Part shown: piece by piece, positions 1-64,000 of the stretch | Numbering within the stretch: the first letter of the stretch is position 1 | Layout: each line of letters begins with the position of its first letter | Origin: Rhizaria sp. SCN 62-66 | Taxonomy: Eukaryota | DNA: 64,000 bases | Assembly: GCA_001724265.1 (NCBI GenBank) | Contig: MEDY01000123.1 | Location: forward strand, 1-64,000 | Direction of reading: 5' to 3' | The notes under the pieces: generated by a model | The model's database searches: none | Seen by the model: only the letters and a program-made list of their open reading frames with translations | Told to the model about the DNA's origin: nothing | Translations under genes and position numbers: made by a program

Positions 1-1
1 C

Positions 2-112
2 CGCACCCGTCAGGAGTGCACCAAGTGCGGTGCCGGCTTCTTCATGGCCAACCACCGTGACCGCTTCTACTGCGGTAACTGCCACTACACCCTCTTCTTC
101 GCTGACCAGTAA
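2..112 (+). CDS. RPS27A: 3' end of ribosomal protein eS31 (S27a, normally ubiquitin-fused), truncated by window start
   Basis: Frame 2 reads [36 protein letters not shown] then TAA (110-112). C-x2-C-GAG-x-FMA-x-H...YCG-x-C is the S27a zinc-binding motif. Not in the ORF track. Confidence 0.95.
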
Positions 113-653
113 GCGCTTCACAGCGTTTCCTACTGCGTCAGTATGAATAAGTGAGTGCCAACTGGCAAGCGCCTTCATACAGAAACACCTTCACATCTCT
201 GTCACATTCCTTTTATTCGCATATCACACAGCGCCACATATCATTCCTCTCTACGCTCCTGCCACGCAACGGTATACCTGTTCACCACAGTCGCTGTCTA
301 CTGATCCTTGAAATGCAGCTCGATCTATCCTCATATACTGTCGTTGTTGGTTTGAATTGTTAATGTGTATTTGCTTGTTTCTATCCTGTCACGCACACTC
401 TTGCGCTCACACCAAGGCTCCAAAGCCCTGTGTTATTGGCAAGTGTTACTGTGCGTGACATACAGCGCGCAGCTCCAAAGCCCGCACGCGATTAATGCTC
501 GTCTCAATTAAAGTATAAACATCGCATCCTTTCTAATGATCATTTTAAAACAATAAACTCAGCAGAGCAACTGTGCTTCTGCTGATTCCTGGCCCTAGCG
601 CTCACAGCATCGCTAATGAATGCCACTCGGTGTGACACACACACGGAGTGACA

Positions 654-3600
654 TCAACCGCGGCCCGGCGCGACGCCGGCGCGCTTGGCCGCAACGCCGC
701 CGACAGCCGCCTTGCTGCCCACGGCGCCGGCCCGGCTGCCAACCCCGGCGACGGTGCCGACGCGCTTCACCGGGCCCGCAGCGGCCGCGGCGACGGCGGA
801 GGGGACGCGCGCGACGGAGTTGCTGACGCGGGCGACCGAGACTGGTGCGAGTGCGGGCCCCGCCGCGGTCTTGCCGCGCGCAGCGCCCGCGCTCAAGGCA
901 ATGCTTGCCGCAACCGTGGGCAGCCGCATGCGGCCGCAGGCGAAGGCGGAGGCGAGGTCCGTGGCGTCGTGCTGCTCGCGGGCGTGCTCCGCCGCGCGCG
1001 CGGCCGCGGCCTCGGCCAACACTTCGCTGTGCGCGCCTGTGCTGACCGCGGCGCTCATCGCGCGCGCGATGTTCGCGTCGAGACTCAGCCCGACGGCGTT
1101 GGTCGTAGGCGCGGCAGCGACGCGGGGAGCCATGCTCATGCGGCTCTTGACCGCTGCACTGCCGTTACTGAGCCCGCTGTTGACGCGGGCGGCGACAGCG
1201 ACGCGGGGCGCAAGCGACAGGCGCGACGCCGATGGCGCCAGACCGCGCGCCACGGTCGCGGTCGCGGTGGACGTGGTGGCACCAATGCGCGACGCCGCGG
1301 GGCGCGCGGAGGCAGCGGCCACGCCGGGGCGCGGGGCAGCGGAGCCGGCGGCGGCCGAGGGCGCGGGACGCTTGTGCGCAAGCAGGGGCGCGCCGCGGGC
1401 AGCGCCGACGCTGGCAACGGCGCCGGCCACGGGGCGCGCGCGTGGCAGGGCAACGCCCGCGGAGACAGAATACGCAGCGGGGGCGGGGGCGGGGAGCTGC
1501 ACGATGGCGTCGTTGTCGGTGCGGGCGGGCCGTAGGCTGCCCTGTGTGCTAGCGAAAGATGAGTTGTTGGTGCTGCAGTTAAGCGCGTCCTCCAGGTCGC
1601 CGTTGAAGCTCGCGTCGAGCATGCGGTTCGTCATCGCGCCAGCGCCGTTAGGGCCGGCCTCGAGCGCGGCGGCGCGCAGCGAGGCGTCGAAGGAACCCCA
1701 GATGTCTGCGGGGCGCGCCTGCGAGGCCGAGACGCTGCTGCCGTCGGCCAGGCGCAGGCGCGGGGACTGACGCAGCGCGGCCGTTGCGGCGGCGGCAATC
1801 GAGGCCGTGGCGGCCGCGGCGGCGGGCTCGCACCAGTCCTCAGCCTCGGCGTCGACATCAGCATCGGTGATGGGGGCGGCGCGGGCGGCGAGCGAGAAAC
1901 GGCGCGTGCGCGCGTCGCCGACCGCCGATGCGCGGCGGCTCCGGCTGCCCGCGGCCGCGCCCGACGCCGAGACGGGCGAAGACGCCTTGAACACTGGCGA
2001 CGTCATGACAGGTACAACAGCAGCAGCAGCGGCGGCGGCGGTAGCGGGGGAGTTCGCGGCGGCGGCGGCAGCGGCGGCGGCGTACATGGAGCGGCGGCCG
2101 CGGCGGGGCGTCTCGAGGCGGCTCATGTTCTGCTCGATCTCGAAGTTAAGCCGCGCCATCTCGCGTTCACGGTCATCGTCAGCGTCTTCGGCAGCAGCAA
2201 CAGCCACATCGTCGTCGGCGACGTCGTCCTTATCGTCATCGTCAGCGTTGGCGCTGATGGCAGCCGCGGCGGCGGCGGCGCGGCGAGCCTGCGCGGGGGA
2301 CACGCCCGCGCCGATGGAGCTGAGGCGGCGGCGGCGCAGCGCGGCAGCGGACGCGGGCGCCGCGGGGCGCGGGGATGCCATCGCAGCCTCCTCTTTCTCC
2401 TGCTGCTGTTGTTGGGCGGCGACGGCGGCGAGCACGGCGGCCTCGGCGGCGGCGGCGGCGGCGACGCGCGCCGCGCTGTCCGCGCTGCCGCCGTTGCTGT
2501 TCACGTCGGCAAAGACCGAAACGGAGGACATGTCAAGCGGGGTCGCAAAGCCGCTGTCGTCGGCGCACGACACGTTCATGCCAGCGCCGCCGGTGCTGCT
2601 CGCGGGAGCGGCCGAGGATCGGCGGCGCGCGCCGAGGCTGCCGCGCGCAGCCGCGAGGCTGGCGCTGCTGGCGGGGATCGCGATCGCGGTGTGCTCTATC
2701 GCGGTGTAGTTCAGCGTGTTGTTGTTGTTGTTGTTGTTGCCTGCAGCAGAGTGGCTGTGGGCGCTCTCGGCCGCAGCGGCGTCGGCCTCGGCGTCGGCCT
2801 CGTCGAACTTGGACTGAAGCGCGGCCGACAGGCGCATGTGCCGGCGGCCCTGGGGACTGGTCATGCGCACGACGTCCTGCTTCGACGGCAGCATCGTGTA
2901 CTCGGTGGGCGAGATCGCGCTGTTGCCGCGCGACACGGGCGCCGACGGGGACTTGAAGTAGCTCGATTCGCGCCGGCTCGTCTTCTGGCCGCTCGCCAGG
3001 ACGCCGTTGACGGCGACGCGGGCGCGCTTGGCGGTCGAATTGGCCGCGGACGCGGACGCGGACGCAGAGGCCGCAGCGGGCGTCACGGCAGCGCTGTGCG
3101 CGTTGCCGCAGCCCTTGCCGCGCGCGACGGGCTTGGGTGACGCGAAGGGCGACAACATCCCCAGCGGTAGCGCGACCGCGGGCGTGGCGGTGGTAGCGAC
3201 GGCGGGCAGGGCCACGATGGCCTCGCCGTCGTCGCAGGCGCGGGGGCGCGCGTTCTGCTCCAGGTCCCAGTCCTCGTCGTCGTAGTCGATGCTGTTAACC
3301 ACGCTGATCGCCGCGCGCGTCGCCGTGTTGTTGAGCCCGTTGCTCTCGTCCTCGCCCTCGCTCTCGCTGTCGCTGGCGCTGTGGGCCACGGCAAGCGCGC
3401 GCTTGCGGGAGCTGGCGGGCGTGTCGCGGCGGCTGGACTTCACCGCGCTGGCGGGGCGGCCTGACTTCGAGGCGCTGTCCCAGGCGGCGCGACCCCCGCG
3501 TGTCGCCGTGCCGGGCGCCGTGGCCGCGGCCGCCGGGGAAGCCGCTGAGCTGGCGACGGCGCTGCTGAGCGCAGTGGCGCCGCTCTCGTCACGACGCTGG

Positions 3601-5316
3601 CTGCCGGCGTGGGTGTCGGAAGCGGAGGACGGGGACGCGAAGAGCAAGGCCTTGACGAAGCGCGCGTCGGTGGCGGCGCCGCCGGGGGTCGCCTTGACGC
3701 CGCTTGCGGTCACAGCCGCGACGGCCGCAGCAACGCGGTCGCCGGCGTCCTTGGCGTCGTTTGCAGCGGCGTCTGCGCCGTCGCCACGCTCGCTGGCCGT
3801 GGGCGTGGCCGCGATGCTGTCGCCCAGGAACGCGCCGCGGAACGCGCTCTGGGGGTTCGCGTCACCGTGACTGTTGTGGTCGGGCGAGTGGATGAACGAC
3901 TCGTCGGCGTACACGCTCGACATGCGCCGCGCCCGCGCCGCGCCCGCACTAGCGCCTACGCCCGCGAGGCCGAGGCCGCCGCCGCGGACCGGAGTGGCGC
4001 CCGGCACGGCGCGCGTCGCCGACCCGGGGGCCTGCCCACCAACGCCGCTGCCGACGCCCTCGCCGGCAGCGATCACGAAGTCGCTGTTGTGGCTCTGCGC
4101 GCGCAGCACGGTGGGCTGCAGCGGCGACGCGGCCGCCGACGTGATGAAAAAGGAGCCATCGGCCGCGGCGATGGCGACGGGCGTCTTGGCCCACGTGCGG
4201 CGGCGCTTGCGCGACGACGCGGCCGCCGAGCCCGCTGCAAAGGAGCCCGCGGGGGAGACGGGGAGGCCTGCGACTGTGGGCGTGGCGGCGGCCTGAGGGC
4301 TGCCCATGGCCGTCGCCGCCGCAACAGGAGTCGCTGTCGCGGTGATGATGCCGTTAGGGGGCGTGCGTGCAAGGCGCGCGGAGCCGGGGAAGCGCGGGGC
4401 CGAGCCTGCGACGGAGCTGGTGGCCGCAGCGGACGCGGCGGGGGTGGCGGCGGCCGAAGCGGGGGCCGAGTCCGCGGCCGAGCCGGCGGTCGTGACGGGG
4501 GTCGACGGGACGACAGTCGGCGAGGGCAGCGCGGACAGACGGGCGCTGGCGCCGCGGCGGAGCCCGGGGGTCGCCGGCGCGGCGGCCGCAAACGTGGGCG
4601 GCGCGTAGTTGTTGTCATCGTCGTCAGAGCCGATGGCTGTGTTGTTGCTGGCGATTGAGACAGAGGCGGCGGGGGCATCAATCTCATCCTCCTCCTCGTC
4701 GACCAAAGCGTCGTCGTTGACGTCGTTCATGGCCGCGGCCTCGGCGGAGAGCGCGGCGGAGTATGAAGGTGCGTCGATGGCGTTCATGGGGGCGGCAAGA
4801 TCCTCATCGGCGTCCTCCTCGACGTCGGCGTCGGCGTCGGCGTCAGCAGAGGCTGCGGGGGCGTCGCCGTGGAAGTGGAACGATGTCGAGGCCGCAAAGA
4901 ACGACAGGCGCGAGGGCTTGCCGTGCGTGGACCTGCGGACTGCAACAGGCGACGCCTCAGCAGAAGCGGGGATGTTCAGCGGAGCAGCAGGCTCCGGCGC
5001 GGTGTCGTCAGCGAAGGCGGGGGAGCCAGGGGTGGCGTCAGCGTCAACTGATGCGGTCGCGGCATACGTTGAGAGGAAAACAGCCTTAAGCTCCACGATG
5101 ATATCAGCGGACTATATAATAATAAAAGAAAACATACACAATGACTCAAAATAAGAGTATTATCTTTAGAAACGAGAAGACAACAGAGATATAGAGGCAG
5201 ATGTGACGTACCTTCAGGTTGGCCTTGACCTCGTGGATTTTAGCCAAAGATTGGAGTTCCTTGCGCGAGAGTTCCGTGAGGAACGAATCAATCGTTTCAA
5301 TAGTTTGCGACTCCAT
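654..5316 (-). CDS. ~1520 aa Ala/Ser/Pro-rich, largely disordered protein with an N-terminal SAP/HeH-like motif (NuSAP-like N-terminus); 2 exons (5316-5212, 5111-654)
   Basis: Exon 1 MESQTIETIDSFLTELSRKELQSLAKIHEVKANLK splices (GTACGT at 5211, AT-rich intron, acceptor TAG at 5112) in frame to SADIIVELK and the 1480 aa ORF. LSRKELQxLAKxxxxKANLK resembles SAP/HeH-type motifs. Many S/T-P sites. Ends TGA. Confidence 0.65.
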
Positions 5317-5412
5317 CTTGGCAGAAGAACTCACAAATACAACAACCGAAACGTTGTACTGCGAAGCGACAAAGAAGTGGAATGTTTTTATGACCGTTCG
5401 TCTGCCTCCAAC

Positions 5413-5423
5413 CCCAACGGCTA
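5413..5423 (+). promoter_or_regulatory. MSA/Myb-like element CCCAACGGCTA in the divergent promoter of the SAP-like gene and CCDC96
   Basis: Full match to the YCYAACGGYYA consensus, ~100 bp upstream of the ATG at 5316. A second AACGG core lies on the minus strand near 5394-5398. Confidence 0.4.
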
Positions 5424-5725
5424 TATCGGCTCACCGCCCACGGTCGCTGGCCAAGAGCTTTGGCCTGTCTATCCAGGAGTAGAGTAACGCCTCGATCTTT
5501 GGGCATCACCAGCGGGTCTTGACAACGTCTAATGACTATGTTGTTTAAACAATGAAAGTAACGGATGTATTCTCTTTATATATTTCTTTCATGGCTTCTG
5601 AATCTCTATTTTTGCTTGACTGCACTCATTACCAACTTTCTTGTTCCACCTCTTCTCACCTTAACTCTGCCACCCGTCCTCTGGCTTCGTTCTGTTCATC
5701 CAGGCGCGAGCGCTCCCTCCCAGCG

Positions 5726-6574
5726 ATGGCTGACGAGCACGACGCCTACAACACGGGCTACCCGGATGACGGGACGGGCTACGGCGACGACGCGTACGCT
5801 GACGACGGCTCGTACGGCGCGCACCACGCTGGCGGCCACGACGACGACGTCGAGGGCAACTACTCCGACACCGAGCAGGACTCGGCGCGCCCCGGCGGCA
5901 TCCCCGCGTACCCCGCCGAGGCGGACTACCCCGCTGAGGACGACGCGGACACGCTGGCCGCGATGCAGGACGACGACGCCGGCGGCAACTACGCTGAGGG
6001 GCTCGAGGACGACCACGAGCCCATCGGCCGCGCGGGCCGCGCCGCCGCCGCCGCTGCGGGGGGCGCCGGCGTCGAGGACGGCGATTTATACGACGGCGGC
6101 GACGAAGACGCCAGCCCCGACGGCTACGATTACAACAACAACGACGACGATGCGGGCGCCGACGCCAACTACGCCGACGATGACGGCGACGACGGAGCTG
6201 ACGCCGGCCCTGAGTCCGCCGCTGCTGCCGCTGCCCCCGCGGCAGGCGGCGATGGCAAGCGCACCTCGCAGGGCAGCTCCGCGCTCGACCGCATGAACGC
6301 GATGGCCGCGGCCGCGGGCTCCTCCACGTCTGCGCTGCCCGCTGCGCTCGCCGCGAACCTCGTCCGCGGCAGCGCCGGCGCCAACGACGACGATGACGAC
6401 GACTTCGGCGCCGGTTCAAGCTCCAGCGCCGCTGCTGGCGGCGCCGCGGGCGCGATCAGGACCGGCGGCGCCCGCCGTCGCCGCCGCGCGCGCGGGCACG
6501 ACGATGACGATGACGACAACGACGACAACGACGGCGAGGGCAACGATAACGACAACGGCGACGGCGACGGCGAC

Positions 6575-6607
<33 letters not shown>

Positions 6608-7729
6608 GACGAGGAGGAGGAAGACGACGACGCCGCAGGACCGTGGTCTGCCAACGGCGCGCGCCCGAACGTGCCCTCGAAGGACCTTGAGGTCGCCCGT
6701 CGCGAGCGCGCCGCCCTGCGCGCAGTGCACCGCGCGCGCCAGCGACTCATCCTGCGCTTCTGGGCTCAGGATGCGGGCGCCGCGGCGCGCAACGAGCTAC
6801 TGCACGTGGCCGAGGCGCGCGCGGGCGCGACACACAACGCCGAGTACCTGCGGTTCGTTTACGCCAAGCGGCTCGACGTGCTGTCGGTGGCGTGGGACCG
6901 GCTCGACGAGCGGCGCGAGGCGGCCGACACTAAGGTTGCCGCACTCACGGCCGTGCTGGACAAGCACGACGACAAGATGACGCGGCTGCAGGACGCCTTC
7001 CGCACGTTCCGGCGCGAGGTGGCGGCGCAGGCCGTGCACTCGAAGACGGGCCGGTCGATCTCGCGCAAGAAGCTGCTGTCGTTAGAGGAAGAGGAGGAGC
7101 AGGCCGAGAAGGTTGTTGCCGAGGCGCGCCTCAAGTGCATCACGTTGCGCGGGCAGATCCAGCGGCTGCTGAGCGAGATCAAGCGCCGCGACGAGCTCAG
7201 CGAGGGGCTGCACCTCATCGACTTCGAGCAGCTCAAGATCGAAAACACGTCGCTGTCGGACCAGATCGAAGAGCGCGGCGACCAGCTGCACAAGCTGCTC
7301 AAGAAGACTGTGAGCACGATGCAGGTGCTGACGCATGTGCGCGAGAAGCTGCAGCACGTGCGCCACTGCAACGCGCGCGCGCAGACGGAGCTGTCGGACA
7401 AGTCGGCCGCGCTGACGGCCGCGCGCGACCGCCTGGCCGAGCTCAAGCAGCTGCGCGACCGGCTGCGCGCCGAGAACGCCGCGCTCAAGCAGAAGCAGGG
7501 CTTCGTGGGCTCGGACGCGCTCGTGCACGACTTCGAGGAGCGCAAGGGCGCCGTGGTCGAGCTGCAGGCCAAGCTCGCGCGGCTGCGGGCTGAGCACGGC
7601 GCGCTACAGGGCGTCATTGCGCAGGCCAAGCGCGACACGGACCTCACGCAGCTCGCGCTCGGCGGCGCTGTGGTCGGTACGCAGGGTGCTACTGTCGGCG
7701 GGGCGCGCGCCGGCGGGTACCAACGTTGA
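5726..7729 (+). CDS. CCDC96: CCDC96/CFAP184-like ciliary coiled-coil protein (DUF4201) with a long acidic N-terminus
   Basis: Contains EGLHLIDFEQLKIEN...IEER...L.KL...VLTHVREKL, the hallmark of the CCDC96 family. The ATG at 5726 marks the start of GC-rich coding sequence. Ends TGA. Confidence 0.85.
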
Positions 7730-8164
7730 ACTGGACGAGGAGTTCGCAGTGAATATCAGTATATGATCAGATTCGTGTCCGCTTCTGGCCGATATGAAGG
7801 CCAATCTGCATGCTGCTTTATGAATGATACGGACAATATGGCCACGTATGTCGCTGTCTTCTTGAGAGCCTACAACAGATTCAATAATACACACGTTACC
7901 AATAGTTTCATCCGTTTTGTCGTCGGGAAATTCGTATACTGTACAATGATATCAATGAATGCTATGTATGCTACAGTTTGATAATGCATCTTAGCTAAAC
8001 AAAACCAAGTTAGTGATTCAACTTGTTGCTGGTTGATAGTTGTTCCTCGCAACTAAAAATTTGCATTTCAAACCTCAAGATTAAAATTGGCCCTACAACA
8101 CAAGTGAATCACACTGTTAAACACACGCCACATGTTATATTGCGACGCAGGAGGGTTGCTTTCA

Positions 8165-9118
8165 TCAATCGTGGGCCGCGGCGTCGGTGGCGAGCGGGGC
8201 GAGGTTGCGGACCATGAAGGGGTGTGCGAGCACCTCGCTGGCGGCGAGGCGGCGCTTGCCGTCAAGCACGAGCAGGCGCGTGACCAGATCCTTGGCGTCG
8301 ACGGGGAAGCCGGGCGGGAAGTTGAGCCGGCGCTGCGCGATGCGGCGGTACGTCTCGTGCTCGTCGGCGGCCTCGAAGGGTGGGGAACCAGTGAGGAACT
8401 CGTAGGCGAGCACGCCCAGAGACCACAGGTCCGCGGACTTGTCGTGCACCTGGCCCAACACCATCTCGGGAGGCAGGTAGTCGAGCGTGCCGCACATCGT
8501 CGTGCGGCGGCCGCGCGGCGCGTGCACGGACCAGCCGAAGTCGGAGATCTTGAGCTCGCCGTTGCCGTCGACAAGGATGTTTTCCGGCTTCAGATCGCGG
8601 TGGATGACGCCCTTAGAGTGCAGGTACTCAAGCGCGCTGGCGATCGAGGCCAAGTAGCGCGCTGTGGTGCGCTCATCAAAGCGGCCGGCCTCCTGAAGGA
8701 TCTTGTACAGCTCGCCCTGTTTGGCAAACTCGGTCACGAGGTACACGCGAGAGTCGTCATAGAAGTAGCCGTACAGGCGCAGGATGTTGGGGTGGCGCAG
8801 GTGGGCCTGAATCTCAATCTCGCGGCGGAGCTGGTTCTGGGTCTTGAACTCCTCGATCTGGCGCTTGAACAGCACCTTGATGGCGACGATGAACTTGGTC
8901 TGCTTGTCGCGGCTCAGATAGACGAAACCGAACTTGCCCTGACCGACTTTGCGACCGACCTCAAAGTCATCGAGGCACCACATACGCGGCTGAGCAGACG
9001 CCTGTCCCATATTCACAATGTCTGACGAGTCAGACGCGGTGGCAACGGACTTGGAGGTGACAGCAGAAGATTGTTGGCTGCTGGGGACAACGTTCTCCTG
9101 GTCAACAACGGACGCCAT
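8165..9118 (-). CDS. Aurora family Ser/Thr kinase, intronless, 317 aa
   Basis: GQGKFGFVY, VAIKVLFK, QLRREIEIQAHLRHPNILRLYGYF, HRDLKPEN, Aurora-specific DFGWSVH and RRTTMCGTLDYLPPEM. Ends with tandem TGA TGA. Confidence 0.96.
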   Translation of the reverse strand: MASVVDQENVVPSSQQSSAVTSKSVATASDSSDIVNMGQASAQPRMWCLDDFEVGRKVGQGKFGFVYLSRDKQTKFIVAIKVLFKRQIEEFKTQNQLRREIEIQAHLRHPNILRLYGYFYDDSRVYLVTEFAKQGELYKILQEAGRFDERTTARYLASIASALEYLHSKGVIHRDLKPENILVDGNGELKISDFGWSVHAPRGRRTTMCGTLDYLPPEMVLGQVHDKSADLWSLGVLAYEFLTGSPPFEAADEHETYRRIAQRRLNFPPGFPVDAKDLVTRLLVLDGKRRLAASEVLAHPFMVRNLAPLATDAAAHD

Positions 9119-9279
9119 TGTTGTCTATGGGGGAAGGACAAGAAGGAGCAAAGTCAAATTGTGACAAAATGGTTTGACAGAAAAATTATCTTTTATGCTA
9201 ATGCCAATACTCAATGGTGTAATAACGGAACATCCACGGATATATTGCGGGGGTAGGAAAGACTGTCAACTGATCTCTG

Positions 9280-9294
9280 TCCAACGGCTCGTTC
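9280..9294 (+). promoter_or_regulatory. MSA/Myb-like element TCCAACGGCTCGTTC upstream of Aurora kinase
   Basis: ~160 bp upstream of the Aurora ATG. The 13-mer CAACGGCTCGTTC recurs at 58533-58545. Confidence 0.4.
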
Positions 9295-9780
9295 TTGCTG
9301 GCGGCAGCATTTTCGCGAACCGCTCCAGACACAAAATTGACTTAGTTTTGCGAGTCATATTACAGCACATACATCGACATTTTTGAGCTAAAAATGCGGA
9401 TTAATGTATTGAATTACTACACATTAACTTGTCATTTGATCAGATGCACATTGCACCTGCTTTGTGCAATAGGCACGGTGCTTTTTTGGCATGGCCTCGT
9501 GCCCTATTGCTTCTTGTGGCTGGGACAAGGCTAAAGAGTGTCGCCTCTCTTTAACTTGCAACGTCGCATGTTTGAGTCGTCATTATTACCAAGCCACACC
9601 TGCAATGCAAAGTCTTTTTTCAATTCTTACCTTTTCTGTATTTACCTGTTTGATATGCGCTCTGTATTTACCTCGTTTCAAGTTTGATATGACCCAACAT
9701 GCAAAGACCTCACTGAGACCTCCTCTCTTGCTTTTGCATCATCACAGCTTTTCCTTGCTTTTCACCAGACATTTGTGTAT

Positions 9781-11959
9781 ATGGCTACTCGAGCTCTTCC
9801 GCGTATGCGCGCGCAGCTTGCGTGGCTGTACGCTTCGAGCGCGATCCAGCCTCGTGCCGTGCCTCGGGACTTTGAGATCGAGGGTCCTCCACCCCTCGAC
9901 CAACTCTCTGCTCCGGTCTCCCGTATCGGCTCAGCTGCCGCTTCTCCTGCCGTCTCTGCTGCGCCCACGCCTATCTACGGCCCTGCTGTTGCGCCCCCGC
10001 TTGGTGAGTTTGCGCTGCATAGAGACGTGACCTCGTCAGCCGCCTCGTTCGAGGCCCTGGCCTCTCAGCTCTCTGCGTCTCGCCTCTCACTCTCCTCCTT
10101 TGTCTCATCGTCACTGTCATCGCTCTCGTCGTTGACGAGGCACCCCACCGTCACGAGCGTTAAGACCCGCATCTTGCGTCTGGTGTCGCGCGTCCGCGCT
10201 TTCTCTCGCTGCCGCAGCGCGGCTGCGCGCGCCGCTGCCAGAGCCGGCGACGACTCCGACGGCGACGCTGACGTGGATGACGTTGAGGCTGGGACCGACG
10301 CGGCCGACGCCGAGGCCGAAGCGGCCACGTTCAGCGCCCCCGTGCACAAGATGGGCCACGTGCGCGACCGCGCGATCATCTCGACCGTGCTCGACGCCAT
10401 CGAGGCCCACGAGACCGCGATCGCAGCGCTCACCGTCCTCGCGAACAGCAGCAACGGCATCGACTGCGGCGACCGCGGCAGCGACAGCAATCCCAGCGAC
10501 AAGAACAACAATAGCGCGGCCAGCAGCGACTCCGCGAGCGGCGCCGCGCTGCCCCGCGCGCTGGAGGAGCTGCTGTGCAAGGAGATCACCGCGGGCTGCG
10601 ACCTCTGGCTGGGCCTCGCGCAGCGGGCGCTCGTGCCGGACTCGGCCGCCGCGCTCTGCTGGATCCTCTACGACATCTACCAAGGTACGTTTAGATGATC
10701 TTTCATAGCAAAAACCGACCACACACATTGTTCAAGTTGTTACGTTTTGCATTTGCATTTTATATAAATGCGCATTACATTGATTTAGATAAGATGTCTT
10801 ACATGTTTCCATTTAACCCATTCGAATTCCTCACAGGCTACCACACCTTCACCGCGTGGGAGCGGCCGGCGTACTCGGCGCCGCACCAGGTGCTGGCCGT
10901 GCTGGTGGTGCACGCGCTGCTGCTCGTGGTGGGTTTGGCTGCCGCGTCGACCGTGATTGCCGCGCTCGACGCCGCCGTGTCGCTCACGCAGTCCATGCCC
11001 TTCCTCGCGATGACTGCGACCACCCCGGCTGTAGCCTCCGCTGTGGCGGCAGCAACGACAACGACGGCGTCTGCTGTGGCCGTGTCGCTGCCGGCTCTTG
11101 CGGCGGGCCCCGCGACGGCAGTCACCGCGGCCGCGACCGATGCCGTGACCGATGCGGTCGCCGAGGCCGTCGCCGAGGCCGTCGCCGAGGCCGTGGCGGG
11201 CGCGCCTCCGCTCGACGCCGCGGCCGCCGCGGTGCTCATCGCGATGCTGGCATGCGCCGCCGTGCTGGGCGCGCTGGCCCGCCTCGCGCTGCGCCACCAG
11301 CGCAAGGGCACGGCGGAGTTTTTCGGAACCATGCATCGCTGCGGAGCGCTGCTCACGCGACTGCGACTGCTGCAGCCGCTGGTGCCCACGGTCACCTACC
11401 AGTCCTGCGCCACAAACACTGCAGATCCTTGCAGTATGACTGCGAGCGGCTTCAGCGTCATCAATGCGACCATGAACACCGCGGTCGCTTGTGGCGCTGC
11501 GAAGCGTCGGTGCGAGTGCGAGGCCAAGGCTGTGGCCAAGGCCAGGGCTCTGGTCCGGGCCAAGGCCGGCAGCTCTCTGTCCGAGGCCGACTCCGAGCTC
11601 ATCAAGCCCGAGGACGGTGCGGCCGACGGGGAGACTGTGGTCGCGGCGGTGCAGCTGCGCGACTGTGTGCCGAGCCAGGATGACGACGGTGACGACGAGG
11701 ACGGCGACTGTGCGCATTGCTGCACTGACTGCGAGCGGCAGCGCCGGGCCTGTGAGCACTGCGCGGTCACTGCTACCGATTCTCACAGTTCCGCTGTCGT
11801 TGAGGGCGGGTATATCGGCGGCCTTGTGATCACCGCCAAGGAGCTGCAGGCCCTCGCGCAGACTGCGCTGTGCCAGGCTGCGTCTGACAACGGGGGCCAA
11901 ACCGTCCACTCACAGTCGCTCAGCGGCTTCACGGCACTCGGCGTTACGTACATGCCCTA

Positions 11960-11996
<37 letters not shown>

Positions 11997-14900
11997 AACA
12001 ACTGCAACGCTGCCCAGGTCGCTTGCGTGTCCCCCCGCAGTGACCGCATTGGCGGCGGCTCTGTCTCGCGCCTTGTGTTCTCGGTCCCGCCTGTGCTCGA
12101 CGTATGCTCGATCGACGGGCTGCGCCGCGGGGTGCCGCTCGCCGCGGCGCAGCGCTGGAAGGGCCTCAGCTAGCTGGCCGCGGGCCTGCCCGCGTACTCG
12201 CCCTCCGCCGCCGCCGCGGTCGCCGCCGCCGCCACCAAGAGCAACCCCGGCAGCAACAGCGGGGCGAGCGTGATCAGCGCGGTGGCACCGTTCGCGCAGC
12301 CCCCACGGCTGCCGTCGCTGGCACCGCACGACGTGATGGCCGGCGTCTGCGGCTGCGCGCAGTGCATCGCCACGAGCACCGTCAGCGCCGCGCTGCCCCC
12401 CGACGTGCCGCTCAACTCACCCGTATGCGGCGGCGCCGGCTGCGACGCGGGACCGGCTGGGGATACCGATAACGCCGAGACGGCCTCGATGGCCGCCGTG
12501 GCTGCGGTGGGCGCGGTGGGCGCGGTGCGGCTCATCGAGCTCATGATGCCGTGCGGCCGCCTCGTCCGGCTAGCACGCCCTGCGGTGCCCGGCACCGCAG
12601 CCTCCGCCTCTGCCGCGCACGGCCACGCAAGCGCGCTCGGTGGCGACTGCGGGGGGCAGCAGGGGTCGACGCTGTTCAGCATGGAGCGCGACATCGCCCC
12701 TGTCTTCGCTGCCGCAGCCATCGCCGCCGCGGCCGCCGCCACCGCAGCCGCGCAGTCGCAGTCGACGACGAAGACTGATGCAGCTGCAAAGACTGCAGTG
12801 GCGCCGCTGGCAGCGACGCTCCCGTGGCTGCTGTGCTCGGCGCTCTCGCCTGCGCAGCGCGCGCCGCTGCTCCAGCCCGCTGTCGCGCACAGCGGCGACA
12901 AGAGCCAGACTAAGAGCCAGGGCAAGGGCAAGGCGGGCGCGGCGGCGGCGGCGGCGGTGGCCGCGGCCCTGGCGAAGCTGCCGTTCGTGTTCCCATTCGT
13001 GCACTGGGTTGGCGGCGCGACCGCGAGCCCTGGCCAGCCGGTGCCGCAAACGGAGGCCGCCACCTCGCCCACCCACACCCGCGCACATGCTCACGGGGCT
13101 GCGCAGAGCGCTCGCTGCGACCGGAGCGCGCACGCGTGCAACCGCCACCAGGCGCAGCACAGCTGCGGACATGAGCATGCATTCGCAGCCGACACGTTCA
13201 CGACCCCGGTCTGCACGGCGACTCCCGCAACCGCACTGAGTCGCGACACCGGAAACCGCCACGGCGGCTGCGGCCACGGCTGCGGAGCTGCGCCGGCGAG
13301 CAAGACGGTGTCCGTGGGCGTCTGCGCGCGCGCGCCGGTATGCGCGTGGTCCTGGGAGTGGGAGCACACGGCGTGCGGCATCTGCCTCGACAACCTGCGC
13401 TGGCGCGGCACGCCCGCTTGGCCCGGGCTGCTCGAGCCCGGCCGCGACGACGGCGCCGAGACCGACGCGGTCGCGGTCGCGGCCGCCGCGGCTACGGCTG
13501 CCGCAGCTGCCGCGGCCGCTGCTGCTGCAGCCACTGCGACCGCCACCGTTGACAACAACTCCGATCCCCACAACAGCAGCGACATCGTCGACGCGATGCC
13601 CCACTCCATGTCTGCGCCTGTTCTCGGCTCTGCGCCTGTGTCTTCCACCACAACCCGCACGGGCGACAACGCTGCCGCGACCGCTGTCATCACCGTCGCT
13701 GCCGACGCCGCTGCAGGGACGACTCCCCGTAGCTCCCGCGCCTCGTCGGCGGCGTCCGCCGCGTCGGCCGCGCTGGCCGCAGCGGTGGCGCGCGTCGCGG
13801 CGTCCTCGGATAAGCCGGTGATTTCGATGCCGTCGCTTCCGTCGCTGCCGACGCTGCCGACGCTGCCCAGCTTTGAGGAGCTGTCCGCCTTGGCCACGCG
13901 CGGCGTGCAGTGGGGCTGCACGCGCGCGCTGCCGCCGCTTGCGACTGTGCCCAAGTTCACCACCACCACCCTGAGCAACAACAGCAGCACCGACGCCATT
14001 GACGTCGACGTCGACAGCAGTAATGCCGACGGCGGCAATCCCGGCAGCGGACTCTTCGCCATCGCGAGCCACGCCCAGATCGCGAGCGAGGAGGCTTCTC
14101 CCGGCGGCCAGTTGACCTACACCAGCGGCGGCTTAACTTTGGATGCCGAGCAGCTAGACGCCCTTGCCGCTGCCGGCGCTGCGAGCAGCCTCAGCAACAG
14201 CGGCAAGTTCACCTCGCGCCACCTCTCACGGTCTCTCTCGGCGCCGCGCCCGCCCGCCCACGGCCCCATCCCGGACTCCAACAGTGCCGCAGCGGCGAGC
14301 TTTGCTGCCGCGGCCCCCGCGGCCTCCCGGGGCAGCCGTCACCGCGCCACCCGCGAGCGCGAGCGCGAGCGCGACCGCGGCGGTGTGCTGCGCAGTGTGT
14401 TTGGCGGCATCGCGGCTCGGCTGAGTCTCAGCTCGCGCTCGCAGTCGCAGAACAACTCGCACTCGCTGCCGCACGTCCACGAGCACAGCGACGGCCACAG
14501 CCACAGCGACCACAGCGCTGGGCACAGCGACAGCGGCAGCGACAGCGAAAGCGACGACCTCGACGACGACACCGACATCGACGGCAACCTCAACGCGGCC
14601 GCTGGCAGTATGATTGCGAGCGGGCTGCTCGCCCCCGGCTCTCTGCGCGCCCGCGGCAGCAGCGGCTACCGGCGCTGGCGCCGCCGCGTGACTGCGTGCC
14701 GCCGCTTCCCCTTCGGCGGCCTCGCGTCGCCGCGCCCCCGCGGCTTCCCGGCGGCGCACCTGCCGCTCTCCGCCAGCGCCGGGTCTCCCGTCGCCACCAG
14801 CGCCGGCGCGGCCGCGAGCAGCAGTCTTGTCGCCACCGGCCCCACGTCCTTCGCGCAGGCCCGCGGCTCTCGCCCGGCGTCGGCGGCCACGCCCACGGGG

Positions 14901-16457
14901 CGCGCGATGGCCGCGCGCGACAGTGAGCAGGCGCGCGAGCGCGAGCAGCGCGAGCGTGAGCTGCGCGAGCAGCGCGACCGGGAACGCGAGCGCGAGCGCG
15001 ACGAGTCCCGCACGCTGTTCCTGCGCTGCATCGGCTTTGTCGCCGCGGTCGCCGGCGGCGCGCACCTGCGCGGGCTCATGCTGGGCGGCGCCATCTGCCT
15101 CAAGGCGCTGCGCGCGCACCGCCTGCGCTGCGGCGCGCGGCCCGCGACGCCGCCGACCGCTGCTGTCACCGAGACGGCGCCTGCTGTTCCGCGTGAAGGC
15201 GACCGCGCGGCCGCCGCTAGTGCCGCTGCCGTGCTATCGCCGGCGCCGGTCATCATGTCGGAGACGACGCAACAACGCGCTTTACTCGCTAGGCGTGACG
15301 ACGCCGACTCCACTCCTGGGTCTGCTGCGGCGTCCTTCTCGTCGCTTGCGCCCGCCGCCCCGAACATCTCCGACCCCGCGTCCGCTTCCCTCGCGCCCGC
15401 GCTCGCTCCGCCACCCGTGCTGCCCGTGTCTGCTTCCGCGCCCCTCGCCTCGGCGCCGCGCCCGACCGTTGCCGTGGCCGCGGCCGCCGCAGTGGCCGCC
15501 GTCGCTGCCGCCGCGGTCGCCGCGACTGCTGCGGGCGCCGCGGGCGAGACGCTGTCGGTGACGGCGCTGGCGCTCGCGGCCGGTGCGGGCGCAGGGGCGG
15601 GCGTGCGCGCTGCCCGCCGCAGCAGCATGAGCAACGCTACGACGGCGGGCAGCAGCAACGCTGATGCTAGCAGAGACAGCAGTACCGCGGCCGACGGAGC
15701 CACTGTCGCATCCGCATCCGACGCTTCTGCTGAGAACTCCACCCATACGTCTGTCACGGTCTCTGCGACGGCGACCGCGACGGCGATGTGGTCCGAGGCA
15801 CTCACCGCGTCCGCGGCGACCGTGATGACGCCCCCCGAGCTCAACACCCCCGAGGCCGAGGCGGCCGAGGCCGCGGCGGCTGCGGCGGCCACGGCCGCGG
15901 CGGGCGCACGACTGCTCCGCCCGCTGCCGGTGTGGCTGACGGGGGCGTACGGCCCCCACGGGCGCACGCCGTCTCCCTCGCTCTCGCTCGGCAAGCGCTC
16001 CGCTGCTGCCGCCGCCGCCAGTGGCCCGGTCCCCGCTGCCAACAGTGCCATCGCGAGTAATGCGTCCAGCAACGCCGCGAACCCGTCCGCGCTTGTCACG
16101 ACTCTTCCGGCCTCCGTCGCCGGCGCCGTCGTCAGCCCGGCCAGCGCGAGCATCAACAACGGCGGCGTGGGCAGCAGCGGCGGGTGGGACTGGGGCGGCG
16201 ACTGGGGCGGCGACTGGGGCGGCGACCTGCTCGCGCTGCCGCGCCAGTGCGAACACGTCGGCCACGTGTTCCACCTCCACTGCCTGTCCAAGTGGACGCG
16301 GCGCCGCCTGCAGTGTCCGCTGGACCGCCAGCCGGGCGGGCGCGAACCCGTGATGCCGAACCTTGAGAGAGTCGTCGGGTGGGCTAGAGGCGCGTGGCAG
16401 GCCGCGGGGGCTGCTGCCTCAGCAGCGGCCGCCGCCGCAGTCGGCGAGCCGTGCTAA
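9781..16457 (+). CDS. ~2170 aa putative membrane-associated RING-H2 E3 ligase-like protein; 2 exons (9781-10684, 10837-16457), one in-frame TAG (12171-12173)
   Basis: Intron GTACGT(10685)...CAG(10836) joins YDIYQ-G-YHTF in frame. ORFs 10695-12173 and 12270-16457 share a frame and are separated only by TAG (KGLS*LAAGLPAY). Hydrophobic segments near 10890-11290. RING halves CGICLD (~13374) and CEHVGHVFHLHCLSKW...CPLDR (~16248). Ends TAA. Confidence 0.7.
16189..16226 (+). repeat. 12 nt coding tandem repeat (DWGG x3) just before the second RING half
   Basis: actggggcggcg is repeated three times. Confidence 0.85.
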
Positions 16458-17431
16458 TCTAACTCCCCCCACCACGATACTGCGCGTCGCTTTAAGACAA
16501 CCTTTGCAATATTTTATTATGTAACTGTGTTCAGTTCAGTGCTGCACAAATATGATCTGTCAGTATCAAACAGCCAAGCTTTAGTAGCAGTTCAGTTTCA
16601 AAAGGTGTATCTCGGATGATTATGTGGTGTGTTGTTTTCAATATTTGTTTTCTATTGTGCGATTACGTGTTAATCAGTGTTTCTTTTATTAAGTTATTTT
16701 ATCTACATTTAATCTATAAGTTGAGGATAAATGTTTCCATCTGTAGCACCAACAAGTAAACAACTTTGAGTTGTTTCTAAGTTCGCTTCACTCCGAATAT
16801 ACAGTTCATATTCATGTTCTTGTACTCATCAAACGAAAAACACCACGTCTGATCACTACACACTGGCATTATACATGCGCAGTGGTTGAGACGATGTACA
16901 TGTACACTTGTTGCTCTTGTTACATGTTACAGTGCTTTGTTGCAGGGGTTGCAGTCACGCGCACGGGGAACGACCGATCCACTCAGTCGCCTCCACGCTC
17001 CGTACTCACAAGTCACTTCGCACAATCTACATGAATATTGCTGATGTAGTCATACGAGAAGATGTACGATTTGGTTGTGAGTTGAGCTCGCGCACGTGCT
17101 GTTTGTAATTGGTTGAGTTTTCTGCTAATGACAACCACGCATGTTAGGGGTTGTCAAACATAAGTTCTTGACACTTACAATACTTACACACGTCACTACG
17201 TTACGAATGTCATAATTATGACTTTTTCTAACAAAAAATAACCCTTGCGTTGTAATACGCCTATCTCTTCCTAAGTAACGTTTCCGAATATTCCTAATTT
17301 GTCATTGCACCATTGCAACCACAATGTTACATTGATGCTAACTATCAAACGTGTTTGTGATATAAAAAGACGTGCTCCACATCTAGAGAACAATTGTTTT
17401 GAGATAACTTAACAATTGATTTTGTTTCTTC

Positions 17432-20400
17432 TTAGTCCATGGAGAAAAGCTGTGCGTAGAGGTCCTCAACGGCCATGCGGGCACCAGCCGCCAGCAGCAA
17501 CACGGGCCTCTCATCCGCCCTCAGACCCTCCTCCTCGCACTCACCAGCGCCTGCATGGGCAGACACGTGCAGAATGCGGTCAGTGAGCAGCGGCAACGCA
17601 AGCAACGGAGTGCGCAGGCGCGCCGCAGAGGCGAGAGACCAACGCTGCCAGTCCCTGCGCTCCGCAAACAGCGACGCGAACTCGCGGCCATGCTCTCCAC
17701 GGAGACTGTCGCGGGTGACGACAGTGCGGCTTGTGCTCACGGTCACGTCCTCAATCTCGCTATCGTCATCATCAGCACCGTCGTCCGTGTCGGCGTTGCT
17801 GTCGGCACCGTTGTTGACGAAGACGGAGGAGTTAGAGCCAGTGGCCAGTGCAGCGCCCGCCGCAAACAGGAGCTCAGTCGCGGCGTCAGCAGCAGCGGCA
17901 TCAGTTGCAGCGGCGCAACTAGCGGCAGCTGAAGCAGCGGCGCCGGCAGCAGCAGTGATTGCGATAAGCGCACACCCGGCAGTGCTTGCACGCGTGGGGA
18001 GAGTGACATCGAGCTCAGCGTCAGCGTCTGCGCTCATCCGCAATGCGCTGCCGCGGCGCTTGTTGCTAACGAGAGTAGCCGTGGGTGCAATAGACAGAGT
18101 AGCAAACATCGCCTCGGTCTCAGCCACGCACTCTGAAGCTTTGCTATTGCCAGTTGCCTCAGCAGTGCCGTCGACGTCATCCTCCGCATCGTCGAAGCCG
18201 CCGAAGGCGACAGGGGCGGTGAGCCCGTCGTCACCACAGTCGGCACCGTAGCCACTCGTATTGGCGCTCACGTTGCTGTTATAGTACGAAGTACTGGGCG
18301 TGGAAGCAACGCTGTTAGATGAGCCCGTCGCAATGTCAAACGCGTCGCCACCGCCGTCGCATTCGCACTCACTCCCAGTTCCAGGCTCGGTGGTCGCGGC
18401 AGCGTCGCTGTCCGCAGCGGTACCCTCGGACCCGGGCGAGCCACGGGGCTTGCGAGGGGACCACAGCGTCTTGAGTTGTGTGAGGTCCATACCAGCACCG
18501 CTGCCGTTGCTGGCAGTAGCGTCACTTGTCTCGCTGCCGTTGGGGTCAGCGACGGCGGCCTCACTGTCAGCATCGCTGCCACAGCGGACGACAGAAGGAG
18601 AGTTGCTCTCAAGAGAGTTTGCACTGGTCTTGGAGGCGGGCGTTGCAACGACAACGGCGATGCGGCTTGAGCGAGGGCTCAGCTTGCGGGGCGTCTGCAT
18701 CATCGCGGCATCGCAAACGTTGGCATGACCACTTGTAGCGGCAACAGCAGGGGCGTGAGCAACGTGAGAGCCTGCCTGGGTGTGCGCGTGAGAGTTGGTG
18801 TAGTGAGGCGGGGTGAACGTGAGCTCGGCGCCCGCGCGCGCCTGCTGCACAAGAGCGCGAGCCGTGGCCGCTGCGACCGGCGACGCAAGCACAGACTCGA
18901 ACGACACACCACTGCAGCGCGCAGCAGCTGCAGCAGCGGCGCGACGCGGCGACGCAAGGGCAAATCCGACTGCCTTACGAGAGGGCGACGGACTCACAAA
19001 CGCGCGCTTAGCGTCGTTACTGGCGTCATCAGCGTTATCAAAGCCCGAGGCAGAGCGCTTGCGGGAGGCACCGTGAGCAGGACTCGCGCCGGCATCAGTG
19101 TTGTAGCGGAGAGCCTTGTACGGGGCGGGAACGGGAGCGCCAGCACCGGTGCCGGCAAGAATCTGGCGGTAGAGCGCAGGGGACGCAAAACCCTGGGTCA
19201 CGGCGCGCTGATAGAGGCAGCGGTAGCGCAGGAGGTCGGATGCGACGTGGCGGCAGACAGCAGCAAAGGTCTCGGAGACAGCCATCAGAGGCGCGTGCGA
19301 GCGGTGCAGGTTCCATTGAAGACCATAGTTGGGGTCCGTGTTGATGCATAGCGAACGCAACCTCTGCATACTCTCATGGTCCTGAAACGGGCCAAAGCTT
19401 AACATTTTGACGCGAATCAACTCCACGAACGAGTCGCCGTACTGCGGCGTAAAGTGCACCGCGAAGCGCAGGAACTCAGCGGCCGTCTTGAGTGAGAACG
19501 AAGGGAAGGTCGGGTTGAGCGCGATCTTGGCGCCCTCGCACCACACCTCGCCGGACTTGGGCGTCTCGCCCACCGCGAGCTGGAACATGCGTGACTGCTC
19601 CTCGAAGCCCTGCTCCTGCGCGAGCGCGACGCGCAGCGCCCAGAGCCGGCCCGTGCCGGGAAAGCGCGCGATAGCGGCGCGTACAAGGGCACGCGCGCGG
19701 TCGGTGCGGCCGGCGCGGACCTCGAGGAAAACTTGCTCAACTGGGGCCTTCCAGTCGGAGCAGGGGCATGAGGCCGCCGCAGACAGAAGCAGGCGGGCGC
19801 GGGAGCGGCCGCGGGCGAGCGCACGGGAGGACGCGTTGGAAGCGGAGAATGCGGGGGCGATGGCCGTGTTGGAAGTGGTGTTTGTAGGGGCGGGAAGCGA
19901 AAGCAGACCGCTGTCGTCGTCAGTGTTGTTACTGCAGTCGTTGACAGTCTCGTCGTCGCACTCGGAGTCATCTTCGCTGTCGCTATCGTCGTCATCACTG
20001 TCGCTGCTGTCGTTGATATTAAGGGCAGCAACACGGCCGCGTGCGACAGCATTGCCAGCCGTCTCCATGTCCTCGCCGTTCGCGTCGTCGCCGTTGCTGC
20101 CGCTACTGGCGGCCGCCGCAGCAGCCGCGGCAACTGCAGCAAGCGTGCGTTGCATGTCTTTTTCGCGGCGCACGCGCTCACTGCGGCGCAGAGCCGCGCC
20201 GCGGCGACTGTGCGGAGCGGCCTGAGGCGGGAAGAAGGCGTCCTCAACGGACTCAATGACTGCGCGCACAGCGGCGTCGACCTCGTCTGCCGCGGACTCA
20301 GCGCCATCATACCCGTGCTCACAGTCCTCGTCGTCATCAGCGCAGTCGCACACAGCGCTGTCGTCAGCACAGTCGACATTTTCGCTGCTGTTGTTGTCAG

Positions 20401-23400
20401 AGATCGTCGCCGCAAGCGTAGCGCCAACCTCTCCGGCGAGCTGAATAAGTGCATGGCTAATGTAGCCAGCAAGCTCCTCAACCTTGCCAGCCTCGACGAC
20501 AACTTGCGAGAGGACCTTATCGGTGCCGCAGGAAATAGCCCTGAGAAATACCACAATGAAAAGTAAATAAAAATAAAAGTGAGGTTAGTGACAACTAAAG
20601 GTGTCATAGACAGTCAATGATAGTGAGTGCAATACTTGTTGTTGCTGAACGTTTTCTTCGTACCTTTGGGCAAGAGCGCGAGCGACGCGAATGCGCTCAG
20701 CAGCAGTGGTCACGGTCATTTCAACAACGTTGAGGGCCTCATAGGCCTCATCGGTGTTCCAACCGAGCATCACGTCATTCTTGCTGGCGTTGTCGCTGCC
20801 AGCAGTCGCAGTAGCGCCATTGTTGCTGTTCAGCGAGTTCATGCTGGAGCTCGCACTAACGCTGCGGGGCACGAACGGAGCAGCAGCGCATGACAGCGGC
20901 GACGGGCCCGGGGTGGGGGCACTGTCGCTGTCGCACTCGCTGTCGTTGTCGCTCATCGCGCCAGTGTTGATGCCAGCAACCCTAAGCCTGAGTCCTAGTT
21001 CCGCCGAGTTGGCGTCGCGCACGCCGCTGCGCACTGCACTGCGCAGCTGCGCTTCGGCCTGCCACAGCGCCCACACCGCGGCGCGCGCCTCTACGCGGGC
21101 GCCGGCGACCCAGACGCGCCAGCGCAGCGACTGCGCGCACTCGCGCACGCAGCGGGCCAGCACGGCGCGCGCGCGCGGGTAGTCGTGCTGCCACGCCGCG
21201 GTCCACGCCTCCTCGACCTGCACACGCCACAACAGCTCCTGGTTCACCGCCGAGGCCGCCTGGCTCAGCGCGCCGTACACGGGCGCGAAGGCCTCGGTCG
21301 CGGCGGCAGCGCTTGCGGACACGGCAGCGCTGTTAGAGCTCGAACTCCAAGAGCCTGCGTTGCTATTGCTCGACTCAGAGGATGCGAGTGCAAAGAGAGC
21401 AAGAGTTGCGGAGGTGGCGGGCAGAGGGCAGGGAGTCGAATCATCGGTCTCAGGCTGTTGTTGCTGCGACTGCGCCTGACTGCCGTCGTTGGCACTTGAG
21501 CTCGAGCTGGAGGCCGTGCTGTTGGATGCGTTCGCGACAGCAGCGGCCGCGGCCGAGCCAGCCGGGTGGAAAGGGGCCGCCGCGGTGGGCAGCTGGCTGC
21601 TGGCCATGGCGGCGCCGCCCATGCCGCCGTACTGGCCGTGGGCCACGTGGCCGTGCATTGCCCCCGGGTGGCCGTGGGGCGCAAAGTGACCGTACGCACC
21701 GCCGTGCGCCATGTGGCTGTGTACCGCGGGGTGGTACACGTTGCCGTAGAAGTGGCCATGGGCCGCAGGGTGAGCGACAGGGTAGCCGCCGCCGGCCATG
21801 TACCCGCTGGGAATAAAGGCGCTGCTGTTCGCTGTGATGCCCGTGCTGCTGCTACTGCTGCTGCTGCTGCTGCTGGGCGGGTAGCGCGGGGTGACCCGGA
21901 GCGAGTCTGCCCACGTCTTGTCATGGCGGCACAGTGGCGGCGCGCTCAGCGCGGTCAGGTGCGCGCGCTGGAACAGGTGCGAGAGGTAGCCCGCAGTGTA
22001 GGCCGCCGACGCAACGCGAGGGCGCGACATCACTCCGGTATCACACTCACCGTCGTCCTCGCCCTCGCTGTCGCTGGCGCCGCAGTCCGCGTCCACGCTG
22101 TTGCCGTCCTCCTCCGCAGAGTGCGAGCTGCCGTTGGCGCAGCCGTGCGCGAGCAGAGGCAGCGCATCCTCGACGGAGCCCCAGGCGCGCGCGAGACCGG
22201 CGTTGTCGGCCATCTCGCTCAGCGCAGCGGGCAGCGCCAGCGGGGCCGCGCCCACGGCTACGAGCGCCTGCCGCTGCTGCACCTTGACTGAGGCGAGCCA
22301 CAGAGGCCCGTAGCGCGGGCAGGCGGCCAGGCCGTCGCGGACAGCGCGCGCGGCGAGGTCGAAGCGGCCGCGGACCTCCTCAAACTTGCTCGCCTCGGTG
22401 TAGATCGGGCCGTACCAGTTGACGTTGGACTTAAGAAACTTAAAAATGCGACGGGCGGTGTCCTCCGAGCCGACACGGGCCTCGAACAACGCGCCCTCGA
22501 CAATCACACGCCTGCGATGAGTTATGTTAAAAGAAAATACGGAGAACAAGTGTCAACATATGGGTGAGTCAGTTTTGATGTGAGCGGAATAAGGAAAAAG
22601 ATAACAAACATAGTTTTGCGATTGAAAATGAGCAATGCGTTCGCAACGTACCACGACTTAGAGAGCGACGCGTCAAGCACCGAAGCCAGGATCGCACGCG
22701 CGGCGGCCAGGTTGCCGAAGCGCTCATGCTGCTTGATGGCCTTGATGATCATCGCGTCGTCGGGATTCGCGCAGCGCTGGAGGCCGAGCATAAGGATGTT
22801 GAGGCACTGGTGCAGGTTCCCGGTCTCCTCGGCGACCTTGGCGTACTCCATGTACGCATGCGAAGCGGCCGGGTTGAGGTGCAGCGTGGCCTGGTAGTAG
22901 CACCGCGCCAGCGCGGGCCGGTTGTGGCGCCGCGAGAGATCCGCCAGCTCCATCGTGATCTTCCAGTGCGAGCGCTGCGGCGCCATGCGCAGCTGCGCGA
23001 GCCCGGACTTGTACGCCGCCTCGGGGTCCGTCTTGGCGAGCTGCCAGAAGGAGCGGTGCCACGACAGGAACGTCGCCTTCGTGCGAGGGGTCTCCGCCAC
23101 AGACACCGCGATCGTCGATGCGGGCGCCCCGGCGGCGCTGCCGGTGCTGCTGGAGCTGGACGCGGCCTCAGTCGGCTTGGTGTTGCTGTTTGATGCCACA
23201 CTCTCAGTCGCGCTTGCATTTGATGTGGGAGCAGTCACGGACGCAGAGGCAGAGGAAGCGCGAGGAACAAAGGCGGCCGCGTTCGCAGTCACAGTTGCGC
23301 TAACTGCGGCGTCCGAAGCGGGCACGAACGCAGGAGCAGACGCAGCAGGCATGAATGCATTGGCGCACGCATGCACGTTTGCGGACGCGGGCACGAAGGC

Positions 23401-24297
23401 TGCGGCGGCAGTGGAAGCAGGCACAAACGCACGCGCCTGACTGGCAACGGGCTTGAGGCCCGCAGAGACACTGCGCGGGGCGATGACACACGCGTGTAGG
23501 CTGTTCTCGTCGCTCTCGCCAGCAACATTCATGCTGTTATTGCAGTAACCTGCAGCTGCTGTGGGGCTAAGCTGCGGCGAGCGGGAGGGCACAAAGGGCT
23601 TGGCGACGACGTTCGCAGCAAACGAGGACAACGCAGGAGAAAAGCCTGGCGCGCGGGCGTTGCTGCCACCGTTGTTGGCGCTGTTACTGAGACTGGCATG
23701 TGAGAGGACCTGCACGTGAGGAGCGGAGCTGGAGTTAGAGCCAAACGCGGAGGCGTTGTGCTGCTGCTGTTGCTGCTGCTGGTACTGTGGGAACTGTTGC
23801 TGAGCATAAAACTGCTGCTGTGGGGGCAGCTGATAGCCGTTCTGCTGCTGCTGCTGCGCATGGTACTGCTGTTGCGACTGCATCTGCGTAGGAGGCATGT
23901 GCGGTAACTGCTGGTGGGGGGCAGGCTGGAAGTTCTGGACAGGTTGGAAGGGGCGCATCATGATGTGCTGCTGAGGCACGCCGTTGCTGAATTGCGGGCC
24001 ACCGTGCATGGGGCTGGGGAACGCTGCGATGTGACCTTGGACATGTGGACCAGGCATCGGGCGGCGTTGCGCAACAGGGTGTGCGGGGTTGCGGGGCTGG
24101 AAGGGGGCCGTGCTATTTTCATGGGCTGACATAGGGCTAGGACCAGGAGGGAAGTAGCTACTATTCTGTCCCTGCATGTGCCGTTCAGTGAAGTGTGGCC
24201 CACAAAAAGAATTTTGCTGTTGGGAGGGACCATGATGTCCATGGCCCACATGGGGTGCGGCAACCGTCACTGGTGCTTGACTCGGTCCCCGATTCAT
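17432..24297 (-). CDS. ~2200 aa HAT/TPR-repeat protein (Prp6-like repeats) with a Q/P-rich N-terminus and PAM2-like motifs; 3 exons (24297-22652, 22511-20664, 20540-17432)
   Basis: Introns 22651-22512 (GTACGT..CAG; SKS-W-RVIVEG) and 20663-20541 (GTACGA..CAG; ALAQ-R-AISCG) join three ORFs in frame. HAT-like units: AYMEYAKVAEETG, ACPRYGPLWL, RFPGTGRLWAL, TPKSGEVWCEGAK, FTPQYGDSFVE, DPNYGLQW. Ends TAA. Confidence 0.75.
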
Positions 24298-24857
24298 CCC
24301 TCTTCACACAATGAAGTAAAGAACAATAGATATGCAAAAAATAAGATTTAATACATTTGTTTGCGCCACGTTTAATCATTATTTTCTTCTTAAATTTCCT
24401 ATACAATCAACGACCACGGAGAAGCACACTGTTTTATCAACAGCGAAGATCTAGCCGTTGAAGACTGCCGTTTGCATCCGTTGGTTTATGGCTGGCCGTC
24501 CGCCTCATGCCACACAATGCATTTCAAATCTTTGATCACAAGCAGTATTGGATCACTCACTTTGTATTTATAAGTATCCCATTTATGCAATAATTTAACT
24601 CGTATAGCCATAGCTATACTTTATTTTCGTCTATATAAACAACTTCAAGTCATATTTTGAAGCTTGCTCGCCGCCTGAAAGCACGAACATGCTCCAACAA
24701 CGCGAAGGCAAAGCCATTGGCACACAAATAACTGTCAGTCTATCATAACAACACAAACACCAATAAATATTCTTCCATCACAAGCATCACATCAACACAG
24801 TTCCAGCATATCCCCCAAATTCATAGATTGCTCGTGTGATCACTCACCCACTTGCAC

Positions 24858-27643
24858 TCACTGCTTGGTCTTGTTCTTAGCCGCCTCGGCCTCGGCCGCG
24901 GCCGCTGCCTCGACCGCTGCGGCGGCCTCGCCCTCCTTCATGGCGTCGCGGAACAGCCTGGCCTGCTCCTCGATGGCGCGGCGCACCTCCTCGGGCAGCT
25001 CGCCGAGCCGCTCGTCGTTGCCGGCCATGGCGGCGTCGCGCGCGGCGGCCTCCTTCTTGGCGTGCTCAGCGAAGAGCTTGCCGAAGAAGGCGCGCGTGGC
25101 GTCGACACGCCGCAGCACCTTGACCGCGGCGGCCGCCGAGGCTACGGCCTGCGTGGACATCATCGGGACCAGGTCGGCGAGCTCGCTGCCCATGAGCGTC
25201 GACACCACGTCCTCGTTGTCCACGCCCACGTCGCGCGCAGACGTGTTGCCCTGCCCGCCCAGCGCGCCCTTGCCCGCCGCGTCCGCCGGCTGCTGCTGCT
25301 GCTGCTGCTCCTGGGGCGACTGCTGCTGCTGCTGAGTGAAGAGCTGGCGCATCGACGCGTCGCGCTCTTCGGCCGCGCTGCTGCCGCGCTTGCCCTTCTT
25401 GCGGAACACCAGCACATCCTCCTCCTCTTCCTTCTCCTTTTCGGCCTCAGCCTCCTTGACAGCCTGGGCGACTAGGTCTACCTCGTCCGCGTCATCGACC
25501 ACGGCGGCGCCGAACTTGACGCGGTGCTGCGCGTGGAGCGCGGCGGCGGCGTCGGCGACGGCCTCAGCCGAGTTGAGCGGCGACTCGGGCTCCACGAAGC
25601 GCGTGTTGCGGTCCAGCCCCATGATCGACATGAGGTTTGCGTCCGTCACGGTGCCCGACCCGGCGAGCGCTTGCGCCTCGGCCTTGTACGCCTCCTTGAG
25701 CACCTGCACGTACGTCTCGCTGGCTTTGGGCGCGCGCGCGTTCTTGGGCAGCGCGACCTGCGCCACCGCGCGCAGCGTCTTGGACGCCTCGGACATGACG
25801 CCCATGAAGTTCTGCGGCGAATGGACCAGCGCAAACTTGGCGACCTCCTCGTACGTCGCGCAGGCCCCAGGGACCTGGAAGAGGTCGACATGGACCGAGG
25901 CCAGCGCGAGCATCACGTTGACCAGGTCCACGGCCGTCGCGTCGAGAGTCTCTTTGAGCGCGTCGGCCGGCAGCAGGTACAACCGCGTCAGGAAGCCAGG
26001 CGCCGCGCCGTGCGTTTGCGTCTAGAGAGGAGAGAGTCGAGGGCACAGCAAGAACAGACAAAACAAGAGGTAAACAAATCACCGTGAGCAAGTGAAAAAA
26101 AATTAACAAATGCTGACCAATACCATCGCATTCCCATCAATGAATAGTGCTTCTGCTGTCGGGACGTACGGGCGAGTTGAGCGCGGAGGCGAGCGGGAGC
26201 GTGACGGCGAGCGCGCGGCCCGGGTTAGCGTGCTGCGTGGCCAAGATGTCGATCAGCGAGCGGTACTCAAGCGCGATGGCCACCAGCGCGGCGCGCGCGT
26301 TGGCCCACTGGCGCTGCCGGTGCAGCAGCACGGCACCGCGGAACCGACAGCCCAGCGAGGTGCGGAACGCCGTCAGCGCGTCCGAGACGAGCTGCGCCGC
26401 GCGCTCGGAGTCGGCGGGCGCGAGCGGCAGCGTGGCATTGGCGCCGTTGGCCGTCGAGAGCCCGCGCGCGGCAGCGGCGTCGTCGGTGATGGCCTTGATG
26501 CCCGCCGAGGCGCGCGAGACGGCGGTGATGAAGACGGCGGCTGCGGCGTCGATCTCGGCCGCCGCGGGCGCCAGCGCGCCTGTCAGCTCGTAGGCCGTCG
26601 CGCACTCCATGTGCACCATGGCCACCTGCGCGGGCGACACGGACTACAGCAGGCAAAAAAAAGAAGCAACAGGAAACAAGAGACAATAAGGTGTAGTTCG
26701 ATCAAGTTGACGATTGCCAATATATCTCATGATTTACTCAACATTTAACAAGCACACACTTCGCAATACATCGATTCCAGTCCATTTGTGCTGGCTTTTG
26801 GTTGCGGCGTACCTGGTGACGCTTGAGCTCGGGCAGCAGCGGGAGGAAGATGTGCAGCGCGTCGTCGCAGCGGCCCTTGCGCGTCAGACACGAGCCCAGG
26901 TTGGCCATGGCCAGTGCGCGGTAGGGGGTCGTAGTCGCGATGTGCGCCGTCACTAGCGCGGCCTCGCGGAAGCACCGCTCGGCGGCGTCCAGGTCGGGCG
27001 CCGTGCCCAGCTGCAGCAGCTCCATGCCGCGCGTGTTGAGCTCGGACCAGCGCCGCGCCAGCGTCAGCGCGTCGAACTCCGTCTCCACCACGCCGTGCGC
27101 GCTCGCGCCCGTCGCGGCAGACACCGCCGCCGCGGCGGCCGCAGTCGCGTCGGCGCTAGCGCTGGGGGCGGCGGCGGCGGCTGCGGTCGAGAAGGGCGAG
27201 GAGGTGAAGAAGGCGGCCGAGGCGGTGGCGGTGGCCGTGGAGGCGGCGGAGGAGTTGGCCGTCGCAAACGAGTGCAAAGCAAAGGCGTGGCGGCGGAGGG
27301 CCGCGCGGCGCATGAAGCGGCGGGAGCGCGCGGCCAGCAGACTTGACGTAGAGCTCACCGACACATCGGCAGAGGCAGAGGCAGCGGCTGAGGCGGTGGT
27401 AGAAAGCGATGCGGAGGGGATCGTGGCGAGAGGACTCAGCAGCGATGAGATGTTCGTCGTGGCCGTCGCAGAGCGCGCGCGCGCGGCCGCCGCGGACGAG
27501 TACGCAGCGCACGGCGCGGCGGCGACGACGGCAGAGACGGATGATGACACAGCAGCAGTGGTCTTGACTGTGGCAGCGACCGTGGCGGCGACGGGGGACG
27601 CAACGCGGCTCGTGCGCGATACAGCGCGGGCAAAGCGGTGCAT
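24858..27643 (-). CDS. ~820 aa TPR-containing protein with a mitochondrial-presequence-like N-terminus; 3 exons (27643-26813, 26643-26170, 26021-24858)
   Basis: MHRFARAVSRTSRVAS... is Arg/Ala/Ser-rich and acid-poor. TPR-like ELNTRGMELLQLG...DAAERCFREA and ALAMANLGSCLTRKGRCDDALHIF. Phase-0 introns 26812-26644 (GTACGC..TAG) and 26169-26022 (GTACGT..TAG) keep the frame. Ends TGA. Confidence 0.7.
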
Positions 27644-28105
27644 GACTCCCGGTGGTCTAAATGTGGGGGTATGAGACGTCGTTGAGGAGCGAGCAGAGGT
27701 AGGTAATGAGTGGTGTTCAAAGAGCAGTGCGGACTTCAGCGTGTGAAGTACAAAACAAGGCATATCATCGTTATAATGAATCACTTTAGAGATGCGGTAA
27801 AATAAAAATGTACAAAAGTGACACTGAATATAATATTTGCAATTGATGTTGGCAATGACGGAAGAATACTGTCGAGTGCGAGGATACAATGGTCGACTCT
27901 GGATGTTTCCAGTCAAGAGCGAGAGCGATCTGCCTGACTGCTCAAGACCCTCGTGGAACTCAGTCACAGTCACCCATATATCGAAGTACAGAGATAAATA
28001 TACCGATATGCAGATGCAATCTACAACAATATACTCGTTTTTAAATACGATTTCTCACAATCCCTTCTTAACCTCTTGAAACGACCCATTTCTGTCTGTA
28101 GCTCG

Positions 28106-28472
28106 ATGAGCACCCAGGGCATCGACGCTGCCTACGCGCGTCTCAACGCATCTATGGAGGGCCTCTCGCGCGGTATGGACGGCCTCGCCGTCAGTGCGGG
28201 CAAGTTGCAGGCGATTCATGAAAATGAGAAGCACATGGCGGTCACTTTCAGCTCCCTGTACGTCTCCCAGCTAACTGCCCGAAGTATGCAACTCTCTAAC
28301 GGCTACTTTCTCTCGCCACTCACACTCTGACCATGCCTCTCACTCTTGCTCATTTCTTATTTGTCTCCGCAGATTTTCCTCCCTGCCCAACCTGCACGAG
28401 TGGATCCAGGCCGAGGAAGCCGGCTCCGCGGCCGCTGCCGGCGCCGGCGCTGCCTCTGCCTCGGCTCAGTGA
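28106..28472 (+). CDS. Small 83 aa helical protein, possibly a Dam1 (DASH complex) subunit-like protein; 2 exons (28106-28257, 28373-28472)
   Basis: Intron GTACGT(28258)..CAG(28372) gives MSTQGIDAAYARLNASMEGLSRGMDGLAVSAGKLQAIHENEKHMAVTFSSLFSSLPNLHEWIQAEEAGSAAAAGAGAASASAQ*, with coding-type codon usage. The L..M..L......LQ.IHE.......F.S....L pattern recalls the Dam1 domain (from memory, not searched). Confidence 0.6.
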
Positions 28473-28713
28473 GCCACATTCATGTCAAATTTGGCATAAC
28501 ACTGCCTCTCGCGGCGTTGACATCGACGTTACCAAGATTCATTTGCTACATAGTTTTCCCTCTCAATAAATACTGTTTATTTCCTTTGTAAATTGTCCTA
28601 TATATGCGTTTCTGTCTATATATTGCGGTATTAATTTCTACGTCCCTAGGTGCTAGTTGTGTGTCAAGCGATTTGCTTAGGTTCTTATGAGTGCGAGTTT
28701 TGGGGCTCAGTGT

Positions 28714-31464
28714 TTAATACAGGTCCATCTCGTCCCGACTCCACCCCCACTCGCGATCACGGCGCAATTCTTCGCCGTCGCTGTCAAACCCACTGTTTTC
28801 CGCAGCGTCACCATCATCATGATTATCATTGGAGTCGTTGTCATCGTCATCATCATCAGACCAACAGCTCTTAAACTCTTCCACACCCACACAGCTGCTG
28901 CTTCCACGACTGGCGGTCAAGCCGCTGTCTTGCCGCCGTCGCATTTCCTGCATTCGTGTCGCAATAGCGACCGCCCTCTCGACCGCGGCCGCGACCCCCG
29001 CCTCATCCGCGGCCACGGGCGCCTCATCAGTCCAGCAGGGATGGTTCAGTGCGGCGCGGGCGCTGGGCCGCAAACGAGGGTCAGGGCTCAGCAGCGCGCG
29101 CAGCAGCGCCAGCGCCCGCGGGCCCAGCGGGGGCTACTGAGACTGAGACTGAGACTGTAGCTGAGGCTGTAGCTGAGGCTGGGGCTGCGACTGTGACTCT
29201 AAAGGACTGGACACATGACTGTGACTTGTGAGTGTGGGGTTAAACGTCGCGGGAGTAACAGCCTTGAGCAGGGCTTGCGTGAAACGGCTCTCATGGTCAT
29301 CATTCTCATTCGTAATCTCAATGAGACTGTCCGTCGCGCTCGAGCTGGCGCCGCCAGCCACAGCCACGGGAGCTACTGCATCATCACTGTCACCAGCTTT
29401 AGTCTTCGCTTTGGCAGCCTTCGCTCCAGCTTTAGCTGCTGCTGTGGCCCTGGCCGCCGCCAGCACCATCTCGACGGCGACCGCCATGCCGGAGCTTTCT
29501 TCGCAGATTGGGCCCGTCTGTGCGCCCGCGAGCGACTGCGCCCCCGACTCGGAGTGCCGCGACTGCTGCTGCGGCGCTTGCTGCGCCGGCACCGCCAGGT
29601 CCCCGGTGAGCGCGACTATCCGCTGCAGCTGCCGCCATTCGGTGTCCGCGCGCATCAGGGGCCGGCCGCCGCGCAGGAGTTCGGCCCACACGCAGCCCGC
29701 GGCCCAGAGGTCCACCGCACAGCGGCCGTGAGCAGCTGCGTCAGAGCCCGCGGCGTAGTCCGCGGCCGCGTCAGCGGCAGCGTCAGCCTCCGCGTCAGAG
29801 TGACTGTGGACAGGGAAGTCTGAGTGACCGTGGGCAGCCGAGCCGGCGGGGACGGTGCGCGGGTGAGCGACGCACGGGGAGGCGAGGGGATGGGGCGCCA
29901 GGGACGGCAACAGCAGCTCCGGGGGCCGGTACCACAGCGTGACCGCGGGCAGCGTGACCGCGGGCAACGTTACCGTGTGCGCGCTGACGGGCACTGCATC
30001 GCCCTTGCCCACAGCCACCGCGCCGTCGTCGCGCACGGCCCGCGCCCCGCCCCAGTCCGCGAGCTTGGCGGCGCCGGCGCGCGCGACGAGCAGATTGTAG
30101 GGCTTGACGTCCCAGTGCGCAAGGCCGTGGGCGTGGGCGTGGACCAACGCGCGCAGCAGCTGCCGCACGAGGCCCTTGGCCACGGCCCCGGGGCTGGGCG
30201 CGGCGGGGAGACCGGTGAACAGCGCAGTGTCGCAGCGATCGGCCTCGCGCGCCGTGACAGTGCTCTCGACCGCGCAGTCCACCGAGTTAACCGACAGCGT
30301 GCTTGGTGCGAGCGCGAGAGTGCGGACGAGAGTCGCCGCGTCGGTGGCGCACGACTCGAGGCACAGGAACACCGAGCCGGGCCGGGGGCGGAAGGCCCGG
30401 CTGCGCTTGAGCTCACTGGGGCTGTGAAAGACACCGGGCTAGAGATCGCGAGCGACCGTCGCAGTGAACGTCGCATCCCCGTTATCTCCGTCATAAGTGT
30501 TGTTGATCTGGCTGATGGTGTCGCGCTTGGCACCATTAGTCACAAACTCGTGTTTGTCAAGATAAATACAGCCAATACCGGGGGCAGCCTCCATAGCAGC
30601 ATCTGTCTCGTCATTGCCGCTCTCCAGTGCGCCAGAGTCATTTTGGGCTCCATCGTTGTCAGCGTCGCTGTCGCTCCATTCGCTCCCATCTACCGCGCTC
30701 GAGCTCGTGTCCGTCTGCGCGTCCGGAGCCGCATCTGGGACGACGAGCGCGCCCAGTCGCACGATGTTCGGGTGCGGCGCCAGAAGCCGCAGCACGGCGG
30801 CCTCCCTGACGGCCGCTGCGCACAGCCCGTTGCTGTCATCGCGACGGTGACCGTGACTGTGACTGTAGCTCTGGCTATCGACAGCTGCGTCGCGATTGCT
30901 GCTGTCATTGCTATCCCCGACAGCCGTGTTGCTGACTGTTTTGTTGTCGTTGTTGCTCATGTCCAAAGGCAGCGTCACAGCACCCACTTTGAGCGCTGTC
31001 TTTGCAGCCGCCACCGCCTCAGCGCGCTAGTCGTCACCAGACCGCGTGAGAAATGAAGCCGCAATGCCCAGTATGCCCATGCCGCCGCCGCCGCCAGTAT
31101 CACCGCGGCCGTCTCCGTAGTCCGCCTCTGTCTCGTCCAGCACGCGCTTGAGAGCGTAGACGCGGCCAGTGGCGCGGAGGCGCGCGCGCGTCACTTCACC
31201 GTACGTGCCAGCGGCGATGAGGTGCATGAAGCGGAACCGCGAGAGCGGGACCACCGGGATAAAGAGCGCAGTCGCCGTCGGCTCATTGTTGGCAACTGCA
31301 TTGGCACTGCATGCGTTAGCTGATGATGGTAAAGCTGGTGGAACAGCATCCCGGTCGCTGCGGTCGCGCGCGGTGCGCCAAGAGTTTTCCGTTGCCGCTT
31401 CTATCGTGACAGCATGCACGGTGCGGGTCTTCTAATCGAGGTTTGTGGCTGTGAAGCGGTCCAT
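28714..31464 (-). CDS. CDK-like (CMGC) protein kinase, ~916 aa, with four in-frame TAG codons and long insertions; an upstream exon may exist
   Basis: One continuous frame from ATG 31464 (MDRF) to TAA 28714 if TAG at 31434-32, 31029-27, 30441-39 and 29136-34 is read as sense. Subdomains in order: IAAGTYGEV..YALKRV | AVREAAVLRLLAPHPNIVRL | VFLCLE, HWDVKPYNLL, LADWG, VTLWYRPPELLL, DLWAAGCVWAEL | LLRALLSPDPRLRPSARAALNHP. Confidence 0.88.
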
Positions 31465-32430
31465 CGCGACCACTGGGTCAGACTGGGGGCGTTGCAGAAC
31501 CTGGAAGAGAAGCAAGACAGACACGTTAAAAAGTACAATTACGATGGACTACATAAAGTAAGCATAGACGTCGTTCGGTAGAACAGTAAAACATTTAACG
31601 ATCAGGATATGTCAGGGTGGATGTGACAAGTGGGCTGGCGAACACAGATTTTTGTTTGTGGTGGCATATACAGTTCCGAAAAAAGAGTCGGGCCGCAAAG
31701 TGAAGCACGCCCGTCGCCAAAGAGCCGGGTCCGGTCCGGTTCGTTTTGTTAAACTGCAGTTACTGCTTTGCCGGTCACGGGGAACATATTTCTGGTAATG
31801 TACGCCACTGAACGTGTACATTTGTCACTTTCCTTTAAGTGGGCGCGCTGATGGGCTGCATGCGTCGTGTAAGTATCCATTTGGCGACGCCTGCATCGTC
31901 CCGGACAGTTGTCGAGGCATCTCTTGCGTCGATAGATCCGGTTCGATGCCCTTGCTCGTTTGCTTCTTAAATACGCCGGATTTATCAACAAGTTGTTGTT
32001 TTCTAGCATTAACAATGCTTATTTATCCTGTTCATATTCGTCTATGGTGCTCCCGAGCGCTTTGAGCAGTGACCACAAGTTGTTCGACCAACAACGTGCG
32101 AGCTCCAGCCGTCGACAGAGCATCAGAGAGACCAAAAAGGTTGTTGCCGTTTGAAACCGACGATATGCTCTTCACACCTCTGGAGACTTGCGACAGGCCA
32201 GTGCATGTCTCCCTGATTGGCCTCTCCTTCACCCACAAAACGGGCTTTTTGACACCTTCGCAACAAGCCCCCTCCTCAAACGGCGTCCTTTGAACTCTTT
32301 GCATAAGACCCACGCAGCATGTCTTGCCTTCCGTCCAGTGCTCTGGGGCTCTGATGACATAAATTTTTCACACTTAAATTTCTATTCCTTTGCTTTTTTT
32401 TCCTTGTGCCGCTTAGCTTCACTCTCTTTG

Positions 32431-35400
32431 ATGAGTAGCTCCTCCAAGGACACGGCCCCTGACCCGACCCAGCCTGCCGCTGTCCCCACCGTCGCCCCCA
32501 GCGCCTCGGCCTCTCTTTCCGCTGCCCCTGCGGCGCACCTGGCGTCAGGCGAGTCTGTTAAGTCAATGCGCCGTAGCTCTTCCCAGCAGAACATCGCCGG
32601 CGGCGGCAACAGCGGCGGCAAGGCCTCTGCCTCAACTTCGGCCGTGCCCTCGCGCACCGGCTCCCCCCACCTCAACAACAGCACCAGCGGCGGCCACAGC
32701 GGCGGTAGCGGCCACCACGGCGGCAGCCACGGCGCGTCGACGCTGGTGCGCGAGGTGGCTGTGCGGCCGCTGGGCCTTGAGGTCGGCAAGACGGTCCCCA
32801 CGGCGCACTTCGAGTACACGTTTAAGAGCGACCGGCGCCACGCGCAGCAGCAGCAGCGCGACTCGCTGCAGCAGCAGCACGAGGCGCAGCTCCACCTTGC
32901 CGCCGAGCACGCGCAGTCGCAGGCACAGGCACAGGCCGCCGCCGCCGCCGCGGCCGCGCACGCGCACGCGCTGGCCATCGCGCGCCGCGTCGCCGGCAGC
33001 ACCCCTCCGCCCACGCACTCGCACGCGCACGCGCACGGCTTCAGCAGCGGCCGCGGGACGCCCCCGCTGCCGCCCTCGGTCACCGGGCTTGCACTCTCGG
33101 CCGCGGCGGGCGCGACCACGGCCGTGCTGTCGGGTGCACGCGCCGCAACGCCCCCGCACTCGCCGACGGTGCCCACCGCGGCCGACCCCGACGTCATCGC
33201 CGCCGCCGCCGCCGCGGCTGGGGGCGACGCGGGCGGGCTTGGCGCCGCGGCCGCGCCAGAGGAGGTTGCCGCAGCGGCCGCCATGTTTGCCAACGCGGCC
33301 GCCGCCGCTGCCGCCGCCGCCGCCGCCGCGGCGTCGCCCGCGCTCTCGTACCGCTCCGGCTCTGCCGGCACCGCGCCCGCGCTGCACGTGCCCGGCCACG
33401 GCCACGGCGGCCACGGCTACAGCCACAGCCACGGGTACTCCCAGGGGTTCTCGTTCAACACGGCCGGCATGAGCAACAGCAACAGCGTCAGCGGCAACGG
33501 CGTCTTGCCGGGCAGCAGCAGCAGCTGCGGGCTGACCGTGCCGACTGTGCTGCGCTCCCCGGTCCCGCTGCCGTCGTCCACGGCCGCTGCGGCCGCGCTG
33601 GCCGCCGCGGCCGCCGCGTCGGGCTCGGCGCCCAGCGCTGCCTACGACGCCGTGGCCGCCGCCGTGGCCGCCGCCGTTGCCGACGCCGCCGATGCTAACT
33701 CCGGCAAGACCGCCTCTGGCGCCGCCTCTTGCAGCGCTGGCCCTGCCACTGCGGGCGCCGCCGGCGCGGGCCATGGCAGCGGCACCGTGGACACGGCGGT
33801 GCTGGTGCAGGCGCTGATGCGCACGCTCGCCCAGCAGGGCCTGCTGTCCCCGCCCTCGGGCGGCGCGCCCGGCGCCGCCGGCGTCGGCGGCAGCGACGGC
33901 GGGGCGCTCCACATGCTCCCCACGTGCTCCACGCCCGGGCTGCCCGACGCGACCGGCAACGCGGTTGCTGCCGCCGCGGCCAGCGCTGCCGCGGCCGCCG
34001 CCGTGGCCGCGCACACCGCCGGCGCCGCGGGCGTGGGCGCGGCGGCCCCATCGCTGCCGCCGCTGCCGCGCACGGCCACGCCCACGCCCAGCTCTCCCAG
34101 CGTTGCGCCCGGCACGCCGCCCTCCTCGGGCTACTCTGCGGCGCACGCCGCGGCTGCTGCTGCGCAGTCTGGCGTCGCGGCCGCGGCGACGGGCTCGGCA
34201 TCCTCCCAGCCTGCCGCGCCCGCCGCCGCCGCCGCCGCTGCTGCTGCCGCTGCTGCATCGTCGAGCGTTGCTGGCGCTGCAGGCAATGCGTCTGCAGCTG
34301 CTGCCGCCGCTGCCGCTGCTGCGAGCGCCGCCGCGGCCGCAGCATCGCGGCGCCCGCTGGTGGTGTTCAAGATCGGCTCGAGCAGCATCAGCAACAGTGA
34401 GGGCCGTCTCTCGTTGAACCTGCTGTCGTCGTTCGTGGAGATGGTGTGCGACATGCGCCGCGACGGCTACGACGTTGTCATCATCACCTCTGGCGCCGTC
34501 TCCGTCGGCTGCCAGCGCCTCGGCTTGCGCGAGCGCCCCAAGCACGTCGTGACGAAGCAGGCCGTGGCGGCCGTGGGGCAGGGCCGGCTGATGCGGCTGT
34601 ACGACGACCTCTTCTCGCTGCTGGGCCAGCCCATCGCGCAGCTGCTGCTGTCGCGCGAGAACCTGGCGCAAGAGCACCACTACCTCAACGCGCTCAACAC
34701 CTTCCGCGAGCTGCTGCGCATGGGCATCGTGCCCGTCGTCAACGAGAACGACACGGTCGCCGTGCAGGAGCTGCGCTTCGGCGACAACGACACGCTCTCT
34801 GCGCTCGTCGCCGCCATCGTGCAGGCCAACTGGCTCTTCCTGCTGACCGACGTCGACGCGCTCTACACGGCGAACCCGCGCACGGACCCCAGCGCGCGCG
34901 CCGTGCGCGTGGTGCCTGACGTCAACGCGCTCTCTGTCGACACCGGCGACGGCGGTGCGCTCTCTGGCAAGTGGGGCACGGGCGGCATGGCCACCAAGCT
35001 GCAGGCGGCATCGATCGCCACGGCCGCGGGCGTGCGCACCGCCGTGTGCTCCACCGAGCGCCTGGGCGACATCAAGCGCATGCTGGCGGGGCACACCGAC
35101 GTGGGCACGCAATTCGTGCCCGCGCCCGTGGTGCTTTCGGGCCGCAAGAAGTGGATCGCCATCGGCCTCGCACCCGTCGGCAACGTCACCATCGACGACG
35201 GCGCCATCGAGGGTGTCGTCAAGAAGCGTTCGCTCTTCGCTGCTGGCATCTGCACCGTCGTCGGCAAGTTTCCCGCCAACTCGGCCGTCCGCATCCTCGC
35301 CCGCAACGGCGCCGAGATCGGCCGCGGCCTGACTTTGTACTCGTCGCGCGAGCTGAACCTGATTAAGGGGCTGCACTCGGACTCGTACGCGCAGCGCCTG

Positions 35401-36009
35401 GGCTACAACGGGCCCGCCGCAGTGATCCACCGCGAGAATCTCGCGCTCTTCCCCGCGGCCTACTCTTACAAGGCCGACCCCAACAGCGCGGCCGCTGTGC
35501 GCGCGCCGGGCGGGCTGGCGCAGGGCCGCACGCGCGCCGGCTCCAGCTCCGCCACCCATGCGAGCGCGGGCGCGGGCGAGGAGCGCGGCAAGCGCAGTCT
35601 GCGCTTCAACCTGCCCCACGACGTCACGGGCGGCCACCACAGCGGCGCAGACAGCGACTCGGACGCCTCGCACGGCCACCACCACGGGAGTGGCGCGGCT
35701 CGCCGCGGCAGCAATAGCTGCGGCGACAACAACCCCTGCGTGAACACGGGCGCCGGCGCTGACGGTGCAAACGGCTCGGGCGTCGAGTGCTGCGAGGACA
35801 TCGTGAGCCCCGTGAGCGTTGACGCGGCCTCCCCCGTCGTTACCGTTACCGCGGCCGACAGCGCCGTGTCTGGCGGCAACGGCAGCGCCGGCGCGGGCGC
35901 GGGCATCGGCGGCGAGGTTGACGCACCGTTCCTGCGCTCGCTGGCCGGCGGCGTCGAGGTGCTGATGCGGCCCGACTCGCGCATGTCCAACGCCAGCAGT
36001 TCGCAGTGA
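32431..36009 (+). CDS. proB: Glutamate 5-kinase (amino-acid kinase + PUA domains) with a ~640 aa low-complexity N-terminal extension
   Basis: VVFKIGSSS, VIITSGAV, KQAVAAVGQGRLM, VPVVNENDTV...FGDNDTLSALVA, LLTDVDALY, GTGGMATK, followed by a PUA region (RKKWI...IDDGA...SLFAAGI...IHRENL). Start codon uncertain. Ends TGA. Confidence 0.93.
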   Translation: MSSSSKDTAPDPTQPAAVPTVAPSASASLSAAPAAHLASGESVKSMRRSSSQQNIAGGGNSGGKASASTSAVPSRTGSPHLNNSTSGGHSGGSGHHGGSHGASTLVREVAVRPLGLEVGKTVPTAHFEYTFKSDRRHAQQQQRDSLQQQHEAQLHLAAEHAQSQAQAQAAAAAAAAHAHALAIARRVAGSTPPPTHSHAHAHGFSSGRGTPPLPPSVTGLALSAAAGATTAVLSGARAATPPHSPTVPTAADPDVIAAAAAAAGGDAGGLGAAAAPEEVAAAAAMFANAAAAAAAAAAAAASPALSYRSGSAGTAPALHVPGHGHGGHGYSHSHGYSQGFSFNTAGMSNSNSVSGNGVLPGSSSSCGLTVPTVLRSPVPLPSSTAAAAALAAAAAASGSAPSAAYDAVAAAVAAAVADAADANSGKTASGAASCSAGPATAGAAGAGHGSGTVDTAVLVQALMRTLAQQGLLSPPSGGAPGAAGVGGSDGGALHMLPTCSTPGLPDATGNAVAAAAASAAAAAAVAAHTAGAAGVGAAAPSLPPLPRTATPTPSSPSVAPGTPPSSGYSAAHAAAAAAQSGVAAAATGSASSQPAAPAAAAAAAAAAAASSSVAGAAGNASAAAAAAAAAASAAAAAASRRPLVVFKIGSSSISNSEGRLSLNLLSSFVEMVCDMRRDGYDVVIITSGAVSVGCQRLGLRERPKHVVTKQAVAAVGQGRLMRLYDDLFSLLGQPIAQLLLSRENLAQEHHYLNALNTFRELLRMGIVPVVNENDTVAVQELRFGDNDTLSALVAAIVQANWLFLLTDVDALYTANPRTDPSARAVRVVPDVNALSVDTGDGGALSGKWGTGGMATKLQAASIATAAGVRTAVCSTERLGDIKRMLAGHTDVGTQFVPAPVVLSGRKKWIAIGLAPVGNVTIDDGAIEGVVKKRSLFAAGICTVVGKFPANSAVRILARNGAEIGRGLTLYSSRELNLIKGLHSDSYAQRLGYNGPAAVIHRENLALFPAAYSYKADPNSAAAVRAPGGLAQGRTRAGSSSATHASAGAGEERGKRSLRFNLPHDVTGGHHSGADSDSDASHGHHHGSGAARRGSNSCGDNNPCVNTGAGADGANGSGVECCEDIVSPVSVDAASPVVTVTAADSAVSGGNGSAGAGAGIGGEVDAPFLRSLAGGVEVLMRPDSRMSNASSSQ

Positions 36010-36691
36010 GCGGGCAGCCATTCGCGTGAGGACGTGCCACTATGAGTCGCATCGCACTCGCGCACGTTTCGTACCAGTACTATTTTGTTCGCCGTGTTGT
36101 GCGTTATTTTGGTGTGCAACGTTTGATGGACCTTTGTTTACGAAAAAACGTACATTTTGTATCGACTGTACATATCTGCTTTCACAATGACTACCGTTTC
36201 CTTCTTTTATCACATGATTATCTTCACACAAACATCTGTTTTGTTTCTCTTCCCGAAGTTCACTCAGGCCCGATCTTTCATACACAATTAACCTCGGTCA
36301 CATTCATAGTTATCTGCATCGCCCTGCAATGTCTGACTTTGATCGTTTAATCAGTGACACAAGCATGTCTGCACATACAACCTGTTATGCTCGGGTTGCG
36401 AGGTTACTTTGGAACTTAATCAGTGCGCGTGCCCATGACTCACCATGGTTACAGCATCGACGAATGATGCTCGTAGTTACAAAGGCTGCGTTGTTAGAGT
36501 ATCAATATACAGAAACGACTTATTGTCGTGTTGTGAGACGGTAGTTCTTGGTCTACTTGATAGCGTGAATGCAGCGAGGTTGGATGAAATGCTGGTGTCC
36601 AGGTTGCTTTGCGCTTGGCGGTGACGTGGCCCTTGATAGCGCCGCCGCGTTTGCACTGACTGATCTTTAAGTCATTCACGTTCACCAGTAA

Positions 36692-39600
36692 TTATTCCTT
36701 TGTTGTTGCTGATGCCGTAGATGTCACAGTCGCCTTTGCGTAGGCAGCAGCATCTCGTTCCAAGATGTTGTACTTGTGTACACGGTCATTTTTGTCTTCC
36801 TTGGACCCCGCGATGACAATGCGACGGCCCGGGAGCAGCGACCGCAGCGTCAGCGACAGACGGCGATAATCTGGATGCAGACTCACCTCACCGCGCGTCA
36901 GCTTTTTGATTCCGTGTCTACGAAGTGTCCGACAAAAACGAACGCGAGAAACGTGAAAATACAATTTCGGGAGTACAATACGAAATATTGCATGGAAAAA
37001 TTATGTCATGTGATTGAACGTACCGGTAGAGATATCGTGCATCTCCAGCAAGCACATACAGAGAGCCTGCCGCGACAGGTACCGTGACTGTATGAGCGTT
37101 GTAGCAACACTTGTTGACCAGTGCCACACTAGGCGCCAGCGGCTCTGTAATCAGCGCCTCAAGTTCATCCTTCAGCGTCATAAAGATGTCCGCATGGCCG
37201 TGACTCTGATTTCCTTCACGAGCAGACTCAAGCGAGCCCACCGCGGCAACGGCTGCGGCGCTGGCGGCCTGGACCGTCTTTTCCGCGTCGCCCTAGCTCT
37301 TTTTCGTGCGCTCACCGTCCTTGAGCACCACGGCCGCAGTGCGCAGTGCGCCGGTCTCGTTCATCTTGGCCACAATGCGTGCGCGCAGACGCTGCCGCGC
37401 AGTGTCAAAGACGGCTGTCACGGCGCGCTGGCGCTCATCGCGCGCGCAGCGGCAGAAACGAGCCAGCGGCAGCGGGCCGGGGGTCTCCGCCCACAGAGAC
37501 GCGTCCTCGAGGTCAATGACAGCGGGTGTCTTAGCTGCTGCGGTCGGCGAATGTAGCTTAGCGCCGGATGGTGCGTGTGACTGTGCGCAAGAAGATGAGT
37601 CGGGGCAAGAATTACAGCTCCGGCCACATGCACCATCATCAGAATCCTTTGTTGAAGACATGTTCAACTCCTTGAGACGAGCAAGCTCGCGAGGACCGTA
37701 CGTAAGCTCTTGCCAGCGTTCAGCCCGCGTACTATCCAAGTCTGAATCATGAGCTGATGCACTCGTAGAGCTGCTGTTTGTCACAGTTGTAGAACTATTG
37801 TAAAACATAGACGTCATACCTTCTGACAAGTTTGTGAAGTCGACAATATCGTCACCACCAGCTAAGGCGCGGCCAAGCTTCGAGAACTCACGCGTTGAGC
37901 ACGAGTATGACGACGCGTGCGAGACTAGCTGTGCATTGTTTGCGGTATCGTTACTCTCGCATTTATGTTGGTTGTCGTATTGAAGAATCGCAGCGGCAAC
38001 AGCGTCGACGCCCACGGTGTCCGCGAGCGTCATCGGCCGCGGCGTGAGCTCCGCCACGTCGCCCAGCGCCCATTCATGCACGCCGCGCGCCCACTCCGCG
38101 GCTACGGCGGCGTCGACTGCGGACAGCGCCACGCGCGGCGTCACGCCCGCGGCCGCGGCGGCGCGCAGCACCGCGCCGTCAGCCTCCGCAGCGGTTCCGC
38201 CGCTGACGCCCGCGGCGAGCCCGTACGCGTCTGCCACCGAGGCGGCGAACGCGCGCTCCGCCTGCGCGCTCGACTCGGACAGGGCTGGTTTGCTGCCGTC
38301 CGCGCCCGGCGCCTCTATCGTGGCCTGGGCTTCGGTCGCAGCGGCAGCAGCCTCGGCCGCGGCGCGGAGCTGGCGCCGAACCTCACGCGCCTGCGCGCGC
38401 GCGGCGTTGCGGTTCAGCGCCTGCGCGCGCGCAGCGTTGCGGTTCAGCGCCTGCGCCGCGTCGGGCGGGGGCACCGCGCCAAGCCGCACCGCCAGCGACT
38501 CGGCAGCAGTCGCAGTCGCCGTCGCCGCGGCAGCATGCGCCGTCACCGCAATACCGGCCACCAGTTCAGCAGTGCAGTCACTGCTCGTGCTCCGATTTGC
38601 TTCGGCGTTGCTTTCTGCGATGACCGTTGGCGGGATCGACAAGTCGGCCGCCTTGGCGACGGCGACGGCGTCCACTGAGGCCTTGAGCTCTGCGCGCACA
38701 AGCTCGCGGAGGTCAAACCCGGGCGGCGCGCCCTGCGCCATGCGCCGCCGCGCCGTCTCCGCGCCCATGCACAGCGGCAGCGTGAGCGTGAGCGAGCAGT
38801 CGCCCGCGAGCGACACGCCCAGCACGAGCGGCCCGAAGGCCAGCGCGTCGTCGTAGTGCGTCCCAATGTTCTGCTGCGCCGTGTACTCATTTGCCAGCAC
38901 CTGCAGCGGGAACGACGTCGAGAGCCGCGGCGGTGACGGGGGCCGCGACATCAGCGGGGCCGCGCCGGGCAGGGCGTCCCGGTCGCGGCCGCGGGCGGGC
39001 GAGGGGGTCCGCTCGCTGGTGACAATGGTGTTCGCAGCAAAGCTCGTTGCAGTTTCCACCGTGTGATTGTGTGCTGGGTCGCTGAATGGCCCAGTACGGC
39101 TGCTTGAGACAGGCTCGTACACAGTGATTTTTGACTAGGAGACTGCGCGCGAGTGTTGCGACCAGTCACCCTCAGCGCCAACAACGACAGCTGCAGCATA
39201 GTTGCTGAGTGCGCTGTCGTTAATGTCACTGGTACTGCTAGCGTTGCCTCTGTGGGGCAGTGAGAGCCTGCGGTGGCGGCGAACCTTTGCTAGTCGCGGC
39301 CGTCCACTACCGTCATTCCGCGTGTTCACCTTTTCATCGTCGACGTTGCCCGCCATAGGATTCACCGAGTCACTATCAGGGTCGGCAACAATCCCATTAT
39401 CGGAGTGGCCATCGCCAGTGTTGTTGTCGCCTCTCGCACTCGCCACGGTGACCGAGTCGACGCGCGCGTACTCGGCCATCACGTCAGTGCGGTCCGCGGG
39501 CTCGAAGGCGCCCGCGGCTAGCGCGCGGTCCACGAGCCACTGCAGCGGCGCCAGAGGGAACGCGGCGTGGTTGCGGGGAGAAGCCGCCGAGGCCGCATCT

Positions 39601-40043
39601 CTCGTGGAAGTCATATGCACCTTGCGATCGCCTATTGTGGTGTTTGTGTTAGTCGTATTGGCACTGTGCACATTGTCAGAAGGGTTCATGCTCGGTGAAA
39701 TGATGGCCGCCGCACCCTCAAGCGGTTGGAGAGTCGACCGCGGGCACTGCGGCGTGTGGTAGTACACCTGTCCGTAGAATTGCTGCCGCCGGTGAATCAG
39801 CCGCTGGTACGGGCGCGCGTCCAGCGCAGCCACTGTCGCGGCCTGCTCAGAAAGCGAGAGGAAGTCGGGCAAGTACAGCAGACCAGTCGGCAGCGCGAAC
39901 GGTGGCGGCATAGGCACGGGGTGCGGGTTGGGAAACACGCGAAACGCAGGGGCATCCACCATCGGCTGTGCATCGCTGCTAACAGCCGCCGCGACTGTTT
40001 CATGAGCGTCGGGCGCAGTGTCGACAGCCGCAGCAGAAGACAT
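36692..40043 (-). CDS. AlkB-family 2OG-Fe(II) dioxygenase, ~1080 aa, two in-frame TAG codons; 2 exons (40043-37024, 36917-36692)
   Basis: GLLYLPDFLS..EQ and RRQQFYG; then TAG 39137-35; QVLANEY..IGTHYDD..FGPLVLGVSL; then TAG 37295-93; GSLYVLAGDARYLY-R (intron GTACGT 37023..TAG 36918) HGI...RRLSLTLR. This gives a complete HxD...H...R.....R set. Ends TAA. Confidence 0.85.
38389..38457 (-). repeat. 30 nt coding tandem duplication (AQALNRNAAR x2.3) inside the AlkB insertion
   Basis: Plus strand gcctgcgcgcgcgc(g/a)gcgttgcggttcagc occurs twice in tandem, with a partial third copy. Confidence 0.85.
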
Positions 40044-40700
40044 GCTACGAATGCTGCGGGTCGGGGTTTGAGGGATAAGAGTAGGAGTCTTGCGGGGCGT
40101 GTGGTGTGCTTGTATAGTTATATGGCGGTTAATCAAACGAGCACAACTTGCGAGCATCCATGAGCTGCAGTCGCATGGACAAGTAAACCCACGTGGGCAG
40201 AAATGAGTTGGTAGGGGCGGGAAGAATTGATGTGAGATAAATGCACTGTCGCATCTTGCAAAGGTATAATAAAAGGAACACATAGAAAACCACGCACAAA
40301 TACGCAACAATACATTTTTAAGAAATGAATACGATTATTTGCGTCGCAATAGACTATACAAGTTAGTCGCTAAGTGTGCCATGCTGGGGCTTGGCTGTTC
40401 CCAGTGGTTCGCAAAAAAGTTGGACGGATGGATCACGTCAGGAAGCCCGAAATTAACATGCTAGATCTCATTGCAGACAGTTTAATTTTAACTGCAAAGT
40501 GATCAGCGTAAATGTATATCAGATAAAAAATGCACAATTTTAAACGATGTCTTACTGAACTGAATGGAACCTTGTCAATTCAAACTGCTACAAAGTACTC
40601 CCAACCCGCAGTCGGCCTCTTCCGCGCCATCACACATCCTGTGGACCACCAGTTTTCACACCCAGTCTCTGCTGCCACGAACGCAGCCCGCGGATTCTCG

Positions 40701-43700
40701 ATGAGCGCGCATGCCTACTCGGCCTCTTCGAGCGGCGACTTGTCTGCTTCCTCGTCTGGAGTGAGCGTCCCCATGGTGACGTACCCAGCGTCGTACAGCA
40801 GCGACGTCCTGGACTCCGTCGCGTCCAATTATCTCGTCGCACGCGGCTACAATGAGGCCGCTGCGCTGCAGTCTGCCATTGCCTAGCGCCGCATGCACCC
40901 GCCTGCGTCTGACTCGAACTTCATCGCTGAGCCCCCCGTTTTGTCCAGCATGGGTCTGCTCAACTCAACTGTCCAAGACGTCACACCAATCCTCTCCACC
41001 GATAGCAGTAGCAGCGGCAGCAATACAGGAGCCAATCTCGGCTCACTTTCCACGGACGCAAATTCTCTGTTCCCCGCACCCGTGGCGTCCGTCGCCTCCG
41101 ACCTGGACTCGACAAGCACGTACTCGCTGGCCGTCTGCAACCGCGAGTTCTCGCTGCTCTCGCAGTACATCGCGCAGCTCCCCGCCGCTAGTGCCGTGCA
41201 GTGCGAGCTCGCCACGCTGCGCTTTCCGCTCTTCGCGTCGTTCATTATCAACATGGTGCGCTGCGGGAACGTGCACGCGGCGGGCGCGTTCTTCCAGACG
41301 TACTGCCCCGACTTCGCCGAGTCGCACCACACGCAGATCAACCATCTCAAGGAGATCCACGGCGCGCAGTCGCTGCTGACGAACGACTTCACCAGAGCCT
41401 GGCTGCGCGAGAAGCAGCCGCTCGCGCTGTCGCCCGCGGCCTGGGGCGACTGCTTTGCTTTCTTGGTCGCCAACGGACTCGTGCTCTCTCTGCGCGTGTG
41501 CGTCGAGCGCCTCAGTCTTATCACCGCGGCCTCCTCTGCGCCCGCTGACGTCGAGGCCGCCGCGCGCTACGCCGTGTACCTGGCCGACGCGCAGGCCAAG
41601 ATTGCGCGCGACATTGTCGTCGGCGCACTTCCGGGCGGCTCCGAGGCGCTGCCGCGCCTGGCCGTCACGGCCCCGGGCAGCAGCGCCGCGCCCATGCTGC
41701 GTTCCGTCGCGGGCGCCGCGGCCCAGCACGCCGCGGGCGCCAAGCCTGCCGCGCCGACGCTCCCCTCGGTCGCCGTAGCCGAGGCGAGGCTCTTCGACGT
41801 GGTCACCTACGCCGCCTCGCAGGCCAAGAACACCGAGCTCCTGCTGGGCCCGCTCGCGGACCGCGCGGCGTCTGTGATCCGCGCCACGCAGGTCGCGCGC
41901 GCCGCGCACACGCGCCTCATGTTGCAGGCCGTTGCCAGCGCCAGCGCCGGCGCGGGCGCGGGCGCGGGCGCGGGCAGCGGCGCGGGTGAGGCGATGACGG
42001 ACGAGGCCGCGCCCGCCAACCACTCGACCGCGACTGCGAGCCCCGCCGCGGGCAACGCGAGTGCGGCGGCCCTGGCGCTGCCGCTTCGCGAGGAATCGGC
42101 TGCCGCAGTCATCGCGCACTCACAAGTACGTTGGATGTAATGATGCATGCTATATCAAGTCGAATCTTTATTTTTCATTCAGTGATCACACTCTTTATCT
42201 TACGCATTATATTTTGTCTTTGTTTATTCGTCAATTTTTTTCATCCCTAGGGCCTCGTCTCGACCCTGACCATGGAGCGCGACGTCACGATCGGCCCCGA
42301 GGAGCTCCGCACCGCTGCGCTGCAGCCGAGCCACCACGCGCTGACTCCCGGCAACATAGAGCTGTTGAACAACTGCCGGCGCACGCTCATGCCGGCGCAG
42401 GCTGCCGATGTGCCGCTGCCCGCGCAGGCGCACGACGCCTCGCTGCGCCGCACCGTGAACCTCCTCAACGCGGACGCGTTCAAGCCCGCGGCGGGCGTGG
42501 GGCTCGGCCCCGGTGTCGGCGGCGCGCCCGCGGCCGCCTTGGCCGCCAGGGTCACCGAGAGCCGCAACGCAGCTGTCGCGGCCGCGCGCGCCTCCCAAGC
42601 GGCCGCAAGTACGAGCAGCGCGAGCTCCAGCGCAAGCACGAGCGCGGCTGCGAATGTGACTGCGGGCGCGAGCGGTGACAGCGTCGCCAAGGCTGCGGCG
42701 ACCCGCGCCGCGGCCGAGGCCGTGTGCGCGGCGGCCGCTTACGACACCAGCGCGCACGTGAACCACCTGCCGTCGGCGGTGATGTACTCGCTGGTCAACG
42801 CGCGCAATGAGCTCTGCGCGACAGCCGTGAGCGGCGACTGCGCGCTCGTCGCCGCGGGCATGCAGGACTCGACCGTGAGCGTTTGGAACCTCAACCCGTC
42901 GCAGTCCGCGGTTGCCAGTGCGACGAACAGCAACACGGCGAGCAAGAGCCGGATCACGCGGCTTGTGGGCCACTCGGGGCCCGTCACCGCGCTGTCGCTA
43001 CAGATCGCGCACGGCAGCGGCAGCTACAGCAACAGCGACGCCTTCCTCTCGCTCCTCACCCCGCAGCAGCAGAAACAGCAACAACAGCAGCAGCAGCCGG
43101 CGCAGAGCGGCGCACAGTGCCAGGACTACGGGCTCCTGCTCTCGGGCTCGGTCGACGGCACGGCCAAGGCCTGGCACCTTGGCTCCGACGCGGCCGTGGG
43201 CACGTACCGCGAACACACGGGGCCCGTGCTCTCGGTCACCGCGGCGCCCATGGGCTACTACATCGCCACCGGCTCCCACGACTCGACCGCGATGCTCTGG
43301 GCCACCGAGCGGCCCTCCGCGGGCACAGGCGCGCACACGCTGGGGCTGGACGCCCCGGCCGTGGCCAACGGCGGCGAGGGCGGGCTCGGCGGCGCGCTGC
43401 GCATCTTCTGCGGCCACACCAGCGCCGTGCGCGCGACATGCTTCCACCCCAACACGCGCTATCTGGCTACGGGCTCGGACGACGCCACCGTGCGCCTCTG
43501 GTCGCTCGCCTCGGGCGGCACGGCGCGCGTGTTCCTACAGCCCGCGAGCGTGGTTAACTCGTCGCTCATGTACGGCGACACACTGGCTGAAAACAACCAG
43601 CAGGGGCTGCTCGCAGAGCGCCTCACCGCCTTCGGGGCCTTCGGCTCCAACACGGCCGGCTCGGCAGACGTTGCGCCCGTGCGCGCGCGGTCCGCGCTGC

Positions 43701-44428
43701 TGCGCACTGCGCTGGGGCCCTCGCTGCAGCACAACGCACACGGCGCCTTCACACACGGCGGGCTCGGCCACGCGTCCGGGCTCAGCGTGGGCGTCGGCGC
43801 GCAGTACGGGGCCGGACTGGCGGGCGCTGCGGTGCGCACGGTGGCCATCAGCCCTGACGGGACGCTGCTCGCGGGCGGCACGCAGGACGGCGCCGTGGTC
43901 GTCTGGGATCTGGCCTCTGCGCGCGTGCTCTGGGCCGTGCCCGGCCGCGCGGGGCTCTACTCCGCCGCCGCGTACGGACTGCCCAGCGACGCGCTCCCCG
44001 CCTGGAGCGGCGGCGCCGGGGCTGGTAGCAACAGCGGCAGCATGAACGGCATCAGCAGCGGCTCTGGTGCGCTGGCGCGCGCGAGCGTGAGTGCGGGTAC
44101 GGGCCACACGGGCGCCGTGACGTCGCTGAGCTTCTCGCTCGACGGCAACCTGCTCGCGTCGTCCTCGCTCGACGGCACCGTCAAGCTGTGGCGCGTCAAC
44201 GGCGCCTCGGCCTTCCTAGGCGCTGCTGACACGCAGCCCGGCGAGGCCGTGCCGTGGGCGCACCTGGCGCGTACGCCACTGGGCGAGAACATTGACGTCC
44301 TGGACAAGCACCTGGCACAGACGCTCTACACGAAGCAGACGCCCGTGTGGACCACGCAGTTTAGTGACAGGAACCTGCTCACCAACGTCGGCGTCTTCCG
44401 CAGGCCGCAGTCCATTCTTGGCGAGTAA
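40701..44428 (+). CDS. TAF5: TFIID subunit TAF5(-like): LisH + NTD2 + WD40, ~1200 aa; 2 exons (40701-42125, 42251-44428), in-frame TAG 40884-40886
   Basis: LisH-like VASNYLVARGY; NTD2-like ELATLRFPLF; LPSAVMYSLVNA; LVGHSGPV; PMGYYIATGSHDSTAMLW; LRIFCGH...FHPNTRYLATGSDDATVRLW; C-terminal TKQTPV...FSDRNLL. Intron GTACGT(42126)..TAG(42250). Ends TAA. Confidence 0.88.
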
Positions 44429-44633
44429 AGCGTTTCTTGCGACGTCTCGTTTGCACAAGTTTTGTGCCCTTTACTACATAGGCGATTCAAGTTAAACATC
44501 TATTATTGAGTTTATTATTCTTACAAGTCAGATATACAATACATCTTTCTACCTTGATATGTTATCCTTAACAACAAAACATCGGTGTGCTGTCATTTTT
44601 GTCTGTCAAAGTCGTTCCTTGTTCACAACGCCT

Positions 44634-45956
44634 TTAGTACTCGTTGGCGCCCTCTGCACCGCCAGCGTCACCCTCGCCGCCGTCGACGGTGCCCGCGGCC
44701 CGCGCCTGGACCATTCGCTCGAGCGCCTCGCGCACGACCTCGGGCGAGAACTCGGCCGTCTGCTTCTTCCACGAGTAGCACACCTCCTCCAGCTTTGACA
44801 GCGAGTCCTTGAGCGTCTGCGTCTTGCCCTCGGTGTCCTTGCGGCGCAGCTGCAGCGCGTCGCTGTGAAGCGCCACGGCGCCGCCCAGGTGCAGTGACAG
44901 CGCCGCGATGAAGGTCGCGATCTGCGCCGCGAACGCGGGCGACCGCGGGGCGACGGTGAGTCCGAAGCGCATGAGCTCGCCGGTGAGGTCGAACAGGCCT
45001 AGGAGGTAGTCCGCGGGGGGAATCGGCAGCACGGGGGTCACCACGGCCGGCATGGCAAAGGCGGCAGTAGTGGCGATGGCAGTCTTATTGCTGTCGTTGC
45101 TGTTGCTGTTTCTGTTGCTGTTGCTGGGGAAAATGGCGCTGGGAACAGGGCCGTCCAGCATCAGCTGTGCAAGGTTCTCCGCCGTGCCAGCGGCGGCCAT
45201 TGTGCCGTCCTCAGTCTCGCCGGCGACACCGCTGGAGCTCGTAGCGGCAGCGGCCTTGGCCTCGGCGGCGGCCTCTGCCTCTGCCTCTGCCTTAGCGGCG
45301 GCGGCTTCTGCCTCAGCCTCGGCGGCGGCGGCCTGCTGGTTAGCCGCGGTCTCCTCCTCGTCGAGCGCGGCAAAGTCCTCGGCAATGGCGGCTGCGATGT
45401 GCTCCTGCTCGCACAGGGCGTGGTGCTTGAGGAAGTGGTAAAACGTGAAGGCCTCGACGTACTCCTGCAGGCAGAAGTTGAAGCGCTTGTAAAACTCCCA
45501 GTACAGCGGCAGCAGCGGCTTGTCCTCGGCCGCGGCCGCGCGCGCGGCGATGGTGGCCGTGGTCGAGGCGGGCGCAAGATCGCTGTAGGTGCGCGCAAGC
45601 AGCTTCGTGAGGTCGCGCATCTGCGCGTGCACGTTGCGGATCTCACTGCGCGCGCCGGTCAGGAACGTCGCGTCGTCAGTGGTCAGTGACATGCGCTGCA
45701 GCAGCGAGATAACGCGCTTGCTGGCGGCTGTGATGTCACGCGAGAGCTTGTAGACTTCCTCGCGCGTCGCGTTGACGGCGTCGAACTCGAGCGCGAAAGC
45801 CTCGAACGTAGCCGTGAACTGCGTGCGCGGCAGCGCGGGCACCACAGCACCGCCGTTGCCGCCAGAGCGGGCGCCGCCGCGGCCACCCGTGAAAGAACGC
45901 TTGTTGCCACCGCCGCCACGGGCGCCACCGCCACCGCGGCCACCACGAGCAGACAT
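44634..45956 (-). CDS. TSNAX: Translin-associated factor X (TRAX; C3PO nuclease subunit) with an RGG-rich N-terminus
   Basis: REEVYKLSRDITAASKRVISLLQR, LQEYVEAFTF and DYLLGLFDLTGELMR carry the acidic catalytic residues typical of TRAX, plus SLSKLEEVCY. Ends TAA. Confidence 0.88.
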   Translation of the reverse strand: MSARGGRGGGGARGGGGNKRSFTGGRGGARSGGNGGAVVPALPRTQFTATFEAFALEFDAVNATREEVYKLSRDITAASKRVISLLQRMSLTTDDATFLTGARSEIRNVHAQMRDLTKLLARTYSDLAPASTTATIAARAAAAEDKPLLPLYWEFYKRFNFCLQEYVEAFTFYHFLKHHALCEQEHIAAAIAEDFAALDEEETAANQQAAAAEAEAEAAAAKAEAEAEAAAEAKAAAATSSSGVAGETEDGTMAAAGTAENLAQLMLDGPVPSAIFPSNSNRNSNSNDSNKTAIATTAAFAMPAVVTPVLPIPPADYLLGLFDLTGELMRFGLTVAPRSPAFAAQIATFIAALSLHLGGAVALHSDALQLRRKDTEGKTQTLKDSLSKLEEVCYSWKKQTAEFSPEVVREALERMVQARAAGTVDGGEGDAGGAEGANEY

Positions 45957-46305
45957 GAAGTAGGTTGAGGAGCTTTAAGCCGAAAGACGAGTTGTTCAGA
46001 TCAAGGGTTATGCGCTAACAAGGCTGAAACCGAAGAGACGAACACTACAGATAAAGCAAAATAGAAAACATAGTAGACATGACATTTTGAGTATTATACT
46101 ATACATGTGCCCCTATTTGTCGGACTTGACGCACTCTATTTCATACTTCTTTACAACGTCCTCCGCACATGACTCACGGCTTGGCTCATCCCACCACATA
46201 TCATTATTTTCATCTGTCTCTTCATAGTCTGGTACGAGTGCAGGGTATATCCAAAATATACGATATACCGACGCTTTAGGTACTCAACCGGTTTGTTTTC
46301 GCACG

Positions 46306-49300
46306 ATGAACGCTTTAGGCTCCGCCGCGACGTCTTGCGCGTCTGCGACTTGCTTTCCTCCCCGTGCCCCCTGCGGCATCGATGTCACAGTGCTCACGCC
46401 TGTCTACAACGCGGCAGCCTACCTGCCTGACTGCATTGCCACCCTGCTTGCTCAGGACGTCCTTGACACACCGTTCTGCCTGACACACAACCCGCACCCC
46501 GATACAGCGCCCGCGAGCTCGAGCAGCGCCGCTTGCGTGAGTGCGGACGCTGCCTCTCCGTGCTCGCGCTCACCCGCACGACTCGAGTGGAGCATCTACG
46601 ACGACGCCAGCAGCGACGACTCCGTCGCCGTGATCCTCTCGCACGCGCCCGCCCTTCTGGCCCGTGGCGTCTCGCTCGTCATCTCGTCTTTCTCACATCC
46701 GCACCCGATCCGTCTTGACGCCAGCGCACCCCCCGCCGCGCACGGCGCCCTGGTCGCGGCCGCCGTCGCCGCGCTCGCCCCGTGCCACCTGCCCGCGCCC
46801 GCCGCTGTGGCCGCGGCCGCCGATGCGTACCGACGCTACGACGCGTGGGCCGCGAACCACGCTGCTGAGGCCGTCGCGGCCGCCGCGGCCGCCGCCGCCG
46901 ACGCTGCGAACGGTGGTGGGCAGTCGAGTGCCAAGGGGGGCAACCTGCCTGCGGGGTGGAAGGTCGACTCGAAGGGCCGCGCGCGCAAAGTCAAGCCGGC
47001 CCCCGGAAGTGAGGCCGCTGCCGGCGCAAGCGAGAGGCGGCCTAAGCTGAGTGCGGAGGAAATTGAGCGGCTGAAGGCCGAGGCTGCTGCCCGCAAGGCT
47101 GCTGCACTCAATGCTGCTGTGACCACAAGTGCTGGTGTTGACACCGCTGCTGCCCCTTTGACGACTGCAGCTTCAAGCAATAGCACCGACTCGACCGCAA
47201 ACCTTGCCACTGAAGAGAGCGCTGTCGCAGTCGTGAAGCGTCCTCGCACAACCTCGAGCAATAGTAATGATAGTACCGCCAACAAGTGTGATACTGATGA
47301 CAGCAACTCCGTCTCCGTCACCTGTGCCTCTGCCGTCTTTGCACCTGACGCCGCTTTGGCTCCAGCCGCTATCTCAACGCCCACACCCGCGCCCGCGCCC
47401 GCTGTGCCCTCGGCTGCGGCGGCGACTGCGTCCGCGGCGGCGACTGCCTCCGCGGGCCTGCACCCGCTGGTGCCGCGCGTGCGCGACGTGGGCCACGCGC
47501 GCAACCGCGCGTTGTTGCAGTCGCGCGGCGCATGGCTGCTGATGCTCGACGCGGACGACTGCACGCCGCGCCGCCGCGTGGGCACTGTGCTGCGCTGGGC
47601 TTGCGCGGACTGGGCGCGGCAGCACCAATCACACCGCACGGGCACCAGCGGCGATGCGACGGACTCATGCTCACAATTGCAGTCGCATTCGCAGTCTCAG
47701 TTGCAGTTGCAGTCGCAGCGCGGTGCGGAGGAGCCCGCGTACCCGCCGCCCGTGCTGTACGGCACGCGGTTCACGCGCACGCCGGCCGGCTCCACACCGC
47801 GCTACAACGCCTTCCTCAACGCGCTGTCCGCGGACGAGGTCGTGCAGTTCCGCCACCGCGACCTCACGCTGGTGCAGCCCACGTGGCTGCTGTCGCGCAC
47901 GGCCTATGCGGTCACGTTTGCGCTCAACATCAACACCAACTCTGCCGAGAACAATATCGGTGACCACGCAAGTGCTATCGTGAACACTGGCGACTACCGT
48001 GCAGTGCGCGCGTGGGCGCGCTCGCAGTTTGCCAACCCGCTGACAGGTGCTCCTGCTGTAGCTCACCAGAGTGATTGTTCGCGCAAATCCGTTCCTGGGT
48101 TAGACTTGCAATCACATGACTTACAGTCACTCTTATTGCCTATGAATAACAATGTAGATCCCGCCGATACTGCTTCTGTTGCCAAGGCAATGGACAGCGT
48201 CTTTTTTCCCTGCCCGCAGTCATCGCCCCAAGCTGCTGACTTGCTATCAAGTACAACGTCTGCGCTTACAGGCACTGTGCCCACGGTTTCTGTGACGGCG
48301 CCGCACTACTGCCCGTTCTCCCGCGACCCCGTGCTCCTCTCGAGCGTGAGCACTCGCACCAGCAGCGACTCGACGCCGCCGCTGGTGACTGTGAGCAGCG
48401 GCGTCGACCTCGGCGGCGGCTACCCGCAGACCGGGCTCGGGACCCCCGAAGACCTGCTCTTCTTCCACCGCGCGCTCCGCAGCGGCGCGCGCCTGGGCCT
48501 GTGTCCGCTGCGCTCGGCGGAGGTCGTGTACCGCTACAGCGCCACGTCGGCCAGCGCCAGCGTCAAGATCGGCGCAATGATGGCCAATCGCGTGGAGCAC
48601 TTTGAGACGACCGTGCTCACGACGCTGCCCGCGGCCGCCTGCGCCGGCAACGCGCAGGCGGACACTGCGGCGCAGGCCACTTCAAACTCGCGAAAGAACA
48701 AGAATAAGGACAAGAGCCAGAACGATGCGTCGGGTGACGCCGCGAGTGCGCCAATGTGCGATAACGACGCGGCAACTGCTGAGGCCAACGCTCGTGCTGG
48801 TGTGACCGCTATGACCGATAGTGATGTCTCTGCTGTTGCTGCCGTGAGTCCCTCTGTGAGCACCTGTGGTCCTGATGTCAATGCTCCCAATGAGAGCGCT
48901 TTTATTCGCATCAGTGATATGCTTGTGCCCTTTGCTGCTGAGGCGAGTGAGTCAGAGCTTGAGACCGCAGCCACCCTTGTGATCGCTGATGCTGCCGCTG
49001 ATGCGGAGGCTAGCGCTGGTGGCAGTGCACGTGGCGGGAATGAAGAGGCAACGGCGTCGGTATTGCGCAAGAGCGATATCATAGCTGGCCGTAGCGTTAA
49101 TGTTAGCACAACGACGAATGTTTCAAGCGACAACCGCAATGCTACTACTGGCTCGTTGGAGTCCAATGCAGGCGCTGCTGCTCCATGCGCGGCAACCACG
49201 CTTCCTGACTGGGACTGGGGCGACCCCAGCGTCAAGTTCGGCATCTGGGGCAACGGGCGCGACGGCAAGCGCTTCTACAACGCGCTCAGCGGCGCTGCTC

Positions 49301-49632
49301 GCGACCGCGTGCGGTGCTTTTACGAGGTGAACCCGCTCAAAGTGGGCTCGGTGTACCGCGAGCACGGTGGCAAGCGCGTCGTGCCGATTCTGCCCGTGAC
49401 AGAGTGCACGGCGCCGTTCGTGGTGTGCGTCGCGCGCGACGCGAGCGCCGGGAGCGAGGGCGGCAACATGAGCAACAGCAACAATGTCGCTGGGGAGAAT
49501 GAGGCGAATGTGGACTCGACCACGAGCAAGGCTACTAGTGCTGCTGCTGACGAAGATAATGCGGGCGCTGGTGAGGTGGAGAGGAGGCTTGCGCAGTTCA
49601 GGCATGGCATTGACTACTTTCACATTGTTTAA
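46306..49632 (+). CDS. B3GNTL1: GT2-family glycosyltransferase, B3GNTL1/QTGAL (queuosine-tRNA galactosyltransferase)-like, with large insertions
   Basis: Ordered motifs VLTPVYNA..YL.DC, IYDDASSDDS, VGHARN..LMLDADD, GTRFTRTP.GSTPRY, LVQPTW, G.GTPEDLLFF, FGIWGNGRDGKRFY, VPILP...PFVVCV and C-terminal GIDYFH match the B3GNTL1 layout. Ends TAA. Confidence 0.82.
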   Translation: MNALGSAATSCASATCFPPRAPCGIDVTVLTPVYNAAAYLPDCIATLLAQDVLDTPFCLTHNPHPDTAPASSSSAACVSADAASPCSRSPARLEWSIYDDASSDDSVAVILSHAPALLARGVSLVISSFSHPHPIRLDASAPPAAHGALVAAAVAALAPCHLPAPAAVAAAADAYRRYDAWAANHAAEAVAAAAAAAADAANGGGQSSAKGGNLPAGWKVDSKGRARKVKPAPGSEAAAGASERRPKLSAEEIERLKAEAAARKAAALNAAVTTSAGVDTAAAPLTTAASSNSTDSTANLATEESAVAVVKRPRTTSSNSNDSTANKCDTDDSNSVSVTCASAVFAPDAALAPAAISTPTPAPAPAVPSAAAATASAAATASAGLHPLVPRVRDVGHARNRALLQSRGAWLLMLDADDCTPRRRVGTVLRWACADWARQHQSHRTGTSGDATDSCSQLQSHSQSQLQLQSQRGAEEPAYPPPVLYGTRFTRTPAGSTPRYNAFLNALSADEVVQFRHRDLTLVQPTWLLSRTAYAVTFALNINTNSAENNIGDHASAIVNTGDYRAVRAWARSQFANPLTGAPAVAHQSDCSRKSVPGLDLQSHDLQSLLLPMNNNVDPADTASVAKAMDSVFFPCPQSSPQAADLLSSTTSALTGTVPTVSVTAPHYCPFSRDPVLLSSVSTRTSSDSTPPLVTVSSGVDLGGGYPQTGLGTPEDLLFFHRALRSGARLGLCPLRSAEVVYRYSATSASASVKIGAMMANRVEHFETTVLTTLPAAACAGNAQADTAAQATSNSRKNKNKDKSQNDASGDAASAPMCDNDAATAEANARAGVTAMTDSDVSAVAAVSPSVSTCGPDVNAPNESAFIRISDMLVPFAAEASESELETAATLVIADAAADAEASAGGSARGGNEEATASVLRKSDIIAGRSVNVSTTTNVSSDNRNATTGSLESNAGAAAPCAATTLPDWDWGDPSVKFGIWGNGRDGKRFYNALSGAARDRVRCFYEVNPLKVGSVYREHGGKRVVPILPVTECTAPFVVCVARDASAGSEGGNMSNSNNVAGENEANVDSTTSKATSAAADEDNAGAGEVERRLAQFRHGIDYFHIV

Positions 49633-50492
49633 GTTCGCATATGTTCTTGTGTACCCCTTATCCTTTTGGTGCGCTCATCAGCTGGCATATTTTGATTCGC
49701 ACTAGGGTTGCTTTGTTTTGAAATGACTGTTGATACATAGATCTTTGATGACAATGGTCGAACAACTTTTGACTGTGGAGAGCTTTTGTCGGTTGGTTCC
49801 CTTCAATGCGACTTGAAAAAAATTGTCAAACGAGAAATACTTTATTTTAATGAATCACATTTTGATGCTTAAGTTATTTGACACGTAATAATACCGTACT
49901 TGACAGTGCTATTTACGCAACACATGAGAACCACGTTGCATACTCGTTTTATTGTGATTTCGTCAAACACTAGCCGTTGTGGGACTCGCTGGTGAGACGA
50001 GGGACGAGTGCTGATCTTGCGACAGCAAGATCTTTATCAGTGCTTCGTCAAGAAATGCAATAATATCTTAAAACAGCAGATCCGGACATTTAAAATTCAT
50101 TTCGATAATTATGATTTCCGAAAAGCTTGTCTTGGCATAAATGGGCGTGATTAAAAAAAAAGAGATGGTTCGGGACTCGTTGGCATGGCTCGGCGCATCT
50201 TCTCACATCGTGTCTCTTGATCTTGGATAATATAGCCACCTCTTTATTTTACGAGTACGCTTCAACTTTAAAGACGTGCATCCAACTTGTTTCGCACGTT
50301 GGCAGACCTCGGATCGTCAGCACTCGCACAGCTTTATTATCACAGTCCCACTTTGACTTCAAGTTCATAGGCTGTCGGCGACGATCACACAAAGAAGCAG
50401 TCTAGTTCTTCGCCTCTGATCGCCCAAAAAAACACAGCAACTCGAAGCGTTAGCCGCGTTGTATTCTCTTTGCGCTACTCGAGTCTTTTTTG

Positions 50493-53400
50493 ATGTCGGC
50501 GGTATCGCGTCTGCTGTCTCCTCGTCTGTCATCGATCTCGAACATCAACACCCCTCACGACGTTGCAAACAGCACAAACTCAGCCACAGCAACACTCGTC
50601 GCCAGCAAGTCGCCACAGTTTGCTGCGACTTCAAGTCGCAAGGAGGAAACCAAGTCGTCTATCGGCGGCTACTCGCCCCCTTTGCCGTCGCTGCTCACGG
50701 TCACGACCACAATGAGTTCGCCTACTGACAGCGCTCACATGCCAGCTGACAGCGCTCACAACAGCAACGTACAGATCAGCTCAAAGTACAGCGCCAACCC
50801 TGACATTGTTGGCGTGGCGCATAGCGCGGGCACCGATGTATACCCACCGAGCTCTGTGCCTGTGTCCGCAGAAACCACTGCTTCTGCACCCTCGGTCGCC
50901 ACCAGCAGCAGCCACACTGCAGATGCCATTGTTGCTGCCAACGAGAAACAAGTCAGCTCTGGTCTGGCAAGCCACACATCATCGGCGCGTCACACAGCAC
51001 TATCGCCAATGACATTCAGCACAAGCACGCATACGAACGGTCGTGCGCCACCATATGCGCCCTTTGCCAGCTCCCCGATGCAGCTGCAGCAGCTCCATAA
51101 GCAAAGCCTATAGTTTGCACATCAACCAAAGCAACACGCAAGCGAGATTGCACCGTACGGCGTTTCCCAGGCTGCGCGCGACTCTATCCAGTCTCACAGC
51201 GCTGGCGCCGCCGCTGCGCTGTCTCTCGCGCTAGGGACCCGGCAACACGCCCCCGTCGATACCACGGTGACGCCGCGCCCGCACGCGCCGGCGCGCAGGC
51301 CAGACAGCCCAGTGTTGAGCGCCGCTGTGCCGTCGCGCGTTACGCCTCAGCTTTACTCGCCGCAGAGCCAACCACCCGGTGCTGGAGTTGTCCCAGCTGC
51401 AACAGCCGCCACAGCGCAAACGCTGTTCGGCAGTGGGCTCAGCGGCGACGGCAACCGCGTAGACAGCAGTGGCGACCTGCGGTCAGCGAGCAGCCGTGCG
51501 AACAACGGCAACGACATCGGTAACAGCAACGCAGTAGGCGCTCAGCCGCATTGTGCAAGTGAAAACAACATCATCGGTTTTGGTGCGTTACATGCGCCAA
51601 CTACGCAGCGCGCGGCAACCTACTCACTGCCACAGTCACACACTGCACAGAGCCCATGCGCAAGCACGGCGCCCATTAAGTCCAAGCATTAGACTCAGCA
51701 TAGGTACATGATACAGCGAGCTGGGGCAACTCACGCATCATCTGCCAACCAAGCTAACAGTTACGCCGGCGCCGACTCGACTGATGTCAGCAACTTTACG
51801 AATACGGCGCGCGAGACAACTGGTGCTTTTGCGGCGTTCACCAGAGAAGCTTTGCACTCATCCTACACAAGCGCTAAACTGCACCCACCGCCGCGTCCTA
51901 GATCAGCGCAGGCGCTAGGAGCGACGTCGATGCGACTTGCAAGCGAGGCTCTTGGATTTGCTACTTCAAGTGCCCATGGTCATGGCCGTTATATCCTTGG
52001 TCATGACGCAAGCAGCGCGGTTGCTGAAGCTGCAAGCAGTGCTGCACGTGCCGCTCTGACTGGAACAGAGCTGTTGAACCAGTTGCCCACGCCCAGCCCT
52101 GGATTAAGCAATATTAGAGGCGGTCGTATAAACGCGCAACATAGCTCAAGTTCACTTCTCTCAGCTATACTCGGCGCTAATGTCACGGCAACAACCTACA
52201 TCAACTCCCTTGCATCAACGACTCCAACGCTACATCTCACACCGAGTCACTCAACAATCGTTAACTCAAGTAGCAACACCGGCACGAGCACTGGAACCAA
52301 TGTGATGCATGCCCACGACAGCGCGTATGGTCATAGTTGCAGTTCAGCAGGAAACAACAGCGCACACGCGATGCGCGGTGGTCTTGCAGGCAGTCTCTTG
52401 CGTACTGTCACTCCCTTGCTTCGCGTTGGCTCGGCGTCAATTCTCATGGCATCGCCTGCCGCGCTTGTTGCGTGGCGCGCTAACCGGTCCGGCCACAGTC
52501 ACGCTGCAGCAGTTGATGGAATGCGGACTGCCTCGGCATTTCCTCCGACTTCGATCGCGTCTGTGGGACGCGCAGCTGCAGTCACCGCGGCAGCATATGC
52601 GCAAAACGGCTGTGGCAATAACAATGCGATCTACCGTAGTGACAGTGTCATGACTGCAGCTAGTACCAACGGTAGCGTCAGCGACGAGTTGTGGCGTGAG
52701 CTTGGTGCTGCGACGCCGCTGCTGTCATCAACTGGCAATGCAATTGCAGCAAGCCACGTGTACACCGACTTGAATGCTAAGGAACACGTGCTCACACATA
52801 ATTCCACATCGAGCAACAAGAGCAATACTATAAGTAGTCAACAAGGAGATGGCCATAAAGACGCCGTCACAACGCCCGTCTTTTCCGATCCACTGAAGCC
52901 GTCGTTTGTTGACGGATCGGCGCAAGCTTTAGCACCGTGTCGTGCACAAAATGCCCATCATGAACCAGGACAACGGTTGACAATGCAACCCCCGACAGTG
53001 CCGTGTCTAGATAGTACCGGGCAAACAAAGTTTGCAGGTAAGAGAGTACTTGCCCACGGCGATGGATTCGTGCTGAAACCTTTTACGCACGGCAGTGACA
53101 GTCTTTCTGCATCTATGCCTGCAGTTGGCGCCGCAAAAAAACAGCAGTTTACTTTACATCTAACGAGCGGGAATGCTAGTTACCCAGCGTCTCATTCACA
53201 TCACGCCCGCTTTAGTCCTGCACCACTTGCTGCACCCACACCGCCACCGCATTATGGTGCAATTCCTGCAAGCACGGCCGGAGGAGCAAGTGGTCGCCTG
53301 GGATCGCTTGCTTCAAAAGCCGACCCTAGAGAGCTGAACAATGCGGATGTCCTGCAACAGCAACAACAGCAACAACAACCGCAAAAGCAGCCGCGCCGAC

Positions 53401-55193
53401 AGCCACAACTGTTCGGCGGCAGTGATAATGATGACGAAGACCACAAGCACAGTGAGGACGACAATACAGTCTTCCTCGGTTCTGTCATCGACCCCAAAGC
53501 CCACCAGCAAACCACCGGAACTGAACAGGGTCCCGCTTACTTGCCGTCTAACACCGCGATGCTACTGCACACCAACAGCAGCAACCCGGATATTAGAACC
53601 GGGCGTGGACTCAAGCGGCAGCTGTCATCACAAACACTCCCCACCACTGACAGCATTGGTGCCACTGCTGCCTACAGTCATCTGCGCCAGGCTATCTCAC
53701 GCGGACATGATGTGCAGTGGCTACACCAACATCATAACCAACAATGGCAGCCTCCGTCTGCCACTGCGTGTGCACCTAATGCACAGTTGCACTGTCAGCC
53801 AGATCCGACGTCACAGCAACAGCAGTTTTAGCAACAACACCAAACGCAGTTAACACACGCAACTGCAGCACAAAGCTCGACCGCACTTGGGACTGAGCAA
53901 CCGCATCTTCGCTTTGAGCAGTTTCCTGCCAGCCATTTTACAACTGCACACAAACACTCAGCTATGGTCATGCCAAACGCCGGTGCACAGTCTAGCGCGC
54001 AGGGTAGTGTGCTGCCTTTGTGCACCGCGGTCGGAACACCTGATGCTAATCACATTGGTCAGACAAATGGACTCGGTGCCGCGACTGCTGGCTTCTTTGC
54101 GCAAACTGGCCTGCTGTGGATGGGCTCCCAACCGCCAGTATTGCCAATTGCAAGTAAAATCAACGCACTTCCTGTCCCCTCGGCGGCGGCAGCAAACCCC
54201 ATAGTCAATGGCAGCGCAATCACACACCGAGTTGCATCAGTCGGCAGCACGACAGTTAACGGCAGAGCCACGCACCGCTTCAACACAAGCGCCGCCAGCA
54301 GCACACTGCACCGCAACGCCGTCTACGCCCTCGAGACCGCGTCCGGTCGCCGCGTCCCGCGCCGCCGCGCTTTTCCGGGCTCGCCCGAGAGCGTCTACAG
54401 CACTGGCGCCAACCACCACGCTGTCACCGGTGTCGGCGGCGGCAGGAGGGCAGGTTTCGGCCGTCGCTACAACGCCGGCGGCGAGGCCCCCATCATCATA
54501 CGCGGCGCACGCCTCGCGCCCGACCCCGCGGTTGCGGCAGCCGCAGCCGCAGCGGCAGCAGCCGCCGCCGCGTCGGGCGACCCGCTGAGCGTTGCCGCCG
54601 GCGACAGCCCCAGCGGCCTGACTGCGCAGGGTTTGGACCGTGCGCGCGCAATCGCGAGGGAGATGGCCGAGGCGCGGCAGCAGCGGGGCCACTCGACGGC
54701 AGGCCAGAGGTCGCTGCCGGACGACTCGCTGCAAACACTGCAAAACGTACGTCTGCGTTACTATGATGTTATATACCTCTGATACAAACTGTGTTTGAAT
54801 TCTGGTTTCACTTACATTGACGTGTTCTCATTCCTCTTGGTTGTCATTCTTCTGTTTAAGTGGCTATACACCCACTTCGACGAGCCTTACCCAACTGAGC
54901 AAGACAAAGAGGAGCTTGCGCTCGCGACAGGTTTGACAGCGAAGCAGGTCAACTACTGGATGATCAACGCGCGTGTCCGCCTGTGGAAGCCTGCAATCGC
55001 GCGGGTGCGGGCTGACGGCGAGACGGAGGCCCAGGCTGCGACTGGGGCGGATGCTGGTATGGAAGCTGCTGCAACCGCAGCTGAATCCGCTCTCAGCATC
55101 GCCGTTGCAGCAGCAGCCGCAGCCGCGACAGCAGCAGGTGCAGGAACAACATTCAGTCGTACAAATGCCTTAAACAACAATAACAATAACTGA
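50493..55193 (+). CDS. TALE-class homeodomain transcription factor, ~1530 aa, three in-frame TAG codons; 2 exons (50493-54746, 54861-55193)
   Basis: Four same-frame ORFs are separated only by TAG (51111-13, 51690-92, 53829-31). Intron GTACGT(54747)..AAG(54860) yields RSLPDDSLQTLQN-WLYTHFDEPYPTEQDKEELALATGLTAKQVNYWMINARVRLWKP (PYP loop, W.INAR.R). Ends TGA. Confidence 0.85.
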
Positions 55194-55684
55194 GTTAAGA
55201 TCATCAAATGATCTCCTCTCCATGAAATGAAATCAGCTTCAATCGTACGTGTGTTCGCAATGATGAAAACCTACGCAAACAAGCCCACTACACTCCACTG
55301 CATGTGGCACAATTACACGGAAGTACACGCATGACGCAAGCCGATGTGTAACCCTTCTCAATCAACATTAGACTAACTCGGTGTGAATCATTTTCGGACC
55401 AAATTTATCGAACTGTTTATACGTACCAGTCAGGTGCATGTTAATACTGGAAGTACACTTAACTTATATGTGTTTCGAATATGACTAATGTATTCTCAGA
55501 TGAACAAATAAAGAGATGAAATCTGGCCCTCAAGCGCTTCGATAGTTACGAAACTGTAAACTTAAACACAATGTCTCACCTATCACATAAGCATGACCCA
55601 ATTGATCGTCAACTCTGAATAACTCAATACAGCAATTAACATAACATGTACATGCGATCATTTCCGCCGCTACTGCTGCACAAT

Positions 55685-58363
55685 TCATTTGTTGAAGTCA
55701 AACTCGTAGTCGACATCCTCGAACTCCTCCGGGATATCATCGCCTAACGGTTTCGCAGCCGCAGCCGACGGCTTGGCGGCAGCAGCACCCGCAGCAGCAC
55801 CACCAGCGATGGTCGTGTCGACGCTGTACGTCTCATTTACACCTGCATCAGCCGCACTCGTGTTGTTCGCGTTGGTGGTTGCACCAGGAGCCGCGAGGTA
55901 GGCAGAGGCACGCGCGGACACCTGCTCACTGTCAGCATTCTTCGCATTGACAGTCGCACTGGAGACGTTGTTGTGGTTGTCCTCGTTGTCAATGTTGGCG
56001 TACATGGCCTCGATCGCGTTCGAGTCCTCCAGGTATGCGAAGCTGTCGCCGACGACGCCGGTAAAGCCCAGTCCGCCGGCGCCGCCGTGCGCGGCCACGG
56101 CCTCGTTCGTCATCGTCGCGGCGAACCCCGCGTTCGCGGCCGCCGTCGCGTCCACAACAGCCGCGTCGGTGGCGGCGGTCTTGGTCACGTCGACATCGGT
56201 GTCGCCGCAGTTGCCGTTGGCCTGGCCGAGCCCGTCGTCGTCAGCGTCGTCGAGGTGCTGGCCCGCGCCGTGGACCGCCGGCAGCGCGCCGTCGCCGGTG
56301 ATGGTGGCCGTGAAGACCGCGGAGCCGCCGACGGTGCCGGTGGCGGAGGCCGACTGCAGCCCCTCTGCGTAGCCCACGCCCGACGCCGCGACCAGGCCCA
56401 TGTAGCTGACGTTGCCGCCCGAGGTGTCGAGCGCGGAGGCGTTGTTCGCGCCGCGACCGAGGTACGTGTCGTCCTCGGAGTACGACACGTCCGCGTTGGC
56501 ACCGCTGGCGCCGATAGCGGCGGCCGCGTTGGACGGGGACGGGCCGGCGCTGTTGGTGGCGCTTGTGTTGTTGTTGGCGGCCACGGCGAGCGGCAGCGCC
56601 GAAACGCGGTCACGGGCCTCCTCGTCCGCCTCGTTGTGCTCCCCGGCCCCGGCCTTGCCGTGGCTCGCGGGGGCGGCGTCGAAGGCTTCGTAGTCGAGCG
56701 TGGCCGCGTAGCTCTCGCCCGCGGCGTTGCGGCCAGCAGACGCGCCGTTGTCGCCGGCGTCGTCACCCGTGCCGTCGCCGGTGTGCACGCGGCCGCCCTG
56801 GGGCGGGATCGACTGCGTCAGCGTCATGCCCAGCGTGTCCACCAGCTTGTTGTTGCCGGCGCCGTTGCTGCCACTGTTGTCGAGCAGGCCTGCGCCGCTG
56901 GTGTTGGTGCCGACCGGGGACGCGAACGGGTCCTGGGTCGGGTCCCACGCGCTCGCCACCGCCACGGCCGCGGTATTGCCGGTGGACTCGGCGTCCTTCG
57001 GTGCAGCGGGGTCCGCGGAGTAGGTGTCGTTGGCGTTGTGGGTGTCGTTGATGTCGATGTCGATGAAGTCCTCCGGAATGTCTTCATCAATAGTAGCCTT
57101 GCCCGCCGCGGGCGCGGACTCGGGGCCAGCAGCGGCCGCACCGGGCTCGCCGTGCGCGACGGCGTCGTCCTCGTCGTCGTCGAGCAGCGAGCGGCCCGAG
57201 GCCCCGAACGCCGACGACTGGCGCGAAGCACGGTTCTTGCCCCTGCGCCCGCCGACGCTCACAAATCCACCTGCGGCGGCCCCGAAATCATCTTCCGCGT
57301 CCGCGCCTGCGTCGGCCTCTGCATCGGCCCCCGCCACGGCCTCAGAGACGGCCTCGGACCCGGAGCTGCCGGCGGCGGCGGGCTTGGCGAGCGGGAGCAG
57401 CCCGCGCGAGGGGGGGAACGACGCAGCCGACGCCGCCACGACGGCAGCGCCAGAGTGGTCGTCGTCACGCGCGGTGACGCCGGCGACGGCGGCCGCGAGC
57501 TCGGCGTCGTCGACGGTGGCCGCGCTGGCGTCGGGCTCGTCATGCGCGCTGCCGCTCGCAACCGCGGCCGCGTTGTCGGCGTTCGCACTGCTGTTGGCGT
57601 TGGTGTTGCTGTTTGTGTTGGCGCTGGCGTTAGGGCGCGTGACCGAGACGGAGCGCGTGGTCGAGGGGCTGTGGCTGCCGGGGGCCGAGGCGGAGCCGTT
57701 GGTGAGCCCCATCATCGCAATCCCGTGAACGGCCGTGATGATCTGCGTCAGTACGGGCGGCTCCTCCAGCGCGCTGGGTGCGAACGTCTCCGCCTCGTTG
57801 CCGTTGCCGTCAGCAGCAGCAGTAGCGTCATCTGCGTTGGCACTCGCACTCGAGGGCTCGAGAAAGGAAAACTGTGGGACGATGGCCTTGCGCTGCGTGA
57901 AGGCGTGGTTGGCGAGGTTGGCCTCGGTGACGAGCACGGACCAGGTGTGGTCGAGCTCGTACGCATCGCAGAAGTCCTTGATGAGCGAGAGCACCAGTTC
58001 GTCCATGGGCGACTCAAGCAGCCGCCGCTGCAGCTGCGTGCGTGGCGGGAACGGGCCGTTAATCGGGTCAAAGTCGGCGGTGTTAACTGCACGGTGGATC
58101 GAGGCGCGGATCTGTGCCTGTGTACAGGTGTGTGGTTGTGCGTGCAGAGGTGCGGGAGTGGGAACAGTGAGTGGAGTGGTGGCAAGAACTGACATGAACG
58201 GTTGAGAGTGAGGGGTAATAGTGACGTCAATGTCCGTCGCTAACCAAGTAGATATAAAAAGGTAATTGCCAGAAATAGCACGCACCTTGATAGAAGACAG
58301 CACACCGAGATGGCCCAAGGATTCCACAACGAGTCCCTTGAGCTCGTCCCCGGTGTCGGCCAT
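55685..58363 (-). CDS. FOP/CEP43 (FGFR1OP)-family centrosomal protein: N-terminal TOF/LisH domain plus a long acidic disordered tail; 2 exons (58363-58286, 58117-55685)
   Basis: ELKGLVVESLGHLGVLSSIK-AQIRASIHRAV after removing the 168 nt intron (GTGCGT 58285..CAG 58118), then LisH ELVLSLIKDFCDAYELDHTWSVLVTEAN. Ends TGA. Confidence 0.8.
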   Translation of the reverse strand: MADTGDELKGLVVESLGHLGVLSSIKVRAISGNYLFISTWLATDIDVTITPHSQPFMSVLATTPLTVPTPAPLHAQPHTCTQAQIRASIHRAVNTADFDPINGPFPPRTQLQRRLLESPMDELVLSLIKDFCDAYELDHTWSVLVTEANLANHAFTQRKAIVPQFSFLEPSSASANADDATAAADGNGNEAETFAPSALEEPPVLTQIITAVHGIAMMGLTNGSASAPGSHSPSTTRSVSVTRPNASANTNSNTNANSSANADNAAAVASGSAHDEPDASAATVDDAELAAAVAGVTARDDDHSGAAVVAASAASFPPSRGLLPLAKPAAAGSSGSEAVSEAVAGADAEADAGADAEDDFGAAAGGFVSVGGRRGKNRASRQSSAFGASGRSLLDDDEDDAVAHGEPGAAAAGPESAPAAGKATIDEDIPEDFIDIDINDTHNANDTYSADPAAPKDAESTGNTAAVAVASAWDPTQDPFASPVGTNTSGAGLLDNSGSNGAGNNKLVDTLGMTLTQSIPPQGGRVHTGDGTGDDAGDNGASAGRNAAGESYAATLDYEAFDAAPASHGKAGAGEHNEADEEARDRVSALPLAVAANNNTSATNSAGPSPSNAAAAIGASGANADVSYSEDDTYLGRGANNASALDTSGGNVSYMGLVAASGVGYAEGLQSASATGTVGGSAVFTATITGDGALPAVHGAGQHLDDADDDGLGQANGNCGDTDVDVTKTAATDAAVVDATAAANAGFAATMTNEAVAAHGGAGGLGFTGVVGDSFAYLEDSNAIEAMYANIDNEDNHNNVSSATVNAKNADSEQVSARASAYLAAPGATTNANNTSAADAGVNETYSVDTTIAGGAAAGAAAAKPSAAAAKPLGDDIPEEFEDVDYEFDFNK

Positions 58364-58495
58364 CGGTAGAGTCCTGCGGATACAAGCGGGAATACAAATC
58401 GTAGAGATGTGTAAATAAGGAAATCAGTACAACACAGCAGACTAATCCGCAGAGGGTTAATAGTATAACAATAGAACGAATAAATACCCTCGATA

Positions 58496-58545
58496 TTTCA
58501 AACCGTTGGAGCGTGCTCTACGTCTCGAGCTACAACGGCTCGTTC
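58496..58545. promoter_or_regulatory. CHR-like TTTCAAA abutting an MSA/Myb-like site, plus a second inverted AACGG site, upstream of the FOP/CEP43-like gene
   Basis: TTTCAAACCGTTGGA at 58496-58510 and TACAACGGCTCGTTC at 58531-58545. Confidence 0.38.
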
Positions 58546-58876
58546 ATCTTCGCGCTGCCCTAGAGCAGGTTCCTAAAAATCCGGTAGAAGGACGGCAATA
58601 GCCACAATGGCCTTGCGCTTTTTCTCATTAACTCCACATTCATTCGATGGATGATTATGTGACAGTTCTAGTTCATTTTACATATGTCGCATTTATTAAG
58701 TCCAATTAGCTAAATCTTACATATACCTATTATAGCTTCCCGTCGGCCCCCCCCTTGGAGCCTCTCTAACTCTCGTCTTCTCGTTCTTCTCTTACCGCAC
58801 CCGCACCGTTGCTCACTCTCTGTCTTGCTGAAACCCCACTCATTGTGAACCCCTGTCTTTGCATTTGCAGCTTGTG

Positions 58877-60110
58877 ATGCCTGTTGATCCCAACGCTCCT
58901 CGCAAGGCCAAGACGACCAAGGGCCAGCGCGTGCTGGACAACCGCGCGCCGAAGCTGACGGAGAACGAGAAGAAGTGCATCTTCGTCCGCGGCCAGACGT
59001 GCTCGGACCTCATCTCCAAGTCCATGACGGACCTCTGCGCGCTCAAGAAGCCTGAGTCGAAGATGCTGTCGAACAAGAACCCGATCCGCCCCTTCGAGGA
59101 CGCGACTTCGCTCGAGTTCCTGACGCGCGTCAACGACTCGTCGCTCTTCTGCTTCGGCTCCCACTCCAAGAAGCGCCCGCACTCGCTCGTCTTCGGCCGC
59201 ACTTTCGACTTCCAGATCCTGGACATGCTCGAGTTCCAGATCGACCCCTCGACGTTCAAGACGATGCAGGACCTGTCGAAGGACCGCGAGACGACGTCGC
59301 GCATCGGCGCCAAGCCGCTCTTCGTCTTCATCGGCGACCAGTTCACGCACGCCGAGGACATGCGCACCTTCCGCTCGCTGCTGCTCGACATGTTCCACGG
59401 CATCGACGTCTCCAAGACCAACCTTGCCGGGCTCGACCGCGTGATCATCATCACCGCCACGGTCAACCCCTCGGACATCACCAAGAAGGTCGTCTACTTC
59501 CGCCACTACAACGTACGTCACTACGCTTTGCTTTCTTTCGAGAGTGTTTGCACGTGTTTAATCGGATATATCATGTCATTGATATATTAACATGCCAAAA
59601 ATTCATATAACGTACGACAACATTATCATTTCTCACATCTTGCTCCTTGAACTCTAATATTTTGTTACGCTTGCATCTACACTTGCACAGGTGCTGAAGA
59701 AGAAGTCCGGCACGCGCTTCCCCCGCGTCGAGCTGGAGGAGGTGGGCCCGCGCATGGACCTGACCTTCAACCGCTCCTCGTCGGGCTCGCTGGAGATCCG
59801 CAAGGAGGCGCTGCGCGTGGGCAAGGGCGCCACGATGGCCAAGCGCAAGAACGTCGAGATTGGCCAGATGGGCCAGCTGCTCGGCCGCGTCCACATGCAG
59901 AAGCAGAACCTGGACGAGATCGCGCTGGCCAAGCTCAAGGGTCTGGGTAAGCGCGTCAACACGGGGGCCAAGCGCACGCTGCCGCGCGACGCGCCCGAGC
60001 CCGGCGCGCAGCTCTCGGACGACTGGAAGGTCGTCGCCGGCGACGCGCAGAGCAAGAAGCGCTCGCGCATGCTGCCCGCCGCATACGCCAACTCTGTCAT
60101 CTCGGAGTAA
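58877..60110 (+). CDS. RPF2: Ribosome production factor 2 (Brix domain); 2 exons (58877-59512, 59691-60110)
   Basis: KGQRVLDNRAPKLTENEK, KNPIRPFED..SLEFL, SLFCFGSHSKKRPHSLVFGRTF..ILDMLE, KKSGTRFPRVELEEVGPRMDL, GRVHMQKQNL. Intron GTACGT(59513)..CAG(59690). Ends TAA. Confidence 0.95.
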
Positions 60111-60870
60111 GGTGTCTTTGTGCGCCGGCGGGAAAGGGATTTGGTGGAGTTTTGTTGCGTTTGCTGTTCTTTATTATGGGGTATTGCTTTGCCGACATCT
60201 TGTCGCAGCCTTGCAACGACTAGCAGTGTTGGGGTTGAGGGACAAGAGTGGCTTGATGTACACCCGTTATTCGTTACTATAGTTTATACACAATCTATAT
60301 TTGATATCATATCTGATTTAATTCCTGAGGGGACATGCTAGGCGACTTGAATGCTTCATTTCGTAGTTTGACCGAGTTACGTTGTTGCCTAGGAGTGGCG
60401 GGAGCCGAGGGTCGGGCCGTCTGCGTCGTCGGGCTAAACTTAACAATGAATCAATCTCAACCAACTGATCGTCACAAATAGTATACGTATGATATCGTAT
60501 ATACGCATGCGCAAAATGACCAGTTTTATGTTTTATTTCTTCCAGATTTGTGTCCGAAGCAGACGCTATGCAACCCGAAAAGCTCTCATCATCACGCAGA
60601 CCGAAGACTTGTCAGCAAAGCATTTTCTTGAATGTCGCGCCACTATGTGAGCATTAATGCACTGGACGGTGTCCACTAGCGCAACAATGTGTTTGCAATA
60701 ACTCACACTTCTCTTGTTTCTACCATGCATTTCCTTGTTGATACATCCGTCGTAGTCCGTAGCATCTCCCGAGGAGACACGCTACACTCCCCGCGTTCCA
60801 ACCAGTTTCCACCAACAGTCCCGCGCCTTGCAGCGCACTTGCCCGCAGACGCCCCCGCGGCCGAAGCGCT

Positions 60871-63042
60871 ATGTTGCACCCTGCAGGCTCGGCCGTTGCC
60901 TCCAGTCCGGTCCCGGAGCTGTCCCCGTCGTCGTCCTCGCACAGCCACGCTGACCCCGACGTGGCCGCCGCCGCCGCCGCGAACGCTGACGCCGTCGCTG
61001 CGAGCACGGTGATCCCCGCGTTGCCCGCGTCGGTGTCGGAGACGACTGAGACGGCTGCCGTGAAGCTTGTGCACAGTCTATCGCTGTCCCGCCACAACAG
61101 CAACGCGTACGCGCACAGCCACAGCCACGGCCCGAGCCACACGTCGTCAAGCGCCAATCTGAGCAGCAACGGCAACTACGCTGCCGACGCTATTGGCGCC
61201 AGCGGTGGTGTGCACAGCGCCTACGCCCACGCTAACGCTGGCGTTGGCGGCCCTATTGCTGAAGCGTACGGCGGCAACGACACGGACGCCGAGTCCACTG
61301 ACGGCCACACGGTCACCGTCACCTCGGACGACCCCAGTCTCGCTGCGGCCGATGCCGCCGACAGCGCGGACGGGGCCGGTCTGAGCGGCGAGCACAAGCC
61401 GATGCCGCCGGACTTAGCATCGCACGTTGTGCTGCTCAAGGTGCTGTACTTTCTGCAGGGCATGTCCGCGGCGTCGTGGGGCCGCTTTGGCACGATTTAC
61501 TACCTCTCGCGCGGGCTCACGCGGTTCGAGATCGGCATCATTGAGGGGCTCATCCCGTCGATCACGATGTTCGCGTCGCCGATCTGGGGCATCGTTGCCG
61601 ACAAGCTGCACTCGCGCAAGAAGGTCGCGCTCTTCACGCAGTCAGTCTCGGTCTGCATCCTCTGTCTGCTCGCGTTTCCCGCGCTGGCGAGCGGCTTCGA
61701 GTCGATCCTGGCCATCTCGATGCTCATGGCCGCATTCGTGTCCTCGGGCATCCTCGACGCGCACACGCTCGACGTGTTGGGCAAGGATTACTTCTACGCC
61801 TACGGGCCGATCCGCATGTGGACCTCAATCTCGTGGGGCATCGGCGCGCTTTTCCTGGGCTTCCTCACAGACTCCTTCTCAGTCTACTCCATCTTTGTCG
61901 TCTATGCTATCCTCGCCACCACCTCGATCGTGGCCACATCGCGCGTTGTGCCCGAGCAGACGCACAACGAGGCGCGCCGCGCCGTGGGGCCGCCACCGCA
62001 GCTCTCGGCGCTTTTCCGGGCACTCACGCGCCCGCGCATGCTCTTCTTCCTGTTCTAGATCGCGCTCTTTGGCGCCGGCATGGCCGTTGTTGAGCGGCTG
62101 CTCTTCATCTACCTGCGCGACGACCTGGGCGCCAGCAACTTCCTCTGCGGGCTCACCGTTACCGTCACGGTTATCTTCGAGCTGCCTATCTTCATGTACG
62201 CCGACCAGCTGCTCAAGCTCTTCGGGCACCATGGCATGTTCTTGATCGCCATGGTCGCGCACACGGTCCGCGTTTTCCTCTACACGCTGCTCACGCGCGA
62301 AGCCGTCTACGCGATCCTGCCGATCGAGATCACGCACGGCATTACCTTCGCGTGTATGTGGACCGCGGCAGTCGAGTACGCCAAGATGGGCGTGCCCGAG
62401 GAGTGGTCCTCAGCCGCGCAGTCGATCCTCGCCGCCACGCTCGGCTGCGTCGGCGCGGGCGTCGGCTCCATTCTTGGCGGATACGTCATGGACCGCTACG
62501 GCGCCATCGCGCTCTACACGGGCACCGGCATCATCGGGCTCTGCACCATCGCCATGCACCTCGCCTTCCACCTCGTCACCAAGATCATCGACGAGGGCGC
62601 CGCCGACGGCCGCCACAGCGGCGGCGCGGGCGCGGGCGAGCTCGACGACGGCGTCACACTCGACGGCATCGACGTTACGATAAGCGGCAGCGCCAGCCCC
62701 GCTGCCGCCGACGGGGTGGGCGTGTCCAGGGCCGCCGCATTCGCGGTCGCCGAGACCATTGACGGCGGGGGCAGCGGCGGCGGTGTCGGCGCTGGCGGCG
62801 GGGTCCGCGAGCAGGTGCCTGTCGGACTGGCCGCGGCACCCGCTGCTAGCGGCTACAGCAAGTACAACGACGACAACGACGACGACGGCGACGACGCGGC
62901 GGCGCGGTACAATGCACAGCACCAACAGCAGCGGCAACAGCAACAGCAGCAGCAGCAGCGGCAGCGGCGCACTGCGGGCGGCGCCGTGGAGATGGGCAGA
63001 GTGGGTGGGTACCGCAGCTAGTACGTGGCCGGAAGCAAGTGA
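60871..63042 (+). CDS. Major facilitator superfamily transporter (MFSD6/MFS_1-like), ~723 aa, in-frame TAG at 62056-62058 and 63019-63021
   Basis: N-half (LLKVLYFL, SPIWGIVADK, YGPIRMWTSISWG) and C-half (FGAGMAVVERLLFIYL, VIFELPIF, EITHGITFACMW, GVGSILGG) are in one frame, separated only by TAG (MLFFLF*IALFGAGM). The next non-TAG stop is TGA 63040-63042. Confidence 0.88.
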
Positions 63043-64000
63043 GCGAGTGTTCTCGCGGGAACCACTGTGGTCGTCGTGGGAACATATGGGTGTGGTGCTT
63101 AGTTCACCACAAGTTGTAGCCGGTAACATACTATTTCATCCATGGTTCCTGGCTGCTGCGAGCTTTATGATCTATGATCTCGGTCTGTGTTCACTCTTTC
63201 TGTCGTTTAACATATCGTTCATGATTAGGTTTGCTATTTAGAGTATGTTTTTGTATGTTTCTTGAATTTTCAAGGCTTGACTGTTTGCGCAATAAACTAT
63301 TCATGTCAGCCCACAATGCGAGTACGTAATTACATTGTACGTGTACAAGTACTGTACAATGCATATGTGTACAGTCGGCAAGTTGACACTAAATCAGAGT
63401 TTTTCGCTTTCAAGACGGACAAAATTAATGCTCGACGGATAACATCCTGTGCACGAAGCGTAACGTTCTGCGCACGAGCGAACCGCATCGAATTGCGTAG
63501 CTAAAATCGAGTCAAATGACCTATAATCTTGTGGGGATGCATCATGAGCGTACCGCGCGGTTCCAACAGGTACTGCACCAGGGATCGTGCTTGCGTTCAT
63601 CGGATAAAACACGATAAAGAAAAGACTAGAAAGAGTGTTCGCGCGGGGAAACACGGTGAATGGTGACACAAGCACGGTACCGGGTGGGTACACCGTGTCC
63701 CTAGCCGGTGCCTTGTGCTCGCCAAACACAGTGTCCTTTAGGATACGGCCGAGAAACGCACCATCTTCGCAATGGTTGCAAATTACCGCGAATGGAGTTG
63801 TTGAACGACTTGTTTCTGACGTTCGGATACATGTATGTAGCGATGTGCCAAGCGCTCGATTTGATGCTGCATTCCGGAAGTGGGCAGCGTGACAAGGAAA
63901 CTTTACATCGTCAAGGCGAATCCGCAGATGAAAGTGAAAAGTGCCCGCGTGGCTCTGCAAATTGATACTCATTGTGACATCGCGATAAACAAGGCAGAGT

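What the first reader, a model, noticed from the sequence alone, without database searches (positions are those of the whole stretch)
12171..63021. Non-standard nuclear genetic code: TAG is a sense codon while TAA and TGA remain stops
Seen in sequence: 13 in-frame TAGs in 6 genes. These are RING 12171; CDK-like 31434, 31029, 30441, 29136; AlkB 39137, 37295; TAF5 40884; homeobox 51111, 51690, 53829; MFS 62056, 63019. In each case the frame continues with coding-type composition and no frameshift, and in four genes the TAG separates parts of one conserved domain or domain set. All 18 reconstructed genes end in TAA (9) or TGA (9) and none needs TAG. No internal TAA or TGA occurs, even in the CAA-rich homeobox gene. 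The codons after the TAGs vary (CTG, AAG, CGC, CCC, TCA, GGC, TTT, ACT, CAA, ATC, TAC), so there is no fixed readthrough signal. Established knowledge: nuclear UAA and UAG are nearly always reassigned together, and UAG-only reassignment is known from very few lineages (Iotanema spirale UAG=Gln, an uncultured rhizarian UAG=Leu, some phyllopharyngean ciliates). Inference: this GC-rich flagellate with 100-180 nt introns may represent another independent UAG-only recoding, with a UAG-blind eRF1 and a CUA-anticodon tRNA.
Basis: partly seen in the sequence, partly recalled or inferred. Interest (0 to 1): 0.97.

Follow-up and report, generated by a model that had tools for sequence, protein, structure and literature searches.

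The report
TAG read as sense codon
An uncultured, GC-rich eukaryote from wastewater-type metagenomes appears to read the stop codon TAG as an amino acid (glutamate or glutamine) while still ending its genes with TAA and TGA, a rare kind of genetic-code change.

Summary
All 13 TAGs exist. In my own gene models (16 complete genes plus one 3' end, 17,040 codons) they are the only in-frame stop triplets: TAG 13, TAA 0, TGA 0. All 17 gene ends use TAA (9) or TGA (8).

None of the 13 lies in an intron. The Pfam MFS match and an alignment of 18 homologs run through TAG 62056 without a gap. Kinase profile pieces lie in order across three TAGs.

DNA contigs from another study keep all 7 TAGs that were laid. 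Public gene calls end at five of the TAGs, some on up to 6 contigs. Assembly error is therefore unlikely.

The amino acid is open. The one conserved site favours Glu (0.81; Gln 0.04; Leu 0.002). A near-identical strain has CAG (Gln) at TAG 40884.

No RNA contig shown covers a TAG. No tRNA or eRF1 could be examined, and the lineage is unresolved.

Verdict: a real UAG-only stop-to-sense recoding, a new member of a known but rare kind.

The parts
12171..12173 (+). In-frame TAG in the RING-H2 gene (exon 2)
   Evidence: GC is 0.76 within +-100 nt, with no AT-rich stretch nearby. The frame is open for TAA/TGA over 2,174 codons.
31432..31434 (-). In-frame TAG, codon 11 of the CDK-like kinase gene
   Evidence: The next ATG lies directly before the glycine loop, so a start there would truncate the N-lobe (inference). 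The TAG is unchanged in X3 and X4 DNA contigs.
31027..31029 (-). In-frame TAG between kinase profile positions 4-37 and 99-169
   Evidence: The public gene calls P0306, P0455 and P0456 end here. The TAG is unchanged in X3 and X4.
30439..30441 (-). In-frame TAG upstream of the kinase catalytic core
   Evidence: P0305 and P0454 end here. The TAG is unchanged in X3 and X4.
29134..29136 (-). In-frame TAG between the kinase core and the C-terminal profile part (235-261)
   Evidence: P0304 ends here. The TAG is unchanged in X3 and in X7 record 26.
39135..39137 (-). In-frame TAG in the 2OG-oxygenase (AlkB-like) gene, upstream of the HxD segment
   Evidence: It lies in a 1,081-codon frame without TAA/TGA. 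It is unchanged in X3; X4 record 12 covers it and no change is listed there.
37293..37295 (-). In-frame TAG in the AlkB-like gene, between the HxD segment and the C-terminal exon
   Evidence: The TAG is unchanged in X3 and X4.
40884..40886 (+). In-frame TAG, codon 62 of TAF5, after a weak LisH match and before NTD2; polymorphic TAG/CAG
   Evidence: X3 keeps TAG. In an X4 contig (39739-41124), T>C at 40884, which gives CAG, is the only difference.
51111..51113 (+). In-frame TAG in the TALE-homeobox gene
   Evidence: The 1,528-codon frame has no TAA/TGA although 9.3 and 7.5 are expected from its composition.
51690..51692 (+). In-frame TAG in the TALE-homeobox gene
53829..53831 (+). In-frame TAG in the TALE-homeobox gene, inside a Gln-rich run
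62056..62058 (+). In-frame TAG inside the MFS_1_like domain; the best-supported sense TAG
   Evidence: The Pfam match (3e-59) is one stretch through it. Among 18 aligned homologs there is no gap and the column reads E12, Q4, K1, L1. Among 46 homologs it reads E33, Q7, I3, K1, L1, H1. P0003 ends here on 6 contigs.
63019..63021 (+). TAG 7 codons before the TGA of the MFS gene; sense or terminator cannot be told
   Evidence: P0006 ends here.
9781..16457 (+). RING-H2 gene, 2 exons (intron 10685-10836), ends in TAA
   Evidence: The zf-rbx1 match has E 4.1e-06 and lies below the curated cut-off.
28714..31464 (-). Divergent CDK-like kinase gene, single exon, ends in TAA
   Evidence: Pkinase E is 5.1e-24 for the read-through ORF, against 6.8e-17 for the largest TAG-bounded piece alone. 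Gene model.
36692..40043 (-). AlkB-like gene, 2 exons (intron 36918-37023, whose 3' AG is the TAG at 36920), ends in TAA
   Evidence: 2OG-FeII_Oxy_2 matches only at E 0.004 to 0.0096, below the cut-off.
40701..44428 (+). TAF5 gene, 2 exons (intron 42126-42250), ends in TAA
   Evidence: TFIID_NTD2 1.3e-12 and WD40 9.1e-42. PDB TAF5 matches. Gene model.
50493..55193 (+). TALE-homeobox gene, 2 exons (intron 54747-54860 splits the homeodomain), ends in TGA
   Evidence: Homeobox_KN 3.2e-18. The junction peptide is continuous.
60871..63042 (+). MFS (MFSD6-like) transporter gene, single exon, ends in TGA
2..112 (+). 3' end of the RPS27a gene, ends in TAA
   Evidence: Ribosomal_S27 3.7e-15. Translation.
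654..5111 (-). Gene of unknown function (last exon), ends in TGA, no in-frame TAG
5726..7729 (+). CCDC113/CCDC96-domain (ciliary) gene, ends in TGA
   Evidence: (1e-40).
8165..9118 (-). Aurora-like kinase gene, ends in TGA
   Evidence: (6.8e-75).
17432..24297 (-). TPR/HAT-repeat gene, 3 exons, ends in TAA
24858..27643 (-). TPR_12-containing gene, 3 exons, ends in TGA
32431..36009 (+). Glutamate 5-kinase with PUA domain, ends in TGA
   Evidence: (AA_kinase 2.2e-42, PUA 2.6e-17).
44634..45956 (-). Translin-family gene, ends in TAA
   Evidence: (3.6e-32).
46306..49632 (+). Glycosyltransferase family 2 gene, ends in TAA
   Evidence: (2.8e-09).
55685..58363 (-). FOP-dimer-like gene, 2 exons, ends in TGA
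   Evidence: (E 0.00014, below the cut-off).
58877..60110 (+). RPF2 (Brix) gene, 2 exons, ends in TAA
   Evidence: (1.5e-33).

Best explanation
[quoted passage not shown] In this organism UAG is decoded as an amino acid, while UAA and UGA remain the terminators.

Shown:
- TAG sits inside coding frames, including inside a conserved transporter domain.
- TAG never sits at a gene end.
- TAA and TGA never occur in frame.
- The TAGs are real in DNA of independent samples.

Inferred:
- The codon is read by a dedicated tRNA with anticodon CUA, most simply a tRNA-Glu(CUC) or tRNA-Gln(CUG) copy with one changed anticodon base.
- eRF1 has lost efficient UAG recognition.

The amino acid is Glu or Gln, and the two lines of evidence disagree. 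Leu is unlikely. TAG is a rare codon, 13 of 17,040.
For: 1. All 13 TAGs are present. They are in frame in spliced models that each have one terminal stop.
2. In-frame counts are TAG 13, TAA 0 and TGA 0 in 17,040 codons. Expectation from positional composition is 158, 30.5 and 25.9. The off-frames hold 115, 106 and 559.
3. The Pfam MFS_1_like match (3e-59) covers profile positions 3-371 of 373 in one stretch across TAG 62056. The 18 homologs align without a gap there, with E in 12, Q in 4, K in 1 and L in 1.
4. Pkinase profile parts 4-37, 99-169 and 235-261 fall in order in three different TAG-bounded pieces. The read-through ORF scores 85.5 bits against 62.2 for the largest piece.
5. The 10 introns are AT-rich, 106-178 nt long, and 9 of 10 start with GTACG. 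The 13 TAGs lie at local GC 0.48-0.79. None is preceded by an AT-rich stretch that begins at such a 5' splice site.
6. Twelve of the 13 TAGs are followed by 60 codons of coding-type GC. After 16 of 16 TAA/TGA terminators the composition falls to UTR level.
7. Gene ends are TAA 9, TGA 8 and TAG 0 of 17. No sense-strand ORF ends in TAG at a GC-to-AT boundary.
8. If TAA were read like TAG, 4.56 in-frame TAA would be expected. None is seen, P = 0.0105.
9. X3 is DNA from another study. Its contigs cover all 7 TAGs in 28600-48599 with 0 differences. X4 keeps 5 of the 6 TAGs it covers and has CAG at the sixth.
10. Public standard-code gene calls stop exactly at TAGs 62056, 63019, 31029, 30441 and 29136, on 1 to 6 contigs each.
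Against: - There is no RNA or peptide evidence. None of the 8 listed pieces of the polyA RNA run X6 covers a TAG.
- No tRNA gene or eRF1 is available.
- Only one of the 13 TAGs sits at a position conserved among homologs. The other 12 lie in lineage-specific, low-complexity sequence, where the argument is frame continuity, not alignment.
- TAG 63019 could be a terminator.
- The gene models were delimited by TAA/TGA, so the zero count for these codons is partly built in. The off-frame counts and homolog and Pfam collinearity are the independent controls.
- The two clues to the amino acid conflict. The ML site test gives Glu 0.81 and Gln 0.04, whereas the strain variant is CAG, which encodes Gln.
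Confidence: 0.9

Rival explanations
1. UAG has a dual, position-dependent meaning, as in Condylostoma-type codes. It is sense inside genes and a terminator near the mRNA 3' end.
For: TAG 63019 lies 7 codons before the TGA of the MFS gene and is followed by UTR-like composition.
Against: None of 17 gene ends needs TAG. Every gene has a TAA or TGA exactly at the GC-to-AT boundary.
Confidence: 0.06
2. The code is standard, with leaky termination. UAG is still a stop and is read through at low efficiency by near-cognate tRNAs in these six genes.
For: TAG is rare, 13 of 17,040 codons. C follows 6 of the 13 TAGs. From recall, C after a stop favours readthrough.
Against: A kinase interrupted four times and an MFS cut in the middle of its domain would yield almost no full-length product. 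No gene uses TAG to terminate, 0 of 17. There is no shared downstream context, with 11 different next codons among 13.
Confidence: 0.04
3. The TAGs are removed or changed in the mRNA, by unconventional in-frame introns or by U-to-C editing.
For: No RNA contig shown covers a TAG. One run shows C instead of T at 40884.
Against: Homologs align to the TAG 62056 column with no gap, so nothing is spliced out there. The contigs of X4, the run that shows the C, span introns and intergenic DNA, so it is DNA. X4 also keeps the other 5 TAGs it covers. The canonical introns here are AT-rich with a GTACG 5' site, unlike the surroundings of the TAGs.
Confidence: 0.02
4. The genes are pseudogenes or carry nonsense alleles, or the TAGs are assembly errors, under the standard code.
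For: The TAF5 TAG is polymorphic with CAG in another sample.
Against: There are 13 TAG but 0 TAA, 0 TGA and no frameshift in 17,040 codons. The same TAGs appear in DNA contigs of another study and in gene calls on up to 6 contigs. Six of 17 genes would be dead, TAF5 among them.
Confidence: 0.01
5. This is the ordinary UAR reassignment, in which TAA and TAG are both sense, and TAA merely went unseen because the genome is GC-rich.
For: The genome is GC3-rich, so TAA would be rare anyway. The CAA:CAG ratio is 96:452.
Against: 4.56 in-frame TAA would be expected from the CAA:CAG ratios of the TAG-bearing genes and none is seen, P = 0.0105. Nine genes end in TAA exactly where composition drops to UTR level.
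Confidence: 0.02

Closest known systems
Iotanema spirale (Fornicata): UAG = Gln, UAA and UGA stops (PMC5304391; passages and section 8 read)
   Same: Only UAG is recoded, and UAG is a minor codon. It makes up about 8% of Gln codons in I. spirale. Here it would be 13 of 561 Gln codons. The organism is not a ciliate.
   Different: Here the single conserved site favours Glu over Gln. The genome is GC-rich and has spliceosomal introns. No link to Fornicata was found.
Rhizarian 'exLh' from Lygus hesperus transcriptome data: UAG = Leu (PMC5304391)
   Same: The recoding is UAG-only, with UAA and UGA as terminators. The 4th-best MFS homolog of the window carries a Lygus hesperus label. The paper says that insect's transcriptome data hold this rhizarian and a Blastocrithidia.
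   Different: Leu has conditional probability 0.0023 at the one informative site. TAG is far rarer here, 13 in 17 genes against 384 in 71 genes in the paper. Kinship is not shown.
Phyllopharyngean ciliates and Protocruzia: UAG = Gln or Leu, UAA stop (PMC11687900; passages read)
   Same: These are independent UAG-only reassignments, recognised in part from metagenome-assembled genomes.
   Different: Those are ciliates. This contig is 63% GC with introns of 106-178 nt, and RPF2 gave no named ciliate among its best 120 hits.
Oligohymenophorea sp. PL0344: UAG = Glu, UAA = Lys (PMC10553269 abstract; PMC11687900 discussion)
   Same: UAG may encode Glu.
   Different: There UAA is also recoded and UGA is the only stop. 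Here TAA ends 9 of 17 genes.
Blastocrithidia: UAR = Glu, UGA = Trp (PMC12153298; passages read)
   Same: UAG may be read as Glu by a cognate tRNA-Glu(CUA). The recoded codon is used less in highly expressed genes.
   Different: There all three stops are recoded and the genome is AT-rich. Here TAA and TGA never occur in frame.

Membership tests
UAG-only stop-to-sense nuclear code (UAA and UGA kept as stops) | In-frame UAG at positions where homologs have an amino acid, with no gap | tested here: met
   For TAG 62056, the Pfam match is one stretch and the alignments of 18 and 46 homologs show no gap. Only 1 of the 13 TAGs could be tested this way.
UAG-only stop-to-sense nuclear code (UAA and UGA kept as stops) | UAG not used as a terminator | tested here: met
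   0 of 17 gene ends use TAG. The sample is small, and TAG 63019 is ambiguous.
UAG-only stop-to-sense nuclear code (UAA and UGA kept as stops) | UAA and UGA absent in frame and used as terminators | tested here: met
   0 TAA and 0 TGA occur in 17,040 codons. Nine genes end in TAA and 8 in TGA.
UAG-only stop-to-sense nuclear code (UAA and UGA kept as stops) | UAG retained in mature mRNA and translated | tested here: inconclusive
   The listed pieces of RNA run X6 cover none of the 7 TAGs that were laid. X7 covers one TAG, but the tool judged that run to be probably DNA.
UAG-only stop-to-sense nuclear code (UAA and UGA kept as stops) | Cognate tRNA with anticodon CUA | not testable with these tools
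   The window holds no tRNA and no genome is held.
UAG-only stop-to-sense nuclear code (UAA and UGA kept as stops) | eRF1 N-domain changes that weaken UAG recognition | not testable with these tools
   eRF1 is not in the window, and other contigs of the organism could not be reached.
UAG = Gln code (NCBI table 15 type) | UAG sites match conserved Gln | tested here: inconclusive
   The one informative site gives Gln 0.0375 against Glu 0.81. A strain variant reads CAG at another TAG.
UAG = Leu code (rhizarian exLh type) | UAG sites match conserved Leu | tested here: not met
   Leu has conditional probability 0.0023 and occurs in 1 of 46 homologs at the one informative site. This rests on a single site.
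UAR = Gln/Glu codes (both UAA and UAG recoded) | In-frame UAA alongside UAG | tested here: not met
   0 TAA are seen against 4.56 expected. TAA terminates 9 genes.
Programmed stop-codon readthrough | A shared downstream signal at a few special genes | tested here: not met
   There are 11 different next codons among 13, and the TAGs occur in 6 of 17 genes, up to 4 per gene.

The most novel reading that the evidence does not exclude
UAG encodes glutamate while both UAA and UGA stay terminators, in an unplaced, uncultured non-ciliate eukaryote that recurs in wastewater and bioreactor metagenomes. None of the papers I read describes this combination. They report UAG-only changes to Gln, Leu or Ser, and UAG = Glu only together with a recoded UAA.
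Probability: 0.4. Interest if true: 0.85.

Novelty: new member of a known kind. Interest (0 to 1): 0.75.

Why it matters
Nuclear codes in which UAG and UAA have different meanings are few. The 2024 discussion I read lists one rhizarian, one fornicate, one green alga and some ciliates.

Another independent case from an abundant but uncultured wastewater eukaryote would add a data point on how UAG can be uncoupled from UAA. It would give a GC-rich, intron-bearing example in which TAG is still a rare codon. From recall of the codon-capture literature, not from a paper read here, that rarity would fit an early stage of capture.

There is also a practical warning. Public gene calls for this organism are cut into pieces at every TAG I could check. 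Its proteome in metagenome catalogues is therefore systematically fragmented.

Tried and rejected
- **Whole genome:** none is held.
- **More DNA of the organism or close relatives.** The metagenome scan with the MFS protein found nothing. The scan with an alignment of 6 relatives found one 2.7-kb locus at 45% identity, which I did not use. The genome-contig scan returned 62 loci, all bacterial and 21-40% identical in their best segment.
- **RNA evidence.** The eight listed X6 pieces miss all 7 TAGs. No credible splice joint was listed; the listed joints have sides of 18-24 nt in repetitive GC-rich sequence.
- **Amino acid from other TAGs.** The search of 1.84 billion representatives with the CDK-like protein gave only the window's own three pieces, then hits at E 4.5e-23 or weaker. 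These cover the kinase core, not the TAG sites. Cluster look-ups found no strain variant bridging a TAG.
- **Lineage.** The Aurora kinase search was uninformative, with animals, plants, algae and Bigelowiella all at 54-66%. The protein atlas gave only generic Brix clusters. The RPF2 tree has too few named non-opisthokont rows to place the organism.
- **AlkB.** There was no PDB match at E <= 1. Of four separate pieces, only the HxD segment hit 2OG-FeII_Oxy_2, at E 0.004.
- **LisH upstream of the TAF5 TAG:** only E 0.014 to 0.039, below the cut-off.
- **Symmetric stop-codon boundary scan.** It was noisy because antisense frames of GC-rich genes stay open. Its two 'TAG then AT-rich' events are antisense to known genes.
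- **Supplementary tables of the papers** were not opened. They may list further UAG-only lineages or codon frequencies that bear on novelty.

Full report
**What the window is.** The window is 64,000 nt at 63% G+C. It has GC-rich blocks separated by AT-rich stretches of 30-45% GC. No whole genome is held for it. The run search shows the same DNA in bioreactor, wastewater, activated-sludge and microbial-fuel-cell metagenomes of several studies. It is therefore a contig of an uncultured organism.

Pfam finds typical eukaryotic nuclear genes on both strands:
- a CCDC113/CCDC96 ciliary coiled-coil protein, glutamate 5-kinase with PUA, TAF5 (WD40 part) and translin;
- the TAF5 NTD2 part, an MFS transporter and a divergent CDK-like kinase;
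- an Aurora-like kinase, a GT2 glycosyltransferase, a TALE homeobox protein and RPF2/Brix;
- the 3' end of RPS27a at the left edge.

**Gene models.** Ten introns are obvious as AT-rich stretches of 106-178 nt. Nine of the 10 start with GTACG and one with GTGCG. All end in YAG or AAG. Splicing them gives continuous conserved peptides. Examples are the TALE homeodomain across 54747-54860 and the FOP N-terminus across 58118-58285. Every one of the 16 models is in frame with a single terminal stop.

**Checking the observation.**
- Across 17,040 sense codons the in-frame counts are TAG 13, TAA 0 and TGA 0.
- The positional base composition of the same genes predicts 158, 30.5 and 25.9.
- The two other sense frames hold 115 TAG, 106 TAA and 559 TGA.
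- Gene ends are TAA in 9 and TGA in 8, counting the RPS27a fragment, and TAG in 0 of 17.
- Four further TAGs that look in-frame in raw ORFs (5114, 26024, 36920, 42248) are 3' splice sites or lie in AT-rich leader sequence. They do not count.

**Are the TAGs really inside coding sequence?** The zero count for TAA and TGA is partly circular, because ORFs were delimited by those codons. Four independent checks matter more.

1. *Homology.* The Pfam MFS_1_like match (3e-59) covers profile positions 3-371 of 373 as one stretch that runs through TAG 62056. In an alignment with 18 homologs there is no gap at that column and both flanks are conserved. The column reads E in 12, Q in 4, K in 1 and L in 1.
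2. *Collinearity.* In the CDK-like gene, Pkinase profile positions fall in order in three TAG-bounded pieces:
   - positions 4-37 in the piece between TAGs 31434 and 31029 (E 0.061 alone);
   - positions 99-169 in the piece between 30441 and 29136 (E 6.8e-17);
   - positions 235-261 in the piece after 29136 (E 0.33 alone).

   The read-through ORF scores 85.5 bits against 62.2 for the best piece.
3. *Composition.* Twelve of the 13 TAGs are followed by 60 codons of coding-type GC. After all 16 terminal TAA/TGA codons the three codon positions fall to about 0.3-0.55.
4. *Introns.* The TAGs lie at local GC 0.48-0.79. None is preceded by an AT-rich stretch that starts at a GTACG-type site. For TAG 62056 the gap-free alignment excludes splicing outright.

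The evidence is weaker for some sites:
- TAG 63019 is 7 codons before the TGA and could be a terminator.
- TAG 31434 is codon 11.
- The TAF5 TAG follows only a sub-threshold LisH match.
- The 'AlkB' and 'RING' labels rest on sub-threshold Pfam matches.
- The three homeobox TAGs lie far upstream of the homeodomain. There the argument is a 1,528-codon frame that lacks TAA and TGA where 9.3 and 7.5 are expected.

**Not an assembly artefact.** I laid contigs of four runs on 28600-48599.
- X3 is DNA from a different study than the likely source. Its contigs cover all 7 TAGs in that stretch with 0 differences.
- X4 has contigs that span introns and intergenic DNA, so it is DNA. It covers 6 of the 7 TAGs, keeps 5, and has T>C at 40884. 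That turns the TAF5 TAG into CAG. It is the only difference in that 1,386-nt piece.
- Public standard-code gene calls end exactly at TAGs 62056 and 63019 (P0003 and P0006, 6 contigs each). They also end at 31029, 30441 and 29136 (P0306, P0455, P0456, P0305, P0454 and P0304, on 1-5 contigs each). No variant bridging a TAG was found.

RNA evidence is missing. The listed pieces of the polyA RNA run X6 lie in several of these genes but cover no TAG. X7, which covers 29136 unchanged, was judged probably DNA.

**TAA and TGA stay stops.** Nine genes end in TAA and 8 in TGA, exactly at the GC-to-AT boundary. If TAA were read like TAG, the CAA:CAG ratios of the six TAG-bearing genes predict 4.56 in-frame TAA. 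None is seen (P = 0.0105). This argues against the ordinary UAR code. If TAG ended even 20-30% of genes, seeing none among 17 would have probability 0.023 to 0.002. That is my own arithmetic, and the 20-30% share is an assumption.

**Which amino acid?** Only TAG 62056 sits at a conserved position.
- With 46 homologs the column is E 33, Q 7, I 3, K 1, L 1 and H 1.
- I fixed the tree and computed the likelihood with each of the 20 residues at that site, under LG+G4 and a uniform prior. The conditional probabilities are Glu 0.81, Asp 0.056, Gln 0.0375, Lys 0.025 and Leu 0.0023.
- Against this, the near-identical strain in X4 has CAG (Gln) at the TAF5 TAG. That change would be synonymous only if TAG = Gln.
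- From the papers read, Gln is also the commoner outcome of UAG reassignment.

One site and one polymorphism cannot decide. My estimate is roughly Glu 0.45, Gln 0.40, Leu 0.03 and other 0.12. These figures are a judgement and were not computed. Searches for relatives that would make other TAG sites informative failed.

**Mechanism.** The shown steps are the DNA-level pattern above. The inferred steps rest on what is established for other recoded nuclei (PMC5304391, PMC12153298, passages read). They are a cognate tRNA with anticodon CUA, one base away from tRNA-Glu(CUC) or tRNA-Gln(CUG), and an eRF1 that no longer recognises UAG efficiently. Neither could be examined. The window has no tRNA or other Rfam match.

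TAG is a minor codon, 13 of 17,040. It is absent from the four genes with the highest GC3, which are RPF2 (0.96), the TPR_12 gene (0.91), the CCDC113 gene (0.90) and glutamate 5-kinase (0.90). It is commonest in the genes with the lowest GC3, which are the homeobox (0.57), AlkB-like (0.70) and CDK-like (0.73) genes. That pattern suggests a disfavoured codon, as reported for other recoded organisms.

**Who is it?** This is unresolved.
- RPF2 has a 79%-identical environmental relative and a small clade of environmental sequences plus one EukProt transcript. In a 26-row tree this clade sits on the side of Plasmodiophora, apart from the animal, fungal and Balamuthia rows (SH-aLRT 99). That side holds no other named lineage, so this says only that the organism is not an opisthokont or Balamuthia relative.
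- The MFS protein's five closest sequences form a group at 51-59% identity. One of them is labelled Lygus hesperus, with no other insect or trypanosomatid among the 58 hits.
- The 2017 paper states that this insect's transcriptome data are contaminated by a sainouroid rhizarian with UAG = Leu and by a Blastocrithidia.
- This is a lead to a possible rhizarian affinity, not a placement. The Leu reading is disfavoured here.

**Comparison with what is known.** UAG-only recoding with UAA kept as a stop is reported for:
- the rhizarian exLh (Leu);
- Iotanema spirale (Gln);
- Scotinosphaera (Ser);
- some phyllopharyngean ciliates (Leu or Gln);
- Protocruzia (Gln).

UAG = Glu is reported together with UAA = Lys in one ciliate, and as UAR = Glu in Blastocrithidia (passages read, supplements not seen). 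Four full-text searches returned no further non-ciliate case and no rhizarian case after 2017. The library lacks most subscription journals.

The finding is therefore a new member of a known, rare kind. If the amino acid proves to be Glu, it would be a code combination not described in what I read.

Noticed in passing
Introns at 10685-10836, 20541-20663, 22512-22651, 26022-26169, 26644-26812, 36918-37023, 42126-42250, 54747-54860, 58118-58285 and 59513-59690: The 5' splice sites are almost invariant. GTACG occurs in 9 of 10 introns, GTACGT in 7 of 10, and GTGCGT once. The introns are 106-178 nt long and AT-rich inside a 63% GC contig. Four of the 10 end in TAG as the 3' splice site.
   Followed up: partly
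window 28714-31464, 36692-40043, 44634-45956 and 9781-16457: Conserved domains are broken up by very long low-complexity inserts rich in Ala, Ser and Asp. The translin Pfam match spans residues 70-402 for a 205-position model. The kinase and the 2OG-oxygenase cores are each spread over several hundred to about 1,000 residues. The RING-H2 CxxC half ('ACGICLDNL') appears to lie about 950 residues upstream of the matched C-terminal half.
   Followed up: no
window 34746-34827 (glutamate 5-kinase): One X4 contig differs at 13 positions, 12 of them spaced by multiples of three. This suggests a second, more diverged relative or paralog in the same sample.
   Followed up: no
P0003/P0006 and P0304-P0306 (public gene calls for window 60871-63018 and 28714-31464): Public protein catalogues hold this organism's genes as fragments cut at each TAG and restarted at the next ATG, GTG or TTG.
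   Followed up: yes
P0004 (homolog of window 61402-62580): A protein labelled Lygus hesperus is the 4th-best MFS homolog at 52% identity, with no other insect or trypanosomatid hit among 58. It is probably a protist contaminant of that insect's transcriptome data.
   Followed up: partly
window 9127 and 46225: These TAGs lie in frame upstream of the presumed start codons of the Aurora-like and GT2 genes, in AT-rich leader sequence. They were not counted as sense codons.
   Followed up: partly

Follow-up and report, generated by a model that had tools for sequence, protein, structure and literature searches.

In-frame TAG codons in a CDK-like kinase gene suggest that UAG is a sense codon in an uncultured rhizarian

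Background

In the account given in PMC11687900, nuclear genetic codes in which UAG and UAA differ in meaning are few: one rhizarian, one fornicate, one green alga, and some ciliates. A sainouroid rhizarian, exLh, is contained in the transcriptome of Lygus hesperus. According to the description in PMC5304391 (Panek et al. 2017), its UAG specifies leucine, UAA and UGA are stops, and 384 in-frame UAG codons were counted in 71 genes. UAG specifying glutamine with UAA kept as a stop is described in PMC5304391 and PMC11687900 for Iotanema spirale, Protocruzia tuzeti, and some phyllopharyngean ciliates, which are unrelated lineages (Metamonada, Ciliophora). In our literature search, no rhizarian combining UAG as glutamine with UAA as a stop was found.

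Among protein kinases, those without the arginine of the HRD motif are called non-RD kinases, and CK2alpha has a DWG motif with tryptophan in the DFG position. In CDK2, three arginines clamp phospho-Thr160.

A kinase gene contained in 64 kb of DNA (the window, i.e. the whole stretch analysed) is compared here with these systems. It is likely that UAG is a sense codon in this organism with UAA and UGA as terminators, and that the kinase is encoded by one uninterrupted gene with a divergent non-RD CDK-like product. Reassignment of UAG alone is a known kind of code, and the divergent non-RD CDK would be its passenger.

Results and discussion

Origin of the DNA

In a tree of the ribosome-biogenesis gene RPF2, the window is found in a clade with the sainouroid rhizarian Guttulinopsis (support 100/98). 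A sister lineage, about 79% identical, is represented by its RPF2, P0003. The best named match of an MFS transporter of the window is a protein from the Lygus hesperus transcriptome (P0275, 54%), which we attribute, by inference, to exLh and neither to the bug nor to the trypanosomatid contaminating it. The host would be an uncultured, GC-rich, flagellated rhizarian near Guttulinopsis that is present in bioreactor and wastewater metagenomes. Rosculus was considered as a source and rejected; the GC content of its genome is given as 37.7% in PMC10770858, compared to 52-75% across the window. A search of metagenome contigs for the RPF2 locus returned just a 1,158-bp copy of the window and distant loci, and scans of genome contigs with P0006 and with the RPF2 of the window found nothing.

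A single frame with four TAG codons

On the minus strand, a single frame of 916 codons extends from an ATG at 31464-31462 to a TAA at 28716-28714, with four in-frame TAG codons and neither TAA nor TGA before its end.

28714..31464, minus strand: coding sequence of the CDK-like protein kinase, 916 codons plus TAA, no intron detected
31432..31434, minus strand: in-frame TAG 1, codon 11, between the sole upstream ATG and the kinase domain
31027..31029, minus strand: in-frame TAG 2, codon 146, in the beta3-alphaC insert, own frame best on both flanks
30439..30441, minus strand: in-frame TAG 3, codon 342, in the beta4-beta5 insert
29134..29136, minus strand: in-frame TAG 4, codon 777, directly ahead of the PPLGPRALALLRALL block (subdomain XI)
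28714..28716, minus strand: TAA terminator

Under translation table 11, four ORFs in a common frame are obtained (31027..31419, 30439..31014, 29134..30372, and 28714..29073). The original prediction had four TAGs separating the parts of a kinase; the number is right, but only three of them part the four fragments, and the fourth is located ten codons past the only usable ATG. The colinear distribution of the kinase subdomains over the fragments, also proposed there, is borne out by five blocks colinear with human CDK2 (E 9.1e-20). Fragment 1 contains subdomains I-II, fragment 2 alphaC to beta4, fragment 3 subdomains V-X in two blocks, and fragment 4 subdomain XI. As had been claimed, the kinase is whole only if TAG is translated, and a public protein collection stores it as three separate proteins. 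The four TAGs are the only stops of the kinase frame, while the other five frames of the same 2.7 kb contain 7 to 49 TAA plus TGA and 2 to 7 TAG each.

The density of TAG in the kinase frame, 4.4 per 1000 codons, equals the off-frame density (4.38), compared with 0.36 in the other genes of the window. The kinase gene has about ten times more TAGs per codon than its neighbours and holds four of the nine in-frame TAGs of the window.

The product is CDK-like

Translated through the TAGs, the kinase matches Pfam Pkinase with an E-value of 3.4e-24 (86.1 bits, cutoff 31.7). In a PDB sequence search, the best 60 of 177 matches were all CDK2, 3, 5, or 6, and the top Foldseek matches were CDK9, CDK12, CDK11B, and CDK2 (full-span target TM-scores 0.73-0.83). 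The AlphaFold2 model shows a confident core (249 residues with a pLDDT of at least 90, pTM 0.68) and disordered inserts. These family, sequence, and fold matches uphold the assignment as CDK-like in the original prediction, and the best explanation is a divergent CDK-like enzyme nearest to the transcriptional CDKs. Every sequence and fold match leads to CDKs and not to CK2; the likeness to CK2alpha, as well as to non-RD kinases, is one of single motifs only.

30802..30828, minus strand: alphaC (PSTAIRE-equivalent) helix GLCAAAVRE, Arg and Glu kept
30094..30117, minus strand: catalytic loop HWDVKPYN, Arg of HRD replaced by Trp
30049..30057, minus strand: DWG replacing DFG, common to the nearest relative, P0127
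29935..29975, minus strand: tandem repeat of 15 nt in the activation segment (2.7 copies), translated as VTLPA VTLPA VTL

All four features had been predicted and were verified by translation. The 15-nt repeat was also reported by Tandem Repeats Finder (29935-29975, 92% matches), and HTVTLPAVTLPAVTLWY was confirmed at 29929-29979. The catalytic Lys, the alphaC Glu, and the catalytic Asp are retained, as expected, in the form of K106 (the beta3 Lys, codon 31147-31149), E221, and D452, and N457 and D470 are present in addition. Judged from its translation, the kinase carries the residue set of an active, non-pseudo protein kinase.

With CDKs the kinase shares the five CDK2-colinear blocks, the motifs VTLWYRPPELLL and DLWAAGC, the R-E pair of alphaC, and the catalytic K, E, D, N, and D. 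It differs from them in having HWD for HRD, DWG for DFG, a PSTAIRE sequence degenerated to LCAAAVRE, alanine for the first glycine of the G-loop, five inserts of about 35 to 156 residues each, and the 15-nt duplication in the activation segment. The alphaC helix is modelled at a pLDDT above 90; R220 and E221 are kept, and the P, S/T, and I positions are occupied by C, A, and V. In the place of the HRD arginine, which is Arg in 76 of 76 aligned homologues, a TGG codon (30112-30114) specifies Trp, and the designation as a non-RD kinase is thus appropriate. GC3 is 0.82-0.94 in the conserved blocks and 0.65-0.80 in the inserts.

That T-loop phosphorylation might be dispensable, as the original prediction suggested, was not sustained. 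T504, which comes from the VTLPA repeat, is still located 7 residues ahead of W511, the Trp of WYR, an offset that we take to be that of Thr160 in CDK2, and two of the three clamp arginines of CDK2 are kept. Since the HRD arginine, one of these three, is lost, activation of the kinase is probably less dependent on T-loop phosphorylation.

No close orthologue was detected among 1.84 billion protein representatives. A homologue search yielded one weak match, a CTD-kinase-like protein of rice (30% identity), and a search of metagenome contigs for the kinase locus revealed no relatives among 583 pattern matches. The nearest relative found is P0127, a partial metagenome kinase of 491 aa (JGI, 9.5-kb contig), with an identity of just 32% across 338 aligned columns. 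It resembles the kinase in RPGSVFL(L/C)LE, AVAK..QLLRAL.HAHA, KLADWG.ARA, VTLWYRPPELL, and the beta4-beta5 insert, but HRD is kept and YT-P is present at the T-loop position, at the same offset as T504. The high TAG density of the kinase gene, the loss of the HRD arginine, and the lack of a close orthologue also fit relaxed constraint.

TAG codons in other genes of the window

A TAG-only pattern is present in four genes besides the kinase gene, including those for TAF5 and the MFS transporter.

62056..62058, plus strand: TAG within the frame of the MFS_1_like transporter gene, at a transmembrane-helix column where all 21 of 21 homologues have Q or E
40884..40886, plus strand: in-frame TAG in TAF5 exon 1, CAG in strain X4
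39135..39137, minus strand: in-frame TAG in a 2OG-Fe(II) oxygenase-like gene
37293..37295, minus strand: second in-frame TAG in the same oxygenase-like gene
12171..12173, plus strand: in-frame TAG in a long RING-finger gene

Counted over 19 coding exons with 14,942 codons, the window has nine in-frame TAGs (0.6 per 1000 codons) and no TAA or TGA, while the off-frames of these exons (74,634 codons) contain 327 TAG, 186 TAA, and 985 TGA; this count is not fully independent, because a lack of TAA and TGA helped to set the exon limits. In a coding-potential test blind to stops, the own frame was best on both 60-codon flanks at six TAGs, no TAA, and one TGA. The 15 gene ends, a small sample from one 64-kb window, consist of seven TAA and eight TGA without a single TAG, and the end of the RPF2 gene agrees with the C-terminus of its homologue. 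That all stops are TAG is weak evidence by itself, since TAG accounts for 56-70% of the possible nonsense mutations in the GC3-rich genes found here (56-60% in the kinase gene); the probability of obtaining it by chance is about 0.11 for four of four and 0.03 for nine of nine. ORF lengths with TAG, TAA, or TGA as sense did not discriminate, TGA being so common off-frame.

Two TAGs near apparent gene ends, at 63019 and 36918, were considered as terminators and rejected, as they are located at or behind GTACGT donor sites. A sense reading of TAA, raised by an in-frame TAA at 20585 between two long ORFs, was also rejected; this TAA is inside a 123-nt AT-rich GTACGA..CAG intron. In the 64-kb window, neither ARAGORN nor Rfam indicated a tRNA (no matches in either), and no eRF1 gene is present. 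For the 2OG-oxygenase-like gene, no match was returned by a PDB sequence search.

The original prediction had regarded read-through as a property of the kinase gene, but the results speak for an organism-wide change of the code. With such a code, the TAGs do not tell anything about the kinase, except for their roughly tenfold density relative to the neighbouring genes. Since TAG seems to specify an amino acid in this organism, the four TAGs of the kinase gene are most likely sense codons.

The amino acid that TAG probably specifies

In an ungapped alignment, the TAG in the MFS transporter gene pairs with a column occupied by Q in 3 of 21 homologues, by E in the other 18, and by L in none; Q is found in the two closest ones (57% and 52% identical). 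In TAF5, the exchange of TAG for CAG is the sole difference in a 1,386-nt contig of X4. From these two data points, a small number, glutamine is favoured and leucine disfavoured. TAG is probably read as glutamine, glutamate comes next, and leucine is unlikely. If the glutamine reading is right, the code table is the same as in Iotanema spirale, Protocruzia tuzeti, and the phyllopharyngeans.

The organism would resemble exLh in that UAG alone is reassigned, UAA and UGA terminate, and both are rhizarians near Guttulinopsis. Unlike in exLh, TAG is rare (9 in 14,942 codons), stands opposite Q or E but never L at the single conserved column, and is exchanged for CAG in a second strain. The genomes and habitats differ as well, a GC-rich genome from wastewater compared to exLh from an insect.

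Introns and coverage in other samples

Four introns verified in the window are 123-178 nt long, have a GC content of 0.31-0.38, and start with GTACG.

59513..59690, plus strand: RPF2 intron, 178 nt, GC 0.36, GTACGT..CAG
42126..42250, plus strand: TAF5 intron, 125 nt, GC 0.31, GTACGT..TAG, joining the NTD2 exon to the WD40 exon
20541..20663, minus strand: intron of a TPR gene, 123 nt, GC 0.34, GTACGA..CAG, with the sole in-frame TAA seen between two coding ORFs
22512..22651, minus strand: intron of the TPR gene, 140 nt, GC 0.38, GTACGT..CAG

The inserts of the kinase have a GC content of 0.60-0.74, and the only GTACG of the gene falls inside G-loop codons. By these features, the gene appears to be devoid of any intron able to remove a TAG. 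Splicing of the TAG-containing segments, named in the original prediction as one outcome that would speak against it, is thus not indicated, no suitable AT-rich GTACG intron being present.

The DNA runs containing the organism are X1-X4, and X6 and X21 are poly-A metatranscriptomes. The TAGs are not an assembly error, since two further studies yielded DNA contigs (X3 records 2 and 3, X4 records 9 and 10) that span all four without a difference; over TAG 1 (31432), X3 record 3 and X4 record 10 both agree fully with the window. Among the contigs listed, strains X3 and X4 show no differences over the kinase gene, whose sequence is identical across samples dated 2015, 2017, and 2025. X4 behaves as a DNA library, as judged from even coverage of intergenic DNA, and retains TAG at the three kinase TAGs covered by its listed contigs. 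Exact matches to 29368-29798 and 29939-30248 are found among poly-A metatranscriptome contigs. X6 record 20, an RNA contig and the second of these, has the same catalytic loop as the window, and the codon at the position of the HRD arginine is the same there and in a DNA contig of X3. A contig of X7 (29049-29302), a library that may be DNA, spans TAG 4 unspliced. Among the contigs listed from sure RNA libraries, none crosses a TAG or shows an intron joint, which is uninformative either way.

Alternative explanations

The alternative that survives best, though improbable, is a leaky UAG stop with context-dependent or programmed read-through by a near-cognate tRNA (Gln, Tyr, or Lys), the full-length kinase being a fraction of the product. 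C after a stop constitutes a weak termination context and is the next base at five of the nine in-frame TAGs; these are rare (0.6 per 1000 codons) and occur almost only in poorly conserved segments, and near-cognate read-through would also place a Gln-like residue at the MFS column. However, TAG is found at none of the 15 gene ends. Four read-throughs in series would leave very little full-length kinase, TAF5 and the MFS transporter would each need read-through as well, and a TAG at a conserved polar column in a transmembrane helix suggests efficient decoding.

Still less probable is a decaying pseudogene or pseudokinase under the standard code, which would explain the TAGs as nonsense mutations and HWD as a product of the same decay. 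Such decay is difficult to reconcile with 916 codons free of TAA, TGA, and frameshifts where other frames have 7 to 49 TAA plus TGA, with the complete set of catalytic residues, with a GC3 of 0.82-0.94 in the conserved blocks, and with the confident AlphaFold2 core. Moreover, samples from 2015, 2017, and 2025 all carry the sequence unchanged, the kinase core is covered by poly-A RNA contigs, and the TAG-only pattern recurs in four other genes, including TAF5 and the transporter with its TAG at a conserved column. Decay would nevertheless agree with the TAG density of the kinase frame, which equals that off-frame, the 56-60% share of TAG among possible nonsense mutations in this gene, the lost HRD arginine, the lower GC3 of the inserts (0.65-0.80), and the lack of a close orthologue.

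The least probable explanation, that the TAGs are absent at the ribosome due to in-frame introns ending in TAG or to RNA editing (e.g. U-to-C to CAG), could draw on three TAGs at the 3' edge of inserts, YAG being the acceptor consensus and the TAF5 intron ending in CCCTAG, and on the CAG in run X4, but it would need four introns, all of phase 0, with a length that is a multiple of three, and free of other stops, without a GTACG donor upstream of any TAG save the one within G-loop codons and at an insert GC of 0.60-0.74 instead of the 0.31-0.38 of four real introns, while the MFS TAG pairs ungapped with exactly one residue and X4, to judge by its behaviour a DNA library, still reads TAG at the three kinase positions that its listed contigs cover.

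A probable code with UAG as sense

The reading preferred here is a nuclear code in which UAG would be sense, with UAA and UGA remaining terminators; it follows that the kinase is one uninterrupted gene of 916 codons with an intact product. The four TAGs would be rare sense codons that have amassed in the N-terminal leader and in inserts that evolve fast, are disordered, and have low complexity. By analogy to other UAG-only reassignments, decoding would be performed by a tRNA whose anticodon is CUA, aided by an eRF1 poor at recognising UAG.

A second, independent reassignment of UAG within or beside the Sainouroidea, to glutamine as opposed to the leucine of exLh, is possible but rather doubtful. 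If true, UAG may have become free or ambiguous in an ancestor shared by the sister lineages, after which different tRNAs took it over in each of them. The organism would represent an early stage, with TAG gone from gene ends, still rare, and confined to unconstrained segments like the kinase inserts.

A GC-rich, intron-poor wastewater rhizarian with 200-kb contigs would provide genomic DNA for a UAG-only code in Rhizaria. Changes in tRNA and eRF1 would become directly findable in this organism, and it could be tested whether related lineages gave UAG different amino acids. Gene callers using the standard code split such genes, so metagenome annotations of such eukaryotes would be systematically wrong. 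The kinase itself, with HWD and DWG combined, would constitute a natural experiment on how far CDK activation needs the phospho-threonine clamp.

Reading frame and probable transcription of the CDK-like kinase

The CDK-like kinase gene lies in a single frame of 916 codons on the reverse strand (-), running from an ATG at 31464-31462 to a TAA at 28716-28714. Four TAGs (31432, 31027, 30439 and 29134), no TAA and no TGA are found in frame, and the four table-11 ORFs are pieces of this one frame. With TAG translated as a residue, the product matched Pfam Pkinase above the cutoff (E 3.4e-24; 86.1 bits, cutoff 31.7). Among sequences of solved structures, 177 matched at E <=1e-8, the best being CDK2 (E 9.1e-20), and the 60 listed of these were all CDK2, CDK3, CDK5 or CDK6. 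The match to the CDK2 type consists of five colinear blocks distributed over all four ORF fragments, which bears out the original prediction of fragments colinear in one frame. The coordinates of the motifs described there, HWDVKPYN, DWG, GLCAAAVRE and the 15-nt repeat (2.7 copies), were verified. Across this 2.7-kb stretch, the remaining five frames contain 7 to 49 TAA and TGA codons and 2 to 7 TAGs, versus none and four in the kinase frame, which is purged of TAA and TGA but not of TAG. The four TAGs showed no difference in DNA contigs of two other studies (sequencing runs X3 and X4), the samples being dated 2015 to 2025.

Transcription of the kinase is likely, because exact contigs of X6, a poly-A metatranscriptome, are present at 29368-29798 and 29939-30248, the latter including HWD and DWG, and X6 depth is about zero across intergenic bins. 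RNA over the complete frame was found in part: the core is covered by these contigs, but none of the X6 contigs listed bridges any kinase TAG. A contig from run X7, the library of which may be DNA, spans the TAG at 29134 unspliced (29049-29302).

Stop codon usage in the window

Genes of the window besides the CDK-like kinase
9118-8165 (-), Aurora-like kinase
17432-24297 (-), large TPR protein
32188-36009 (+), glutamate 5-kinase with PUA domain
40689-44428 (+), TAF5
Further genes: CCDC113/96, RING protein, 2OG-oxygenase-like gene, translin, GT2 protein, FOP-like protein, RPF2, MFS transporter

In 19 exons (14,942 codons), nine in-frame TAGs were detected across five genes, and neither TAA nor TGA; the off-frames of the same exons (74,634 codons) contain 327 TAG, 186 TAA and 985 TGA. 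Since the boundaries of these exons depended in part on TAA and TGA, a stop-blind codon-usage test was added, counting stops for which their own frame outscored the other five in both flanks of 60 codons. For the window, it yielded six TAGs, no TAA and a lone TGA just behind a true gene end. The 15 gene ends in the window are formed by TAA (seven) or TGA (eight), and none by TAG.

The sharpest single datum on TAG as a sense codon is the TAG at 62056 in the MFS transporter. It is located within a transmembrane helix in an ungapped alignment, and among 21 homologues the column contains Q in three, E in 18 and L in none; Q is present in the two closest (57% and 52% identical). In strain X4, CAG stands in place of the TAF5 TAG at 40884, the sole difference across a 1,386-nt contig. 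RNA editing as the source of this C was rejected: the depth of X4 is even across intergenic DNA, as for a DNA library, and TAG is retained at those three kinase TAGs that its listed contigs cover. This makes the C at 40884 a variant of the genome.

That all in-frame stops are TAG is by itself only mild evidence, because 56-70% of the possible nonsense mutations in these GC3-rich genes give TAG (p ~0.11 for 4/4 and ~0.03 for 9/9). The case for TAG as sense is made by the combination: no frameshift, TAA or TGA in the kinase frame, five genes affected including TAF5, no TAG at gene ends, the Q/E column of the MFS gene, and unchanged sequence across samples. The cause of the in-frame TAGs is most likely the organism and not the kinase gene. 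The kinase harbors four of the nine, 4.4 per 1000 codons versus 0.36 in the other genes. This excess fits fast-evolving, weakly constrained inserts; that it reflects relaxed constraint on the whole kinase gene has a small probability.

A long frame rich in Q, S and A at 50151-54782 (+), with low GC3 (0.56), no Pfam match and uncertain coding status, was excluded from the stop counts. It contains up to five more in-frame TAGs, the one at 53829 in a poly-Q context (QQQQF-TAG-QQHQ).

Introns and gene structures

Four introns of the window were verified by frame joins and homology.

Verified introns
59513-59690, RPF2, 178 nt, GC 0.36, GTACGT..CAG
42126-42250, TAF5, 125 nt, GC 0.31, GTACGT..CCCTAG, phase-0, AT-rich
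20663-20541, TPR gene, 123 nt, GC 0.34, GTACGA..CAG
22651-22512, TPR gene, 140 nt, GC 0.38, GTACGT..CAG

Exon 2 of RPF2 corresponds to residues 211-349 in a homologue with 79% identity. The kinase inserts have a GC content of 0.60-0.74, and no GTACG donor was found in the kinase gene apart from one inside G-loop codons.

The TAF5 intron separates the NTD2 exon from the WD40 exon, and gene callers would give two genes. Three long ORFs belong to a single TPR gene, ~2,200 codons long and interrupted by two introns. The shorter of these (123 nt) has a length divisible by three and includes an in-frame TAA, which mimics TAA read-through. Donor-like GTACGT sites at 63019-63026 (+), overlapping the final TAG in the MFS ORF, and at 37018-37023 (-), close to where the 2OG-oxygenase-like ORF ends, suggest that further 3' exons may follow. 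Long low-complexity inserts are general in the proteins of this organism: translin has 333 residues for 200 profile positions, and ~700 residues of low complexity, rich in alanine and serine, extend the N-terminus of the glutamate 5-kinase (AA_kinase and PUA).

Known UAG codes and source organism

UAG-only reassignments as such are already known. According to PMC11687900, UAG specifies Leu in the rhizarian exLh, Gln in Iotanema, Protocruzia and some phyllopharyngean ciliates, and Ser in Scotinosphaera. In the literature searched, neither a rhizarian with UAG as Gln nor a published report on the organism of the window was found.

The window sequence occurs in metagenome runs from bioreactors, wastewater, activated sludge and fuel cells. 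Among named relatives of RPF2, the best is from Guttulinopsis vulgaris (56%) and the next from Plasmodiophora (48%). A maximum-likelihood tree was built from 27 sequences of RPF2, a single gene with few named cercozoans among its matches; in it, the window falls into a clade of 11 (support 100/98) with Guttulinopsis and unnamed metagenome proteins, Plasmodiophora being outside. The best named MFS homologue, P0275 (54%), carries the label Lygus hesperus in UniRef. PMC5304391 describes contamination of the Lygus hesperus transcriptome by the sainouroid exLh, with UAG as Leu and UAA (56 cases) or UGA (15 cases) as terminators; we infer that P0275 derives from exLh. Rosculus vilicus, called the first sainouroid genome in PMC10770858, is ruled out as the source by its GC content of 37.7%, and the window therefore represents a different lineage.

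At 26883-27017 and 34761-34827, an X6 RNA contig and an X4 contig show many differences from the window, mostly spaced by multiples of three bases, the pattern expected for synonymous changes at third codon positions. The X6 and X4 samples thus seem to contain a second, closely related lineage, which could yield dN/dS.

Relatives and predicted properties of the kinase

A HMMER search with the kinase against 1.84 billion representatives gave 11,004 proteins at E <=1e-3, but at E <=1e-30 only three, all being the window's own fragments called under the standard code. The nearest relative, a partial 491-aa metagenome kinase (P0127), shows 32% identity across 338 columns of the alignment. The two proteins have DWG, the beta5 and alphaE motifs and a correspondingly placed insert in common, but P0127, unlike the window kinase, has kept HRD and a YT-P T-loop. 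For alignment, 76 of the 150 matches listed were selected. All 76 have R at the position of the HRD Arg, whereas the Phe of DFG is matched by F in 69, by W, Y and L in two each, and by C in one. The Trp codon of HWD, TGG at 30112-30114 (-), would be one C-to-T change at a CpG away from an ancestral CGG (Arg).

The catalytic Lys, alphaC Glu and Asp residues said to be retained are indeed present in the window protein (K106, E221, D452 and D470), as is N457. An AlphaFold2 model built with this alignment has a confident core (249 residues with pLDDT >=90; pTM 0.68); disordered regions take in the inserts as well as three of the four TAG positions. Its best Foldseek matches are cyclin-bound CDK9, CDK12, CDK11B and CDK2, in agreement with a CDK-like identity. 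The Aurora-like kinase (Pfam Pkinase E 6.8e-75) is compact, with canonical HRD and DFG and without inserts or in-frame TAG, and so provides an internal control; the oddities are therefore specific to the CDK-like gene.

We interpret the kinase as an active but divergent CDK of the transcriptional type. In CDK2, R50, R126 and R150 form the three phospho-threonine contacts, one of which would be lost with Trp in place of the HRD Arg. R220, R475 and a Thr at position -7 are still present. The suggestion that T-loop phosphorylation may not regulate this enzyme can be put in a weaker form: its activation may plausibly be less dependent on that modification.
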